A stretch of DNA of 64,000 nucleotides, from assembly GCA_965248755.1 (NCBI GenBank), contig OZ252149.1:864001-928000 (forward strand), read 5' to 3'. The notes below the pieces were generated by a model. The model searched no databases, was not told where the DNA came from, and saw only the letters and a list, made by a program, of their open reading frames with translations. The stretch's first letter is position 1, and the number at the start of each line of letters is the position of its first letter. The position numbers were made by a program, and so were the translations under genes. Shown in pieces: positions 1 through 64,000 of this stretch. This stretch comes from Candidatus Latescibacterota bacterium. Lineage in GTDB: Bacteria; Latescibacterota; CBDEFO01.

Positions 1-84
1 TCTTTATCGAAGTGCTCACCGGGCGGTAAAAGAATTCTTTCTGCCCAAGAAATATTGTACTGCTTCCCAGGAAAGCGACACCAA

Positions 85-948
85 TTAAGCAACCTGGGGT
101 AGTAGATAAAATTGTTTTCTCCACTCTTTTGGGGTCTTATATCCCAGGGATGAATGAAGCCTGTTCTTGTTGTAATTATCGATCCACTGAGATATGATCT
201 TCTCAGCCTGTTCAAAGGATTCAAACTTGTGAAGCCAAACACACTCTTGCTTGAGGGTCCTGAAAAAACGCTCTACAACACCGTTCCAATCGGGTTTACC
301 ACTTGGTATGTATTCCTGACGAATTCCCCAATATTCGGTACTGGCCAAATAGGCCCGAGCCAAAAAGATGGAACCATTGTCAGAGCGCAAAGTGAGACCC
401 TGGGGGACAGCCTCCTTGGAAGTGTATCGAGAGATCACGGCCCGATCCAGGGCATCTGTGGCCTCCAGTGCCCTCCCTTTTCGACTAAAACGATACCCAG
501 GAACCTCCCGGCTTCCGTTGTCCACCACCGCAATAAGAGGACACCAACCATCTTTTCCACAGTAAATCTTTGTCAAGTCACTCGACCACAAACTGTCGGG
601 ACTATCCACCACAGAACGCTTCTGGGCAACCTGTGGCCCCTTTCTCCCGGGACGATTCCACAGCTTACACTGCCACCCCTTAAGCTTCATTATCCTATGA
701 ACCTTCTTAACGTTGACACATTCCCCTTCCTTGAAACGAAGATGCGCCCAAACCCGCCTGTGACCAAATGCCTCTTCTTGGTCCAGTATCCCTCGAATAC
801 GAAAAGCAAGCTCCTCATCTATCACAGGCTCTTTAACAGAAGAACTGACACCTCTATCCCTAAACCTATACAGAGTCGAACGATGCAAACCCAAAGCCAA
901 AGCTACCACCTTGCGGGAATAGCCTCGACCCAAAAACCGCCCACTCAA
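85..948 (-). CDS. IS3-family transposase OrfB (rve/DDE integrase core)
   Basis: Motifs WSSDLT, LRSDNGSIF, NGVVERFFRTLKQE, YNKNRLHSSLGYKTP. Confidence 0.93.
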   Translation of the reverse strand: MSGRFLGRGYSRKVVALALGLHRSTLYRFRDRGVSSSVKEPVIDEELAFRIRGILDQEEAFGHRRVWAHLRFKEGECVNVKKVHRIMKLKGWQCKLWNRPGRKGPQVAQKRSVVDSPDSLWSSDLTKIYCGKDGWCPLIAVVDNGSREVPGYRFSRKGRALEATDALDRAVISRYTSKEAVPQGLTLRSDNGSIFLARAYLASTEYWGIRQEYIPSGKPDWNGVVERFFRTLKQECVWLHKFESFEQAEKIISQWIDNYNKNRLHSSLGYKTPKEWRKQFYLLPQVA

Positions 949-1274
949 GGCAACCGCTTCGTTTTTTTTAGACGGGCTACCTCTTCGAGTATCTCCAACT
1001 GGAGCGTCAACTGCCCTACCTTGCGCTCCAACCGGCTAACCTCTCGCTCCTTCGGATCCTTGCGACCACGCCGAGACTTCAGACTCTCCTGGCCCCCTTC
1101 TAAGAAACTATCACGCCAAGCATACGCCTGCGACTGGCTAATTCCATTCTTACGACACACCTCAGATAGATCTGCTCCTCTCAAAAGAGCCAACACAATC
1201 TCTCCCTTACGGGTCGCCGTCCAGCGCTTACCATCTTTCACTTCGGGGCTCGACACCTTGACCTCCCTTCTCAA
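945..1274 (-). CDS. IS3-family transposase OrfA (HTH)
   Basis: 109 aa, HTH-like SEVCRKNGISQSQAYAWR plus leucine-zipper-like tail; A8 run on the coding strand at 962-969 is a candidate -1 frameshift site into orfB. Confidence 0.9.
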   Translation of the reverse strand: MRREVKVSSPEVKDGKRWTATRKGEIVLALLRGADLSEVCRKNGISQSQAYAWRDSFLEGGQESLKSRRGRKDPKEREVSRLERKVGQLTLQLEILEEVARLKKTKRLP

Positions 1275-1334
1275 ACCCCAATTTGCGAAATATTTGTCGC
1301 TCTGTCAAGGGGAGCGGTATGTTCTCATCCTGAT

Positions 1335-2024
1335 GTGACATTTATTAATCCTTCTTCTGGTACAGAATTAGGCGGTACATCTGTCACGTTAGTAGGGGAC
1401 AATTTCCAAAGTGGATTAACCGTTACTTTTGGGGATAGCTCAGCCACAGATATAGTCGTAGTATCCTCCACCATCATCACCGCTAAGACTTCCTCATATC
1501 CAGCTGGCACAGTGGATGTGATAGTTACAAATCCCAATGGTCTTTCAGACACACTATCTCATAGCTTTGAGTTTATTGGGATTCCCCCTGTTATGACATC
1601 TATTGATCCTAATACAGGCACACAATTGGGAGGTACATCTGTGACGATAGTAGGCAGTAGTTTCCAAAGTGGATTAACCGTTACTTTTGGAGATAGCACA
1701 GCTACAGATATGTTCGTAGAATCTTCTGATACTATTACTGCTGCATCGCCTGCTTATCCTGCTGGCACGGTGGATGTGATAGTTACAAATCCCAATGGTC
1801 TTTCAGACACACTATCTAGTGGATTTACTTTCGTTAGCGTCCCTGACATTGTAGGAGATTTTGACGGGGACAAGGAAGTAGGCCTTTCAGATTTTGTCCT
1901 TTTTCTGGATGTGTTCGGGGCGACAACCACTCCAGCTAATTCTATATTTGATTTAAACGGTAACGGAGAAATCGGTCTATCTGACTTTGTGATCTTTCTG
2001 GATAACTTCGGTAGTTCAGGTTAG
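1335..2024 (+). pseudogene. C-terminal part of an IPT/TIG-repeat surface protein with a dockerin-like double EF-hand tail; 5' end replaced by IS3 copy 1
   Basis: Two IPT/TIG repeats (GGTSVT..G..F ... [12 protein letters not shown]) then GDFDGDKEVGLSDF and DLNGNGEIGLSDF; frame is open back to the IS end and there is no signal peptide. Confidence 0.75.
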
Positions 2025-2205
2025 TTTTACGATCAGAGACACATGGATTTGTGAAGACACGGAAGCTGATATTGATGAAATAGGCTCTTCCCATCGTGTC
2101 AGAGGGAGAATGTCTGACCCACCAAGTGATAGGGTGCAAGGTTAAAGTCAACAGCGACCGCAATGGGCGTAAAGAGTCCGTCACGGTCGCTGTTTCTATT
2201 TCAAT

Positions 2206-2245
2206 CCCCGACCTCCAATTGAATCTATTGGGGGTTCAATCGGGG
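2206..2245. repeat. 21-bp palindrome family: two nested copies
   Basis: Outer CCCCGA...TTCAATCGGGG encloses inner CTCCAATTGAATCTATTGGGG (2213-2233). Confidence 0.75.
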
Positions 2246-2262
2246 ATCAATCCGGATAATTT

Positions 2263-5200
2263 CTACGTCACCTGTTCTATTTCTTCCTCAACTTCCACCT
2301 GCCTCCCAAGTAGCCTTGCGCCCAGGCACTTGAGATCCTCAAGGATGAAGTAGCCTACGGGGACGAGCAACAGGGTGATAAAGGTCGCGAACAGGACTCC
2401 GAACCCGAGAGAGATAGCCATAGGTATGAGGAACTGCGCCTGCAGACTCCTCTCTAACAGCAGGGGCGTGAGTCCGGCAAAGGTGGTCAAGGATGTGAGC
2501 AAGATGGGACGGAAGCGAGCCACACCTGCCTGCCGAAGTGCCTTCTCTATGGGGGTTCCATCCGCCCGTGTGCGGTTGACAAAATCGACCATGATCAAAC
2601 TGTCGTTTACTACCACACCGGTAAGCGCAACGATGCCGAACATCGACAGGATGGTCAGGTCCATTCCCATTATGATGTGTCCCCATATCGCTCCGACCAC
2701 GCCGAAGGGGATAGCGGCCATAACGATTAAGGGCTGTATGTAGGAGCGGAAGGGGACAGCCAAAAGGGCGTAGATCATCAGCAGGGCGATCAAAAAGCCG
2801 CGTTTTAAGCCATCTAAAGTTTCGCTCTGCTCCCGCTGTTCGCCTTCGAGGGAGTAGCTGATCCCAGGATGGTCTGCGAGCAGCTTGGGCAGGGCCGAAC
2901 CGGTAAGATCGGCTAATATCTCATTTGCATTGGCCTTGCTCTGATCTACATCGGCTGTGACGTTGACGGTGCGCCGGCGGTCGGTGCGTTGAATGGCAGC
3001 ATAGCCGCGCCCGAGTTTGGCGGTTGCCGCAACGGAAAAGGGAACTTCCCCGCCTGAGGGAGTTCGAATGCGCATGTTTTCCAGGTCGCCGAGGGAGCGC
3101 CGACCATCGGCGGGGTATCGCACCATCACGCGGATGTCGTCGCGGCCGCGCTGGATGCGTTGTGCCTCTTCTCCGTAGAAGGCTTGTCGCACCTGGCGCG
3201 CAAGATCAGAGAGGGAAAGACCTAAAGCCTCAGCGGCAGGCGTGATGGAGAGTTCGACCTCCTGTTTTCCGGGTCGGAAGGAGTCTCTAATGTCGATGAC
3301 GCCGGGATAGTTGTTCAACCTTCTCTTAAGTTCGTCCGCCACTACCTTCAACTGATCGTAGTCTAATCCCCGATTGAATCTATCGGGGACAGCAAGCTGG
3401 ATGTTGATGGCCTCGCCGGTGGAGAAGAGAGACGAGGTGAAGGTCAGCTCCTGAGCGTCGGGGATAGGACCGGTAAGGTTGCGCCAGCGGCTGGCGATCT
3501 CGGGACTGGTGATGCTCCGCTCCTCAGAAGGGGCCAGTTCGATGTTAACTTCTCCGAGATGGGCGCCTGAAAAGGAGCTGGTGCTTTGGCCCGGACGGCT
3601 CTGACTTGCGCTAAAGGGGTGTTCACCGATAGAAGCCAGGACGTGGCGGAAGACTCCGTTGTGTATTCCTCCTCCTTCAGCTTCGAGTTCTTTGCGCAGC
3701 TTCTGGGCACTCTCTTCAAGGCGTTGCACGGCATCGGCTGTGACCTCGACAGGCGTCCCCTGCGGCATTGTCAAGAGAGCGACGACGTTATCCGCATCCA
3801 CATTCGGGAAAAAGAGGAACTTGATCCAGCCGCCGCCGACCAGACCGGAAGTGATAAGTAAGATGGACACGCCGATGGCAAGTGTAAGATAGCGCCAACG
3901 CAGGCCCAGCTCTAAAATAGGGCGGTAGACCGTGTCGACGAAGCGCCGCATCTTTCCCGCGAAGCCCTCCTGGAATCTCCCCCAGATGCCGCGTATCCCC
4001 CGAGACGGATCAGGCTGGCCCTTCGACCTGGAGTGAGACAGATGTGCGGGCAAGATGAACAGCGACTCCACAAGGGAAAATAAAAGGGTGGGGATCACGA
4101 TGAGCGGAATGAACTTCATAATCTTGCCCATGTTCCCCGGCACGGACAATAGGGGAGCAAAGGCCGCTACTAAGGTCATAACCGCGAAGATCACCGGCGT
4201 TGCTAACTCCTGGGCACCGTCGACAGCGGCGCGCAGGCCTTTTTTGCCTTTCTGCTGATGCGTGTAGATGTTCTCACCGATGACGATGGCGTCGTCGACG
4301 ACGATTCCGAGCACAGCGATGAAGGCAAAAAGCGAGATGAGATTGATCGAGACGTCGAAGGTCGGCATCAGCCAGATGGCTCCCAGGAAGGAGATCGGAA
4401 TCCCCAGTGCGACCCAGAAGGCAAGGCGCAGCCGCAAAAAGAGCGCTAAAGAGAGAAAGACCAAAACCAGACCGGCCCGGCCGTTGCGGATCAGCAGGTC
4501 GAGCCTGCCCCTAAGGATCCTTGAAAAGTCCTGCCAGATAGTCAGAGTAATCCCTTCAGGCATGCGGGGCTGAGCCGCGCGGACATAGTTCTTGATCGCT
4601 TCGGCGACCTCTAATGCATTCTCTTCCCCGACCCGGAAGACCTGCACCATGACAGAAGGCTTGCCATCGAAACGCGCAGACTGATCGGTGTCAGCAAAGC
4701 CGTCCACGACCTGTGCGACGTCACCCAATCTGAGTCGTGTGCCGTCCGGGAAGGAGCGGAGGATGAGGTCCTCAAATTCTCCCCCTCGGTAGGCCTGACC
4801 CTTTGTACGCAGAAGTATCTCGCCTCCTGAAGTCTTCACAGACCCTCCCGGAAGGTCCAAAGACGAGCGGCGCACCGTACGGACGACCTCATCGAAGGTG
4901 AGGCCATAGCGCTGCAGAGCATCTTCGGAGACCTCTATAGAGATCTCATACGGCCGGGCGTTTGAGAGTTCCACCTGGGTTATCCCGGGCAGGGCGGCGA
5001 TCTCGTCCCGAACCCGTTCGCCGAGGTATTTGAGCGTTACCTCATCGGCATTGCCCAAGATGGCAACGTTTATGACTTGGCGGCGAAGTATTACCTCCTG
5101 GATAACCGGTTTCTCGGTCTCTTCAGGGAAGGTATCGATAGCGTCAACTCGGTTCTTGATGTCGTCAAGGAGCTTGCGAGTATCAACTCCAGGCAAAAGT

Positions 5201-5484
5201 TCCACCGTTACAACACCGACACCCTCCACGGCGGTGGAGGTGATGCGCTTAATGCCCTCAAGGCTCTGTATCTCCTCCTCAATGCGTATGCAGACACCTT
5301 CTTCTACCTCTTCGGGAGCGGCGCCGAGATAGACTACGGAGACAGTGATAAGCTCGGACGAGAACTCGGGGAAGATCTCCTGCTTAAGGCTCATAGCGGT
5401 CAAAACACCGCTGACCAAGATCAAGAACATAAGGAGGTTTGCAGAGACCCTGTTTTCGGCAAACCAGGCGATGGCGCGATTCAT
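2263..5484 (-). CDS. RND efflux transporter permease (AcrB/AcrD/AcrF family)
   Basis: 1073 aa; GIVVDDAIVIGENI, GVVVNDSLIMVD, RFRPILLTSLTT; two large periplasmic loops. Confidence 0.95.
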   Translation of the reverse strand: MNRAIAWFAENRVSANLLMFLILVSGVLTAMSLKQEIFPEFSSELITVSVVYLGAAPEEVEEGVCIRIEEEIQSLEGIKRITSTAVEGVGVVTVELLPGVDTRKLLDDIKNRVDAIDTFPEETEKPVIQEVILRRQVINVAILGNADEVTLKYLGERVRDEIAALPGITQVELSNARPYEISIEVSEDALQRYGLTFDEVVRTVRRSSLDLPGGSVKTSGGEILLRTKGQAYRGGEFEDLILRSFPDGTRLRLGDVAQVVDGFADTDQSARFDGKPSVMVQVFRVGEENALEVAEAIKNYVRAAQPRMPEGITLTIWQDFSRILRGRLDLLIRNGRAGLVLVFLSLALFLRLRLAFWVALGIPISFLGAIWLMPTFDVSINLISLFAFIAVLGIVVDDAIVIGENIYTHQQKGKKGLRAAVDGAQELATPVIFAVMTLVAAFAPLLSVPGNMGKIMKFIPLIVIPTLLFSLVESLFILPAHLSHSRSKGQPDPSRGIRGIWGRFQEGFAGKMRRFVDTVYRPILELGLRWRYLTLAIGVSILLITSGLVGGGWIKFLFFPNVDADNVVALLTMPQGTPVEVTADAVQRLEESAQKLRKELEAEGGGIHNGVFRHVLASIGEHPFSASQSRPGQSTSSFSGAHLGEVNIELAPSEERSITSPEIASRWRNLTGPIPDAQELTFTSSLFSTGEAINIQLAVPDRFNRGLDYDQLKVVADELKRRLNNYPGVIDIRDSFRPGKQEVELSITPAAEALGLSLSDLARQVRQAFYGEEAQRIQRGRDDIRVMVRYPADGRRSLGDLENMRIRTPSGGEVPFSVAATAKLGRGYAAIQRTDRRRTVNVTADVDQSKANANEILADLTGSALPKLLADHPGISYSLEGEQREQSETLDGLKRGFLIALLMIYALLAVPFRSYIQPLIVMAAIPFGVVGAIWGHIIMGMDLTILSMFGIVALTGVVVNDSLIMVDFVNRTRADGTPIEKALRQAGVARFRPILLTSLTTFAGLTPLLLERSLQAQFLIPMAISLGFGVLFATFITLLLVPVGYFILEDLKCLGARLLGRQVEVEEEIEQVT
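3368..3388. repeat. 21-bp palindrome inside the RND coding sequence
   Basis: CCCCGATTGAATCTATCGGGG; reads as (V)PDRFNRG in the RND frame. Confidence 0.95.
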
Positions 5485-6695
5485 CTTGCAACCCCTCGGA
5501 TCACAGCAGAGGCATCCTCATCTCCCATAGGTTCATCGGGCATAGTGCGCACCCGCATTCCGTCCGTCACAGCGTCCAGCGGAGAAAGACAGACACGCTC
5601 CTGGCAGGTCAGTCCCGAGCGGATTACCACTTCCTTCTTATCGGCGCGTAGGACCTCGACAGTGCGGAAGTGGAGCCGGTTTTCATCGTCGACGACCAGG
5701 GTCTGGTTGTGACTCCGCATCGCTCCACGCGGCAGCACGGTTACATCTTCAACCAGTCGGCCAATGATTTCAGCCTCCACAAAGAGGCCCACAGCTAACG
5801 GAGGCCTTTGGGGTTCGTCGCCGCGGCCGTAGGGGTTTTCGACCCGCGCGACGGCGTGGACCATGTGGCTTTTCGGGTCAATCTCTCCCTCGAGGCGCAC
5901 GATGTGGCCTCTCCAACTGTGCTGACGGCCGGCAAAGGTCGAACTCAGGATGACTTCCGGACCGCGGCGGTGTACTGTATCTCCTCGAAAGTCGAGCGGC
6001 AGGTCCAAAAAGGCGAGCTGATCATCGGGAATAGGCAGTCGGACCTCGGCGTAATCGACTGCGTAGATTTTCGCTGAAGGTGCACCTCGGTTTACAAATT
6101 GGCCGACGTCAACGCTCTTTGTGCGGACTCGGCCGGCGTACGGCGCGCGGATCTCGGTGCGCTCCAGATCGAGTTGGGCCTGCTGCAAGACAGCTTGGGC
6201 AGCGGCTAGGTCAGCTCGGGCCTGTGCTAATTGAGGGCGTCGTACGACCAACGGGTGAGGCTTTCCCTGTCCCAGGAGCTCCCATTCACGGCGGGCTACG
6301 TCTGCCTCTTCTTTCTCCCACGCCAGGCGTAGCCTCCCCTGCGCTACCTGTGCCTGCGCGCGCACTAACGCCAGTTCGTAGTCACTTGGGTCGATGGTGA
6401 CTAAGAGGTCACCGGACTCAAAGAAGCCACCCGCAGCAAATGCCGGAGATACAGCTATCACGCGTCCAGATACCTGAGAGATCAGGGTGCTTTCGGTGCG
6501 AGGAGTAACGCTCCCTTGCGAGCGAACCCTCAGTTGAAGGTTCTGACGTTGCACGGTGAGAACCCGAACCAGCGGTGCGGGGACTGCTGCTGGTCGGGAT
6601 TCGACAGCCGTCCGAGCTTTAACTAACACTATTAAGCCCACAATTCCCAGAGCGAGGACAACGAGTGGAAGGATAATCTTTAATTTTCTGTTCAT
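5481..6695 (-). CDS. RND membrane fusion protein (periplasmic adaptor)
   Basis: N-terminal TM segment, SQVSGRV lipoyl half, helical hairpin, IRAPYAGRV; stop overlaps the RND start. Confidence 0.93.
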   Translation of the reverse strand: MNRKLKIILPLVVLALGIVGLIVLVKARTAVESRPAAVPAPLVRVLTVQRQNLQLRVRSQGSVTPRTESTLISQVSGRVIAVSPAFAAGGFFESGDLLVTIDPSDYELALVRAQAQVAQGRLRLAWEKEEADVARREWELLGQGKPHPLVVRRPQLAQARADLAAAQAVLQQAQLDLERTEIRAPYAGRVRTKSVDVGQFVNRGAPSAKIYAVDYAEVRLPIPDDQLAFLDLPLDFRGDTVHRRGPEVILSSTFAGRQHSWRGHIVRLEGEIDPKSHMVHAVARVENPYGRGDEPQRPPLAVGLFVEAEIIGRLVEDVTVLPRGAMRSHNQTLVVDDENRLHFRTVEVLRADKKEVVIRSGLTCQERVCLSPLDAVTDGMRVRTMPDEPMGDEDASAVIRGVAR

Positions 6696-8128
6696 GGTGT
6701 ACTAGCCCCAGTATCAAGTAGTTCTGCAGAATCAGTCACGAAACCTCCGCCGAGAGCTAAATACAGGTCAATACGGGCATCCAGCCGCCCTCGGCGGACG
6801 GCGAGCAGTTGGCTTTCGGCCTCAAAGGCACGCCTTTGTGACTCGAGCATAGTGATGAGATCGGTCAGGCCACTGGCGTACCGATCCTCAGCAAGCCTGC
6901 GTGCGGCTAAGGCCTGCTCGGCAGCAGTTTCCAAAGCCTCTTGCTGCTTGACCAGAAATCCTTCGGCCGCCAAAGCAGCCTCCACCTCGGCGTACGCCCT
7001 GAGGACGCTCTGGGCGTATAGTGCCAGTGCCCCTTCGGACTGAGCATTGGCAAGATCGACGCCGGCCCGCAGGCGACCTCCCTGAAAGAGAGGCTGTACC
7101 AAGTTGCCGACCAGATTCCAGACCGCAAAGTCTCCGTTCAAAAGATCGCTCAGTTCGTTACTGGCAGTGCCCCCAGAGGATGTTAGACTAACTCTGGGAT
7201 AGAGTGCAGCACGGGCCTTGGTCACGCGGGCATCGGCAGCGGCGAGTTGACGCTCGGCCGCAATCAAGTCCGGACGGCGCGCCACCAGGTCTGCCGGTAG
7301 ACCAGCAGGGACACTATCAGGAACCTCTGGGAGTTCTTCTCCCACTGCGATGACCGCGGCGGGATAGCGCCCTAACAACAGTTCGAGTTGCCGCTGCACG
7401 TTATCCAGTCGTTCTTGCCTCTGCTGTAGGGTGGCTTCGGCTGTGGCCACATTAGAAAGCGAAAGGCGCAGATCCAGCGAGGGGCGCAGTCCGCGTTCGT
7501 AGCGGACTCGCACCTGCTGGCTGGAGGTACGGAAGTTCTCGACCGTCGCCTGGGCAAGTTCCACCTGGCTCCTGGCTTCGATGGCCGAAAACCACACCTT
7601 GGAGGTCTGACCAGCAAGTGAAAGCTTGGCGGCTCTCAGGTCCGCCTGCGAAGCCTGCAGATCCGCCAGGGCAGCCGATTTTTGCGCACCCAGCCGACCC
7701 CACAGATCCACCTCCCAGCTTGTGTCCAGAGAGACGCCAAAGCTGTTCGAGATCGAAGTTAGAACACCCCTCCTACCCGGGATAGGAAATCCGATGAAGT
7801 TCTGCCGACGCCGGTAGGCGTTAAAGTTAAGTCCGGCCTGAGGCAGCAACGGAGCACCGGCAATACGGGCCTGTGCAGAAGCAGCATAAAGTCGGGCAGC
7901 AGCGATCTGCAGGTTGTAGTTATAGGTTAGGGCCTCGGCCACCAGTTCCTCTAATTGAGGATCGCCGAAATGGGACCACCAGAGGGTGTCGCCGGGCATT
8001 TCCGTGTTGACAGCGGCAGTCCACCGATCGGGCGTTGCAACCCAGCGATTGGGATTCTGTGTCTTCGGCGCCGATGCGCAGGCCGCGGTCAAGAGAGGAA
8101 TTACCAAAAATAGGAATTTGACTCTCAT
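6692..8128 (-). CDS. Outer-membrane efflux lipoprotein (NodT/OprM/TolC family)
   Basis: Lipobox LTAAC; SWEVDLWGR, PADLVARRPD, LYLALGGGF. Confidence 0.93.
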   Translation of the reverse strand: MRVKFLFLVIPLLTAACASAPKTQNPNRWVATPDRWTAAVNTEMPGDTLWWSHFGDPQLEELVAEALTYNYNLQIAAARLYAASAQARIAGAPLLPQAGLNFNAYRRRQNFIGFPIPGRRGVLTSISNSFGVSLDTSWEVDLWGRLGAQKSAALADLQASQADLRAAKLSLAGQTSKVWFSAIEARSQVELAQATVENFRTSSQQVRVRYERGLRPSLDLRLSLSNVATAEATLQQRQERLDNVQRQLELLLGRYPAAVIAVGEELPEVPDSVPAGLPADLVARRPDLIAAERQLAAADARVTKARAALYPRVSLTSSGGTASNELSDLLNGDFAVWNLVGNLVQPLFQGGRLRAGVDLANAQSEGALALYAQSVLRAYAEVEAALAAEGFLVKQQEALETAAEQALAARRLAEDRYASGLTDLITMLESQRRAFEAESQLLAVRRGRLDARIDLYLALGGGFVTDSAELLDTGASTP

Positions 8129-8194
8129 ACCGTTTCTCTTTTGTAAAGGTGCCTTTTATGTCCTGCGAGGGAATAACCAGAAATATTTTACTTT

Positions 8195-8215
8195 CCCCGA
8201 TTGAATCTATCGGGG
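8195..8215. repeat. 21-bp palindrome, intergenic
   Basis: Exact CCCCGATTGAATCTATCGGGG between pck and the efflux operon. Confidence 0.95.
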
Positions 8216-8247
8216 ATCAATGTTGTATTATTACCTTTTACTATGAT

Positions 8248-9825
8248 TTACTTTTGAAAGACGGTTCTGATATCTTTGTGCAATCCACCATATTGTTCTA
8301 GCCTTTCCGCTCTTTGTCTGTCCAATTCTCTCTGTCGCACCCCAAATTCCGAAGATGAAAATAATCTTTCTGGGTGCATTAGAATAGAATCGACTAATCG
8401 TACAGATTTCGGAACCAGCAGTCCCGTTGCTTCAGATTCGATCCAGTCTTCTAATCCTCCCCTAATTACTGCATCTAAAATGCCTACGGTATCTTCTAAA
8501 CGAATGTCGTGGTAGTGAGCTCCTTCGCCGATCCCCCCGGTATTGAGAAGATAACAGTTTACATGAGGGTTGTCTGTTAATATATCGTAAAAGAGATTTG
8601 CATGGTCTGCTTTGTCTCCTGCGACAAAGGGGTCGTAAAAGAATTCATTTTTTATTTTGCCCGCCTGGGTCGGATCTCCTGCAGAAGATTCCATAGACTG
8701 GCCTAAAACCATAAATGCTGTCGCCTCTTGCGGTGTTAACTTCGCAATCGCAGGGATAATGCTCCCTCTTGTTATGATAAATAGATTATCGATTCTTTCG
8801 ACATTGATATCCCTGCTTGCATGCATAAAATCTCTTCTCTCGATAATCGCTCTTCCATTTGACGTTCGCTCTATGTTGTAAAAATCGATTTCTCCGTTTT
8901 CATCGACATAGACATTTTCAAGGAATGTATCCGATTTTAGAGTTCCATAATAGGTTTCTATTTGATTGTGAGGATTTAAGCCATCTGTTTTGACGAATAG
9001 TCCACCTGCTTCAAATCCACCAAAAGATCCCTCTCTTCTCAAGATTCCTCCATCGTCCTGGATTAACCATGATTTCTCCTCTGTCTTTCGCGCCAACACC
9101 TTGCACGTTAAAGATGTCTTGCCATTTGCACTCAGGGCGACAAACAAGGAACACCGTGTTTCGCAGCCTCCGTGAGACATTTCCAGATAATCATGTCTGC
9201 ACCCTGCATGCAGGAAAATCGCATCGCTCTTTTGCTTGGCTCTATAATTTTCCCCTGCAAAGATGGCCTTTTTCCACTCACCGGTATAGTTGCTATTTCT
9301 CACGATCTTGGTGAGGCAACCTTCCCGAGAGTGTGCATTCCTTATGGTAATACTCTTTTGAGGTAGCGTTTTTGAACTGTTTTCTTCGTATTCTTTATCG
9401 AAAAAGATAATGACTTGATGCGTAGGACGTTCTACAGATGTCGGCTTAAACAACTTCATTCCACCGTAGGCCAGATGAGCAAATCTCTTTGGAGTAATCA
9501 ATCTTGCCGTTATCCCTTCGCTCCCGTCTCCAACTACGACATCGACGCTGATAAGATGCTCTTTACGTAGATGCTCTGTTGCCTGATCTAATAGCGCATG
9601 TTCACCTTTTCCAAAAGGAGTGTCGATATTGTTTTTTGTAAACATAGCTGCTCTGGAGGTCGGTTCTGAATTAGCCATAATATTGCCATATCGGGTCTCT
9701 TTCACCCCCGGTTCTTCAAGAGCAAGATTTCTCAAAAGGTCTCTACTCGGGTTATGTGTCAGTCTGCCATCCTTCCTTGCATCTTCATAAATCTTCCTTG
9801 CAGTTTGTTGAAATTCATCTATCAT
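8248..9825 (-). CDS. pckA: Phosphoenolpyruvate carboxykinase (ATP)-like, divergent
   Basis: YTGEWKK, LHAGC, LSANGKTS P-loop, IQDDG, FEAGG, LENV, NGRA, YLLNTG; start placed at ATG 9825 behind AGGAG. Confidence 0.8.
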   Translation of the reverse strand: MIDEFQQTARKIYEDARKDGRLTHNPSRDLLRNLALEEPGVKETRYGNIMANSEPTSRAAMFTKNNIDTPFGKGEHALLDQATEHLRKEHLISVDVVVGDGSEGITARLITPKRFAHLAYGGMKLFKPTSVERPTHQVIIFFDKEYEENSSKTLPQKSITIRNAHSREGCLTKIVRNSNYTGEWKKAIFAGENYRAKQKSDAIFLHAGCRHDYLEMSHGGCETRCSLFVALSANGKTSLTCKVLARKTEEKSWLIQDDGGILRREGSFGGFEAGGLFVKTDGLNPHNQIETYYGTLKSDTFLENVYVDENGEIDFYNIERTSNGRAIIERRDFMHASRDINVERIDNLFIITRGSIIPAIAKLTPQEATAFMVLGQSMESSAGDPTQAGKIKNEFFYDPFVAGDKADHANLFYDILTDNPHVNCYLLNTGGIGEGAHYHDIRLEDTVGILDAVIRGGLEDWIESEATGLLVPKSVRLVDSILMHPERLFSSSEFGVRQRELDRQRAERLEQYGGLHKDIRTVFQK

Positions 9826-10040
9826 TAGAGTTTGTCTCCTTAAATAGACAGTAGAAACATTGTTATCTATCCCCATTTGATAAATATACTGTAATTGGGT
9901 TTATCGGACAAGAAAAAACCCGCAATGACATTGGTTGCATCTTACCTTCGGTTATTGCGAAGCGCCAAACCCCGGCCCCGTCAGTAGGCGCTATCCGAAG
10001 GAACGCCAAGGGAAACCAGAAACAATCTCTGTGATAAGTA

Positions 10041-10256
10041 GTCGCAACCTCTTCCAAGGTCGTAACCTCTTCCAAGGTCGTAACCTCTTCCAAGGTCGTA
10101 ACCTCTTCCAAGGTCGTAACCTCTTCCAAGGTCGTAACCTCTTCCAAGGTCGTAACCTCTTCCAAGGTCGTAACCTCTTCCAAGGTCGTAACCTCTTCCA
10201 AGGTCGTAGCCTCTTCCAAGGTCGTAGCCTCTTCCAAGGTCGTAGCCTCTTCCGAG
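10041..10256. repeat. Tandem repeat, 12 x 18 bp (GTCGTARCCTCTTCCAAG)
   Basis: Head-to-tail units with no spacers; units 2-9 carry GTAACC, units 10-12 carry GTAGCC, unit 1 carries GCAACC. Confidence 0.97.
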
Positions 10257-10585
10257 CCAACTTTATGTTGTTTCACCAGCGCGTTCTCATATTATATATA
10301 CAACTTATTGATAGAGATCATACTTAAATCCATTTTCCCCTTGTCAGATAAACTCACAAACAGTATATTAAGTCTCTTTGAAGGGCGCAGCATATTTTTC
10401 TAGATATAGCTAAGAAGACTTGCCGCGGAAGGACCAAACAATTGAAAAAACTTAACGAGGCGTTGCTATGGTAAAAATTGATGTCTCAAAGTTTAAGCAG
10501 AGTCGAAAGGCGAATGCAGGAGAGGCTTAGCCTAAATCTTAACCTTCGCCTACCTTTACCGGGAGCGTGACCCGGGAGCGTGAGA

Positions 10586-10744
10586 ATGATGATTTCTTCA
10601 ATCGACGCTTATTCACCGCGACAGATCGCGCAGAAGGTCGAAGCCTTGGGAGTGACAAAAGCTCGGAGCGATACCTTAAGCATATTAGTCTTGGCTGTGC
10701 TGGCTGGCCTGTCTGCGCCAGGGAGCAGGAAAGGAAAGTGCTGA
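10586..10744 (+). pseudogene. N-terminal remnant of a formate/nitrite transporter (FNT family)
   Basis: Manual translation ISSIDAYSPRQIAQKVEALGVTKARSDTLSILVLAVLAG resembles the FNT N-terminus; truncated after about 40 codons. Confidence 0.6.
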
Positions 10745-10924
10745 TGCCTCAGTCGGCACGTGAGACCCTTTGTCTTATTGCAAAATCGAGTCAGGCACAA
10801 AGATATTAAAACGTAGTACCTCGTGTCACACTCCTGTATCCCCCCTTAATAAGGGGGGAATTAAAGGGGGGTCGCTAACTTTAGCGTTGATAAAAAATCA
10901 ACAATTTAGAAGCAGGAGTTGCAT

Positions 10925-12229
10925 ATGTCCACTCTGCCAGCTTTACTCTATGAGACTGTTCACTTACTTCGCAAGGATCAGCTCGATCTGCTTACATATA
11001 TAGATCAGGTTTGCGATCGGATCGACGCTGTCGAACCTCAAATTCAGGCGATGATTTCTGAGCCGAATCGACGTGCTCGTTTAATGGAGGAGGCTGCTTC
11101 GCTAAAGGAGCGTTTCCCTGATCTGGAGATGCGCCCGCAACTTTACGGCATCCCAGTCGGGATCAAGGATATTTTTCATGTGGATGGTTTCGCAACCAAA
11201 GCCGGATCGAAGCTCCCGGCGGAACTCTTTGCCGGCCCTGATGCGGCCTGCGTGGCGACCCTGCGCTCTGCTGGTGCGCTGATTTTAGGTAAAACCGTTA
11301 CCACCGAGTTTGCCTACTTCGAGCCCGGTCCGACCCGTAATCCGCACGACCTTGATCATACCCCCGGAGGATCCAGCAGCGGATCTGCCGCGGCTGTTGC
11401 TGCAGGCTACTGCCCTCTGGCGCTCGGAACGCAGACCATCGGTTCAGTGATTCGTCCAGCCGCCTACTGCGGGATAGTCGGCTTCAAGCCGAGCTTCGGC
11501 CGCATCGCCACTGTTGGCGTGATCCCCTTTTCCAAGTCAGTCGATCATGTCGGCATTTTCACACAGGATGTGGCCGGTATGAGGCTGGCTGCGTCGATTC
11601 TCTGTAACGATTGGCGGGCAGATCGGGAGGATGTTCGGTCCTTCACACTGCCGGTGCTCGGCGTCCCAGAAGGACCTTATCTGGACCAGGCATCATCCGA
11701 GGCGTTGACCGCTTTCGAAGCACAGCTTTCATCGTTCGAAAGAGCCGGTTACTCCGTGCGGCGCGTGGCGGCGCTTGGTGATATTGAGACGATCTCCCAC
11801 CGCCATCGGCAGATGATCGCCGCTGAGGTTTCAAAGGTGCACAACGAGTGGTTTCCAAAGTACGAGCCGCTCTATCGTCCTCGCACGGCCGAGATTATCC
11901 GGCAGGGGCGTAAAGTGAGCGCTGATGAATTGGCAGAAGCCCGCGCCGGGCGCGGTATACTGCGAGATGAGTTAGAGGCACTAATGGCAGAGGTCGGGAT
12001 TGACTTATGGGTCTGTCCCGCTGCCCCTGGTCCTGCACCGGAGGGAATCGGCTCTACTGGCGACCCGGCCATGAATCTGCCCTGGACTCATGCGGGCCTG
12101 CCTGCTATCACACTTCCTGCAGGGTTATCCGAAAATGGTCTTCCGCTCGGACTGCAATTTGCCGCTCCTTTCATGGCGGACGAACGCCTGCTGGCCTGGG
12201 CTGAGGCGTTAGCCAGAATATTCGATTAG
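10925..12229 (+). CDS. Amidase (amidase-signature family)
   Basis: GIPVGIKD, TPGGSSSGSAAAVA, GTQTIGSVIRPAAYCG. Confidence 0.93.
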   Translation: MSTLPALLYETVHLLRKDQLDLLTYIDQVCDRIDAVEPQIQAMISEPNRRARLMEEAASLKERFPDLEMRPQLYGIPVGIKDIFHVDGFATKAGSKLPAELFAGPDAACVATLRSAGALILGKTVTTEFAYFEPGPTRNPHDLDHTPGGSSSGSAAAVAAGYCPLALGTQTIGSVIRPAAYCGIVGFKPSFGRIATVGVIPFSKSVDHVGIFTQDVAGMRLAASILCNDWRADREDVRSFTLPVLGVPEGPYLDQASSEALTAFEAQLSSFERAGYSVRRVAALGDIETISHRHRQMIAAEVSKVHNEWFPKYEPLYRPRTAEIIRQGRKVSADELAEARAGRGILRDELEALMAEVGIDLWVCPAAPGPAPEGIGSTGDPAMNLPWTHAGLPAITLPAGLSENGLPLGLQFAAPFMADERLLAWAEALARIFD

Positions 12230-12559
12230 AACGACATCATACTGCTTTCCTGTAAAGGATCAATTCGGGCATGCCAGAAACAAAACGACACAGAAATTAG
12301 AGTGCGCCCTGACCATCCGCGTCCAGAAAGATCGTCCGGCATCTGAACGGATTGAGCTGACCAGACTGGGAAAGATCCAGGGATTACGAGGCTAACGCCT
12401 CAGGCTGTATCCGGATTATCTTTGGGTCGTAACTTAAACAGCGAAAGCGATAGACGGACTTATTGGATAGTTACTTAAGGTGCTGTAATCAGTCACATTG
12501 GGCAGAGTGCAGATTAGGTAAACAAATCACGTTATCAGAGTAATAATTAAATCCCGGAA

Positions 12560-13029
12560 CTGAGGATAAGAATCGATCATTAAGTCTCTCTCCTGCTTCG
12601 TAGTCGGAAAACTCAATTCCCGGCGCAATCGTCGCGCCCAACAGGGCGAATCTCCCTCCGGGGATGAGCCTCGATCCCTGACATACTCCGCTCGGCACTA
12701 CAACTTGCGGATAGCATACCCTTCAAGATGTCGTTCCCAAGTGTGATGACTCTGCCAGATCCATCAGGCATCAGTTGAAGCATCTCGACCGGGTCGCCCA
12801 TATAAAAGTGGAAAATCTCGTCCGTCGGGAGTCGGTGCATGGCGGAGAGGGTATCGGATGTCAGCAGATAGTAGATCGCAGTTGCAAACGATCTATCACC
12901 TTCATAGCGATTCGGAAGGGCATTTTGAGGGATGTGCTCATCAGAGCGGTAGGTCTCAACGAAGTAGCCGCCTTCTTCTGGATGCGGCTTAAGATTAAGC
13001 TGCCGCTGTAACTGCTCGGCTGTGATCAT
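12560..13029 (-). pseudogene. Cupin (DUF985/cupin_5 family), frameshifted
   Basis: LKPHPEEGGYF, TAIYYLL, HRLPTDEIFHFYMGDP; the C-terminal part PSGVCQGSRL...APGIEFSDYE lies in another frame (shift near 12710). 3' end approximate. Confidence 0.8.
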
Positions 13030-13214
13030 GGGAACGACGGAAACCGACAAGAATGTCTGTCCCACCAATTAGAGTGGGGCGGGGCTGCCCCACCCCCACT
13101 TAAATCGCTTAAGAATAGAGGTAGTTAGGACTGGCTTTGAGATTACGAGTTAAAACATCTTCAAAAGGTTTTCAAGTGGTCGATGAAGCAGCAAGCCACA
13201 AAGCTTCAGGCAGT

Positions 13215-14561
13215 TCATATCCCGACTTTAAGCTCCATCGAGAAATTGATCCCGTTCGCCTGATTGGGAGTCGCGCCGCCTCGCTGGACGATTGCAAGGT
13301 CGAAAGTGATCAACTTCCTTCCGAATCCCAATCCGAGTCCGAGGTCGAAGTTGCTCTTTCCCCCGAGGGATATTCCTCCCCTTAAAGGCAGCCACGTGAG
13401 GGGCCTGAACTCCGCTCCCCCGGAGAGCTTCGGAGTTGTAGTGGATCCCGGCTCGTCGGAGAATCCCTGCTCGTAGTCCACAGCCCAGAGCACCTTGGAA
13501 TACTGATACGCCGCGCCTAATCTCAATATAGTCGGAAAGTTACTATCAAAGGAATCTATCACAATCGTAGTGTCACTCTTGTCGAATAGATCCTCAAACT
13601 TGTCCACATCGCTGATCTTTGTGACGGTCAGAGAATCTACAAAGATCTTTCCTTTTACCTCCTCTGTGTCCTTGTTCCAGGAGATAGTCCCGAACAGATT
13701 TATTAAAGAACCGCCGAACGTCCATCTATCTCTCGTCGCCGCGACTCCTAAATCCAGGGCAAAGCCCGTTCCGCCCTGTGCGATCTGAGCTATTACCTCA
13801 GCAGAATCCGTTCCGCCCTCTGCTCCGGCAATCTTGATCCCCTCCTCCAAGGTGGATAGAGTGCCTTCGGATTTGAGCACCTTACCGTAGCCAAAGCCCT
13901 TGAGTATCTTTACAGTTCCTCCAACTGTGAACTCGTCGAAGATGGGCGCCAAAGAGGCTATCTGGAGCGGTCTGGCTCCTGACAGGGCTATGCTGGCGAG
14001 GGCCCATCCCTCGCCTTCGACATCGCCTAAGCTGGTCGTGTCGTTGAAGGTATTTCCGAACAGAAATATCTCAAATGGTTCCTTGGGAATAGCGGCATCT
14101 CCAGCTCCTACTCCCGAGAATCTAATAGCGTAGGAATCGTAGGAAAGAGACAGTATACTGGCTTCTACATCCAAATCTATGCCAAGACCCTCGTCGGGAA
14201 TCTTATCCAAAATTGTCCTTTTATCCGATTCGGTCCACTGGGGGGTATCTAATTTGTCCCTGACCTTCTTGTCACCGTTGTACTTACGGTAATCATCCGG
14301 CGAAAACGAGTCGTTGTGGATTCCAAAGCCAAAGGAGAAGATGGAAATAGAGAACTTGGTATCGCTTTTCAGCGCTAAATTAGCGGGATTCCATCCGATG
14401 GCGTGGATGTTCCTCCCCACTGCGGTGTAGGCCCCGCCCATAGCCTGACTCCTGGGGTTAAACCCCTCAAGAGAGAACGCGTCATCGGAGGAGAGGATTC
14501 CGATTGTCAAAAGGAGGCTAAAGACTACACGCTTTAGTACACGTAATCGTAATTTTTCCAT
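13215..14561 (-). CDS. Outer-membrane beta-barrel protein (FadL/TraF/DUF5723-like)
   Basis: Signal peptide; RSQAMGGAYTAV...WNPANL; amphipathic strands; GFALDLG; ILRLGAAY. Confidence 0.7.
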   Translation of the reverse strand: MEKLRLRVLKRVVFSLLLTIGILSSDDAFSLEGFNPRSQAMGGAYTAVGRNIHAIGWNPANLALKSDTKFSISIFSFGFGIHNDSFSPDDYRKYNGDKKVRDKLDTPQWTESDKRTILDKIPDEGLGIDLDVEASILSLSYDSYAIRFSGVGAGDAAIPKEPFEIFLFGNTFNDTTSLGDVEGEGWALASIALSGARPLQIASLAPIFDEFTVGGTVKILKGFGYGKVLKSEGTLSTLEEGIKIAGAEGGTDSAEVIAQIAQGGTGFALDLGVAATRDRWTFGGSLINLFGTISWNKDTEEVKGKIFVDSLTVTKISDVDKFEDLFDKSDTTIVIDSFDSNFPTILRLGAAYQYSKVLWAVDYEQGFSDEPGSTTTPKLSGGAEFRPLTWLPLRGGISLGGKSNFDLGLGLGFGRKLITFDLAIVQRGGATPNQANGINFSMELKVGI

Positions 14562-14577
14562 ATCGATCTCCTATTTC

Positions 14578-14642
14578 GTAGGGGCGAGGTTAACTCGCCC
14601 AAGGGCTGCCTCCGATAGATTCAATCGGGGGCCAGCCCCTAC
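14578..14642. repeat. GTAG-type REP-like element containing a 21-bp palindrome copy (14610-14630)
   Basis: GTAGGGGCGAGGTTAACTCGCCC...GCCAGCCCCTAC with CTCCGATAGATTCAATCGGGG inside. Confidence 0.75.
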
Positions 14643-14647
14643 ATTTA

Positions 14648-16745
14648 TTATTTCGTCTCTAATAGATCCTCATCTATCAGAATTTCTATTTCGGCACGCG
14701 CCCTTACCTGCACCTGATCGGTGTTAAGGACAGCTATGTTTCCATCTGTCTTTGGAATGGTGATCAGGACAGCCGAAAAGAGCGGAAGCTTCGTAAATAT
14801 GTCTATATCGTTCTTGTTAAGCGTAAATTCTATGTGACTCGACACAGGGATATGCCGCCCTGTCTCCGGATCCACCTCTTGTGCCGCTGCCACTACTATC
14901 GGCCCTTCCTTCAGGGATGACCAATTCCGGATCTGAAAAGATCTTTGTCGTGTCGTGAGCTATATTTATCTGCACACCTATGCCCAGCGGAAGAGAGTTG
15001 TCCACATCCGCAACTATAGAGCCACTTAACACATTTTCCCTGATCTTATTGCGGGATTCTTCGTCTTTAATGCTGACGTCCTCAGGGTCGACTTCTATAC
15101 GCGTAGTATCCGTGATTGTCAAACTTAAAGGAGTGCTGAATTTGAATCTGCCGGAAACTACGTCGTCCTTATTTATGGTCACTTCTGTGAAGCCATCTCC
15201 TAACAGAGCCATTCCTGATGCCTCAACATCTGTAGGGAGAAGATTTAAGAAGGCTGCCACGTCCGGTCCTGCCACAGTCAAGGTAGTATCCCCTGGACCT
15301 ATTGTTTCATCTATTATCAGGAAACCTTCGTTTCCTCCTTTGTTGGTCCCCTTGACTGTCAGATCCAAACTCAGCGGAAGCCCGAACGGTCCGTTGTTTT
15401 TAAAAAAACTCAATACGAATGAAGCCGTCTCGAACTGCACATTGTCCAGCCCATCGGGGATATCTATGTCCCCCTTTTTAGTCTCGGGAATCTCCACTTC
15501 TAGTCCGGCGGGTTTCCCGCTTACCTCGTCAAAGATAATCTTGCTCGGCTCTGATGTCACCGTTACAAAGTCCCCTCTGCTTAAAGTCCTGAACTCCTCT
15601 CCTGTATCCTCAGTTAACACATCCCACTGGACCCTTATAGCATCGGATTGGAGAGGGGCAAAAACGGTATTGTCCAGTACTATATTCTGAGTCCGTGTAA
15701 CGTTCCTTTCAAAGGACAGATCAACCGACAGTACCGCACCGTCTTTTTCAAAGTCGGGAAATTGTACTATGAACCTCTCCACGCCTATGGGCAATCGGTT
15801 GACGATCTCTAAGGATATACTTCCCGAACCGATCACGGCTCTGGTCACGAATATGTCGGGCACACTTATAGTCGTGCTCCCATCAAACTCCTGTTGGGGT
15901 ATCTTGGCACTTGCACTGTCAACCTGAAGCGCCGTGATGAAAGTCTCCACCACGAAGGAACTCTCCAGTAGATCTGGCTCTCCAAGATCGACGGTAGCTT
16001 CGGGTATCTCTGCATCTATGAAGATCGAAAGATCATTGGTAAAAGTCTTTCCTGCAAGGTCCAGCCGACTGGTATCCGATCCCCCTGGCGGTATCACCTC
16101 GTTAAACCCGACTGTGCCTATAGTATCTGTCGATATATCGTCTATAAGATCGATAGTAATCCTGCCCAGAGGGATGATCAAATTGTTCCTGACCGTTATA
16201 TCGATTTTGTTTATATCTTCCTCTTCGCTGCTACTGAGGGCCACAAATTCGTACTCGTCGAATTCTCCAAGATCTCTGTCGATCTGGAACGTAAGGCGGG
16301 GCACCGGAACGCTACCTGTTAAAAGTGGGTTTTCTAATATTTCCACCACTTCGGAAGGAGCTATCTCTCTCAACGTGATGGCGGGCGTGCTCCGTGCGCC
16401 AGGGGAATCGACCTTAAAGTCGCCAAGGTCAGTGCGTTCGTCCACACGCGGCGGTTCTATGGAGAGATCGTCTCCCACTTCATACGGGTCAATGTCCCGC
16501 TCTATTGCAAAGGTAACAATGTCGCCCGAAAGGGTCAGAAAGTCAGGGTTGTCCTCAACGATCTCCTCCATCGTTTGGATTTTATCTGTGATCGGGACCG
16601 TGATGGTCACATTGAACGAAGGTGCTTGGGGCTTCTCGGTCAGAGCGCATCCGATCCCAAGAAGCACAAACATAATAAGGACAGCAGAAAGGCAAGTCGA
16701 ACGTCGACTCCGTGTTGACATCCTTGCGTAATCTTTCTCCCTCAC
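14648..16745 (-). pseudogene. Large acidic beta-rich lipoprotein, frameshifted near its C-terminus
   Basis: Lipobox LLGIGC; the 642-aa ORF ends in out-of-frame-looking residues and the 14648-14893 ORF continues the same composition; directly upstream of the beta-barrel gene. Confidence 0.6.
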
Positions 16746-16764
16746 TGTAAGTTCCTCCTTTTAA

Positions 16765-16823
16765 GTGGGGGCAAACCCATGTGTTCGCCCAACTTATCAG
16801 GGCACAAACGGGTCTGCCTCTGC
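16765..16823. repeat. Degenerate REP-like palindrome
   Basis: GTGGGGGCAAACCCATGTGTTCGCCC...GGGCACAAACGGGTCTGCCTCTGC downstream of ahcY. Confidence 0.5.
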
Positions 16824-16841
16824 TGTTTGCAGTCTACCTCT

Positions 16842-18092
16842 TTAAGTTCCTTCCGTCCACGAGTTTAGATACTTTTCCTGTTCAGGTGTCAGACTATCTA
16901 TCTCTATCCCCATAGCCTCCAGTTGCAGTCTTGCCACTTGGTCGTCTATCTCATCGGGTAGGCGATAGACTTTCGGCTCGAGCTTGCCCTTATTCTCAAC
17001 GCCATACTCTATACCCAATGCTTGATCGCAGAAGGAAAGTGCCATCACTGCAGAAGGGTGTCCCTCAGCGCACGAAAGGTTTACGAGTCTGCCTTCTCCA
17101 CACAGATAGATCGACTTGCCATCTACGCTGTACTCCTCAAAGAGCGGTCTGACCTCCTTTACATTAGTGGCCATCTCTTTTAGGCCCTCTACGTCTATCT
17201 CATTGTCAAAGTGTCCTGAATTGGCCAAAATTACGCCGTCCTTCATGTCCTTTATGTGATCTTTGGCGATGACCTTCGAATTCCCCGTCACCGTCACAAA
17301 GATATCCCCTACATTGGCCGCCTCGGCGATGGGCATCACGCGGAAGCCGTCCATCCTGGCCTGAAGCGCTCTGAAGGGGTCAACCTCGCATACGATAACA
17401 TCGGCTCCTAGACCCTTGCCTCTTAAGGCCAATCCCTTGCCGCAGTTTCCGTATCCTGCTATCACCATAGTCGTCCCGCTGATCAGGATGTTGCATGCCC
17501 TTATTATCCCGTCCAGCGTGGATTGACCAGTTCCGTAGTAGTTGTCCATCAGGTGTTTGGTATTGCAGTCGTTTACGGCTATTATCGGATACTTCAAAGC
17601 GCCGTCCCGCTCCATCGCCCTCAGGCGTACGATCCCCGTAGTCGTCTCCTCACAACCGCATACGATTTCGGGCAGGGCTTCTTGACGCTTGGTATGTATC
17701 TCGGTGACAAGGTCGCAGCCGTCGTCTATTGTCACGTTCGGCTTAAAGTCGATAATTTCGTTTATGAAGGTGTAGTACTCCTCTGAGGTTTCGCCCTTAT
17801 GCGCAAAGACGATTACACCCTCCTTAGCCAGGGCAGCTGCCACATCGTCCTGGGTAGACAGCGGATTGCAGCTTGTTATCGCCACATCTGCTCCGCCTGC
17901 TATAAGTGTCCTGACGAGGACTGCCGTCTCCTTGGTGACATGGAGCGCCATTCCAATTCTGTATCCCAAAAGCGGCTTTTCCCTTTCAAATCTCTCCCTT
18001 ATCCTTAAAAGTGCGCCCATTTGCTTTTCAGCCCACTCCACGTTTTTCATTCCCTGTTCGGCTAAGCTTATGTCCTTAACTCTATAAGTCAT
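16842..18092 (-). CDS. ahcY: Adenosylhomocysteinase
   Basis: SCNPLSTQD, EETTTG, DNYYGTGQS, GYGNCGKG, NSGHFD, CAEGHP. Confidence 0.97.
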   Translation of the reverse strand: MTYRVKDISLAEQGMKNVEWAEKQMGALLRIRERFEREKPLLGYRIGMALHVTKETAVLVRTLIAGGADVAITSCNPLSTQDDVAAALAKEGVIVFAHKGETSEEYYTFINEIIDFKPNVTIDDGCDLVTEIHTKRQEALPEIVCGCEETTTGIVRLRAMERDGALKYPIIAVNDCNTKHLMDNYYGTGQSTLDGIIRACNILISGTTMVIAGYGNCGKGLALRGKGLGADVIVCEVDPFRALQARMDGFRVMPIAEAANVGDIFVTVTGNSKVIAKDHIKDMKDGVILANSGHFDNEIDVEGLKEMATNVKEVRPLFEEYSVDGKSIYLCGEGRLVNLSCAEGHPSAVMALSFCDQALGIEYGVENKGKLEPKVYRLPDEIDDQVARLQLEAMGIEIDSLTPEQEKYLNSWTEGT

Positions 18093-18120
18093 TGCTTCTC
18101 CTCACACAAAAGTACTGATC

Positions 18121-18155
18121 CGTCAGACAGGACAAGCTCCCTTCCCTGTCTGACG
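18121..18155. other. 11-bp stem hairpin between metK and ahcY
   Basis: CGTCAGACAGG ... CCTGTCTGACG; no clear adjacent U tract. Confidence 0.5.
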
Positions 18156-18160
18156 TCTGC

Positions 18161-19342
18161 TTATCCACTGTACGCTGGAAGCTGTGCGCTTTCTCTGAGA
18201 GCTTCTGTCTTATCTGTCTTCTCCCAGGTGAAATCGGGCAGATTCCTTCCGAAGTGCCCGTAGGCGGACGTCTGCCTGTATATAGGCCTTATTAGATCTA
18301 AAGACTCGATTATCCCTTTAGGGGTAAGGGAAAAGTGTTCCCTTACCAGTTGGGATATCTTGGAGTCCTGGATGGCTCCTGTCCCGAACGAATCCACATT
18401 TATACTCACAGGCTCAGCTACACCTATCGCGTAGGCCAACTGAACCTCGGCTCTGGTTGCCAGCCCTGCTGCTACTATATTCTTGGCGACATATCTGGCA
18501 GCGTAGCTTGCACATCTGTCCACTTTAGTGGGGTCTTTGCCGGAGAAGGCTCCGCCGCCGTGCCTGCTCATACCTCCGTAGGTATCAACGATGATCTTCC
18601 TTCCCGTAAGCCCTGTATCCCCATGCGGTCCTCCCGTGACGAATCTGCCGGTCGGATTGATATGGTAAATCGAATCTCCATCCAGATATTCCTCAGCTAT
18701 GATCTCCTTGATCACATGTTCGATCATGTCGGACCTGATCTGGTCGTGTCCCAAATCTGGGTCGTGCTGGGTAGATATAACTACAGTATGGACTCTGACA
18801 GGCCTATCGCCTTCGTACTCAACTGTCACCTGCGATTTGCTATCAGGCCTCAAATAGGGCAGTATTTTATCTTTTCTCAAGTAGGCAAGGTGCATAAGCA
18901 GCTTATGAGCCAGCATGATCGGAAGGGGCATGAGCTCTTCTGTCTCGTTGCAGGCGTAGCCGTACATCATCCCTTGATCTCCCGCGCCCTGATCCTTGTG
19001 AAGTCCCTCTCCTTCGGACACGCCCTGAGATATGTCCGCTGATTGCCTACCTATGCTCTGAACGATAGCACAACTTTCATAATCAAGACCGTAGTTGGAA
19101 TCGGTGTATCCTATATCCTTTATCGTATCCCTCACGATAAGTGGTATATCTACCCACGTATCCGTGGTTACTTCTCCGGTCACAAATACTATCCCCGTCG
19201 TCACTAAAGTCTCACACGCCACCCGGGCTTTTAGATCCTTCTCAATAATAGCGTCTAAGACAGTGTCGGATATCTGGTCGGCTATCTTATCGGGATGTCC
19301 CTCCGAGACTGACTCAGACGTGAATAGACGGCGATTTAGCAT
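18161..19342 (-). CDS. metK: S-adenosylmethionine synthetase
   Basis: [28 protein letters not shown]. Confidence 0.98.
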
Positions 19343-19458
19343 TAAGCGTTCCTTTTCTCCCCAAAAAGTTCTTCGATACTCTTTGTTTGAAAGTTTCTAT
19401 CAACAATAGGGATGTTTATCCCTCATATATCCATCAAGAGCTACCGCACACAATTGCA

Positions 19459-20463
19459 TCAATGGAAATCTATCTGGGATGCATCGCCCACATTTAGCTT
19501 TTTAGATCCTCCTCTGACCGTTGCCTCGTTCCCTATTAAAGAGCCCTCTAAAACGCAGTCCCGAACTATGGAGTTTTCGCTGATTATCGAGTTCCGTACT
19601 ATAGAAGACTCCACATAAGCCCCGTCGGCTATGGAGACGTAAGGACCTATAATTGAATTTTCTATTTTTGTACTCTCTGATGTAAAGACAGGATGCACTA
19701 TGATCGATCCCGGGATCTGTCTTGACTTTGAATTCAAGGATAATAGATGTCTATTGGTCTCTAAAAGCGTCTCCGGCTTTCCGCAGTCGAACCAGTCCTC
19801 GATGGGAAAGATCGAAAGGATGGCGCCTCTTTCTACCATAAGCCCAAAGGCGTCTGTCAGCTGGTATTCTCCTTTTGTCGTTACGTTCTCCTTTAAGAGT
19901 TCCTCCAGGCACTCAAAAAGGAGCCCTGAACTCTTAATATAGTTCACACCTACAATGGCAAGGTCTGATACGAACTTATCGGGCTTTTCCACAAGCCGCC
20001 TGATCTTGTTGTCCCCATCCAATTGGACTACTCCGAACCTGTGGGGATTCTCGACGCGCTTTACCCCGATCATGCCGTCGAATCTGTTGTCTATGCCGAC
20101 TGTTATGTCGCCCTCAGTTATGGTATCCCCATAGACTATAAGACATGGATCTTCGCCAACTATCTTTTCTGTCAGTCCCACAGCGTGTCCCAGTCCTTTC
20201 ATCTCCTCCTGCTCCACATACTTCGTCTTTTCAAAGCTGTAATTAGTTTCCAAATAGTCTGCTATCTTACCTCCCATATAGCCTATTATGAGTACGACCT
20301 TCCTTATTCCTGCCTTTGACAGTTTGTCCAGAATATGGCCAATTATCGGTTTTCCGGCTACTTGTACTAACGCCTTTGGAGCTGTATGAGTAAGGGGGCG
20401 AAGACGCGTCCCCACTCCTGCGGCAGGGATAACCGCCCATATATTTGATGCATTGGGAATCAT
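19459..20463 (-). CDS. Sugar-phosphate nucleotidyltransferase (long-form glucose-1-phosphate thymidylyltransferase-like)
   Basis: AAGVGTRLRPLT...PK, VEKP, WFDCG, C-terminal hexapeptide repeats; start uncertain. Confidence 0.88.
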   Translation of the reverse strand: MIPNASNIWAVIPAAGVGTRLRPLTHTAPKALVQVAGKPIIGHILDKLSKAGIRKVVLIIGYMGGKIADYLETNYSFEKTKYVEQEEMKGLGHAVGLTEKIVGEDPCLIVYGDTITEGDITVGIDNRFDGMIGVKRVENPHRFGVVQLDGDNKIRRLVEKPDKFVSDLAIVGVNYIKSSGLLFECLEELLKENVTTKGEYQLTDAFGLMVERGAILSIFPIEDWFDCGKPETLLETNRHLLSLNSKSRQIPGSIIVHPVFTSESTKIENSIIGPYVSIADGAYVESSIVRNSIISENSIVRDCVLEGSLIGNEATVRGGSKKLNVGDASQIDFH

Positions 20464-20550
20464 ATTTATATTTTGTTCCTTGACAAACGCACTGACTAAA
20501 TACGGGTTTAAGCGGATCTTGGATGTGATATACGTCACACTATAAAAGCT

Positions 20551-20817
20551 TTACTCCTCTCCAAATCCGCTTTCCACAATAGCCACAAGTTCCTTTACCG
20601 CCTCCTCCTCGTCAGGGCCTCTGGCCATTATGGTCAGCTCAGAGCCCATCTCAGCCGCCAGCATCATAACCCCCATAATGCTCTTGCCATTGACCTCTAC
20701 GTATTCCTTAGAGACCATAATTTCAGAATCGAACTTCGAAGCCGCCTGAACCAATAGTGCGGCAGGACGGGCGTGTATGCCTAATTTATTGTTTACTATA
20801 GCAGTTCCCTGCTGCAT
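20551..20817 (-). CDS. ptsH: Phosphocarrier protein HPr
   Basis: GIHARPA and NGKSIMGVMML motifs, 88 aa. Confidence 0.95.
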   Translation of the reverse strand: MQQGTAIVNNKLGIHARPAALLVQAASKFDSEIMVSKEYVEVNGKSIMGVMMLAAEMGSELTIMARGPDEEEAVKELVAIVESGFGEE

Positions 20818-21067
20818 AAACTCCTCTATAATTGTCCCTTTATACTCTCATCAATTTAAGCTAAACCGTTCTGTTTGTCAAGTAAATTCCTCTTTATCTA
20901 CAACTTACTATCCTGGGGCACGTCCGCTCAAATTGCCGATCGTCAGTGTAAGTTATCTAAAAAGTGGTTGATTTTAGGAAATTAATTGACTATTATTTGG
21001 TCTGACCCGTCAGAACCCATATTGAGCATAAAGTAGAAATAACCGGATCGTATCTGAAGGAGTACAG

Positions 21068-22192
21068 ATGGCTGAACTTTGCTGTGCAGAATGTGGACAG
21101 ATGTATCCCGGAAATTCTCCAGCTTGGAGATGTGAGTGCGGCGGCATATTGGACTTGGAGTACAAGGCGCGTTTCCCACTGAACCAGATAGAAAAAAGGG
21201 AGCCGACGCTTTGGAGGTACCGGGAGGCTATCCCAATATTGGATGACGATAATATAGTCTCTCTGGGTGAGGGCTACACTCCGTTGGTGGAGACGGACCT
21301 GAACGGAAGCAGATTTCTATTGAAGCTTGAGTATCTGATGCCATCGGGGTCTTTTAAAGATCGAGGGGCGTCGGTCCTCATAAGTAAGGCTAAAGAGCTT
21401 AAGGTGGACAGCTTAGTGGAGGATTCCTCGGGAAATGCAGGAAGCGCGATCGCTGCTTATTGTGCTCTTTGTGGAATAGAGTGCGAGATTTTTGTGCCTT
21501 TCGGAACTCCCGCAGGGAAATTGGCTCAGATTGAGGGATACGGCGCAAAGCTAAGGAGAATAGAGGGCTCAAGGGAGAATGTAGCTGAAGCTGCCTTAGA
21601 GCGGGCTTTCAACATCTATTACGCAAGCCACAGCTGGAATCCGTTCTTCTTACAGGGGACAAAGACGTTTGCATTTGAGGTATGCGAGCAGTTGGGCTGG
21701 AGAGCACCAGATGTGGTGGTGGTCCCTGTGGGCAATGGAACGCTACTCTTAGGGGCTTATATGGGTTTTAAGGAATTGTCCCTTGAGGGGATTATAGAGA
21801 GCGTTCCAAGAATCGTAGCGGTACAGTCTGCAGGGTGTGATCCGATTTGCAAGGCGTTCGAAGAAGGTTCAGATGCTCCGGCTGAGATCAAAAAGCGGGA
21901 TTCAATTGCCGATGGGATCGCAGTGGCGAAACCCGTAAGGGGAAGGCAGATATTAGCTGCTCTTAGGGAGGGCGGTGGCATGACTCTATCAGTGTCGGAC
22001 AAAGAGGTTGCCGATGCTCTCTGGATGCTGTGCGGAAAGGGACTCTACGTAGAGCCTACAGGGGCTGTGGCCCTTGCGGGGGCACTGAAGTACGTAGAAA
22101 ATAATGAAGATGGGAAGACAATTGTCCTCCCGCTTACAGGATCAGGGTTAAAGGAGAAAGAAAAGATGACCAACTTGTTGACTCGACATTAA
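21068..22192 (+). CDS. Threonine synthase-like PLP enzyme (fold type II)
   Basis: N-terminal CxxC/CxC, SGSFKDRG, DSSGNAG, PVGNGT, EPT, LTGSG. Confidence 0.85.
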   Translation: MAELCCAECGQMYPGNSPAWRCECGGILDLEYKARFPLNQIEKREPTLWRYREAIPILDDDNIVSLGEGYTPLVETDLNGSRFLLKLEYLMPSGSFKDRGASVLISKAKELKVDSLVEDSSGNAGSAIAAYCALCGIECEIFVPFGTPAGKLAQIEGYGAKLRRIEGSRENVAEAALERAFNIYYASHSWNPFFLQGTKTFAFEVCEQLGWRAPDVVVVPVGNGTLLLGAYMGFKELSLEGIIESVPRIVAVQSAGCDPICKAFEEGSDAPAEIKKRDSIADGIAVAKPVRGRQILAALREGGGMTLSVSDKEVADALWMLCGKGLYVEPTGAVALAGALKYVENNEDGKTIVLPLTGSGLKEKEKMTNLLTRH

Positions 22193-22203
22193 AGGACATT
22201 CTT

Positions 22204-22656
22204 TTGGACAGCTTGTTGGACTACATCCGCAGCTTATTTCCCCTGTTATCGGGGGCCGGGATAGTATGTCTTCTGGTGTGGTTAGGTGTGAAATTGGCGG
22301 GAGTGGAGGGCGTTACAGCGGGCGGAATAGTAGTTGTGGGGGCTATCTACACTGTAGCAAGTCTGATGTTGAGTATGATTTTCAACTATACTGTATTACC
22401 CGGAGCAGTTATCATCTATACTCTGGGTATCTGTGTTCTCTTTTTACTGATCAGATTTCTATTTGAGACCTCGAACAGGGAGGCCCTTTTGAGTTTGGTT
22501 CCGCTTCTGGGGACGTCGGGATTATTTTTAGTATATGAGTTCTTAAACAGGCTTTCAAAGAAAGTTCCCTGGATCGGGATCATCGTGTCCGCAGCGGTCT
22601 TAGGGCTCTTGATCTCCAGGTACATTTCAAGAGGCCAAAAAGGGAAGAGTGATTAG
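22204..22656 (+). CDS. Hypothetical membrane protein
   Basis: About 5 hydrophobic segments; tightly coupled to neighbouring genes. Confidence 0.7.
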   Translation: MDSLLDYIRSLFPLLSGAGIVCLLVWLGVKLAGVEGVTAGGIVVVGAIYTVASLMLSMIFNYTVLPGAVIIYTLGICVLFLLIRFLFETSNREALLSLVPLLGTSGLFLVYEFLNRLSKKVPWIGIIVSAAVLGLLISRYISRGQKGKSD

Positions 22657-23446
22657 TATGTTCGGTTTGCTGGGCTTTGTAGGTTATAAAACGAGGCGTC
22701 TTTTCGAGGTCGTAGCGGATATTTCCGCCTTCTCTCTGAGGACCTTAAGGGGGACCTTGGATTTCCACAAGCAGGGGTTTTGGACTTCTTTCGAGGTAGT
22801 GGTAAAGCAGGTATATTTTACAGGCCTGGAGGCTATACCGTTCCTGACTCTAGTCTCGCTGATTTTAGGGTCTGTGGTTATCATTCAGTCTCTACCACAG
22901 TTGATCGGCGTAGGAGCGCAGAGATTTATAGGGACAATATTAGTTATAGCGATCATAAGGGAGTTAGGCCCGCTCATAACAGCCGTCATCGTGATAAGCA
23001 GATCGGGAACTGCCATGGCTGCAGAATTGGCGACCAATAAAGTGGACGGGGAGATCGAGGCTTTAGAGGCCATGGGAGTGGATATGTTTAGATTCAGCGT
23101 GCTTCCCAGGATCATAGGTTGTATTATCTCTACGTTTTGTCTTATAATCTACTTTGATGTGATAGCCCTGGTGGGTGGGTTCCTGGTGGCGAGTTTTAAA
23201 CTGACTATGCCCTTGACGATTTATTTAGGTCACATATTCGATGCGTTGACGCTTACTGATGTGTATATAAGCTTTTCAAAAGGCGCCCTGTTCGGGATGA
23301 TCGTCGCTCTTTTCTCCTGCTACAACGGACTATTAGCTCATAGGGCAAGTTGGGAGGTCCCGGCAGTCGCAAGGGACGGTGTGATGCAGGCGATGTTCTT
23401 TGTGTTCGTATCGAGTGCGATTATCTCTGTCGCATTTTATCTGTAG
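22649..23446 (+). CDS. MlaE-family ABC permease
   Basis: RELGPLITA...RSGTAMAAEL, EIEALEAMG, VLPR. Confidence 0.92.
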   Translation: MISMFGLLGFVGYKTRRLFEVVADISAFSLRTLRGTLDFHKQGFWTSFEVVVKQVYFTGLEAIPFLTLVSLILGSVVIIQSLPQLIGVGAQRFIGTILVIAIIRELGPLITAVIVISRSGTAMAAELATNKVDGEIEALEAMGVDMFRFSVLPRIIGCIISTFCLIIYFDVIALVGGFLVASFKLTMPLTIYLGHIFDALTLTDVYISFSKGALFGMIVALFSCYNGLLAHRASWEVPAVARDGVMQAMFFVFVSSAIISVAFYL

Positions 23447-23453
23447 TTGAATT

Positions 23454-24221
23454 ATGTCAGAAGACTATGCCATACAGTTCGAGAATGTCTTTGTAGAGAT
23501 CGATGGACGGCAGTTTATTAAGGGTATAGACCTTTGCATCAAAAGGGGAGAAAATTTTGTGCTCTTCGCACCGAGCGGGAGCGGTAAGTCGTTCTTCATC
23601 AGGCTTACACTGGGACTCTACAAGGCAAATCGGGGAGTTGTGAGAGTAAACGGAATAGATATTTCACAGTACGGAAGGTCAGAACTCCTGGATCTTCGAG
23701 AAAATTTGGGCACTGTCTTCTACAGGAACTTCGGACTGATAGGCAATATGACTGTGGCTGGGAATATATCTTTGCCTTTGAGCTATCATACAAAGATGAA
23801 GACGGATGAGATCGAGGGGAGGGTGAACGAGCTGTTAACGGTGTTAAACATTGAAAAGGAGAAAGATAAAAGGCCTTATCTTTTAGATAGTTATGTAAGT
23901 AGGAAAGTGGCACTGGCCAGAGCCCTTGTCCTTAATCCCGAGATCCTTCTGTGCGACGATCCGTCTCTTGGGCTATCTCCGTTGATGGTAAGGGATATAG
24001 TAGAGTCAGTCTTTACGCTGGAAAATCCGGGCCCGAAGGGAAAGCGCACGAATTTTGTGGCTGTGTCGGGGATAGAGCATTACACAAGCTTTGCAGATAG
24101 ATTGGCACTATTTAAGGATGGAAAGATACGGTTTGTCGGGACTTATGAAGAACTCCTGTCGTGCGAGGAGGATTGTGTTAAGGAGTTTATTCAAAAAGTC
24201 AATGTTGAAAAAGGAATATAG
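23454..24221 (+). CDS. MlaF-like ABC ATP-binding protein with degenerate motifs
   Basis: Walker A APSGSGKS; RKVALARALVLNPEILLCDDP; follows the MlaE gene. Confidence 0.85.
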   Translation: MSEDYAIQFENVFVEIDGRQFIKGIDLCIKRGENFVLFAPSGSGKSFFIRLTLGLYKANRGVVRVNGIDISQYGRSELLDLRENLGTVFYRNFGLIGNMTVAGNISLPLSYHTKMKTDEIEGRVNELLTVLNIEKEKDKRPYLLDSYVSRKVALARALVLNPEILLCDDPSLGLSPLMVRDIVESVFTLENPGPKGKRTNFVAVSGIEHYTSFADRLALFKDGKIRFVGTYEELLSCEEDCVKEFIQKVNVEKGI

Positions 24222-24264
24222 GAGCTTACGGAAAAGCTCATTTCAAGAAGATAGGTAACTCAAG

Positions 24265-24852
24265 ATGAACACCTCAATACATGACGAGGTTTTAGCAAGA
24301 GTAAAGCTTGGGGGAGATCTTGTGGGTGCGGACCTTTCTGGTGCCGACCTGGAAAATGTAGATCTTTCGGGTGTGGACATGACAAGGGCGAAATTAGACG
24401 GTACAAATCTTAAAGGGGCAAGGTTAATAGGAACGAGATTAGAGCATGCGAGCCTGAAAGAAGCAGACCTTTCAAAGGGCATTCTTAAGGTGGCCTTTTT
24501 AGTGCATTCGGATCTGGACGGGGCGAAGTTCGACGATGCGGACATGGAAGGAGCCTTCCTTTCGGGGAGCAATCTTAAGGGCGCAAGCTTCAGAAGGACA
24601 AATCTTAAGGATGCGAGATTCGGGGTTGTAAAATTCGGAAAGCCCAATGCCGAAGAACTGCCGACGTCGTTTAGGGGCGCAAATCTGGAGAACGCCTTCT
24701 TCTCTCAGGTGGACTTCAACGGCGTGGATCTAAGGGAGGCGAACCTTACAAAGGCTTTTCTGCACGAGGCCAAGCTCTACGGAGCGATATTGGACGGCGC
24801 TATTATGGATGGGGCGATTCTGAAGGGGGGTCACGGCTCTGAGAGGTTTTGA
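24265..24852 (+). CDS. Pentapeptide-repeat protein
   Basis: Continuous A(D/N)Lxx repeats. Confidence 0.93.
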   Translation: MNTSIHDEVLARVKLGGDLVGADLSGADLENVDLSGVDMTRAKLDGTNLKGARLIGTRLEHASLKEADLSKGILKVAFLVHSDLDGAKFDDADMEGAFLSGSNLKGASFRRTNLKDARFGVVKFGKPNAEELPTSFRGANLENAFFSQVDFNGVDLREANLTKAFLHEAKLYGAILDGAIMDGAILKGGHGSERF

Positions 24853-24874
24853 ATGAGTAGAAAGTGGTCAGTAG

Positions 24875-24896
24875 CCCCGGATAGATTCAATCGGGG
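24875..24896. repeat. 21-bp palindrome copy (one extra G)
   Basis: CCCCGGATAGATTCAATCGGGG. Confidence 0.9.
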
Positions 24897-25153
24897 CGCT
24901 TGCCATGACAGTTTTAAGGTACCCGTAATAACCCAAGTCGGGCTACGTCACTGCACGTCCCTCCAGGTCATTACAAGGGGGATGAAATCCCCCGAAGCAA
25001 TCTTCCCGTATGCTGCTACTATTTTGACCTGATACTTAGCCTGATACTTAGCAATGTATAGCTTGGTCAGATATTTCATAAAGACGAGTATAGTCTTTCT
25101 CTTTATAGGCCTGGTGTCGGGCGGCTATATGATTGTGGCTCGAGAGATATTAG

Positions 25154-25339
25154 CCCGGATTTACCCGGCCAGGAGTAGGACAAAAATGCCTGCATCACCT
25201 CTGACGATACCCCCTTAACCCTTCCACCTAACTCCTGATTGTATTTCTCAATAAAGTAATCGACAAGGAAAAAGGGAAGGTCCTCGATATGCTCGCGTAG
25301 CGGCGGCAGGACGATAGGAACGACGTTAAGGCATAAGAA
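25154..25339 (-). pseudogene. 186-bp passenger fragment of a sigma-54-dependent (NtrC-type) activator gene carried by IS1380
   Basis: Manual translation LNVVPIVLPPLREHIEDLPFFLVDYFIEKYNQELGGRVKGVSSEVMQAFLSYSWPG. Confidence 0.85.
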
Positions 25340-26965
25340 CCGACATTCCCCATATCACATTCATGAGGGATTATATTTCGATACATTCTTGTTTCTGAAT
25401 TAATATTACCACTTTTACATTTTTCAACAAGTACTTTTTTCAATTAAAATAGTATTTTCCTCTGAATTATCACTTTCTTTGTGTTTAAATCCTCCAATTA
25501 GAGACACCTCTCCATCGACTCACAAAAAAATGTGGCAGTTTAAACAGAATAACATCGCAATCGTTCAATCCGGGATAATATTTCGGCAAATAACCTCTTG
25601 TCTATCCCAACCTCAGCCATTTGAAACGTAATATATCCGCTGTGTCTGACAATCTTCGCTCCGATTTTGATAAATTTCACGAGGAGGCTGCGTAGTGACC
25701 AGTGTTTGATTTTCTTCGGAAGAACAAAACGTCGCAGGAAGTTGCCCAAGTTGTAAGCCAGAACAAACAGCCAGAGCCTCACCTGATTGGAGACGAAACG
25801 CTTGCATGAGAGTCGGGTCCAGTTCAGAGCATACTTGCCCTCCTTAATCCACTGCTCAGCTCTGCCACGGCCATTGTAGAAGTGTACCACGCCTTCTGGC
25901 TTGGCGCTCATGTTGGTCACGATAAATCCCACTCTTGGGAATAACTCCCCTTGGTGCCATTCAACCTTGGCGACCACTCGCCTCGATTGATCCCAACTGG
26001 CCGCTTTATATTGAAATTCATATAACGATACAATCGGTTTCCTCGGCGGTCGTCCAACTGGCCGAGTCAGCAGGTATCGTATCTTTTCATAGAGTATCTC
26101 ATTTGCGGGAAGCCGAATGGCATACAAATAGCCGTTTCCCTCCAGATAATCATAAATCTCAGGCTTTGCGAATGCAGCATCGCCTCGAAAGTATTTCCTA
26201 TTCTTCTTGCTCTCGTATCTCTTGACGATCGGTTCCAGAACTTCCTTCCAACGATCAGCACTGTGAACATTACCAGAGCGAAGTAGGACTCCTTCACAAT
26301 CCCCGAACTGATTGAAGCAGAACACTGGATGAAAACAGGTACATCCGAAATGACCGTTGTAAGCTGATCCTTCCTGCTGGCCATGTACCGGACTCTCCGA
26401 ACTGTCCATGTCCAGAATGATTCGTTGATGCTGTGTTTTACTCATCGCTTTTTGAACCCACTTGCCATTGATATCTGACAAGTTTCTGAGATTGTCATGC
26501 TGAGTCAGTATATCAGTTTCAAAACGTCCTATCGTGTTGGAGCTGGCAGCTTGCCTGCCTTTGTCCTTCTTTCCGGTAATCGCTCGCATGACGGGATCAA
26601 CGGATAATCGCTCGGCGTCATTTACATCTTCATATCCTGCAAGACGGCTGTATATCGATTGACGCAGGAGAGTAGATATATCATGTTGGATATTACGGCC
26701 TGTGCGTTTATCGGTAAAAACCGCTGATACCGAATCAAATAATCCCAGTGCGTAATCAAGGTCACGATACGCAAGAAGTCCACCGTTTGATGTCACCTTT
26801 GCACCATGAAATTCAAGCTTTATTCCTCCATCAAAACCTACTTTCATTCTTTCACCCTCTGGATGATCAATATTTATCCGCCATTTATGAGTCTTATTTA
26901 TTGTAATATAACATGTTCTGGCGACTTTGACAACCATTTTTCGGGTCTAATATGGCGAATGGGGG
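25340..26965 (-). mobile_element. IS1380-family element, copy 1 (1626 bp)
   Basis: Ends CCGACATTCCCCAT and ATGGCGAATGGGGG; matches copy 2. Confidence 0.95.
25540..26937 (-). CDS. IS1380-family transposase
   Basis: TSNGG, GYEDVND, LDMDSS, RGDAAF, YNGRGRAEQWIKEGK; true start may be a downstream Met. Confidence 0.93.
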   Translation of the reverse strand: MVVKVARTCYITINKTHKWRINIDHPEGERMKVGFDGGIKLEFHGAKVTSNGGLLAYRDLDYALGLFDSVSAVFTDKRTGRNIQHDISTLLRQSIYSRLAGYEDVNDAERLSVDPVMRAITGKKDKGRQAASSNTIGRFETDILTQHDNLRNLSDINGKWVQKAMSKTQHQRIILDMDSSESPVHGQQEGSAYNGHFGCTCFHPVFCFNQFGDCEGVLLRSGNVHSADRWKEVLEPIVKRYESKKNRKYFRGDAAFAKPEIYDYLEGNGYLYAIRLPANEILYEKIRYLLTRPVGRPPRKPIVSLYEFQYKAASWDQSRRVVAKVEWHQGELFPRVGFIVTNMSAKPEGVVHFYNGRGRAEQWIKEGKYALNWTRLSCKRFVSNQVRLWLFVLAYNLGNFLRRFVLPKKIKHWSLRSLLVKFIKIGAKIVRHSGYITFQMAEVGIDKRLFAEILSRIERLRCYSV

Positions 26966-27403
26966 ATTAGATGTACCTCTGCATTATCAGATAATAACAG
27001 CGCACGTTCATTTACTGCTTGTGGGGTTTATACTGATGATGATCATGGGCGTGGCGCTGTGGATGTTCCCGAGACTCCCAAAGGGCGACGAGGGATATAG
27101 TCCGGACTTGTCTAAAAGCCTTGTGAAAAACCCTTAAATCGAACAAATAGTATAAAAACATTGACGGAGCAATCTCCATGTATTATATTATATCATTGAT
27201 AATATTATACATGGAGGAAATAATAACGCCACAAAAGAAGGAACAGACAAATCTGATATTTCACTATTTTCAGATGGAGGATTTAGTTCCCCAAGACCAT
27301 ATTCTCCGTCAAATTGATAAAGCGGTTGATTTTTCATTTGTACGAGACGTTGTGTCAGATTGTTATTGCTCTGATAATGGCAGACCCGGTATTGATCCTG
27401 AAT

Positions 27404-28691
27404 TGTACTGCCCCCCAGAAAAGCGACATCAATTAAGCAACTTGGGGTAGCAGATAAAATTGTTTTCTCCACTCTTCCGGGGTCTTGTATCCCAGGGATG
27501 AATGAAGCCTGTTCTTGTTGTAATTATCGATCCACTGAGATATGATCTTCTCAGCTTGTTCAAAGGACTTGAAATTGTGAAGCCACACACACTCCTGCTT
27601 GAGGGTCCTGAAAAAACGTTCTATGACCCCGTTCCAATCGGCCTTTCCGCTCGGAATATATTCTTGACGAATGTCCCAATATTCGGTACTTGCCAAATAG
27701 GTCCGAGACAAAAAGATGGAGCCGTTGTCAGAGCGCAAAGTGAGACCCTGGGGGACAGCCTCCTTAGGAAGTGTATCGAGAGATCACGGCCCGATCCAGG
27801 GCATCTGTGGCCTCCAGTGCCCTCCCTTTTCGACTAAAACGATACCCGGGGAACCTCCCGACTCCCGTTGTCCACCACCGCAATAAGAGGACACCAACCA
27901 TCTTCCCCACAATAGATCTTGGTCAAGTCAGCCGACCAGAGACTGTCAGGACGATCCATCACAGAACGCTTCTGGGCAACCTGTGGCCCCTTTCTCCCGG
28001 GGTCCCCGATTGATTCTATCGGGGATTCCACAGCTTACACTGCCACCCCTTAAGCTTCATTATCCTATGAACCTTCTTGATGTTGACATATGCCCCTTCC
28101 TTGAAACGAAGATGCGCCCAAACCCGCCTGTGACCAAATGCCTCTTCTTGGTCGAGTATCCCTCGAATACGAAAAGCAAGCTGTTCATCTATCACAGACT
28201 CTTCGACAGAAGAACTGACACCTCTATACCTAAGCCTACACAGAGTCGAACGATGCAAACCCAAAGCCAAAGCTACCACCTTCCGGGAATAGCCTCGACC
28301 CAAAAACCGCTCACTCAAGGCAACCGCTTCGTTTTTTTTAGACGGGCTACCTCCTCGAGTATCTCCAACTGGAGGGTTAAGTGCCCTACCTTACGCTCCA
28401 ACCGGCTGACCTCCCGCTCCTTCGCATCCTTGCGACCACGCCGAGACTTCAGACTCTCCTGGCCTCCTTCCAAGAAACTATCACGCCAAGCATACGCCTG
28501 TGACTGGCTAATTCCATTCTTCCAACACACCTCTGATACATTCGCTCCTTTCAAAACAGCCAACACCACCTCTACCTTACGGGTCGCCGTCCAGCGCTTA
28601 CCATCTTTCACTTCGGGGCTTGACACCTTGACCTCCTTTCTCAAACCCCAATTTGCAAAATATTTGTCGCCCTGTCAAGGGGAGCGGTATG
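27404..28691 (-). mobile_element. IS3-family element, copy 2 (orfB inactivated)
   Basis: 4-bp target duplication GAAT (27400-27403 and 28692-28695); orfA intact at 28315-28644; orfB has two +1 indels and a net +20-bp palindrome insertion relative to copy 1. Confidence 0.95.
28004..28024. repeat. 21-bp palindrome inserted in IS3 orfB
   Basis: CCCCGATTGATTCTATCGGGG, absent at the homologous site of copy 1 (near 651). Confidence 0.95.
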
Positions 28692-29926
28692 GAATTAGTT
28701 ATTCGAATGATCCTTATCGGCTATTTGTATAATTTGAGTGAGAATCGGCTTTGTCAGGAAGTGGCGATGCATGCGGCATATAGGTTGTTTTGTCATCAGA
28801 CATTTGAGGATGAGGTTCCAGACAGAAGCACGATCAACAAGCTTCGCAATCACAAGTGGGCATCTAGTGGATTGTTTGAACAGATAATGCGTCAGGTAGT
28901 CCAGCGCTGTATAGATGTCGGTCTTGTGAGCGGTAAACACTTAAGTGTTGATGGCACTCAGATACGAGCGAATGCTTCGGTGAAGAGTATTGAGCCGATA
29001 GAGCTTCCTGTTTCTCTTGATGACTACCTAAAGGAAATGGGTTTTGAAGGTGATAAGGTACAGGCCGAAGATAGGTCTGGGCATTCTCACGATAAGGACT
29101 TTCATGGTGAAAAGTGGACGAACCAGACGCACCGTTCGACTACAGACCCCGATGCTCTCTTATACAAAAAGTCAAAAGGCACGGGGGCTTCTCTTTCGTT
29201 TATGGGTCATGATCTCATCGACACAAAAAGTAGAGTAATCCTTGAGACACAGGGCACACAGGCGACAGCCGAGACTGAAAGTGCCCTTAAGATGGTTGAT
29301 GATCTTGAAGTATACACTATGCCCGAAGGCATTCAGACACTTACTGCCGATACCGGTTACGGTTCTGGTGGTTTTATCGCTGATATACTTGACTGGGGAA
29401 TCACACCCCACATTCCTCTGCGATCAGGTGAAGAGATTGAGCCAATTCCTACTTGGAAAAACAAGACAAATTTCGTACATATTCAGGCCAAGCGAGATAA
29501 GAAAGTGCGAGAGGCAAAGGCCAGGAATTATGCACGATCTATCTCATTGACATCTGACTACAGACTCTCCCAGAAGCTCCGCAAACGCAGTGAACATATC
29601 TTTGCTGAAGCCAAACAACAGCACGGTATGGGCCGAGCCCGTTACAGGGGATTGGCCTCACTGAATGAACAGTTAAATCTTGTTGCAACAGTGCAGAATC
29701 TCAAGAGGCTTGTATCCTTCATAAGAAGGAGAAAAGCGTCTATATGTGCCCTGTCTGTCAAAGACAGTGCATCCTGTTCTTCAAACAGCTTCTATTCCTT
29801 GCTGACCAGAACTCTGATGAGACTATTTTGCTTATTCCATAGCAAAACGATACGATATGCTACTGTTTGACCCATAATAAGCGTTTCAGACGCTGCCTAC
29901 AAGATAACTATTTCACAAGGCTTTTA

Positions 29927-32900
29927 ATACTCCTCCTACTTCGGTCAAGTGCATATTAACATTCGGCGCCCTCTTGTTTGGATCGCTAAAGTAACTCACT
30001 AAGCCAGAGATATTAAACCCTACAGACGTTGCGAGAAACGGCGACCAAGAAGCACTGGCATCAGTTGCCGTGTTGTTGGTCAGATTGACAGGGTTTGTCC
30101 CATCAGCATTCATCGCGTAGATTTCAGCGAGGCCATCACGGGTTGAATAAAAGGCGATCTTCGTCCCGTCTGGCGACCAGAAAGGCCCTTCGTCACGCGC
30201 CGTGTTGTTGGTCAGTCGTGTCTGCTTGGTCCCGTCTGCGTTCATCACGTAGATCTCGAAGTTGCCATCGCGATCGGACCTGAAAGCCATCTTCGTCCCA
30301 TCAGGGGACCAAGAAGGATCGCAGTCAAACGCTGTGTTGTTAGTCAGATTGACTGGGTTTGTTCCATCGGCGTTCATCACATAGATCTCGAAGTTGCTAT
30401 CACGGAATGAACAAAAGGCGATCTTCATCCCATCCGGTGACCAAGAAGACCGGTTGTCCTCCGCTGGGTTGTTGGTCAGATTGACAGGGTTCGTCCCGTC
30501 TGCGTTCATCACGTAGATTTCTCTGTTGGCATCACGATCTGGATCAAAGGCAATCTTGGTGTTAGTAGAAAGGTCACCATACCCGAATCTATTAAAGAGC
30601 GTGTCCTCCTGACCATCAGGATATGTGACTATTATACTCACAGTGCCGGCAGGATGAGTGGGAGTTGTAGCGGAAATTGTATCAGGGGATACTACGACTA
30701 TACCTGTGGCTGGGCTACTATCGAAACTAACGGTCCCACCACTCTGGAAATTGCTTCCTGTAATCGTCACACCCGTCCCGCCTGCTACTGGACCAGCAAG
30801 GGGACTAATGGAGGTCACAACAGGAGAAGCAGGTGGAGAGGAGAGGAACGGCGACCAAGAAAGGTTCTGGTCACCTGCCGTGTTGTTGGTCACACGTGTC
30901 TGGTTTCCCCGTCTGCGTCCATAATGTAGATTTCCCAGTTGCCATCGCGGGCTGACCGAAACGCGATCTTCGTCCCGTCAGGCGACCAGGAAGAGTACAG
31001 GTCATACGCCGGGTTGTTGGTCAGCCGTGTCTGGTTGGTCCCGTCTGCATCCATCACGTATATCTCCCGATTGCCATCTCGGTCTGACCAAAATGCGATC
31101 TTCGTCCCATCAGGTGACCAAGAAGGATTCGCGTCAAGCGCCGGGTTGTTTGTCAGGTTGATTTGGTTTGTCCCATCTGCATTCATCACGTAGATTTCAT
31201 CGTTGCCATCGCGCTTTGACATAAAGGCGATCTTCGTCCCGTCAGGCGACCAGGAAGAGTACAGGTCATACGCCGGGTTGTTGGTCAGCCGTGTCTGGTT
31301 GGTCCCGTCTGCATCCATCACGTATATCTCCCGATTGCCATCTCGGTCTGACCAAAATGCGATCTTCGTCCCATCAGGTGACCAAGAAGGATTCGCGTCA
31401 AGCGCCGGGTTGTTTGTCAGGTTGATTTGGTTTGTCCCATCTGCATTCATCACGTAGATTTCATCGTTGCCATCGCGCTTTGACATAAAGGCGATCTTGG
31501 TGTTAGTAGAAAGATCACCAAATCCAAATCCATACTTAAGCGTGTCTGTCTGACCGTCGGGATTTGTGACTATCACGTCCACAGTCCCAGCAGGATAAGC
31601 GGGAGTCGTAGCAGTAATGGTATCCGAGGACACAAATATCACACCTGTGGCTGCGGTACCATCGAAAGTAACAGTCGCACCATCTTGGAAGTTGCTCCCT
31701 CTTATCGTCACAGCCGTGCCTCCTGCCACCGGACCAGCAAGGGGACTAATAGATGCCACAACAGGAGAAGAAGGTGGAGAAGATAGGAACGGCGACCAAG
31801 AAGGATTTCGGTCCTCCGCCGGGTTGCTGGTCAGCCGTGTTGGGTTTGTCCCGTCGGCGTTCATCACGTAGATTTCACCGTTACCATCGCGGAATGACTA
31901 AAATGCAATTTTCGTCCCATCAGGTAACCAAGAAGGAACTTCTTCCTGCGCCGTGTTATTGGTCAGATTGACAGGGTTTGTCCCGTCGGCGTTCATCACG
32001 TATATCTCATGGTTGCCATCTCGGTATGACGAAAAGACGATTTTCGTCCCATCAGTTGACCAAGAAGGACTATTGTCCTCCGCCGGGTTGTTAGTCAACC
32101 GTGTTGGGTTTGTCCCGTCTGCATCCATGACGTATATTTCCCTGTTGCCATCGCGCTCTGACAAAAAGGTGATCTTGGCCCTATCAGGTGACCAAGAAGG
32201 AAGGGCATCAACCGCCGTGTTGTTGGTCAGATTGACTTGATTTGTCCCGTCTGCGTTCATGACGTAGATTTCAGGGTTGCCATCGCGCTCTGACAAAAAG
32301 GTGATCTTGGCCCTATCAGGTGACCAAGAAGGAAGGGCATCAACCGCCGTGTTGTTGGTCAGATTGACTTGATTTGTCCCGTCTGCGTTCATGACGTAGA
32401 TTTCAGGGTTGCCATCGCGGCTTGACCGAAAGATGATCTTCGTCCCGTCTGGTGACCAAGAACCGCCGGGTTGTTGGTTAGATTGACTTGGTCTGTCCCA
32501 TCTGCGTTCATCATGTAGATTTCATTGTTACCATCGCGCTTTGAATCAAAGGCAATCTTGGTGTCCGTAGAAAGATCACCAAACCCAAACCTATTAAAGA
32601 GCGTGTCCGCCTGACTGTCAGAATTTGTGACTATCACGTTCACAGTGCCCGCAGGATGAGCGGGAGTCGTAGCAGTAATGGTATCCGAGGACACAAATAT
32701 CACACCTGTGGCTGCGGTACCATCGAAAGTAACAGTCGCACCATCTTGGAAGTTGCTCCCTCTTATCGTCACAGCCGTGCCTCCTGCCACCGGGCCAGCA
32801 AGAGGGCTAATAGATGTCACAGCAGGAGGAGGTGTCACAAGAAACGGCGACCAAGAAGCACTGGCGTCACTCGCCGTGTTGTTGGTCAACCTTATGGGGT

Positions 32901-33321
32901 TTGTCCCGCTCGCGTCCATCACGTAGATTTCAGTGTTGCCATCGCGATTCGACAGGAAAGTAATCTTCGTCCCGTCCGGTGACCAAGTAGGAATCTTGTC
33001 ATCTGCCGTGTTGTTGGTCATCCGTGTCTGGGTTGACCCGTCGGCGTTCATCACGTAGATCTCATAGTTGCCATCGCGGCCTGACCCAAAGGCGATCTTG
33101 GTGTTGGTAGATAGATCCACCATACCCGAATCTGTTAAAGAGCGTGTCTGCCTGACTGTCGGGATTTGTAACTATCACGTCCACAGTGCCAGCAGGATGA
33201 GCGGGAGTTGTGGCAGTAATGGTATCGGGGGATACTACGACCACACCTGTGGCTGGACTACCATCAAAATTAACAGTCACTCCACTCTGGAAATTACTCC
33301 CCGTTATCGTCACAGACGTAT
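29927..33321 (-). pseudogene. Multi-module IPT/TIG plus TolB-like (PD40) beta-propeller surface protein, fragmented and truncated by IS at both ends
   Basis: Repeated [25 protein letters not shown] units alternate with IPT/TIG domains; frameshifts near 33120, 32460 and 30900; in-frame TAG at 31898-31900. Confidence 0.85.
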
Positions 33322-33863
33322 CATACCGCTCCCCTTGACAGAGCGACAAAGAATTTGCAAATTGGGGTTTGAGAAGGGAGGTTAAGATGTCAATCCCCGA
33401 AGTGAAAGATGGTAAGCGCTGAACGGCGACCCGTAAGGCAGAGGTGGTGTTGGCTCTTTTGAAAGGAGCAGATGTATCAGGGGTGTGTCGGAAGAGTGGA
33501 ATTAGCCAGTAGCAGGCGTACGCTTGGCGTGATAGTTTTTTCGAGGGAGGCCAGGAGAGTCTGAAGCCTCGGTGTGGTCGCAAGGACCCGAAGGAGCAGG
33601 AGGTTGGCCCCGATAGAATCAATCGGGGATTGGAACGGTGTTGTAGAGCGTTTCTTCAGGACCCTCAAGCAAGAGTGTGTCTGGGTTCACAATTTTGAGT
33701 CCTTTGAACAGGCTGAAGTAATTATATCCCAATGGATCGATGACTATAACAAGAACCGGCTTCATTCATCCCTGGGGTATAAGACCCCAGAAGAGTGGAG
33801 AAACCAATTTTATCTGCTACCCCAAGTTGCTTAATTGATGTCGCTTTCCAGGGGCGCACTACA
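33322..33863 (+). mobile_element. IS3-family element, copy 3, internally deleted (542 bp)
   Basis: Both ends kept (CATACCGCTCCCC...GCGCACTACA); orfA has stop codons; about 740 bp missing. Confidence 0.92.
33608..33628. repeat. 21-bp palindrome at the IS3 deletion junction
   Basis: CCCCGATAGAATCAATCGGGG joins orfA sequence directly to late orfB sequence. Confidence 0.95.
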
Positions 33864-34350
33864 AAAAGCTACAATAAAATTCTTGACATGCATAAAGAGA
33901 TACTATTATTTTAGCTCAACTTATCTTTGGTATGTAGCGCTGACTATGATTTCACGGGTTGTAGTACAAGCTATACCAATTGTAATATAATATGTTGTGC
34001 CAACAGTACAACCATTCTTAGAGCTTAATATGGCGAATAGCGGGTAATATTTCTTGACGAAAGTTATGGATGAATGTATCTTATGTGACTGTACGGGGAC
34101 CTATTCTGATGGGTAGACTCCATAGCGCGGCAAAGGTGAGACGGACAATACTGCCGTTTTTGATTTAGGTCTGGCCGCGAAGGAATCATGAGGGAATTCA
34201 GGAGTGCTCATTACGTTTTATGACCAGTACATCCTGCCTGGAGACTACGGTGATGACTACAGAGAGTGAAAGGCCTGAGCCTGAACAACGTCGAGCTGTG
34301 AGGAGGCGTAGGTCAGGTTTTTCGGATAATGAGATGCAGCACGCAAAGTA

Positions 34351-35320
34351 ATGTCAAGCTGGATATAGAAGACGAAGAAATCGGCCTCATGCACATCGAC
34401 TGCACCGACTTCGCTCCTTTACCCTGGCCGAGCGCATCCGGCACTTAGAGGTGGAGGGCCACGTTGTGCTGCCCGATGTGCTCGACGTCCCACAGATTAA
34501 AAGACTCAAGGCCGAACTGTCCGACGTACCTATGCAGCACAAGGACTACAGCGAGGCCCAGACCTATGCCATGGGACCTCAGTGGCTGAGTGCCGCCGCC
34601 GCTGTCCGATCTGATCGGGTATCCGCCCATCATCGAGTTCCTAGAGCCCTTGATGGGCCTGAGACCGTGTTCACCCACGGGCTCTTTATCCGCACCATGG
34701 CCTGTTGCGACAGGAACACACCATCCCAAGACGCGGCCAGCCAAGTCGGCATCACAGCTAGAACGAACTCTATGAGGACAACACCCACACCGCTGAACAT
34801 CAGCCAGGTACCGCAACTATTTTTCGACAGCTACATGATCGAGATGGTCAACTTTGTCACGCGGATGATGCACAAACCGAGGAAGCACGGTGAGAATCCG
34901 CTTGTGAGAAAGGACAGGCCGTGGGAAAAGGTCGTGTTCGTCCGCACCAACACCTGGAACGTGCATTGGGATGAACAGGAGCAACTGTTCAAGTTCTGTT
35001 ACGAGGACATAGGCTTTGACTATGAAGCATTCATGAGTATGGAACCGTCCGCAGACAACCTGCTGCACTGGGACTTCCACAAGACCTGCGACCACCGGTT
35101 ACTGTACGCGGAATCGAGTGACGGCATCCATTGGGAAAAGCCGGAGCTAGACTTCCGGAGCCTCGCCGGGCGGAAGACAAACATCTGCATGGACAATGAG
35201 CGGTACGGCAAGGTGCACGCCTACTCCGTCCTGTTGGACCCGTTCGAGACCTAGGAGGCCTACCGCTACAAGGCGATCTACTGGACCTAGAAGGCTGGTC
35301 CAGACGAGGCGAGAATCGCT
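34351..35320 (+). pseudogene. Decayed chimera: phytanoyl-CoA dioxygenase-like fragment followed by a beta-propeller glycoside hydrolase-like fragment
   Basis: EGHVVLPDVL...EFLEPLMG across a frameshift, then QLFFDSY, KHGENPL, YAESSDGIHWEKPEL with in-frame stops; limits approximate. Confidence 0.5.
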
Positions 35321-35441
35321 ACGGCGTCCCGCCCTCGGTTAGGCGATGACCTTTTTTGGTTCAACCAAATTTACAGAAATTTACGGACTCAATCGTAAAT
35401 GAGGGTTATCACTACAACTAACCAAAAGGAGGTAATCAAAA

Positions 35442-36110
35442 ATGGGAAAGGGAATGTTTTCTCGCGCAGTTGACATCACTAAAGCCAACATCAATGTGCT
35501 TTTGGACGGGGCTGAGGACCCTGAGAAGATGATCAAGCAGATGGTGATAGATATGGAGGCGGCGGTAAATAAGTCCACTTCGTCTGTGGGAGTGGCTATC
35601 GCTAACGAGAAGAGATTGGAAAGGGAGTACGAAAATAAGAAGAAGCAGGCGGAAGAGTGGGAGAGGAAGGCGATGTTAGCTGTAGAAAAGGGAAACGACG
35701 ACCTCGGCAGAAAAGCCCTGGAAAGAAAGACTGCGCTGACTACGGAGGCGGATGATCTTTCGCCTGTCCTGGAGGAGGCAAGAAATACATCCAGGTATTT
35801 AAGGGCTCAGCTGGATCAGTTGAAGACAAAGCTTGAGGAGGCTCGTGTTCGTCAGGGCACTCTCATAGCCAGGCATAGAGCGGCGCAGGCAAAAAAAGAG
35901 CTCGCTCAAAGCGTCTCAGGACTGGGAGGAGACGCCTTTGCCAGCTTTGACAGATTCGAACAGAAGATCGAAACTTCCGAGTCCGAAGCTGATGCTCACG
36001 CTGAGCTTGCAGGAGAAGACTCGCTGGATGACGAGTTTGCCAAGCTTGAGCAGGAAGGCAGTGCGGACAATGAGCTTGTAGCTTTGAAGGAAAAGATGAA
36101 GAAAAAGTAG
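35442..36110 (+). CDS. pspA: PspA/IM30-family protein
   Basis: MFSR...KANIN.LLD.AEDPEKMIKQ, coiled coil, AGGAGG RBS. Confidence 0.92.
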   Translation: MGKGMFSRAVDITKANINVLLDGAEDPEKMIKQMVIDMEAAVNKSTSSVGVAIANEKRLEREYENKKKQAEEWERKAMLAVEKGNDDLGRKALERKTALTTEADDLSPVLEEARNTSRYLRAQLDQLKTKLEEARVRQGTLIARHRAAQAKKELAQSVSGLGGDAFASFDRFEQKIETSESEADAHAELAGEDSLDDEFAKLEQEGSADNELVALKEKMKKK

Positions 36111-36131
36111 ATGCGCAAGGCTCAATAAATT

Positions 36132-36255
36132 GTGAAACCACGTCGAGCTACTGCCTTTGGCGCGGCTGAACATCCAAGGTCGGGGCTTCAAATCCCGCCC
36201 TTGGATGTTGCCCTCCACCACTCACGAGTGGCGGTATTCTGCCATAATGTTTATA
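36132..36255 (-). repeat. Non-coding element A, possible IS200/IS605-derived miniature element
   Basis: Shares both ends with 37420-37596; hairpin CCACTCACGAGTGG; minus strand ends in TTCAC. Confidence 0.5.
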
Positions 36256-36354
36256 GAAGATACAGTCGTTTGACTGTAATCCGTGCCTTCGTCGTTGTGA
36301 AGCCCTAATGCGTAGTGGTTGAACCACATTTCTTTCATTACAAGGAGGTCAAGC

Positions 36355-37419
36355 ATGTATTTGCGTGGGACCGTTTCGATCAATCTTAAAGGGACGCAAG
36401 TACAACTCATGCTGCCCAAAGATTTTTTCGGCGGTGTGGCGAATCTAATCAGAAAAGGTTCATGGTTAGATACCGATTCACGAGTTCAACAGGAAACGTT
36501 TAAGCTGATGGCTGTGGTGCAATCAACGAATGAGGTACTGCGGGAGTGTGGTGTCGATAATGTGGTGCGAGTTGCGATTGGAGATACGGTCATCTACGAG
36601 GACTTTGAGAATGTTCCCAACGACCTTGATCTAGCGATGGAGGCGTTGCAGCATAAGGTGAAAGAGGGGCTGGAGCTAGGGTATCTGGATCGGTTCGACT
36701 ATATCCTAAAACGCGATGACGGTGTCCTCAGTTACGTCATTGACTTTGACATCTACCGACAACACCGTCCAGACGTGGATCCGATCGTCATCCACATCAC
36801 AGGGTTGAGCTCCGAATTGAAGCGCAACCGTGACGAATCAACGGAAGCCTATTCCGCTCGGAGGGAACGCTTTTTTGCTTCCCAAGAAGCTTTCGACCAA
36901 TTCGGCCAGCGTTTGGAAACACACTTTGAGGAATTTCTGAACCGGATCAAAGAGGGCTTTAAGCGCCGATTAGGCATCGAAGGTATCCAGGTAGAAACAG
37001 AAACGCGCATCGTGAGAAAGCAGAGAAGTGTTGAAGCACGAGATTATGAAGAGTATATTGACTACGGATACCCCTTCTACGGCTATGACTCGGAGTCGGA
37101 CTTGTACTACCTCTGGTATTGGCACAATTTAACGGAAGCCCAAGCGTTACACCAGAGTAATTTTACCTATGTAGAGCCGAGCGGCGGCATAATCGCAGAG
37201 GTGGCAGAGGAGAGTTGGGGTAGCAGTGATGTTGAACAGTTTGATGGGATCTCTATCGCGGAGGGCACCGATGCCAGTGGAGTTTCGATTGACACTGGGG
37301 CAACCGTGATCGGTTCCGGTAGCGTGGAAGGGACGGAATCAATTGGAGATATCACTTCCGATAGCGGGGGATGGCTGGACTCAATCGGAGATTTAGATAT
37401 TGGAGGTTTCGATTTTTGA
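36355..37419 (+). CDS. Hypothetical protein with acidic Gly/Ser-rich tail
   Basis: AGGAGG RBS before ATG 36355; long open frame; no recognised motif. Confidence 0.75.
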   Translation: MYLRGTVSINLKGTQVQLMLPKDFFGGVANLIRKGSWLDTDSRVQQETFKLMAVVQSTNEVLRECGVDNVVRVAIGDTVIYEDFENVPNDLDLAMEALQHKVKEGLELGYLDRFDYILKRDDGVLSYVIDFDIYRQHRPDVDPIVIHITGLSSELKRNRDESTEAYSARRERFFASQEAFDQFGQRLETHFEEFLNRIKEGFKRRLGIEGIQVETETRIVRKQRSVEARDYEEYIDYGYPFYGYDSESDLYYLWYWHNLTEAQALHQSNFTYVEPSGGIIAEVAEESWGSSDVEQFDGISIAEGTDASGVSIDTGATVIGSGSVEGTESIGDITSDSGGWLDSIGDLDIGGFDF

Positions 37420-37596
37420 GTGAAGCCACGTTGAGCCACCGCCTTCGGCACCGCTCAACATAGCCACTCCGCAGGCGGAGCTTCAAACTCCGCACTTGGC
37501 CAAAGGGGAACAATTCCCCTTTGGAAACCCCAGAGTAAAAACAAATGGCATTCATCCGCCACTTATGAGTGGCGGTATTCTGCCAAAATCTTTATA
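37420..37596 (-). repeat. Non-coding element B, related to element A
   Basis: GTGAAGCCACGTTGAGC...CCGCCACTTATGAGTGGCGGTATTCTGCC with several internal hairpins. Confidence 0.5.
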
Positions 37597-37789
37597 AACG
37601 AGTGGGACATGTGGGCTTGGAGGTAAAGCCCAAAAACTTCCGAACCCGATTCTATTGACGACATTTGAACCGTTTTACCTCGACATGAGCAGAAATAATT
37701 ATCAGGAGTAACCACATTGGCACGTTTGGCTTCTGTCCTGTCGTCATCCAATGAATGATGCCGTCCGTACTCATCACATAACCCCACAC

Positions 37790-38030
37790 GCGGCTGAAGA
37801 GGATCTGCGTGGCTTCGGCGGTGTAAAACAAGATCGCCACCGTCGCTGGTTTGTGCACCGTGGGGCGTGAAGAAGACGCGTTTGTTGTTGTCGCGGAAGA
37901 CCTTCAACATTCTCTCAAGGTTGGAAACCATCGTTTCGACACGTTTGAGGAATACCTTTTGCAGCTCTGGACTGCGTCGTTGCACTGTGTGAGCCAGGTG
38001 CCCGTCGGTGTCGATCAATTAGGTGTGAGC
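37790..38030 (-). pseudogene. Possible cysteine hydrolase/isochorismatase-like remnant
   Basis: MVSNLERMLKVFRDNNKRVFFT resembles this family; no intact start or end. Confidence 0.35.
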
Positions 38031-38330
38031 ATACAATATAAAATAGTGGATGTCAATAGAGAATTGCGAAGGACCAGAGCATTATGTTTTCACTCTGGAA
38101 GTGAGAAAGCGTCGATTAGTCTGGATACGTTACTTAGCTCATACCTGCGGACGTATCTGTGAAAACTAAATGGCCATAGGTAGATTTGTCAAAGACTCTT
38201 CTACTAAATTTCTACTGGAATAAGCCAAAACACAGTGAAAAACAAAGAAACACCGTAAAAGGTGAGAGGCTGTTAGGCTAAATAAAGTAAAGAGTTAGGG
38301 AACAACAGGAAACACGAGGAGAAAACATTT

Positions 38331-38380
38331 TGGGTCTCCGGAACCAAAAGTCGCGCGTTCGAATCTCGCATAGCTCTCCA
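38331..38380 (+). other. 3' half of tRNA-Arg(CCG), degenerate; likely att-site remnant
   Basis: GGT-CTCCGGA-ACC anticodon arm, GCGCG-TTCGAAT-CTCGC T arm, terminal CCA; no D arm or 5' acceptor strand. Confidence 0.7.
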
Positions 38381-38552
38381 TCCATAACGACCTGTAATAC
38401 AATGGCTTACAGGGCTTATTTAATTTTTGAATTTCTCTAACTTTTTGCTTCTGGGGATACTATGGGGATTGTTTTCTTCCAGTTGTTCCTATATAACGTC
38501 TTGATGCGGGACGTTATGACGCTTCAAAACCACAGGGATACAAGGAAGCTGA

Positions 38553-41093
38553 ATGTCAGATAAAGAAGCCACAGCCCGAATCAAGATCAACAAACTGCTT
38601 GAAGCGGCAGGCTGGCGCTTCTTTCCGGAAGGGAGCACGCTCGCCAACATCCGCCTCGAACCCAGCGTTACGATCAAATCATCAGATCTGGATGCCCTTG
38701 GCGACAACTTCGAGAAGACCAGCAAGGGCTTCATCGACTTCCTGCTGCTCGACACAAAAGGTTTCCCGCTCATAGTCCTTGAGGCCAAATCGGAGGACAA
38801 AAACCCACTCGTCGGCAAGGAGCAGGCCCGCAAATACGCCAAGTCCAAGAACTGCCGTTTCGTTATCCTCTCCAACGGCAACCTGCACTACTTCTGGGAC
38901 TTGGAGCGCGGCAACCCCTACGTCATCACGTCCTTCCCTGCGTCGGACTCGGTGATCGGCTACCAGCAGGTCTCGCCCAACCCGCGACGCCTGGTCGAGG
39001 ACCAGGTCGGCGACGACTACATCGTGCTGACCCAGCGCCCGAACTACCAATCCGAAGCGGCGTGGCGAAACGAGGGGGAGCGTCCCGGCTACATCCAGGC
39101 CAACAAACTGTGTTTCTTGCGGCCCTATCAGTTGAAGGCCATTCACGCCCTGCAACGAGCCGTGAAGAACGGCAAGGACCGCTTCCTGTTCGAGATGGCC
39201 ACCGGCACCGGCAAGACCCTCACGGCCGGCGCCGTCATCAAACTATTCCTGCGCTCGGGCAACGCCCGGCGTGTCCTCTTTTTAGTTGATCGTCTTGAAC
39301 TGGAGGATCAGGCCAGGAAGGTCTTTGCGACGCTCCTGTCCGCCGACTTTCAGACGGTGATCTACAAGGAGAACCGTGACGACTGGCGGCGGGCGGAAAT
39401 CGTCGTTACCACGGTGCAGTCGCTGCTCTTCAACAATAAGTACCAGCGACTCTTTTCGCCGACCGATTTCGATCTGGTCATTTCGGACGAAGCCCACCGC
39501 TCCATCGGCGGCAACGCCCGCTCTGTCTTCGAGTACTTCATCGGTTACAAGCTCGGCCTCACCGCCACGCCTCGGGACTACCTCAAGAGATTCGACAAAG
39601 CCAACCGCACCACTCGGGACCCGCGCGAATTCGAGCGCCGTCTGCTACTCGACACTTACCGCACTTTTGGCTGCGAAGATAGCCAGCCCACCTTCCGCTA
39701 CTCGCTGCTTGATGGCGTGAAGGATGGCTACCTCGTCAACCCCACTATCGTGGATGCCCGCACCGAAATCACCACCGAACTGCTCTCCGAAGACGGCTTC
39801 GTAGTCACCTTGACCGACGACACGGGCGAAGACCAACTGGAGGCCTTCAAGCAGCGGGAGTTCGAGAAGCGCTTTTTCGCCGAGGCTACTAACCAGCTTC
39901 TCTGCAAGACCTTCCTGGAGAATGCCCTCCGCGATCCGGTGAGCGGCGAGATCGGCAAGTCCATCATCTTTGCCGTCAGTCAGAACCACGCCGCGAAGCT
40001 GGCGCAGGTCCTCAACCAGATGGCCGACCGCATGTTTCCCGGCAAGTACCAATCCGACTTTGCCGTGCAGGTCACCTCGCAGATCCCCGACGCCCAGCAG
40101 TTCAGCATCAACTTCAGCAACAATAACCTGCTCGGCTCCGCTAACTTCCTGCCCGCCTACAAGACCAGCAGGGCGCGCGTCTGCGTGACGGTCGGCATGA
40201 TGACCACGGGCTACGACTGCACCGACATCCTGAATCTCGGCCTCTTCCGTCCGATCTTCTCGCCGACGGACTTCATCCAGATCAAGGGGCGCGGGACCCG
40301 CAAGCACAACTTCCTTGAACAGCTTTTCGATGACAGTCTCAAGGACGGCGTCTCGCAGCCACAAAAGAACGCCTTCAAACTATTCGACTTCTTCGCCAAC
40401 TGCGAGTACTTCGAGGAAGACTACAACTACGACGAGGTGATCAAACTTCCAAAGCCCAAGGGCAAAGGCGGGGAGGGAGGAGGAGGCGGAGGGCCGGAGG
40501 TAGCCGGCGGCACCTACGAGCACTTGGGCGCCGACATCCTCTCCATGGTCAAGGAGGAGACCATCGGCTTCGAGGGGATGAAGATCGACCGGATGTTCTT
40601 CGAGAAATTCCAGGACACTGTGCGCGAAAACGAAACCATTGTTGCCGCTGTCGAAGCCGGTCAATGGGACCGCGTCATCAACTACGTGAACCGCGAGGTC
40701 TTCAACAAGCCCGAGGAGTACTACACCCTCGGCAAGTTACGCAAGGCCGCCTCCGTCGATCGCCGCCTGAGCCTACGCGAAATTCTGGAGAAGATCTTCG
40801 GCCTTATCCCGCGCTTCAAGTCCAAGGAGGAGCTACTGGAAGAGGAGTTCGCCAAGTTCGTCGCCGACTACAAACCGCAGCAGGCCACCATCATTCCAGC
40901 GTTGAAAAACTTCTTCAAGGCCTATGCTACCAACGGCCAGCTCCGCGACATTATGGAGACTAGGAAGTTCGCCACGCTTTACACAACTTCCTCTTTCACC
41001 GCAGCCGACCTCAAAGCCGTGCCGTCCAAATACCGCACCCTCATTCCTGAATACATCAAGGACTATGTGTCCCTTAACCAATTCGCCGCTTAG
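38553..41093 (+). CDS. hsdR: Type I-like restriction enzyme R subunit (nuclease plus SF2 helicase)
   Basis: IDF...LEAK nuclease, LRPYQ, MATGTGKT, DEAHRS, GLTATP, TTGYD, QIKGRGTR. Confidence 0.9.
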   Translation: MSDKEATARIKINKLLEAAGWRFFPEGSTLANIRLEPSVTIKSSDLDALGDNFEKTSKGFIDFLLLDTKGFPLIVLEAKSEDKNPLVGKEQARKYAKSKNCRFVILSNGNLHYFWDLERGNPYVITSFPASDSVIGYQQVSPNPRRLVEDQVGDDYIVLTQRPNYQSEAAWRNEGERPGYIQANKLCFLRPYQLKAIHALQRAVKNGKDRFLFEMATGTGKTLTAGAVIKLFLRSGNARRVLFLVDRLELEDQARKVFATLLSADFQTVIYKENRDDWRRAEIVVTTVQSLLFNNKYQRLFSPTDFDLVISDEAHRSIGGNARSVFEYFIGYKLGLTATPRDYLKRFDKANRTTRDPREFERRLLLDTYRTFGCEDSQPTFRYSLLDGVKDGYLVNPTIVDARTEITTELLSEDGFVVTLTDDTGEDQLEAFKQREFEKRFFAEATNQLLCKTFLENALRDPVSGEIGKSIIFAVSQNHAAKLAQVLNQMADRMFPGKYQSDFAVQVTSQIPDAQQFSINFSNNNLLGSANFLPAYKTSRARVCVTVGMMTTGYDCTDILNLGLFRPIFSPTDFIQIKGRGTRKHNFLEQLFDDSLKDGVSQPQKNAFKLFDFFANCEYFEEDYNYDEVIKLPKPKGKGGEGGGGGGPEVAGGTYEHLGADILSMVKEETIGFEGMKIDRMFFEKFQDTVRENETIVAAVEAGQWDRVINYVNREVFNKPEEYYTLGKLRKAASVDRRLSLREILEKIFGLIPRFKSKEELLEEEFAKFVADYKPQQATIIPALKNFFKAYATNGQLRDIMETRKFATLYTTSSFTAADLKAVPSKYRTLIPEYIKDYVSLNQFAA

Positions 41094-41101
41094 GAGTCAC
41101 C

Positions 41102-43555
41102 ATGCTCGACACCGACACCAAACGCCGCATAGACACCGCCCGCGACATCCTCGTCGGCAAGGTGCCCGATCCGAAATCCCAGGTCGAGCAGATCACCATC
41201 GCCCTCATCTATAAGTTCATGGACGACATGGACGCAGGGTCCGAGGAAATGGACGGGGAGCGCACATTTTTCTCCGGCGATTTCGCCCGATACGGCTGGG
41301 CCAAACTCATGCGATCCGGCCTCGGCGGATATGATGTTAGGGATCTCTATGACGAAGCGCTCAAGCGGATGCCTCAAAATGAGGGCCTTCCAAAGCTATT
41401 TCGGCAAATATTCAGTGACGCCAGTCTGCCTTACCGCGACCCCGAAACGCTAAAGATGTTCCTCAAGATCATCGACGAGTTCGAGTACGATCACTCCGAA
41501 CGCCTCGGCGACGCCTTCGAGTATCTGCTCTCAGTCCTCGGTTCCCAGGGCGACGCCGGGCAGTTCCGCACGCCGCGCCACATCATTGATTTCATCGTTG
41601 CGGTCGTTGATCCGAAGAAGAACGAGACCGTTCTCGACCCCGCCTGCGGCACGGCCGGGTTCCTGATCTCGGCGTACAAACACATTCTTCGCGCCAACAC
41701 CGACGCCAGGGGGAACTCCGCCCTGACGCCAGACGACAAGGGCCGCCTCGCCAGCAACTTCAAGGGCTACGACATCTCGCCCGACATGGTGCGCCTGTCT
41801 CTGGTGAACCTCTACCTGCACGGCTTCACGGACCCGCACATCCACGAGTACGACACCCTCACCTCCGAGGACAAGTGGAACGAATACGCCGATGTGATCC
41901 TCGCCAATCCGCCCTTCATGTCTCCGAAAGGGGGCATCAAGCCGCACAAGCGCTTTTCCGTGCAATCCAAGCGCAGCGAGGTGCTGTTCGTGGACTACAT
42001 GGCCGAGCACCTGACACCCGGCGGCCGCGCCGGCATCATCGTGCCCGAGGGTATCATCTTTTCGAGCCAGACCGCGTACAAACAGCTCCGACAGATGCTG
42101 GTGGATGATTATCTCGTCGCCGTCGTCTCGTTGCCGGCCGGCGTGTTCAATCCCTATTCTGGCGTCAAGACCTCGATCCTGATACTCGACAAATCGCTGG
42201 CGAAGCAGAGCGACACGATCGCCTTCTTCAAGGTTGAGAACGACGGCTTCGATCTGGGCGCCCAGCGCCGCCCCATCGACAAGAACGACCTGCCACAGGT
42301 CGCCGCCGAGATAGAAGATTACCTCGGCAAACTTCGCGCCCGCGAATCCGTCGAGGACCTCAAGGCCACGCTCGACCTGATCGTGGAGAAGGAGAAGGTC
42401 GCGGCGAATGGCGACAACAACCTGAGTGGGGAACGGTATCGAGAGAATGGGGCACGCAAGTCAACGTATACTCTGAGGAAATTCGAGGACGTGTGCACGC
42501 TGGAGTATGGAGCAAGCCTTCCAAAGGCTAAACGCATTGAAGGACCGTACCCAGTAGTTGGTTCAAATGGGGTCACTGGTTACCACAACGAGTTTCTTGT
42601 GGAAGGCCCAGCCATCATAATTGGGAGAAAGGGTTCGGCAGGGGAGGTCACATGGATTCCAGAGAGCTGCTTTCCTATTGATACGACCTATTGGGTCAAA
42701 CAAGCAAAACCAGAAGAGTCGCTTATGGCCTATCTCTACTGGGTATTGAAAACTTTAGGTCTCCCGGCTCTCAGGGGTGGCGCCGGAATACCGGGGCTCA
42801 ACCGGAGCGATGTCTACAACACGCACAAAATCCCGCTTCCCCCGCTGGAGGTGCAGAAGGAGATCGTGGTGGAGATCGAGGGCTACCAGAAAGTCATCAA
42901 CGGCGCCCGCGCCGTTCTCGACAACTACCGCCCCCACATTCCCATCCACCCCGACTGGCCGATGGTGGCGTTGGGGAAAGCCTGTATCGTGAACCCCCGC
43001 AAGTCTGAGGTGACTGACATTGAAGGCACAACGGTTGTGTCATTCGTACCAATGTCCGACATCGGCGAGCATGAGATGTTCTTCGAACTAAAAGAAACGA
43101 AGCGCCTGGACGAAGTTGCCACGAGTTACACATACTTCAAGGATGGTGATGTCCTTCTCGCGAAGGTAACACCTTGTTTTGAGAACGGAAAGGCTGGCAT
43201 TGCTAGGAGGTTGCGCAATGGTATCGGCTTCGGCTCAAGTGAGTTCTATGTTTTAAGACCTACGGACGCTGTCCTCCCCGAGTGGGTCTTCATGTGTTCT
43301 GCAACCCTAGCATTTCGGGCGTGGGTCACGCCACAAATGACGGGAACCGGCGGTTTGCAACGTGTCCCACGAGCGGTCGTAGAGAGCTATCATATCCCCC
43401 TCCCGCCCCTCGCCACGCAGCAAGCCATCGTTGCCGAGGTCGAAGCCGAGCAAGCCCTCGTCGCCGCCAACCGCGAACTGATCGACCGCTTCGAGAAGAA
43501 GATCCAGGCCACCATCGCCCGCGTCTGGGGCGAAGCCGAATCCGTAGATCGTTGA
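41102..43555 (+). CDS. N6-adenine methyltransferase fused to specificity subunit (HsdM-HsdS)
   Basis: GQFRTP, DPACGTAGFL, NPPF, then two TRDs each ending IPLPPL..Q..IV. Confidence 0.9.
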   Translation: MLDTDTKRRIDTARDILVGKVPDPKSQVEQITIALIYKFMDDMDAGSEEMDGERTFFSGDFARYGWAKLMRSGLGGYDVRDLYDEALKRMPQNEGLPKLFRQIFSDASLPYRDPETLKMFLKIIDEFEYDHSERLGDAFEYLLSVLGSQGDAGQFRTPRHIIDFIVAVVDPKKNETVLDPACGTAGFLISAYKHILRANTDARGNSALTPDDKGRLASNFKGYDISPDMVRLSLVNLYLHGFTDPHIHEYDTLTSEDKWNEYADVILANPPFMSPKGGIKPHKRFSVQSKRSEVLFVDYMAEHLTPGGRAGIIVPEGIIFSSQTAYKQLRQMLVDDYLVAVVSLPAGVFNPYSGVKTSILILDKSLAKQSDTIAFFKVENDGFDLGAQRRPIDKNDLPQVAAEIEDYLGKLRARESVEDLKATLDLIVEKEKVAANGDNNLSGERYRENGARKSTYTLRKFEDVCTLEYGASLPKAKRIEGPYPVVGSNGVTGYHNEFLVEGPAIIIGRKGSAGEVTWIPESCFPIDTTYWVKQAKPEESLMAYLYWVLKTLGLPALRGGAGIPGLNRSDVYNTHKIPLPPLEVQKEIVVEIEGYQKVINGARAVLDNYRPHIPIHPDWPMVALGKACIVNPRKSEVTDIEGTTVVSFVPMSDIGEHEMFFELKETKRLDEVATSYTYFKDGDVLLAKVTPCFENGKAGIARRLRNGIGFGSSEFYVLRPTDAVLPEWVFMCSATLAFRAWVTPQMTGTGGLQRVPRAVVESYHIPLPPLATQQAIVAEVEAEQALVAANRELIDRFEKKIQATIARVWGEAESVDR

Positions 43556-43696
43556 GACTATCACCAAATAATATCCGAGACTTCATCCACACATCAACTA
43601 TCTTTTTGGTTAAATGTGGGCCGTGGGAAGAGAACTAAATAGTGGAATGTTTTGCCCAGATTGTGGCACAAACAGAAGAATTAGGAGGAGCAAATC

Positions 43697-45034
43697 ATGT
43701 CCGAGTACCCCAGCGTTACCCGTTCCCTGGAAATCTACAAACGTGCAGGCGAACTTATCCCCGGCTGGACTCAACTTATCAGCCGCAGGGCCAGTCGGTT
43801 TGCTGACGGCATCAGCCCCATCTATGCTAAACAGGCCAAAGGTTCCCGTTTTATCGATGTAGATGGAAATGAATACATCGATTGGATCAACGCAGTCGGA
43901 GCGATCATCCTTGGCCACGCCGACGATGTGGTAGATCGGGCAGTCAAAGAGCAGATAGCCTGCGGTAGTATTTACACCTTAAATAGTCCCCTGGAGATTG
44001 AACTGGCCGAGGAACTGATCGATACCATCCCCAGTACCGAGATGGTCCGGTACACCAAAGGAGGTGGCGAAGCCTGTGCAGTGGCTGCTCGCATTGCCCG
44101 GGGGACAACGGGCAGAGACAAGATCTTATTCTGCGGCTACCACGGGTGGCACGACTGGTATCAAGCGGCAAACTACTTGGTCGATCCCGAAACCGGCGAA
44201 TTTCCATTTGCGGGGATTGAGCCAATCGGTGTGCCGAAGGTGCTGGCCGGCACCGCCATTCCCTTTAGCTATGGGGACCTGGCTATGCTGGAGCATCTGT
44301 TAGAAGAGCATCGGGGTGAAGTAGCTGCGATAATGATGGAACCGGCCCGCTCCGAGCTGCCGGAGCCGGGGTATCTGGAAGGGGTCAAAGAACTTGCCAG
44401 AGCGCATGACGTGATTCTGATCTTTGATGAGGTCTCCTGTGGCTGGCGGCTCTCGATCGGAGGTGTGCAAGCGTACGTTGGTGTTATCCCGGATATCACG
44501 GTTGTCGCCAAGGCCATGTCTAACGGCTACGCGATGGGCGCCGTGGTTGGCTCACGGGCGGTGATGGAGCCGGCCAAGCGCATGTTTATCTCAAGCTCCT
44601 ATTGGAGCGACAACATCGGCCTAATTGCTGCCCTTACCACCATTAGAGAACTGAAGCGGCGCGATTCTGAGGCTCGCTTTTTAGAAATCGGCCAAAAATT
44701 GCGCGCGAGCATAAACCAGGCTATCGCCGACGCCGGCCTCTCCGGGGCCTGTACTGGCTTCCACACGGACCTGGCCATCACTCTGGATCTTCCTGACAAA
44801 GCGCTGCACCCCAAGGTTTCAACGCTATTCATCCAGGAAATGGCCAAGAGGGGCGTTCATCTCTCTATGGGGTTCAAGCCGACCCTGGCCCACAATGAAG
44901 AAGATATCCGCCTGACGGCTGAGGCGGCAACCGAAGCCTTAACTGTGATCAAGTCCGGACTGGAAACTGGGGATGTTGAGGGTCTGTTAGCTGGTGATAC
45001 CAAGAAGGAACCGTTTCGCCGGCTTGTCCGATAG
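43697..45034 (+). CDS. Class III aminotransferase (GSA aminomutase-like)
   Basis: DVDGNEYID, GYHGWHDW, IFDEV, AKAMSNG. Confidence 0.9.
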   Translation: MSEYPSVTRSLEIYKRAGELIPGWTQLISRRASRFADGISPIYAKQAKGSRFIDVDGNEYIDWINAVGAIILGHADDVVDRAVKEQIACGSIYTLNSPLEIELAEELIDTIPSTEMVRYTKGGGEACAVAARIARGTTGRDKILFCGYHGWHDWYQAANYLVDPETGEFPFAGIEPIGVPKVLAGTAIPFSYGDLAMLEHLLEEHRGEVAAIMMEPARSELPEPGYLEGVKELARAHDVILIFDEVSCGWRLSIGGVQAYVGVIPDITVVAKAMSNGYAMGAVVGSRAVMEPAKRMFISSSYWSDNIGLIAALTTIRELKRRDSEARFLEIGQKLRASINQAIADAGLSGACTGFHTDLAITLDLPDKALHPKVSTLFIQEMAKRGVHLSMGFKPTLAHNEEDIRLTAEAATEALTVIKSGLETGDVEGLLAGDTKKEPFRRLVR

Positions 45035-45093
45035 CTAAATAAGTGGAGAGCAAACAGTAGGCATACTACAGGGATGAGCGGCGTAGTCCTTGT

Positions 45094-45149
45094 CCCCGAC
45101 TGAATCTATCGGGAATTGAGGACATCCTTCGCCCCGATTAAATCAGGGG
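45094..45149. repeat. Two palindrome-family copies (45094-45114; shortened variant 45132-45149)
   Basis: CCCCGACTGAATCTATCGGGA and CCCCGATTAAATCAGGGG. Confidence 0.75.
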
Positions 45150-45189
45150 AAAGATGCCGCAGAACACTCTCCAACGGAGGAGGAGTATC

Positions 45190-45993
45190 ATGAACAGCAC
45201 TGAACGAAATATCCTGGAGCTCTTTAGCTTGCAAGGCAAAGTTGCCATAGTGACAGGGGCATGTGGCTGGCTGGGGTCGGCCATGAGCCGAGCCCTGGCC
45301 GAGGCTGGCGCCCGGGTAGTGGTCAGCAGCCGTGACGCGGAACAGGCGGTTCAGTTTGCAGCCACCCTACCCGGCAGCGGCCACCTCGGGTTGGGTTTCA
45401 GTCAAGGCGATACCGACACTATCCCTGATTTCGCAGGCGAGGTGGTGCAACGAATGGGCCAGCTCGATGTGCTTGTCAACAACGCCTACGGCGGCGGAGC
45501 ACCGGACATTGACACAGTCACGGCGGAGGATTTTAATCAGACGTATCATATAGGTGTCACGGCCTATTTCCTGCTGGCGCGAGAAGTGATGTTCCATCTG
45601 CGAAAGCGGCAGGCATCAGGTTCAATTATCAATATCGCAAGTATGTACGGCGTCGTGGCAAGTTATCCCACCGCTTATGAAGGACTATCGGTCAACAGTC
45701 CAGCCAGCTACCATGCCCTCAAGGGCAGTCTGGTCCATTTGACCCGTCATCTGGCGGCTTATTGGGCAAAGTATAATATCCGGGTCAACGCCATCAGCCC
45801 AGGTCCGTTTCCAAAGCCGGAAACGGTTGAAAAGTTCCCTGGTTTCGTCCCTCGGCTGGAAGAGAAGGTGCCGCTGGGCCGTATGGGACGACCGGAGGAA
45901 CTGAAAGGCGCTCTACTGTTGATGGCCAGTGATGCCGGAAGCTATATCACGGGCCAGAATCTTTTGGTCGATGGAGGGTGGACTGCCTGGTGA
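45190..45993 (+). CDS. SDR-family oxidoreductase
   Basis: TGACGWLG, NNA, ASMYG, YHALK, NAISPG, DGG; start placed after GGAGGAG. Confidence 0.92.
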   Translation: MNSTERNILELFSLQGKVAIVTGACGWLGSAMSRALAEAGARVVVSSRDAEQAVQFAATLPGSGHLGLGFSQGDTDTIPDFAGEVVQRMGQLDVLVNNAYGGGAPDIDTVTAEDFNQTYHIGVTAYFLLAREVMFHLRKRQASGSIINIASMYGVVASYPTAYEGLSVNSPASYHALKGSLVHLTRHLAAYWAKYNIRVNAISPGPFPKPETVEKFPGFVPRLEEKVPLGRMGRPEELKGALLLMASDAGSYITGQNLLVDGGWTAW

Positions 45994-46223
45994 GGGCACT
46001 GTGTGCGTTGCCGCAGCGTTTCTAACAGGGGACGAAGTGCGAAGAAAGTGGCCGGGCCGCGCCGTAAGGCGTTGCAGGGAGAGACGTGTTGCCATATTAT
46101 CTGGCACTATCATCGTTATGTGGACAAAAATGTTACCTATAGGTGAGCCGTGATTACCTGAGAAAGGAGCATCGCCACGAATGCAACAAGCTCCTGATTC
46201 CATTGTCTAGATAGCAGACGTAG

Positions 46224-46270
46224 GAAGACCAATGCCTCGGCTCTGTTAGGGAACCGAGGCATTGGTCTTC
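46224..46270. terminator. Perfect 17-bp stem hairpin, likely terminator between convergent genes
   Basis: GAAGACCAATGCCTCGG ... CCGAGGCATTGGTCTTC, 18 bp after the peptidase stop. Confidence 0.7.
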
Positions 46271-46288
46271 GTTAACGTTACTATTGAC

Positions 46289-49200
46289 CTAACGCATCAG
46301 CATCAGCTTCCGCGTAGATACCTGTCCATTCGCCTTTAGTCTGGCTATATACATCCCGCTTCCCACTAACTGGCCGCGATCGTCGTGTCCATTCCAGACT
46401 ACTGAATGGGCACCAGGGCCAAACACTACATCGTCCAACAGTGTCCGCATCGACTGTCCCAGCAAGTTATAAATCACCATCGACACATGGTCTGTCAGAG
46501 GTAACTCGAAGCGGATCGTGGTGGTGGGATTGGCTGGATTGGGAAAAGAACTCAGCGATACAACTGGCTCAGCATTCTTTGCTCCACCTTGCACGAGTGT
46601 CCGCCCTGCAAGCTTGGCCTTCACCATCATCGTCTCTGTCCAGTCAGGATAGGTAGCAGCAATCTGGGAGAAAATCTCAGTGGCTCCATTATAGTCGTTG
46701 TAGGTATAGTCTAGAAGGAATGCCTTCTCCAGCAAGGCATACGGTACGTAGGGAGAGGTTGGATGATCCCTAAGAATCTGATCTATCCTCGACAGTGCCT
46801 CGGCTGGTCTCCCCTGTGAGACAAGTCCACTGATAGAGACATATAGTGCTGCTGCTTTGCCCTCCGTTCCACTTTGATTCTGGAGGCTGTTGAGATAGGA
46901 CAGGGCTTCTTCTACCTCGTCAGCGGTCTGGGACGCAAACATGACCCAGTGGATAGCCGTCCGGGTTTCTTGCTGGGAAGTGGAGGATGCAATGATGGTC
47001 TTGAAGTCGGCCTTCGCGCCGGAGCGATCTCCTGACCTCAGCTTCTCCTGTGCCACCGCGATGGGACTCGTGTCAACCACGATCTTTGCAGGCGTAGATC
47101 GGGAACCAGCAGTTTGCACTGAAAACGGAGGATCCACACCGTGAAACACCACTGGATCTCGGAGGGGACCGCTACTCCCACTGACATATCCCCAAAAGTT
47201 CCCCTGCGCGTTGATGCTACTATTGACATCAGAGGCTGCATAAACGTCGTACACTGAGTTATGTGGAGAAGGATAGGAGAAGTTATTGTTATTATACAAC
47301 CAAGGAACACCCTGGTTTACACAATATACCCCATATGAACTGTCATAGATGTCACAGGAAGGAAAAACATCAAGAAAGTCGTTGTTGACGTGGATGCCGT
47401 AGTATGCCCCCTGGAAGCTACAATTATCTAATCTAGGCGTTGATGATCCTCCAGAGACGTAGATGCCAGCGCTGCCCGAAAATGTGCCTCCCTGGAAATC
47501 ACAGTTGCGAAAGACAATCGAGCTGCCGCTGTTGATTACCTCTACGGCGTTGACAAGATCAGAACCTATCGTGATGTTCTCAATCAGGATATCACTGTCC
47601 CCATATATGATCACACCTACTCCGTTAGAGGGACCCGTGATCGTCACAGTTCCTGACCCCTTCTTCAGATCCACTTTGCTTTTCATATTCACACTACCCT
47701 GGTCGTACGTGCCACTTGCTATTGATACGAGCACTCTTGTACCTGCTGCCTCAGGCCAAGCATTAAGTACTGCTATATTAATATTGGTGTAGTATGCAGG
47801 GACATAAATGGTTCTTGGACTTATTTCTTTATTCGAGAATGCATCAAGGATTTTCGTATCGTTGGGAGTGCCGTTTGACAGGTTGGCATCGTTGTCATCT
47901 GCAAGCAACATGTTCTCACAGAACTCCACGAAGGTATCTGGACGGGGAGTGATCTCCATCGCCTCTACCCAAAGAGCGTCGGTTGTAGATTGTCCGAGTT
48001 GCTCTCTTAAATCCCACACAGCCCCTCCGATTATCAGACCGTTGGAGTGTGGAGGACCTGATCCAGTGGTCTCAAAATCTGCATATGTTTTGGTGTTATT
48101 AAGATCGCGAGAATTATAAGGAGGAACGTTTTCCCCCTGTTGTGAATCGTTGTTGATAGTGCAAGCTGCGTAGTCAGCAAATCCCTCGTCCATAGCCCTA
48201 CCTTCACTATAACTACCTGTGCCAATTGATTGCCAGCCGTAGATATCGAATATAAACTCGTGCCCATACTCGTGGTATATAACATCACTTGTTAGAGAGG
48301 CAACGCAGTTTTTACCAAGCTTTATTATCTTGGTAGTAGATGCACTAGCGCAGCTTTGCATGTTAAAATCTACGTGTGCAGTAACTTTGAAGTTGATTGT
48401 TCTATAACTATTCCAATGATCGCGAGCAAAATTGATGTGGTAAAAGGTAGTGTTTTCTTCTATATCCTCATTCCACGTCCAATTATGTTGGATAATAGGG
48501 TTAGGTGTTACAGGTCCTAACTCGTGGAAGGAGTCACTGCCAAGGTCGTCCAAGACTTTTACATACGGACCGTCGAGATAGCTCCTCAGCCAATAGTCTT
48601 GAGAATTTCCGACCCAACTGAGGTCATAATCTCCATTGGTGTTCGTATTCCCAGATTTTACTTCTCCAACAGAATCATCCACCGCAACTTTCTCATGTCG
48701 AAAACCCCTAACTACATCGGCTTCGTTATAATATTTAAGCTTCACGTTACCCTGTACTTTACCGTAGATTTTCCGATCCGCTTCCAATATGGTGCTCCAC
48801 TCCTCAACGACCTTGCCATCAATTGCATCTATGAAATACATCATACCTTTTGAGGGCTTCTCGGAAGATAACCCAAGTTTCCACGTCAGGTGATATTCTA
48901 TTCTGTTATTGGTTTCCTTAGGAAATATAAACAACGCCGGATGATCATCAACGATGACATCCAACGATCCTAATCTTTCCGTTGCTAAAACAACGGCTTC
49001 ATCTTCACTAACTAGCGGCGTGGTTGAGACGTTTATCTGAGGATGGGAATCAGAACCCATAAGAATAACGTTCCAGTTCGGGTCAACTGTGAAACTTACA
49101 TAAGCCTTGTACACCGGAATCCTCTGATGTCTCTGCTGAAATGTAACATACCAATTTCCAGAACCTTGACTCGCCTCCTTAAACTCAAGGTCAGACATAT

Positions 49201-49492
49201 TCACCTTGAGCAGATCTTTGTAATCAGCAATGAAACTTGTACTTATCGCTTCAACATTGCCCTTCTGAAGCGATACAGCACCCGCGAAATACCTATCGAT
49301 CTTGACCCCATGGCTCATTATCCTGTGGGGGCTTTTGGTGATTGGATTCTGAAAAGCAGTAAGCTCGTTGCCATGTATGTCCACCAGCATCTGCCGTTCC
49401 AACCCTCTTTGGGCATAGGAAGGCTTGATAAAAGCAAGGAACAAGACTATGCCCGAGAATACAGACATGTAACTGCAAGTTGAATGTTTTAT
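46289..49492 (-). CDS. Secreted M4/M36-like zinc metallopeptidase with FTP/PepSY propeptide, beta-helix, TPR-like region and FlgD-Ig/T9SS-like C-terminal domain
   Basis: Signal peptide; VTFQQ...IPV; YFIDAIDGKV; HEYGH; DEGFAD; FPNPANPTTTI...IYNLLGQ...WNGHDD. The start codon homologous to the sister copies is ATA. Confidence 0.85.
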   Translation of the reverse strand: MKHSTCSYMSVFSGIVLFLAFIKPSYAQRGLERQMLVDIHGNELTAFQNPITKSPHRIMSHGVKIDRYFAGAVSLQKGNVEAISTSFIADYKDLLKVNMSDLEFKEASQGSGNWYVTFQQRHQRIPVYKAYVSFTVDPNWNVILMGSDSHPQINVSTTPLVSEDEAVVLATERLGSLDVIVDDHPALFIFPKETNNRIEYHLTWKLGLSSEKPSKGMMYFIDAIDGKVVEEWSTILEADRKIYGKVQGNVKLKYYNEADVVRGFRHEKVAVDDSVGEVKSGNTNTNGDYDLSWVGNSQDYWLRSYLDGPYVKVLDDLGSDSFHELGPVTPNPIIQHNWTWNEDIEENTTFYHINFARDHWNSYRTINFKVTAHVDFNMQSCASASTTKIIKLGKNCVASLTSDVIYHEYGHEFIFDIYGWQSIGTGSYSEGRAMDEGFADYAACTINNDSQQGENVPPYNSRDLNNTKTYADFETTGSGPPHSNGLIIGGAVWDLREQLGQSTTDALWVEAMEITPRPDTFVEFCENMLLADDNDANLSNGTPNDTKILDAFSNKEISPRTIYVPAYYTNINIAVLNAWPEAAGTRVLVSIASGTYDQGSVNMKSKVDLKKGSGTVTITGPSNGVGVIIYGDSDILIENITIGSDLVNAVEVINSGSSIVFRNCDFQGGTFSGSAGIYVSGGSSTPRLDNCSFQGAYYGIHVNNDFLDVFPSCDIYDSSYGVYCVNQGVPWLYNNNNFSYPSPHNSVYDVYAASDVNSSINAQGNFWGYVSGSSGPLRDPVVFHGVDPPFSVQTAGSRSTPAKIVVDTSPIAVAQEKLRSGDRSGAKADFKTIIASSTSQQETRTAIHWVMFASQTADEVEEALSYLNSLQNQSGTEGKAAALYVSISGLVSQGRPAEALSRIDQILRDHPTSPYVPYALLEKAFLLDYTYNDYNGATEIFSQIAATYPDWTETMMVKAKLAGRTLVQGGAKNAEPVVSLSSFPNPANPTTTIRFELPLTDHVSMVIYNLLGQSMRTLLDDVVFGPGAHSVVWNGHDDRGQLVGSGMYIARLKANGQVSTRKLMLMR

Positions 49493-50025
49493 GGTAATTT
49501 CTCCTTTCTTATTGCGCTCCAAATTCCAGCATCGACTAGATATCGACCCTCATCTCTTAGTTCAAATTCCTTATGCGATCCCTCAACCATATTATCCCTT
49601 ATAATTCCGTTTATCAGCCGATATTTAATGAAGAAACCGTCAGCACTAAAAACGCCAAGTTCCATGCTTAATCCCCAAGTAAAGGAGAAGCTTCCCCAAA
49701 CCACTAAGGAATCCACTTGGTTATTCGATTGTATCTCGATTGCTCCGTGAACACCGACAGGAATAGCTGCGATTTTTGGTATTCTCTCAATAATATCAAA
49801 ATAGTACGGAGGCATTAGGTCATCATAAAATCCATAAGTCAATATACCCTCAAAGGTGTTTTCCTGCCCTGTGTTTTCGCTGATCAGGCTCCCTGTCCAT
49901 AGACCGTTTATGATCTCTCCTGGATCAGGTTCTTCTTTTTCTTCACCACACCCCGCTAAGAATAGAGATAATATAACGACACTAGATAGGTTTGTGACAA
50001 AAGACTTCCTCATCAAGCATTTCAT
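49489..50025 (-). CDS. Lipoprotein, module 3
   Basis: Lipobox FLAGC; GLWTGSL; ends GIWSAIRKEKLP. Confidence 0.8.
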   Translation of the reverse strand: MKCLMRKSFVTNLSSVVILSLFLAGCGEEKEEPDPGEIINGLWTGSLISENTGQENTFEGILTYGFYDDLMPPYYFDIIERIPKIAAIPVGVHGAIEIQSNNQVDSLVVWGSFSFTWGLSMELGVFSADGFFIKYRLINGIIRDNMVEGSHKEFELRDEGRYLVDAGIWSAIRKEKLP

Positions 50026-50124
50026 TCGTCTGTCCACTGCAATATTCCCCCTGACTGAGTTCAAATTGGAGTACGCTGTTAGCAGCTATCCGTTTTACTT
50101 GATTAAGCATCCCTCCGTTCTATC

Positions 50125-51072
50125 TCAATCTGGAAACCACTGCACACTTGCGGAATCAAAGCTCTTAAGCCAATAGTCCTGTGAGCCGCCGTCCCAATTA
50201 AGATCATAATCCCCACTAGTGTCGGTATTCCCAGACGTTACGTCTCCCCAAACATCATCCACCTCAATTTTCTCATGTCTAAAATCCCTAGCTGCATCCG
50301 CTTCGTCCCAATATTCAGGCTTCACGTTCCCCTGTACTTTACCCTTGATTTGTCGGAAAGCTTCCTTGGAAGTGCTCCACTCCTCAACGACCTTGCCATC
50401 AATTGCATCTATGAAATACATCATACCTTTTGAGGGCTTCTCGGAAGATAACCCAAGTTTCCACGTCAGGTGATATTCTATTCTGTTATTGGTTTCCTTA
50501 GGAAATATAAACAACGCCGGATGATCATCAACGATGATATCCAACGATCCTAATCTTTCCGTTGCTAAAACAACGGCTTCATCTTCACTAACTAGCGGCG
50601 TGGTTGAGACGTTTATCTGAGGATGGGAATCAGAACCCATAAGAATAACGTTCCAGTTCGGGTCAACTGTGAAACTTACATAAGCCTTGTACACCGGAAT
50701 CCTCTGATGTCTCTGCTGAAATGTAACATACCAGTTTCCAGAACCTTGGCTGGCCTCCTTAAACTCAAGGTCAGACATATTCACCTTCAGCAGATCTTTG
50801 TAATCTGCAATGAAACTTCTGCTTATAGTTTCAACATTGCCTTTTTGCAGTGATACAGCACCGGCAAAATACCTATCGATCTTGACCCCATGGCCCATTA
50901 TCCTGTGGGGGCTTTTGGTGATCGGATTCTGAAAAGCAGTAAGCTCGTTGCCATATATGTCCACCACCATCTGTCGTTCCAATCCTCTCTGAGCGTAGGA
51001 AGGCCTGAAAACAGCAAATGATAAAACTATTCCGAAGAACAAATATAGATACCTGCAATTTGAATATTTCAT
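50125..51072 (-). pseudogene. Truncated peptidase (propeptide plus start of mature domain), module 2
   Basis: Paralogous to the 46289 gene up to QDYWL, then runs into the module-3 leader; no HEXXH. Confidence 0.85.
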
Positions 51073-51641
51073 GGTAATTTCTCCTTTCTTATTGCGCTCC
51101 AGATTCCAGCATCAATTATATCTTCTTCACCGCTAGGTCCAAATGCATCATATGTTCCCTCCATCATGGGGTTGTTTACGATTCCACTTGTCGTCAGCTG
51201 ATATTTGGGAGGGTAAAACGCGCCAGCTCTGAGGAATATTACCAATGGCCACTCAAACGAGAAACGATAACTACCAGATATCAATGTATCCGCTTGGGCA
51301 TCTGATAGTATTATGAACACCCCGCCAACACCCAATGGAGTATCTGTATTTTTTGGACTTCTGTTCGCTATATCACTATAGTACGGGGGCAGTAAGTCCA
51401 TATTACCATAATTCAAGATGGCCACAAAAGTCTTTTCCTCCCCTGTGCTTTCGCTGATCAGGCTCCCTGTCCACAAGCCATCTATGATATTTCGAACCTC
51501 TTTTATATCAGGGTCTTCGTAATCGCCTTCCTCTATGACTTCCTCTATGACGCCTTTTTCACCGCACCCCGCTGAGAATAGAGAGATTATAAACACGCTA
51601 GTTGCGGTTATCAAAGAGACTTTGCTCATCAAGCACTTCAT
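51069..51641 (-). CDS. Lipoprotein, module 2
   Basis: Lipobox FSAGC; same family as modules 1 and 3. Confidence 0.8.
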   Translation of the reverse strand: MKCLMSKVSLITATSVFIISLFSAGCGEKGVIEEVIEEGDYEDPDIKEVRNIIDGLWTGSLISESTGEEKTFVAILNYGNMDLLPPYYSDIANRSPKNTDTPLGVGGVFIILSDAQADTLISGSYRFSFEWPLVIFLRAGAFYPPKYQLTTSGIVNNPMMEGTYDAFGPSGEEDIIDAGIWSAIRKEKLP

Positions 51642-51898
51642 TTGTCCGTCCACTGCAATATTTCCCCTGACCCAGTTTAAATTGGAGTACGCTGTTTTCA
51701 GCCATACGTTGTATATACTAAGTATCCTCCCTTCTGCTTTAAGACCGAAACCACTTCCCACTTGTAATATCAAAGCTTTTTAAGTTAACACCAGTTACCT
51801 TTTTAGCATACAATAGGGAAGCCGAAGGGATAGGCTGATACCGATTTGCCAATATATAAACCAATTCTTTAGGGTGCGTTAAAAGACACCTAAGCTGA

Positions 51899-52534
51899 TT
51901 ATGGTGAGGAGAGTGTAAGTTTCCACGCCAGGTGATATTCTATTCTGCCATTGTTCTCCTTAGGAAATATAAGCAACGATGGCTGATCGTCAACGCTGGA
52001 AGGCAAAAATACTAATCTTTCCCTAGCTAAATTTATGGCTATATCCGCAGTAATAACAGGCGTCGTGGAGACATCTATCTGAGGATGGAAATCAGAGCCC
52101 ATAAGGATGACATTCCAGTTTGGGTCAACTGTGAAGCTGACGTATGCTCCATACACCGGAACCCCTTGTTGTCTCTGCTGAAAGGTTACATACCAGTTTC
52201 CAGAACCTTGTCTGGCCTCTTTAAACTCCAGATCAGGCATATTCACCTGAAGTAAATCCCTGTAATCGGTTATCAAGCTTCTGCTTATAGTTTCAACATT
52301 TCCTTTTTGCAGTGATACAGCACCGGCAAAATACCTATCGATCTTGATCCCATGGCCCATTATTCTATGGGGACTCTTGGTGATCGGATTCTGAAAGGCA
52401 GTAAGCTCGTTGCCATACATGTCCACGAGCATCTGTCGTTCCAACCCTCGCTGGGCATAGGAAGGACTGAAAAAAGCAAGGGATAAAACTACGCCCAATA
52501 CTAAAGATAAGCACCTGCAAGTTGAATGTCTCAT
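51899..52534 (-). pseudogene. Truncated peptidase (propeptide only), module 1
   Basis: Paralog stops inside the PepSY region (EYHLAWKLTLSSP*). Confidence 0.85.
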
Positions 52535-53061
52535 GGCAATTTCTCCTTTCTTAATGCACTCCAAGTTCCAGAATCAATTGTATTTCCTTCACCGCGAGGT
52601 CCAAATTCCTCATATGTCCCCTCCATCATGGGGCTGTTTACGATTCCACTTGTTGTCAGCCGATATTTTGGAGGGGATGACCCGCCAGCTCTGATGAATA
52701 TTACCAATGGCCACTCAAAAGAGAAACGATAACTATCAGATATCAAGGTATCCACTTGGGCATCTGATTGTATAATGAACACCCCGGCAACACCCCCTGG
52801 AGTATCTGTAATTTTTGGACTTTTCTTCATTATATCAAAAAAGTGCGGTGGCAGTATGTCCAGATTACTAAAACTCAAAATGGCCTCAAAAGTCTTTTCA
52901 TCCCCTGTGCTTTCGCTGATCAGGCTCCCTGTCCATAGACCGTTTATGATCTCTCCTGGATCAGGTTCTTCTTTTTCTTCACCACACCCCGCTAAGAATA
53001 GAGATAATATAACGACACTAGATAGGTTTGTGACAAAAGACTTCCTCATCAAGCATTTCAT
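52531..53061 (-). CDS. Lipoprotein, module 1
   Basis: Lipobox FLAGC; N-terminus identical to module 3, C-terminus close to module 2. Confidence 0.8.
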   Translation of the reverse strand: MKCLMRKSFVTNLSSVVILSLFLAGCGEEKEEPDPGEIINGLWTGSLISESTGDEKTFEAILSFSNLDILPPHFFDIMKKSPKITDTPGGVAGVFIIQSDAQVDTLISDSYRFSFEWPLVIFIRAGGSSPPKYRLTTSGIVNSPMMEGTYEEFGPRGEGNTIDSGTWSALRKEKLP

Positions 53062-53391
53062 TCGTCTGTCCACTGCAATATTCCCCCTGACTGAGTTCAA
53101 ATTGGAGTACGCTGTTAGCAGCTATCCGTTTTACTTGATTAAGCATCCCTCCGTTCTATCTCAATCTGGAAACCACTGCACACTTGCGGAATCAAAGCTC
53201 ATTAAGTTAATAGCAATGCCGTTTTTGGCAGATGCTCAGGCAACCACCCTACTGTTACGTAGAATTCGTGAACGACGCTGCACTTGCAGATGTGCTTGAC
53301 AATCTTCTGCACTCCCTGTACATTAGAATGCAAGTCTAATTTCTGCGACGCTATAAACGTTCCCCCATTTTATCTGTTGGATAATATTTGA

Positions 53392-53412
53392 CTGTGACAT
53401 TTTCTGTCACAG
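53392..53412. promoter_or_regulatory. Candidate operator (8-5-8 inverted repeat)
   Basis: CTGTGACA-TTTTC-TGTCACAG upstream of the lipoprotein-peptidase array. Confidence 0.4.
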
Positions 53413-54064
53413 ATTACGGAATTCCCGCAATGTTCTTGTTAAGTATTTCTACAGGATAATATGATGGCTTGTCTGATCCCGAATTAGGTATAAAAAGGTA
53501 ATTCTTTGTCATGTACTTGAAGTAGCCAAAGATGATTTTGGTTTCGAAAAGGAGGATTTCAGATTGGCGAGTACACAACACAACACTCCCTTTCATAAAT
53601 ATTGAATCCAGCCCAAATACAACACGTAGTTTCCTCGGATCGGGATAGGGAAACACCCAAACTGAATTCGCATCTTAATATACGAGAATTCCTACACTCT
53701 GTCAAGCTTTTCTTAGTACTATTTTGAAGATAACCATAATATGTTACATAATATAGAATATATCAACGATTATATAAATACTATAAGACATTTGTAAACA
53801 TGAACTATATCAGCTATAGTTGTCAAAGCCAGGGAAGTTGGAAATACAGAAGTCATCACCATTCCAAAGCCCATCTCTCAACTTCTGCATATCAGGAATC
53901 TGGAACCTGTGGTCGAAGCTGCGAACGGCAGAGCCCCTTTGTCTTTGGCTGTTGGCGTATCTCCACACCGCAAAGTGTGCTGCGTTCCAGGCCGCTTGGG
54001 AAGCTGGCGCGGATGCAGTTGTGCGCTGGCACCTCCTGCAGCAGACGCGGATTTGGACATTGAT

Positions 54065-54085
54065 CTCCGATTGAATCTATCAAGG
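54065..54085. repeat. Degenerate 21-bp palindrome copy
   Basis: CTCCGATTGAATCTATCAAGG. Confidence 0.75.
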
Positions 54086-54226
54086 ATTGATTTTGAAAGG
54101 CAACCGATTCCTTGGCTGACTACGACTGACACAGGTTTAGACAGCCCCCTGATCGTGCACACTGGATATAGCTTCGGCGAGCCGATCATTCCCCTTGACC
54201 CATCCTACAGACCCCGAAAGAATGAT

Positions 54227-54247
54227 CCCCGATTGCTTCTATCGGGG
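54227..54247. repeat. 21-bp palindrome copy
   Basis: CCCCGATTGCTTCTATCGGGG. Confidence 0.88.
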
Positions 54248-56215
54248 AGTGCAGGCCTCTTTTTCACCTCTTATTCCCGCCGCACAGTTGATCATAGAAC
54301 ACTGTTCATTAGAAAGCATGGTGAACTCATCTGCATGGGAGGCCCCAATGACCATTGACATTGAAAATAGTTACGCCAAGTACGTCATTCAGAGCGATGG
54401 CAGGAATCTCCATTTTGTGGACAAGTCAACGGGGCTAGACTATTGCGTCCAGAACCCCAGATCCTCGTTTGCCCGCGTGAAGAAAACAGGCCGGTACTAC
54501 GGCGCTTCATCGGTCTCCTACACCGATGGGCAAATAGAAGTGCAGTTTGGAGAATCGGGGGTGAGCGGTGTCATAGGAGTTGTCACCCATGACCACTATT
54601 TCATCCTGGAAGTTGTGTCCGTGGGCGACGAGCATGTGGAAGAGCTGGTGTTCGCCGACATCCGACTCACGCTTGGAGGAGTGACGGAAGAATCCTTCGC
54701 CGCCTGTGCACTTGCGCTGAATCTCCAGACCAAAGTCACTGAATTACCGGGACCGAACAGCCATCTCCGAGCCGCGTGCTATCCAAGATTCGGATTTCCC
54801 GGTGCCAAGGTGGCTCTTATCGGATGTCCACAGAGCGAACTTCGCAGGGTGTTGCAGGAGGCGGTAAGTGCCGCTGAAGAGCTGCCTCACTCGGCCATCG
54901 GAGGGTCGTGGGCGTTAGATGCTCCCATAAACAAAGGCTCGTATCTTTTCAATTTTGGCAACGTTACCGAGGAGACAGTAGACGACTGGATCGGCTTGGT
55001 CCAGAGCCTGGGATTCAAACAGCTCGATTTCCACGGAGGGCGCTCCTTCCGATTTGGAGACTGCCGGCCCGATCCAGAGATGTACCCGCATGGGTTGGCC
55101 AGCCTGAAGGCCGTGATTGACAGGCTCCACGCGGCGGACATCGCAGCGGGCCTGCACACCTATTCATTCTTGATCGACAAGAGTTGCCCATGGGTGACTC
55201 CCGTTCCTGACCCGCGTCTGGGGATGGATGCGACATTCACTCTGGCCGAGCCGTTGACGCCCAAGGCCGCCGCGGTGCCGGTAGTCGAGTCAACAGTGAA
55301 TATGTCCACAATCACGGGCTTTGTCGTGCGCAATAGCGTAACGCTGCAGGTCAATAACGAGCTTATTACGTACACCGGTGTCACCAGGGATCCGCCGTAC
55401 GCTTTCACCGGCTGCGAACGAGGCGCCTACGGCACTCGCGTCGAACCCCACGCCAAAGGAGCTGAGGTACACCATCTCAAGGAGTGCTACGGGCTGTTCG
55501 TGCCCGATGCTGATTCCACACTCCTTGCGGAAGTGGCGGCCAAGACTGCGGAAGCCTTCAACGAATGCGGCTTCGACATGATATACCTGGATGCTCTGGA
55601 CGGCGAGGACGTCCTGGGAGGCGAGGAAAACGGCTGGCACTACGGTTCGAAGTTCGTCTTTGAGCTGTGGAAGCGACTGAAGAAGCCGGCGCTTGTGGAG
55701 ATGAGCACGTTCCACCATCACCTCTGGTTCGTCCGCTCCCGCATGGGGGCCTGGGATCATCCGAGGCGCAGTCACAAGAAGTTCATCGATATCCACTGCG
55801 AGGCGAACGAGAGCTACCAGCGTATGTACCTGCCGGTGAACCTGGGGTGGTGGGCCGTTAAGACCTGGTCCGGGGCTCAGGGCGAGCCGACATTCCCGGA
55901 TGACATCGAGTATCTGTGCTGCAAGTGTCTCGGGACTGACGCCAGCTTATCTTTGATGGGCATAGATCCCGACAATGCCCATGAGATTCCGGCGTTATCC
56001 AGGCTGGCCAACATCATAAAAGATTATGAAACCCTGCGCCTCTCGAACTATTTTCCAGAATCGGTTAAGGCCAAGCTGAGGGCACCGGGCGAGGAGTTTA
56101 CGCTGATGCGGAGTCCACGCGGAAAATACCAGTTCCAGCGCGTTCAGTACGCCAAGCACAAAGTGGAGTGTATGGACATGTGGAGCAACGCCTGGAAGAC
56201 CTATAATAGATTCGA

Positions 56216-57841
56216 CCGACATTCCCCATATCACATTCATGAGGGATTATATTTCGATACATTCTTGTTTCTGAATTAATATTACCACTTTTACATTTTT
56301 CAACAAGTACTTTTTTCAATTAAAATAGTATTTTCCTCTGAATTATCACTTTCTTTGTGTTTAAATCCTCCAATTAGAGACACCTCTCCATCGACTCACA
56401 AAAAAATGTGGCAGTTTAAACAGAATAACATCGCAATCGTTCAATCCGGGATAATATTTCGGCAAATAACCTCTTGTCTATCCCAACCTCAGCCATTTGA
56501 AACGTAATATATCCGCTGTGTCTGACAATCTTCGCTCCGATTTTGATAAATTTCACGAGGAGGCTGCGTAGTGACCAGTGTTTGATTTTCTTCGGAAGAA
56601 CAAAACGTCGCAGGAAGTTGCCCAAGTTGTAAGCCAGAACAAACAGCCAGAGCCTCACCTGATTGGAGACGAAACGCTTGCATGAGAGTCGGGTCCAGTT
56701 CAGAGCATACTTGCCCTCCTTAATCCACTGCTCAGCTCTGCCACGGCCATTGTAGAAGTGTACCACGCCTTCTGGCTTGGCGCTCATGTTGGTCACGATA
56801 AATCCCACTCTTGGGAATAACTCCCCTTGGTGCCATTCAACCTTGGCGACCACTCGCCTCGATTGATCCCAACTGGCCGCTTTATATTGAAATTCATATA
56901 ACGATACAATCGGTTTCCTCGGCGGTCGTCCAACTGGCCGAGTCAGCAGGTATCGTATCTTTTCATAGAGTATCTCATTTGCGGGAAGCCGAATGGCATA
57001 CAAATAGCCGTTTCCCTCCAGATAATCATAAATCTCAGGCTTTGCGAATGCAGCATCGCCTCGAAAGTATTTCCTATTCTTCTTGCTCTCGTATCTCTTG
57101 ACGATCGGTTCCAGAACTTCCTTCCAACGATCAGCACTGTGAACATTACCAGAGCGAAGTAGGACTCCTTCACAATCCCCGAACTGATTGAAGCAGAACA
57201 CTGGATGAAAACAGGTACATCCGAAATGACCGTTGTAAGCTGATCCTTCCTGCTGGCCATGTACCGGACTCTCCGAACTGTCCATGTCCAGAATGATTCG
57301 TTGATGCTGTGTTTTACTCATCGCTTTTTGAACCCACTTGCCATTGATATCTGACAAGTTTCTGAGATTGTCATGCTGAGTCAGTATATCAGTTTCAAAA
57401 CGTCCTATCGTGTTGGAGCTGGCAGCTTGCCTGCCTTTGTCCTTCTTTCCGGTAATCGCTCGCATGACGGGATCAACGGATAATCGCTCGGCGTCATTTA
57501 CATCTTCATATCCTGCAAGACGGCTGTATATCGATTGACGCAGGAGAGTAGATATATCATGTTGGATATTACGGCCTGTGCGTTTATCGGTAAAAACCGC
57601 TGATACCGAATCAAATAATCCCAGTGCGTAATCAAGGTCACGATACGCAAGAAGTCCACCGTTTGATGTCACCTTTGCACCATGAAATTCAAGCTTTATT
57701 CCTCCATCAAAACCTACTTTCATTCTTTCACCCTCTGGATGATCAATATTTATCCGCCATTTATGAGTCTTATTTATTGTAATATAACATGTTCTGGCGA
57801 CTTTGACAACCATTTTTCGGGTCTAATATGGCGAATGGGGG
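56216..57841 (-). mobile_element. IS1380-family element, copy 2
   Basis: 5-bp target duplication TTCGA (56211-56215 and 57842-57846). Confidence 0.97.
56416..57813 (-). CDS. IS1380-family transposase
   Basis: Translation identical to 25540-26937. Confidence 0.93.
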   Translation of the reverse strand: MVVKVARTCYITINKTHKWRINIDHPEGERMKVGFDGGIKLEFHGAKVTSNGGLLAYRDLDYALGLFDSVSAVFTDKRTGRNIQHDISTLLRQSIYSRLAGYEDVNDAERLSVDPVMRAITGKKDKGRQAASSNTIGRFETDILTQHDNLRNLSDINGKWVQKAMSKTQHQRIILDMDSSESPVHGQQEGSAYNGHFGCTCFHPVFCFNQFGDCEGVLLRSGNVHSADRWKEVLEPIVKRYESKKNRKYFRGDAAFAKPEIYDYLEGNGYLYAIRLPANEILYEKIRYLLTRPVGRPPRKPIVSLYEFQYKAASWDQSRRVVAKVEWHQGELFPRVGFIVTNMSAKPEGVVHFYNGRGRAEQWIKEGKYALNWTRLSCKRFVSNQVRLWLFVLAYNLGNFLRRFVLPKKIKHWSLRSLLVKFIKIGAKIVRHSGYITFQMAEVGIDKRLFAEILSRIERLRCYSV

Positions 57842-58871
57842 TTCGAACGTCAGTCCGTTGGTCTGCGCATCGAAGCGTTGATGGCCGCCGGCCCCTACGA
57901 TGCAGCGGGGAATGTGACCCTGGCCGATTTCGAGGATGTCGCGGATTTCGACGATCGGGAAGCCGAGTCTGAGATTCAGGTAGACCTGCGGATGTCGTGG
58001 GACAATGTGCAAAGCGGAACGAGCAGCGGTTTCCTGACGGCGTCGAGCAGTCGGTCAAGCCGGAAGGGCGCGTGGACGAAGGTCGGCAAGAGGTTCTCGC
58101 CCCCGATTGACCTCAGCGCGCTTGAGGGCCTCGGAGTCTGGGTGTATGGCGACGGCAAAGGAGAAGTCCTGAACTTCCAGGTGAGAAGCCCCGAACATGT
58201 TGTTGCGGGCATCGGGGAGCACTACGTTATCGTCGACTTCATGGGGTGGCGCTATTTTGAGCTGATCGAGCCCGAGGGGGGCCGCTACGCCGATTACGCG
58301 TGGCCATATGGCCACGCGTATGCGATTTACCGCGAACGCGTGCAATACGACCAGGTGGCAGGCCTTTGCCTGTGGTATAACAACCTGCCTCCGAACGATG
58401 CGGCAACTTGCTACCTAAGTCCCATCAAGGCCCTGCCGCTGGTCAATGCCACACTCATCAATCCCGCAGTCACTCTGGGCGACAGAAGGATTCTCTTCCC
58501 CACAGATATTGAGAGCGGATGCTACCTGGAGTTCCATTCGATGTCAGACTGCAAGCTTTACGGTCCCCAGGGTGAACTGATCCGTGAGGTAGTTCCAGAA
58601 GGGGGCGCGCCTGTCGTCGAAGCCGGAGAGAACCTGGTGAGCTTCACCTGCGACGTTCAAGGGGACATCAATCCGCGAGCCTTTGTGACAGTAATCAGCC
58701 GGGGTGAGTCGCTATAGAAACTTCTTGAATATTCCCTTAACGTTCTGTGAAACAGTTTTGGCATAGGTGGTCGCAGAGCCCTCACTCCCTTACTAAGTGA
58801 GATGTGCGAAGCGTCTTCCAGGTGTCTGAGAAACTTTCTCACATAATCTGTCTTAATCATTCCTCTGTCTT

Positions 58872-59010
58872 AATCATTCCAAGGAGGCCTGCCCCCGAAT
58901 GATTCTATCGGAGGTTCATACCGAAGCGGTCACATATATGGTTTCTTCCGTGACAGAAAGCCCCGATTGATTCTATCGGGAGGGTTGCTTGGCGTCGCTC
59001 GCATTGACAG
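58872..59010. repeat. Degenerate palindromic element carrying two 21-bp palindrome copies (58893-58913, 58961-58981)
   Basis: TCATTCCAAGGAG...CCGAAGCGGTC...GTTGCTTGGCGTCGCTCGCATTGAC frame with CCCCGAATGATTCTATCGGAG and CCCCGATTGATTCTATCGGGA inside. Confidence 0.7.
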
Positions 59011-59098
59011 TGCCAACTATTATTCTCCTTCCTATACCTATGGCGTTGCATATATTACGTGTTATCAATAGGATAAACAACGCCATCTTAAATTAATT

Positions 59099-60447
59099 GG
59101 GTGTGTAAGGAAATTTGTGTAAATGGGGAAATGAGTTATATTAGTTGGCCACCATTTACATAAGGAGTTCTTACATGGACAAGCTAGACCCGAAGTTGAT
59201 TGATGAGCTTTTGAAGGATTACAAGAAGCCGGAAGACATAATTGGTGAGGAAGGTCTTTTGAAGCAGTTGACGAAGGCGATTCTTGAGCGGGCTCTGGAG
59301 TCAGAGCTTACGTATGAGTTAGGCTACGATAAGAGTTCTCCAGAAGGGAGGAACAGCGGTAATTCGCGCAACGGTAGGAGCACAAAGGGATTGAAGACAG
59401 ATTATGGTGATCTGGAGATATCGGTGCCACGGGATCGGAACAGTCAGTTTGATCCGCAGATAGTGAGGAAGGGGCAGAGGCGATTTACAGGTTTTGATGA
59501 TAAGATACTGTCTATGTATGCCCGAGGGATGACCACACGTGATATACAGGCTCATTTGGAGGAGATATACGGTGTAGAGGTGTCCCCTGATTTGATATCG
59601 ACTGTGACCGATGGGATCATATCAGAGGTGAAGCAGTGGTAGGATCGTCCTTTGGAAGGGGTGTATCCCATAGTATTCTTTGATTCTCTGGTGATGAAGA
59701 TTAGAGACGAAGGCCGGATCGTATAACAAGGCGGTGTATCTTGCGGTAGGGGTTGGTCTGGATGGGATGAAAGACGTTTTGGGTATCTGGATTGCAAAGA
59801 GCGAGGGGGCGAAGTTCTGGTTGCAAGTTTTCACGGAGCTTAAGAATCGGGGGATGAACGATGTGTTGATAGCTTGCGTGGATGGTCTCCAGGGTCTTCC
59901 AGAGGCTATTGAATCCGTATTTCCCCAAGCAGAGGTCCAGCTCTGTATTGTCCATGTGGTGAGGAATTCCTTGAAGTTCGTGTCGTATAGGGATCGTAAG
60001 AAGATTGCCGCCGACCTCAAGAAATATATACCGAGCCCCCACGGTAGAACAGGCTGAAGAGGCCCTTGGAGATTTTCAGGAGGCTTGGGACAGCCGTTAT
60101 CCGATGATAAGTAAATCGTGGCAGAATAACTGGTCTCGGATCATCCCGTTTTTCGCCTACTCTGAAGAGATCCGAAGGGTGATCTATACCACAAACGCCA
60201 TCGAATCGCTTAATAACTCTCTACGGAAAGTAATAAAGAACAGAAATAGCTTCCCAAACGACGAGGCAGCGATTAAGTTACTCTATATGGCACTCGAGAA
60301 TATCAAGAAACAATGGACGATGCCGATCAGGAACTGGAGCTTGGCCATTCACCAATTCTCCATCCACTTCGAGGGGAAATTTGGTATAGAATAAGCCGAA
60401 AAGGGTACAGAAGAAAATCCCATTTACACAAAAAAACTGACAGACCC
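59099..60447 (+). mobile_element. IS256-family element with inactivated transposase
   Basis: Inverted ends GGGTGTGTAAGGAAATTTGTGTAAATGGG and CCCATTTACACAAAAAAACTGACAGACCC; VPRDR, DGLQGL, QLCIVH, IYTTNAIES; TAG at 59640 and two frameshifts; no duplication seen. Confidence 0.93.
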
Positions 60448-60553
60448 CACTTTTAGACTGAAAGGGGAAATTGACAGGGATTTATTAAGCAGAATATTGC
60501 GATCAGCCCGGATCAGTAAGGATGATTAGGAAGGGCTATAAGGCTTTGAGTGC

Positions 60554-63500
60554 CTATGTCGTACTATACAACTTCCTCTGCTCCTCGTCCAGCGCTCTCC
60601 ACGCCAAGAACTGCTTCCTGATGTCATTTAAGAAGGCCCGATTCCCCCTGACCCAGTACGACCGATCTCCCGATACCCTCCTTATATTTAACCTTATCGC
60701 AAAGATGCCGTCGGTATCCGACTCTTCGGTCAAAATCTCCACTTCCTGCCTTACTCCCATGTCGAAAGGAGAGAGCCAGACCGTAAACCTGAGGTTCAAA
60801 ATTCCCTGTTCATCAGAAAGGGAAGTCTCCGCATCAGGTGGCTGGCAGTAGAAGCCTCCACCTATGGAGCGCTCTTCGTGCGCCTCAAAATATTCTCCCA
60901 AGAAGGCCCCCAAGCCCAGAGCATCCCTTCTGCTCAGCGTGAAAGGGAGTTCCAAAGACAGAAAATCTCCAGCGGGTTCGGACAATCTCCATCTCCTTTC
61001 AATCCCAGGAACGCAGAGTTTAGACGCCATCCTCGCCGGATATATCGCCGATCCTATGACCACTACCATGATCAGGAATATAGTCGCAACAGTGGAAAGA
61101 GAAGAATAGTTCAGCGTCATACCGGGGAGGAGTTCCAACTCTACTATGACCTTCGCCGCTCCCTGACCGATAATGTACCCGAATACACCTCCTAAGACTG
61201 CGTACACAGCGGCCTCGGCCACAAATAGCCCGGCTATGTGAACCGGCGCGAGTCCCACAGCGTTAAGTGTCCCTATCTCTTTAGTCCTCTCATAGACCGC
61301 GCCTAACATCGTATTGAAGACGATCAGAGCGGCTATGATTAACGGAATTAAAAGATTCCTCTCTGCCCTGAAAGACTTCATCCCTACAGAGTTCACGATA
61401 TATCTGTCTCCATCTATCCCTGCAAATACGTTACAAGCCTAAAAATGACATCAACTCCTCCAGGGCCTCCTCGGGATCATCCTCATATACGCCTATTGAC
61501 CTGAGTGACCCCCTCCCTATGGACATGACGATTTCATACGGTAGGATAACTATCTCAGAGGGAGACGAATGGACGAAGGAAAAGTCCTCGTCCCCCCTTT
61601 TTCCTATGCCGAGGGATTTGCTGTCTGGCACTTGAGCGTCGGGATCCAGGGGCGTCTAAGGATATCCGTTTAGATCTTCAATCTTATCGAATCTGTTCTC
61701 ATCTATTACGCCGATAACCTTGAACTCCATCCCCCAGACCTTAAATTTAGCATTTTCCCGGTCGTCTTTCCCGATCCCCAACTTTGAAGCCGCGCTACTT
61801 GGGACAATGCAGGCGTCATTTTCGCCTTCTTTGAACCATCTTCCCCAGATCAATGCCTTCTGGGAATGCGTCACACGACTCTCATAAGCGGAAAGTCCCA
61901 ATATACCGCTCACATTAAAAGTGGTGCGACCACTGTGGTTCTCTCCACTACCAACTCTCTCCAGGACGACAGTTGAACTCCTCCCCTGACTCCAGATCCT
62001 CCACGCCCGCGGAGCGACGTTTTCAGGTCCGTATCTGTCCCTTAATATGTTCAAAACGGGTCTTTCCAGAGGGGTCCATCCAGGCATCCTGAAAAGGACA
62101 CCTTCGTACTCAGACCCTTTAGAAAGGAGCCTCCTGTTGACCCTCAAAGAGGACTTGATGGAACTAAACGACACTACGGAAAAGGTCATCAAAACGATCG
62201 TTGAAAGGGTCAAGGCCGTCCGGAGTTTCCTCCTTTTCATATTCGACACGCCCACGATGAACGCCCTGAGAAGAGTCTCATACCTCTGGAGATCCACTCT
62301 GTGAGCCGCAAGCCGGGGAGATACCGCCTCTCTTATCTGCCTGTTGAACTTCGCAAATCCAATATACATAACGATCCCAGCAAGGGCTAACACTACGAAG
62401 CCTTCAAGTATAATTACAGGATGCAAAGTAAGCTCGAACGCCGGATGCACGTAACGTAAGATTAAGAAGGTCAGGACAAATACGAGGAAGAATCCCGCTA
62501 TTTTGCGTCTTATGTCCACAGATCCGAACAGAAGCCTCTCGCAGAAGTAGGAAAAGGGCAAGACTAAAGCCAAAAAGAAGAGGACACCGTGCGCTACATC
62601 CCCCATCGTATTCTCCACGTCTGTGTACGCTCTGGAGGCATATCCCCACGCCTTCCTTGCAGAATCGGTGAAGCGGTCGTATCTTCTGTCCTTTAAGTAG
62701 CCCTCAGACTCTTTTAACAGTTTTTCGACCCCTTGGTGCAGACCCTCTAAACGAGGATTATGGATCCCGTTTCTCTTGAGCTTCTTTATCCTGCTCTCGT
62801 TCAGTAGAAAGGCGTCTAATGCCGCTTGATAAGATGTATGGGTTATTCGATCTGTGCTTTCAATGTCAAATCCCACACCTTGAGGATCTTCGGGGTTTGA
62901 ATTGGTGAGAACCATCCTTCTTCCGAGGCCGTATATCCCCGTCGTCATAGTTATCTTGATCTTTTTGTCTGTCTCAGCGAATACCACAGCGCACGGTTCC
63001 ACGTCCGAGAACAGATTATTCGTATATACAAAGAGCGACACCTCCCTCGGGGTCAGCGGCAGACAATATCCGAACGAAAGGGCGTCAGCTTCGGTCTTGG
63101 CGTCCAACACCTGTATGTCGTCCAGCGTAAACAGATACCTTTGATCTACCATGTCAAAGAGCGTTATCCCTTTACATCCGAACGCAACGACAGTCACCCG
63201 ATCTTTCTTCCCCGTCATAAGGACATCTGTCGGATAATCTTTGTAGCCCCTTATTCCCATATCGGGGGCATATACTATATCTCCCGTCTGCTTATCGACT
63301 CCATAGGCTTCTATCCTTGTCGGCTTGAGATAGATCGTGCTGTGCTCAACTCCCCTGATCTCGAACTTTCCTGAACTATCTGTAATCGCAAAGAGATCCC
63401 CTCTTACACCCATAAACGCCTTCGTCCTTAATCTTGCCCTGACGATCGCCCCATCTACAGGGACATCGGGGAGGTAACTCGTCTTCTCGAAGCTTGCAAC

Positions 63501-64000
63501 CTCACCCTCTAAGATTCCGAAGGAATCCTCCCTCCTCCTGTCCATCGAAGCCCGAGGATCGTCTACAACTTTGGAGACGATGTAGACTAACAGCTTCATC
63601 TGCTCTTTCAGATTATCGTAATTGACACTTTGAGGGAGGTCCAACGGAGTATCCCACAGACGTCTGGAGTCGTTTATAGTCACAAAAGTAATCGCAAGCT
63701 CCCCAGCAAGGTTTATGGCCTCCCCGTCGTAAGCTATATGAGATGGGACCTTCCCTAAGTTTCCCCTTTCCCGTGAGGACTTAATACCGTTGTGCAGCAT
63801 CACTTTTCCCCCGTTCACCCGCTTCTCATATTCCTCGGCATAGGCTATAACTCTTTCAGTTACAGGGGAATCTGCGTGCGCCGACCAGGGAATCCTGTAG
63901 ACCCATCCTCTCTTAGACATACTAAGGACATCCGACCCGCTGCTCAAGTCCAGGCAAACGTACAGATCCATCTCGTAACCCTTCAGCAGACTTAAAAACC
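60554..64000 (-). pseudogene. Very large FtsX/MacB-like permease-domain membrane protein; runs off the window; one amber stop and one frameshift
   Basis: NMKRRKLRTALT, NTMLGAVYERTKEIG; in-frame TAG at 61656-61658 followed by TPLDP; frameshift near 61440. Confidence 0.8.

What the first reader, a model, noticed from the sequence alone, without database searches (positions are those of the whole stretch)
2206..58981. A 21-bp palindrome that behaves like an ultra-small mobile insertion (about 13 copies in 64 kb)
Seen: CCCCGAT(T/A)GAWTC(T/A)ATCGGGG or close variants at 2206/2213 (nested), 3368, 8195, 14610, 24875, 28004, 33608, 45094, 45132 (short), 54065, 54227, 58893 and 58961, in both orientations, in genes, IS elements, intergenic DNA and other repeats. 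Structure: 7-bp arms, one mismatch, central GAWTC; one flank is often AT. There is no consistent target duplication and no dedicated enzyme in the window. Known: REP elements are mostly intergenic and spread by RAYT/TnpA-REP; Rickettsia palindromic elements enter ORFs but are several times longer. Inference: this is a minimal element written into DNA in trans, by an HUH-type enzyme or by templated insertion at break repair. I do not recognise it as a named family.
Basis: partly seen in the sequence, partly recalled or inferred. Interest (0 to 1): 0.88.

Follow-up and report, generated by a model that had tools for sequence, protein, structure and literature searches.

The report
Tiny jumping 23-base DNA hairpin
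A 23-base DNA hairpin with no gene of its own has inserted hundreds of times into this bacterium's genome, usually replacing or duplicating four bases; it looks like the detached core of a known repeat type that sits beside small DNA-cutting enzymes, but what moves it is still unproven.

Summary
The repeat is real and mobile. There are 12 copies in the window (0 in shuffles) and 549 genome-wide. A same-genus genome has as many; 58 of 59 other phylum genomes have none. The unit is 23 bp (T..A or C..G around the 21-mer). Filled and empty alleles occur between genomes, among IS3 copies (15 of 69 filled) and in other studies' contigs. An AcrB-family gene gained 7 residues absent from 10 of 10 homologues.

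Junctions mostly replace 4 bp (36 of 78 nested cases); a minority duplicate 4 bp. Junctions fall at purine-pyrimidine steps, and other repeats are favoured targets. The hairpin matches the core of a widespread YGTCA-tagged, CCA-tailed REP that sometimes flanks small Ssn-like GIY-YIG genes. No RAYT or Ssn gene was found in this genome, so the enzyme is inferred only.

It works like cyanobacterial SDR elements (paper not readable here): a new variant of a known kind. The scan found this family before elsewhere in this genome (e1-1524658, e1-356785); the parent REP link and 4-bp junction rule are added here.

The parts
2206..2245 (.). Nested pair: host copy split (2206-2211, 2235-2245) by a 23-bp copy (2212-2234) that replaced 4 host bases
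   Evidence: same geometry in 36 of 78 nested cases; shared with G001
3367..3389 (+). 23-bp copy (T..A) in frame in the AcrB-family gene 2263-5484(-); adds 7 residues
   Evidence: absent from 10 of 10 homologues of other genera, present in G001
5531..5532 (.). Empty site in the RND adaptor gene 5481-6695(-); relatives carry a 27-bp in-frame insertion (23 bp plus 4-bp duplication)
   Evidence: L084:13021; runs X4, X5, X7 filled, X1 empty
8194..8216 (+). Intergenic 23-bp copy; in relatives a second copy is nested in it
14609..14631 (-). Copy (C..G) inside a GTAG-type REP-like hairpin
   Evidence: sequence read directly
24875..24897 (-). Copy beside a CAGTAG heptamer-type repeat; shared with G001
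28003..28025 (+). Copy in IS3-family OrfB (IS about 27400-28680), net +20, breaks the frame; carried by 15 of 69 IS copies
33607..33629 (-). Copy inside a decayed IS3-type stretch, flanked by a short TTGG repeat
45093..45115 (+). Intergenic copy with a 3-bp repeat (TTG) on both sides
45132..45148 (.). Degenerate 17-bp sister hairpin
54064..54086 (+). Decayed copy with a 4-bp target duplication (TTGA)
54226..54248 (+). Copy near the start of ORF 54195-56279
58892..58914 (+). Copy with a GCCTG 5' extension (27-nt form) and a loop also seen in tagged parent REPs
58960..58982 (+). Copy in a short repeated segment

Best explanation
The element is a non-autonomous 23-bp hairpin: Y-CCCCGA, 9-nt loop, TCGGGG-R. 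It is the detached ('solo') core of a YGTCA-tagged CGTC-type REP. Shown: it is gained at new sites, prefers other hairpin or tandem repeats and itself, is joined at purine-pyrimidine steps, and either replaces about 4 target bases (net +19; +20/+21 when 1-2 further bases come along) or sits in a 4-bp duplication or with a 4-nt extension (net +27). Inferred: a trans-acting nuclease nicks the target at two R^Y steps 4 nt apart. A hairpin copied or cut from another copy is patched in by host repair; loss of the 4-nt overhang gives the deletion and fill-in gives the duplication. Most likely enzyme (inferred, about 0.4): a small Ssn-type GIY-YIG nuclease whose gene visits the lineage transiently. 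In genes only stop-free, frame-keeping insertions survive.
For: Gain and turnover: 36 of 167 comparable sites differ between G000 and 1.2 Mb of G001 (16 of 93, 20 of 74); 15 of 69 IS3 copies filled, all with OrfB broken, while 53 of 54 empty copies are intact; 7-residue insertion against 10 of 10 homologues; +27 allele in three other studies. Junctions: 36 of 78 nested cases lack exactly 4 host bases at one host site, 18 in each orientation (shuffled pairing 16.7); 4-bp duplication in 14 of 165 repeat-free sites, against 2.1 expected (maximum 6 in 300 shuffles); R^Y at the left foot in 374 and at the right foot in 342 of 486. Targets: 321 of 486 lie in other repeats, against 16-22% background. 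Structure kept: stem pair 5/17 has 26 of 28 double changes complementary. Parent: 131 distinct tagged REPs show the same outer pair (T/A 116, C/G 13), a CCA tail (89) and head-to-head dimers (88 of 123 loci); one has an exact solo loop (L335); 35 of 486 solos have a loop seen in tagged REPs. Ssn-like genes lie within 700 bp in 3 of 123 tagged loci, one bounded by two inverted REPs (L453). G001 has an intact Ssn-like gene and G000 has 6 stumps of one.
Against: No Ssn-like gene was found in G000 (98% complete) nor convincingly in G061, G062 or G064. The G001 gene is flanked by a different repeat. 0 of 120 solo loci have one within 2 kb; 3 of 123 against 0 of 120 is weak and the loci are not independent. 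SsnA needs bases outside the palindrome and cuts upstream of it (PMC11893778 section 8); solos lack the tag. 0 of 131 tagged REPs match the published SRM pattern. The commonest solo loop (222 of 486) was not among the tagged-parent loops, whose pattern did admit it. 42 of 78 nested cases do not follow the 4-bp rule. Many of the 36 differing sites are messy, and loss by slippage cannot be excluded for +27 sites with direct repeats such as 5531.
Confidence: 0.55

Rival explanations
1. No dedicated enzyme: replication template switching at hairpin-stalled forks copies a hairpin from another copy, guided by microhomology.
For: 158 of 486 copies are nested in or beside copies of themselves. Empty sites resemble the element slightly more than controls: mean longest shared word 4.6, against 4.2 at random (p 0.026) and 3.9 in flanks (p 0.001), in 33 events with at least two duplicates. 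No candidate enzyme is shared by G000 and G001.
Against: Fixed 23-bp boundaries, a sharp 4-bp mode at one host site in both orientations, several events with no terminal microhomology (e.g. 3423794 and 4180506), and letter-for-letter copies in other phyla point to enzyme-defined ends.
Confidence: 0.2
2. HUH (RAYT/TnpA-REP) single-strand transposition.
For: Hairpin structure; GTAG-type REP motifs occur in G000 (230 GTAGGGGC), so a RAYT was probably once present; four other solo-carrying genomes hold 1-13 Y1_Tnp matches.
Against: No Y1_Tnp in G000 or G001. No GTAG tag. Copies are singlets (30 of 546 neighbours within 150 bp), whereas the RAYT-mobilised unit is a REP doublet (PMC3116915 passages). 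CGTC REPs are not linked to RAYT genes (PMC3733652 passages). HUH insertion is normally without target loss or duplication (own knowledge).
Confidence: 0.1
3. A host enzyme that makes 4-nt staggered breaks (type II topoisomerase), or an RNA/reverse-transcriptase route, captures the hairpin.
For: The 4-bp geometry; E. coli REPs are gyrase targets (PMC3733652 discussion).
Against: It does not explain restriction to one genus of the phylum. G001 has no RVT_1 match. The recalled gyrase consensus cuts at Y^R, not R^Y (recalled, untested).
Confidence: 0.1
4. Conserved protein-binding site, uptake sequence or assembly artefact.
For: 131 of 167 comparable sites are shared with G001.
Against: Sites arise by insertion rather than point change; frameshifting copies sit in IS genes; near-absent from 59 other phylum genomes; seen in separate assemblies and studies.
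Confidence: 0.03

Closest known systems
Small dispersed repeats (SDR1-8) of Nostocaceae, Elhai et al. 2008, Genome Res 18:1484 (paper not held; seen only as citing passages in PMC5861425 and PMC2884548, the rest recalled)
   Same: About 20-bp dispersed, possibly mobile repeats. Recalled: 21-27 nt, hairpins with compensatory changes, nested copies, lodged in heptamer repeats and mini-transposons, no known enzyme.
   Different: Other phylum and sequence; SDRs reported only from Nostocaceae and SDR5 inserts at HIP1, while this genome has only 49 HIP1 sites. Here a tagged REP parent and a 4-bp replace-or-duplicate junction are seen; whether Elhai et al. report such junctions could not be checked.
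CGTC-tagged REP superfamily (Di Nocera et al. 2013, PMC3733652; passages and first part of the discussion read)
   Same: The parent form has the CGTC/TGTC tag, AT at the stem base, 8-bp stem, CCA tail and head-to-head dimers; some CGTC REPs are intragenic.
   Different: The solo lacks tag and tail, is a singlet and has a 9-nt loop against 4-5. The paper notes that the relation of tagged and untagged hairpins is open and names no enzyme.
Ssn nucleases with NTS/SRM hairpins (Chenal et al. 2025, PMC11893778; passages and section 8 read)
   Same: Tagged parents flank small GIY-YIG genes, 60-69% identical to the G001 Ssn-like protein, in REP-gene-REP layout (L132, L453); the paper proposes an IS-like history.
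   Different: In the parts read, SsnA is shown only to cut ssDNA, not to move hairpins. Parents and solos do not match the published SRM pattern (0 of 131, 0 of 486). No gene lies near the solos.
REPINs/RAYT (Bertels and Rainey 2011, PMC3116915; passages read)
   Same: Miniature non-autonomous palindromic DNA.
   Different: REPINs are extragenic doublets tied to RAYT, with singlets seen as dead remnants. Here singlets are the unit, enter genes, and no RAYT was found.
Rickettsia palindromic elements RPE-1/-4/-6 (as described in PMC3733652)
   Same: In-frame insertion into protein genes.
   Different: More than half of those inserts are dimers or groups adding 20-30 residues; here 7-9 residues from an untagged unit.

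Membership tests
SDR elements (Nostocaceae) | 21-27-nt dispersed repeat with hairpin structure (recalled) | tested here: met
   23 bp, 8-bp stem, -7.2 kcal/mol as DNA; compensatory pair 5/17
SDR elements (Nostocaceae) | Mobile, nested, lodged in heptamer repeats and small transposons (recalled) | tested here: met
SDR elements (Nostocaceae) | Sequence kinship to SDR1-8 | not testable with these tools
   paper not held; no Rfam match in the window
SDR elements (Nostocaceae) | Host in Nostocaceae; HIP1 target (SDR5) | tested here: not met
   49 HIP1 sites only; close relative is a named Ca. Latescibacterota MAG
CGTC-tagged REPs | Unpaired CGTC/TGTC tag at one end | tested here: not met
   1 strict tagged match in G000, in a heptamer context; 1 of 123 metagenome solo matches. 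Met by the parent form.
CGTC-tagged REPs | 8-9-bp stem with 4-5-nt loop and CCA tail | tested here: not met
   stem 8 bp, loop 9 nt between the GA/TC arms, no tail in solos; tail in 89 of 131 parents
CGTC-tagged REPs | Mostly head-to-head dimers | tested here: not met
   30 of 546 neighbours within 150 bp; parents 88 of 123 loci
Ssn/SRM system | Match to the SRM degenerate pattern | tested here: not met
   0 of 486 solos, 0 of 131 parents
Ssn/SRM system | Small GIY-YIG gene flanked by the repeat | tested here: inconclusive
   yes for parents in 3 of 123 loci; no for solos, 0 of 120; none in G000
Ssn/SRM system | ssDNA binding and cutting by the cognate Ssn | not testable with these tools
   needs biochemistry
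REPIN/RAYT | RAYT gene flanked by the repeat; GTAG tag; doublets | tested here: not met
MITE of a DDE insertion sequence | Ends like a resident IS and a constant target duplication | tested here: not met
   duplication in a minority only, deletions more common; no element-bounded nuclease gene seen among 42 element-ORF-element spans (read by eye)

The most novel reading that the evidence does not exclude
Untagged hairpin cores cut out of Ssn-associated REPs form a cross-phylum class of 17-27-bp 'oligonucleotide transposons'. A roughly 100-residue GIY-YIG nuclease releases the hairpin at the R^Y steps at both feet and nicks targets at R^YNNR^Y; host repair then pastes it in with a 4-bp deletion or duplication. 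This would make Ssn the missing mobiliser of CGTC REPs and probably of cyanobacterial SDRs, and a source of 7-9-residue insertions in proteins.
Probability: 0.3. Interest if true: 0.85.

Novelty: new variant of a known kind. Interest (0 to 1): 0.62.

Why it matters
How repeats of 20-30 bp with no gene spread (SDRs, CGTC REPs, untagged hairpins) is a long-standing open question; PMC3733652 says CGTC REPs lack a known enzyme. This genus gives hundreds of young copies, a 96%-identical sister genome, nested copies that record the junction, and concrete enzyme-repeat pairs (L453, L132). The question can therefore be tested directly in vitro. About one site in five differs between two close genomes, and insertions add 7-9 residues to working proteins or kill transposase genes, so the element is an active mutagen in this lineage.

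Tried and rejected
RAYT: none in G000 or G001. GIY-YIG in G000: one 608-aa match only, probably UvrC; a regex for GIY-YIG motifs printed nothing. Reverse transcriptase: 2 in G000, 0 in G001, and in 29 of the 59 other genomes, which lack the element. Four-helix-bundle gene: 1 with a stop in G000, 0 in G001. Element-gene-element cassette in G000: 42 spans, none looked like a small nuclease; read by eye, not scanned against Pfam. Recurrent neighbour genes in 242 loci: only repeats, paralogous host genes and one Ssn-like hit. Viral contigs: 0 exact matches. Rfam: 0 in the window. No RNA holder listed. Strand bias against replichores: no clear pattern, and GC skew is weak; 323 plus against 257 minus overall. 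A single fixed target duplication directly beside the 21-mer was rejected. The 3-bp 'duplication' class (43 against 12.5) is partly 4-bp replacement inside 7-bp repeats (11 of 20 heptamer cases); the excess in repeat-free sites is marginal (13 against 5.4, maximum 12). My first count of intact IS copies measured an antisense frame and was redone on the transposase strand. The idea that heptamer arrays are footprints of insertion was considered and not tested. Literature: the exact 21-mer in either orientation or its 13-base core, 0 papers; untagged/target-deletion terms, 0; Ssn plus mobile, 2 listings, of which only PMC11893778 was read; Latescibacter plus palindrome, 7 listings, none read; seen as listings only. 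Subscription papers and all supplements were not seen; the supplementary repeat lists of PMC3733652 and PMC11893778 may hold the parent REP. A sequence look-up in earlier findings returned nothing.
Full report
OBSERVATION. The degenerate 21-mer matches 12 places in the window at up to 3 mismatches, against 0 in each of 100 shuffles. The two further items in the finding are also there: the split host copy at 2206 and a degenerate 17-bp sister hairpin at 45132. The complete genome G000 (4.54 Mb, one contig) holds 135 exact copies and 549 at up to 3 mismatches, spread evenly; the reversed control gives 0. With a strand-aware pattern there are 547 sites, 486 after removing copies carried by repeated elements.

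DISTRIBUTION. At up to 1 mismatch G000 has 329 copies and the same-genus G001 has 338. One other genome has 1, and 58 of the 59 other phylum genomes have none. With any 9-nt loop the counts are 291 and 328, against at most 3 elsewhere. Exact copies occur in a named Ca. Latescibacterota MAG whose loci align to G000 mostly at 85-98%, in Deltaproteobacteria and Thermodesulfobacteriota MAGs (dozens of sites in G061) and in metagenome contigs. None was found in viral contigs.

ANATOMY. The bases flanking the 21-mer are complementary in 367 of 486 sites (T..A 212, C..G 153). In several empty-site comparisons neither base comes from the target, so the unit is 23 bp. It folds as an 8-bp stem. Stem pair 5/17 shows 28 double changes where 4.25 are expected, 26 of them complementary; the other pairs show no such excess. 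One base further out, a purine precedes and a pyrimidine follows (395 and 370 of 486), without pairing to each other.

IT IS AN INSERTION. (a) Against 60 slices (1.2 Mb) of G001, 93 of 547 G000 sites were comparable: 77 shared, 16 not. Of 153 G001 sites, 74 were comparable: 54 shared, 20 not. Flanks are about 96% identical. Many of the 36 are complex; about 15 read cleanly by eye. Some sites recur in these slices and are not added. (b) The IS3-family element at 27400-28680 has 69 near-full copies: 15 carry the hairpin at one site and all 15 have a broken OrfB, while 53 of the other 54 are intact. This is one gain, later spread by the IS. (c) The copy at 3368 adds 7 residues to an AcrB-family protein; it is absent from 10 of 10 homologues from other genera and present in G001. 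(d) At 5531 the window is empty, while G001 and contigs of runs X4, X5 and X7 (three studies) carry a 27-bp in-frame insertion; the polarity there is not established. Only 82 of 547 copies lie deep inside ORFs of 150 aa or more, against 70% expected, and the two reading frames with a stop hold 0 and 1 of the 82. These ORFs are mechanical calls.

JUNCTIONS. Among 33 non-nested events collected by script (at least two are duplicates), net lengths were +27 (11), +20 (9), +21 (6), +19 (4), and one each of +18, +22 and +25. Nested copies give an independent ruler. Of 78 measurable cases, 36 lack exactly 4 host bases, all at one host site (A^TCTA^T), 18 in each orientation; shuffled pairing gives 16.7. 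The other 42 scatter from -13 to +9. In heptamer repeats 11 of 20 fit the same 4-bp loss. By eye, the +20 events read as a 24-nt unit (an extra purine) replacing 4 bases. The +27 events are either 4-bp duplications (3281000, 4004483, window 5531) or 23 bp plus a 4-nt extension without duplication (L371 twice, and an IS end). Exact 4-bp duplications occur at 20 of 486 sites (3.1 expected) and at 14 of 165 repeat-free sites (2.1 expected). Targets are often other repeats: 158 nested, 134 heptamer, 126 tagged-REP and 34 GTAG-REP contexts; 321 of 486 in any, against 16% genome-wide and 22% outside ORFs. One cut geometry, R^YNNR^Y with a 4-nt stagger, would give both outcomes; that is inference.

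ORIGIN. A Deltaproteobacteria locus holds a solo between two tagged REPs whose core is nearly the same hairpin (L001). Searching for that form returned tagged REPs in many phyla. Among 131 distinct ones: a Y before GTCA in 122, outer pair T/A 116 or C/G 13, CCA tail 89, and head-to-head dimers in 88 of 123 loci. These are the CGTC-REP traits of PMC3733652, except for the longer loop. The solo equals this REP cut at the purine-pyrimidine steps at both feet. One tagged REP has an exact solo loop (L335), and 35 of 486 solos share a loop with parents, but the commonest solo loop was not seen among them. Small GIY-YIG genes lie beside tagged REPs in 3 of 123 loci (one partial), and beside 0 of 120 solo loci; L453 is a clean REP-gene-REP unit. 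Neither parents nor solos match the published SRM pattern.

ENZYME. G000 has no Y1_Tnp and one long GIY-YIG protein. G001 has no Y1_Tnp but has an intact Ssn-like gene flanked by a different NTS-like repeat. G000 keeps six stumps of that repeat with the gene's first codons. No reverse transcriptase or four-helix-bundle gene is shared by both. GTAG-type and other tagged REPs are abundant in G000 without their enzymes, so enzyme genes appear to come and go (inference). SsnA needs bases outside the palindrome (PMC11893778 section 8), and solos lack them; this is the main weakness of the Ssn reading.

VERDICT. Shown: a 23-bp non-autonomous hairpin, gained at new sites, with a 4-bp replace-or-duplicate junction and a sequence tie to a tagged REP. 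Inferred: nuclease nicking plus host repair (0.55 overall; an Ssn-type enzyme about 0.4). It works like an SDR and is kin to CGTC REPs, but fails defining tests of the CGTC, SRM and REPIN families; SDR kinship could not be tested. Searches for the sequence and for this combination found nothing in the held library, which lacks most subscription papers. Earlier scan notes described the same family in this genome and similar GIY-YIG-linked palindromes elsewhere; they were used as leads, not as support. New variant of a known kind; interest 0.62.

Noticed in passing
window 56-1321 and 27400-28680: IS3-family element with 69 near-full copies in the genome; a hairpin-inactivated lineage of 15 copies at 15 separate loci has kept transposing in trans.
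   Followed up: yes
window 45132-45148; 14 exact copies in G000: 17-bp sister hairpin with the same arms and a 5-nt loop, also nesting in the 21-mer.
   Followed up: partly
L101 (G001:C4:478393-481614); G000 1272113, 1852135, 2714209, 2979198, 3031452, 3547895: Intact Ssn-like gene between NTS-like repeats in G001, absent at the matching G000 site; six repeat-plus-gene-start stumps in G000, four of them continuing into downstream sequence like that of L101.
   Followed up: partly
G000 e.g. 103986, 558943-559031: A multi-copy mini-element built from two tagged REPs that was hit by the hairpin at two separate sites, both net +20.
   Followed up: partly
window 25540-26937, 56416-57813, 28653-29870, 59145-59642: Two DDE_Tnp_1_4 (IS1380-type) transposases, a DUF772/DDE transposase and a Mutator-family stump; the genome is very IS-rich.
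   Followed up: no
window 1335-2024 and 29913-33622: Tandem IPT/TIG and PD40 repeat genes, apparently fragmented by IS3 copies.
   Followed up: no
window 38553-43555: Type I-like restriction-modification pair with a fused methylase-specificity gene.
   Followed up: no
G000 2579539-2579850: Four-helix-bundle (PF05635) gene with an internal TGA; heptamer CTGTCTA-type repeats are abundant genome-wide.
   Followed up: no
L058 (G065:C33:507-527): A single exact copy in a Nanoarchaeia MAG contig of 3.5 kb; could be mis-binned.
   Followed up: no

Follow-up and report, generated by a model that had tools for sequence, protein, structure and literature searches.

The pump operon and the insert in its permease gene

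The window, i.e., the whole 64,000-nt stretch of DNA analysed here with positions counted from its first letter, belongs to a genome of 4.54 Mb (G000), which was compared with that of a sister species of the same genus (G001). A three-gene pump operon contains the insert under study, and further copies of the same hairpin element lie on both sides of it:

2213–2233, plus strand: intergenic copy of the hairpin, 30 nt beyond the RND stop codon and nested in an older copy
2263–5484, minus strand: RND permease gene (AcrB/AcrD/AcrF family), host of the insert; open ORF of 1073 aa
3367–3389, plus strand: 23-bp hairpin copy in the RND gene (21-bp core at 3368–3388, inner 19 nt at 3369–3387, outer T/A pair)
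3369–3389, minus strand: 21-nt gain of the RND gene as judged from homologs, framed so that the conserved Gly is retained (residues V699–R705)
5481–6695, minus strand: HlyD-family adaptor gene, with an empty site near 5531
6692–8128, minus strand: outer-membrane efflux protein (OEP-family) gene, the first of the operon
8195–8215, plus strand: exact intergenic copy of the hairpin upstream of the operon

The palindrome at 3368–3388 lies in frame inside the RND ORF, exactly as the earlier note had read it. The encoded protein matched ACR_tran across residues 7–1048, and D397, D398, N960 and R992 of the RND membrane motifs, which presumably serve in the proton relay, were all present. Comparison of the gene with that of the sister species yielded a dS of 0.098 and a dN of 0.019 (dN/dS 0.19), indicating that it evolves under purifying selection with the insert present. 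In addition, a contig from a separate, unrelated study (X7) covered 3122–3472 without a gap. In the adaptor gene, an in-frame copy of 27 nt accompanied by a short duplication is present in G001 and run X7, and the site near 5531 is empty in G000.

At the insert, the RND protein was seven residues longer than at 23/23 loci from outside the genus, and G001 had the same codons. Among the best 120 database hits, the segment comprised 14 residues in all 119 non-genus homologs and 21 residues only in the genus cluster. None of these homologs shared the longer loop, and the gain of a seven-residue peptide proposed in the earlier note thus stands, with different boundaries: because Gly occurs at the column of G706 in 107 of the 119 homologs, the gained residues are most simply V699–R705, and Gly706 is conserved. 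This register differs by one base from the limits of the palindrome itself. No empty allele of the RND site was found in a close relative, and none of the pieces listed for runs X8, X9 and X13 extended across the site. Both species share the insert and, therefore, their divergence postdates the insertion.

An AlphaFold2 model of the protein, built with 24 sequences, had a mean pLDDT of 79 and matched known RND pumps at a TM of approximately 0.83. It contained a strand at 693–698, a coil at 699–706 and a helix at 707–724, and the insert is thus predicted to fall in a strand–helix loop; the earlier note had anticipated a surface loop. The pLDDT was 58 in the block 701–710, compared with 85 and 90 in the adjoining blocks. 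Two solved RND chains (8yr0_A and 7wlv_A) showed only a 2-residue gap relative to the query at this loop, suggesting that its length varies naturally among RND pumps.

The hairpin element and its insertion sites

The sequence at 3368–3388 is an interrupted palindrome with a stem of 8 bp, including the flanking T/A pair (3367–3389), and a loop of 7 nt; on the plus strand, the hairpin folded with −8.2 kcal/mol (z −2.8). The window contained 18 motif matches (12 sites), compared with 0 in 100 shuffles. Across G000, the element occupied 572 sites at ≤ 4 mismatches, 105 of them exact. When one mismatch to the 21-mer was allowed, 293 matches were found in G000 and 313 in G001, and the 21-mer was absent from the other 149 of the 151 phylum genomes searched at this threshold. 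The outer pair co-varied (T–A in 268 and C–G in 168 of the 572 copies), and 32 compensatory changes occurred at stem pair 5/17, although the covarying stem changes are not independent because the copies are related. The flank profile was flat past 2–4 nt, and close inverted pairs were few (11 of the 42 pairs < 200 nt apart). Copies showed no strand bias with respect to replication (209/431, p = 0.56) or transcription (95 vs. 114). A search of window positions 2000–9000 against Rfam yielded no match at E values up to 1, and viral contigs contained no exact match. No description of the element was found in the literature searched, which included few subscription papers.

Beyond the phylum, the exact 21-mer occurred in Deltaproteobacteria, Thermodesulfobacteriota and one Nanoarchaeia contig (at least 12 among the 80 loci listed). 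Five further genomes holding the element (G151–G155) had 54, 18, 8, 10 and 1 matches at two mismatches. In G155, the single exact copy lies on a 3.5-kb Nanoarchaeia contig (L072), for which mis-binning is possible.

Empty counterparts of filled sites were surveyed for 830 filled copies, i.e., the 572 of G000 and the remainder from ca. 1.2 Mb of G001 and small loci. Such a counterpart was found for 108 copies, representing 53 contexts; 12 of these were left out (nested, or flanks < 75% identical), leaving 41 simple events. Among the 37 not scored as coding, the net gain was 19 nt in seven, 20 nt in six, 21 nt in four and 27 nt in five, with others from 10 to 40 nt. Two length classes stood out, with net gains of 19–21 and 26–27 nt. 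In seven of the eight net-19 events, one of which was excluded from the simple set because of its flank identity, the gained sequence was the inner 19 nt between a C and a G. The dinucleotide CG stood at the right junction in 10/26 events with a net gain ≤ 22 nt (genome rate 5.3%), although the direction of single pairs is ambiguous because a loss of the inner 19 nt also leaves CG. Six events were polarised by many empty copies; CG was present in four of them, and in three of these the neighbouring bases had been overwritten.

Direct repeats of ≥ 4 nt flanked 61/460 contexts, compared with 19.6 in shuffles (highest of 200, 34). When measured on the 23-mer, 40 contexts had 3-bp repeats, against an expected 13.9, and 19 had 4-bp repeats, against an expected 3.5; 13 of the 24 contexts with longer repeats implied a net gain of 27 nt. 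Most clean empty/filled events lacked a target duplication, and duplications of 3–4 bp were found in a minority. Copies were also nested in older copies and in other hairpins.

Other repeats were observed alongside the element. A dimer of GTCATTGCGAG-footed repeats, ca. 120 bp long, is present in dozens of copies in G000 (e.g., the C1:103986 region). In subsets of these copies, the element lies within the loop of the left or of the right hairpin, and such subsets subsequently increased in number. The 8-mer CTGTCTAC forms a second short repeat family, with 630 occurrences in G000 (ca. 138 expected), 58% outside the ORF set and often 14 nt apart; 92 hairpin copies lay ≤ 30 nt from its core (21 expected). 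In the window, a tandem 18-nt repeat lies downstream of the PEP carboxykinase gene (9863–10276, minus strand), one frame of which reads EEVTTL repeats.

Copies in genes and the reading frame

Coding context was assigned by a hexamer score, by which 34 of the 572 copies had coding flanks on both sides; the frame was open in 28 and not in six. Since random positions pass the same test in 37.9% of cases, 217 such copies were expected, which corresponds to an approximately six-fold depletion. In-gene copies are undercounted, as the score calls no more than 38% of random positions coding. A stop codon occurs in two of the six frames in which the 23-mer can be read, and the 28 open copies used only the remaining four (8, 8, 6 and 6). 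The net gain was a multiple of three in 16/37 simple events not scored as coding and in 4/4 coding events (p = 0.048); after the reassignment of two events that are coding by homology, the counts were 14/35 and 6/6 (p = 0.009). Within coding copies, 8 synonymous and 28 non-synonymous substitutions were found, compared with 11.4 and 34.0 expected (p = 0.85); thus, no synonymous excess, and no selection on the peptide, was seen.

A counter-example to tolerated insertion was found within the window, in an insertion sequence (IS):

639–666, plus strand: empty target inside an intact integrase-core (rve) transposase ORF (85–948, minus strand); 56 such empty copies in G000
28004–28024, plus strand: copy inserted at the same site of another IS copy, with a gain of 20 nt that brings a stop into frame and causes a frameshift; 15 copies in G000

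The IS lies at window 85–1274 and in the 28004 region; its killed copies also occurred in G001, and their number in G000 together with their presence in the sister species indicates that the dead IS copies spread in trans. In seven IS copies, a 27-nt hairpin copy was additionally observed near the opposite end.

Host ORFs were scanned against Pfam (30) and NCBIfam (all 35); named hosts included PheS, Fmt, LpxD, SecA, SMC, ProA, phosphohexomutase, FabF, MeaB, TupA and an ABC transporter. Across hosts, the element adds 6–9 residues to loops. PheS was six residues longer than 4/4 solved (PDB) homologs displayed and 5–6 longer than three relatives, Fmt seven longer than 4/4 relatives and the phosphohexomutase (pgm) seven longer than 3/3. 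SecA had 7–8 extra residues in a linker, and ten further ORFs had seven or nine relative to paralogs. The in-frame copies of lpxD, proA, smc and meaB yielded no clean net length: LpxD is longer by ca. 14 residues, the proA copy is nested (+18 in G000 and +7 in G001), the loop is rearranged in smc, and no outgroup was found for meaB. The genes pheS, fmt, lpxD, secA, smc, proA and pgm are each single copy in G000. For six host genes besides the RND gene, dN/dS was 0.09–0.44; this range, which covers all seven tested, and the single-copy status suggest that the host genes may remain functional. In another phylum, a 208-aa ORF of G154 reads through the same element (L253:1190–1816, minus strand); by eye, it is regulator-like with a C-terminal helix-turn-helix. 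The smc gene of G001 (L197/L199, query residues ca. 572–627) reads in two frames, separated at a second, nested insertion whose end is a G run; the split may be a real frameshift or a homopolymer error. The smc of G000 is open and independently gained 27 nt near the position of this split.

These observations bear on the earlier note's reading, which set the open ORF beside an element length that is a multiple of three. The net gain varied (19, 20, 21, 22 and 24–28 nt), two of the frames contain a stop, coding DNA is depleted of copies and a transposase is broken by the element. The proposal that it adds peptides without destroying proteins is in part supported, by the RND pump and the single-copy housekeeping genes, but not as a consequence of a length divisible by three. 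All four predicted peptides did recur in other proteins, single-copy housekeeping ones among them, with 16, 15, 15 and 5 exact occurrences in a crude ORF set. In this reading, insertion is blind to frame and is followed by selection. The frame of in-gene copies is kept by selection, the element is not designed for it, and the in-frame copies located in loops are the survivors.

In-frame palindromes are already known, and the RND insert alone is therefore a modest finding. The element as a whole is a clean small case of linker scanning performed by nature: it points out loops of the RND pump, PheS, Fmt, SecA and other proteins that tolerate extra residues, and the length spectrum without selection can be measured alongside the in-gene copies.

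Movement of the element and comparison with known repeats

The element is probably a very small non-autonomous mobile hairpin that spread through the genus without regard to frame, its frame in genes being kept by selection. Judged from its sequence, an origin from REPs is likely: the hairpin would be the stem-loop of a CGTC/SRM-type REP that lost its foot. It may enter at a nick or break and be joined by microhomology of 1–2 nt to its own ends; the varying junctions and this microhomology suggest copying primed at a nick, or end-joining. In one class, the 19-nt core would be placed between C and G with a net gain of 19–21 nt, often overwriting neighbouring bases; in the other, the whole 23-mer would be accompanied by a 3–4-bp duplication, giving 26–27 nt. 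Selection would then remove nearly all in-gene copies and leave those with multiples of three and stop-free frames in loops or linkers that tolerate them. The copy in the RND gene would be such a survivor, fixed before the species split, whose seven presumably translated residues in a strand–helix loop of the periplasmic part are most likely near-neutral. The two junction classes with their empty sites make it testable how repeats of ca. 20 bp move.

The entry step might be explained differently. One possibility, which we regard as rather doubtful, is that no dedicated enzyme is involved and existing copies serve as donors when forks stalled at hairpins switch template or undergo gene conversion, with short microhomology at the target. 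The frequent nesting, the overwritten junction bases and the compensatory changes at pair 5/17 are consistent with this, as is the survey of 25 short genes that have copies at both ends, which look ordinary by eye and include no enzyme gene or partner IS. However, the letter-perfect 21-mers in other phyla and the net-27 peak suggest a defined cut, and copies show no leading/lagging bias. This explanation differs from the mobile hairpin set out above only at the entry step. An Ssn-family GIY-YIG nuclease that moves the hairpin in trans, or formerly did so, with the element as a footless SRM, is unlikely, even though several footed relatives exist. The same stem occurs behind a TGTCAT foot in G151–G154 (11, 2, 2 and 23 matches), i.e., in four of the five other element-holding genomes, and a variant seen eight times in G000 is identical to a footed hairpin of G154. 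In one of the 152 footed loci (L361), such hairpins enclose a GIY-YIG gene of 95 aa, and 67/572 copies lie ≤ 60 nt from a GTCAT foot (8 expected). The sister species also holds an ssnA homolog (67%) flanked by footed hairpins, and an NTS–ssnA–NTS unit is noted to resemble an insertion sequence (PMC11893778). Against this, footed copies of the stem itself numbered 0 in both G000 and G001, the G001 hairpins have other loops, G000 has no ssnA gene, and 32 of the 33 phylum genomes with ssnA homologs (among 151) lack the element. Moreover, SsnA cleavage is reported to require bases on the upstream side of the palindrome and to be abolished by changes in the palindrome (PMC11893778), requirements that count against a footless hairpin as substrate.

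More improbable still are readings in which the peptide or motif is retained for a function, as a loop module, a protein-binding motif or a DNA-uptake-like signal. The RND-site DNA is identical in both species and the element is kept in several housekeeping genes, but 21 identical bases are unremarkable at a gene identity of 96.3%, four unrelated peptides are used equally, and the strong depletion in genes and the lack of a synonymous excess speak against such a role. That the insert is an assembly artefact or lies in a dead gene is scarcely credible: G000 is indeed rich in broken mobile elements, but the same insert is present in a second assembly, the X7 contig is gap-free, dN/dS is low and the membrane-motif residues are intact. 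Finally, a speculative scenario, which we consider quite unlikely, is that a 19-bp core was shed from Ssn-associated REPs, passed letter for letter between phyla and nick-primed into C^G sites. If true, bacteria would hardly have a smaller mobile unit than this free-moving 19-bp core, and the pairs of empty and filled sites, one of them in the window, would be the first direct substrate set for CGTC-type and SDR-type mobility.

Several other candidate movers were rejected. The only GIY-YIG hit in G000 lay in a 608-aa frame and is not a small Ssn; DUF559 was found 0 times in G000 and twice in G001 (in 375- and 880-aa frames). Reverse transcriptases were dropped since they are not shared (two in G000, none in G001). 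The two genes (L147/L148; G000:C1:3730098–3733640 and 3677013–3680405) are retron- or defence-like by eye, one of them being cut by an IS at its 3′ end and lying behind a 301-aa ORF. A target of the restriction-site or HIP type was discarded because C5 methylases are absent from G000 (three in G001) and the frequencies of TCGA and CCGG are ordinary (0.93 and 0.88). As an observation in its own right, the G001 ssnA homolog forms a compact NTS–ssnA–NTS cassette (L393:1501–1782, minus strand), with none at the matching place in G000.

Among known systems, RPEs are palindromic elements of 105–146 bp found in frame in unrelated conserved genes; they are lineage-restricted and without a known transposase, and one tested host enzyme, Gmk, stays active (Ogata et al. 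2000, as summarised in PMC2229807 and PMC10969869). The element resembles them as an in-frame palindrome in unrelated conserved genes that is absent from homologs, lineage-restricted and without a known transposase. In contrast, its net gain is only 19–27 nt (6–9 residues) with a conserved block of 21–23 nt, and ca. 6% of its copies are in genes, compared with nearly half in RPE families as described there (PMC2229807, PMC10969869). CGTC-tagged REPs also include intragenic copies encoding in-frame peptides and have no dedicated transposase (Di Nocera et al. 2013, PMC3733652), and NTS/SRM repeats are described as accompanying SsnA (PMC11893778). The element shares with both an 8-bp stem of the same type, found elsewhere with the TGTCAT foot, but lacks an unpaired CGTC/TGTC foot or tail. 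Its loop is 7 nt instead of the 4–5 nt given for CGTC families, it occurs mostly as single copies rather than head-to-head dimers (PMC3733652), and it inserts into footed REPs as a guest. Unlike NTS–SRM, it flanks no ssnA in G000, and the ssnA of G001 is flanked by other hairpins.

Similar to GTAG REPs and REPINs with RAYT, the element is a short, abundant palindrome gained and lost between relatives, but it has no fixed GTAG foot and few close inverted pairs, and no Y1_Tnp/RAYT gene was found in G000. Unlike MITEs, it shows no fixed-length target duplication and no partner IS among the flanked genes. The SDRs of Nostoc, reportedly described by Elhai and colleagues in 2008, are hairpins of 21–27 nt, mobile without an encoded enzyme and present in genes; to our knowledge, their sequence is unrelated to that of the element. 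The two are alike in size class, hairpin form, mobility without a known enzyme and a short preferred target, whereas the element targets C^G or makes a short duplication and occurs in several phyla. The preferred target of SDR5 is cited as HIP1 (PMC5861425, PMC3116915). In its workings, the element is a very small case of a phenomenon already known from RPEs and intragenic REPs, and its size falls in the range of the Nostoc SDRs.
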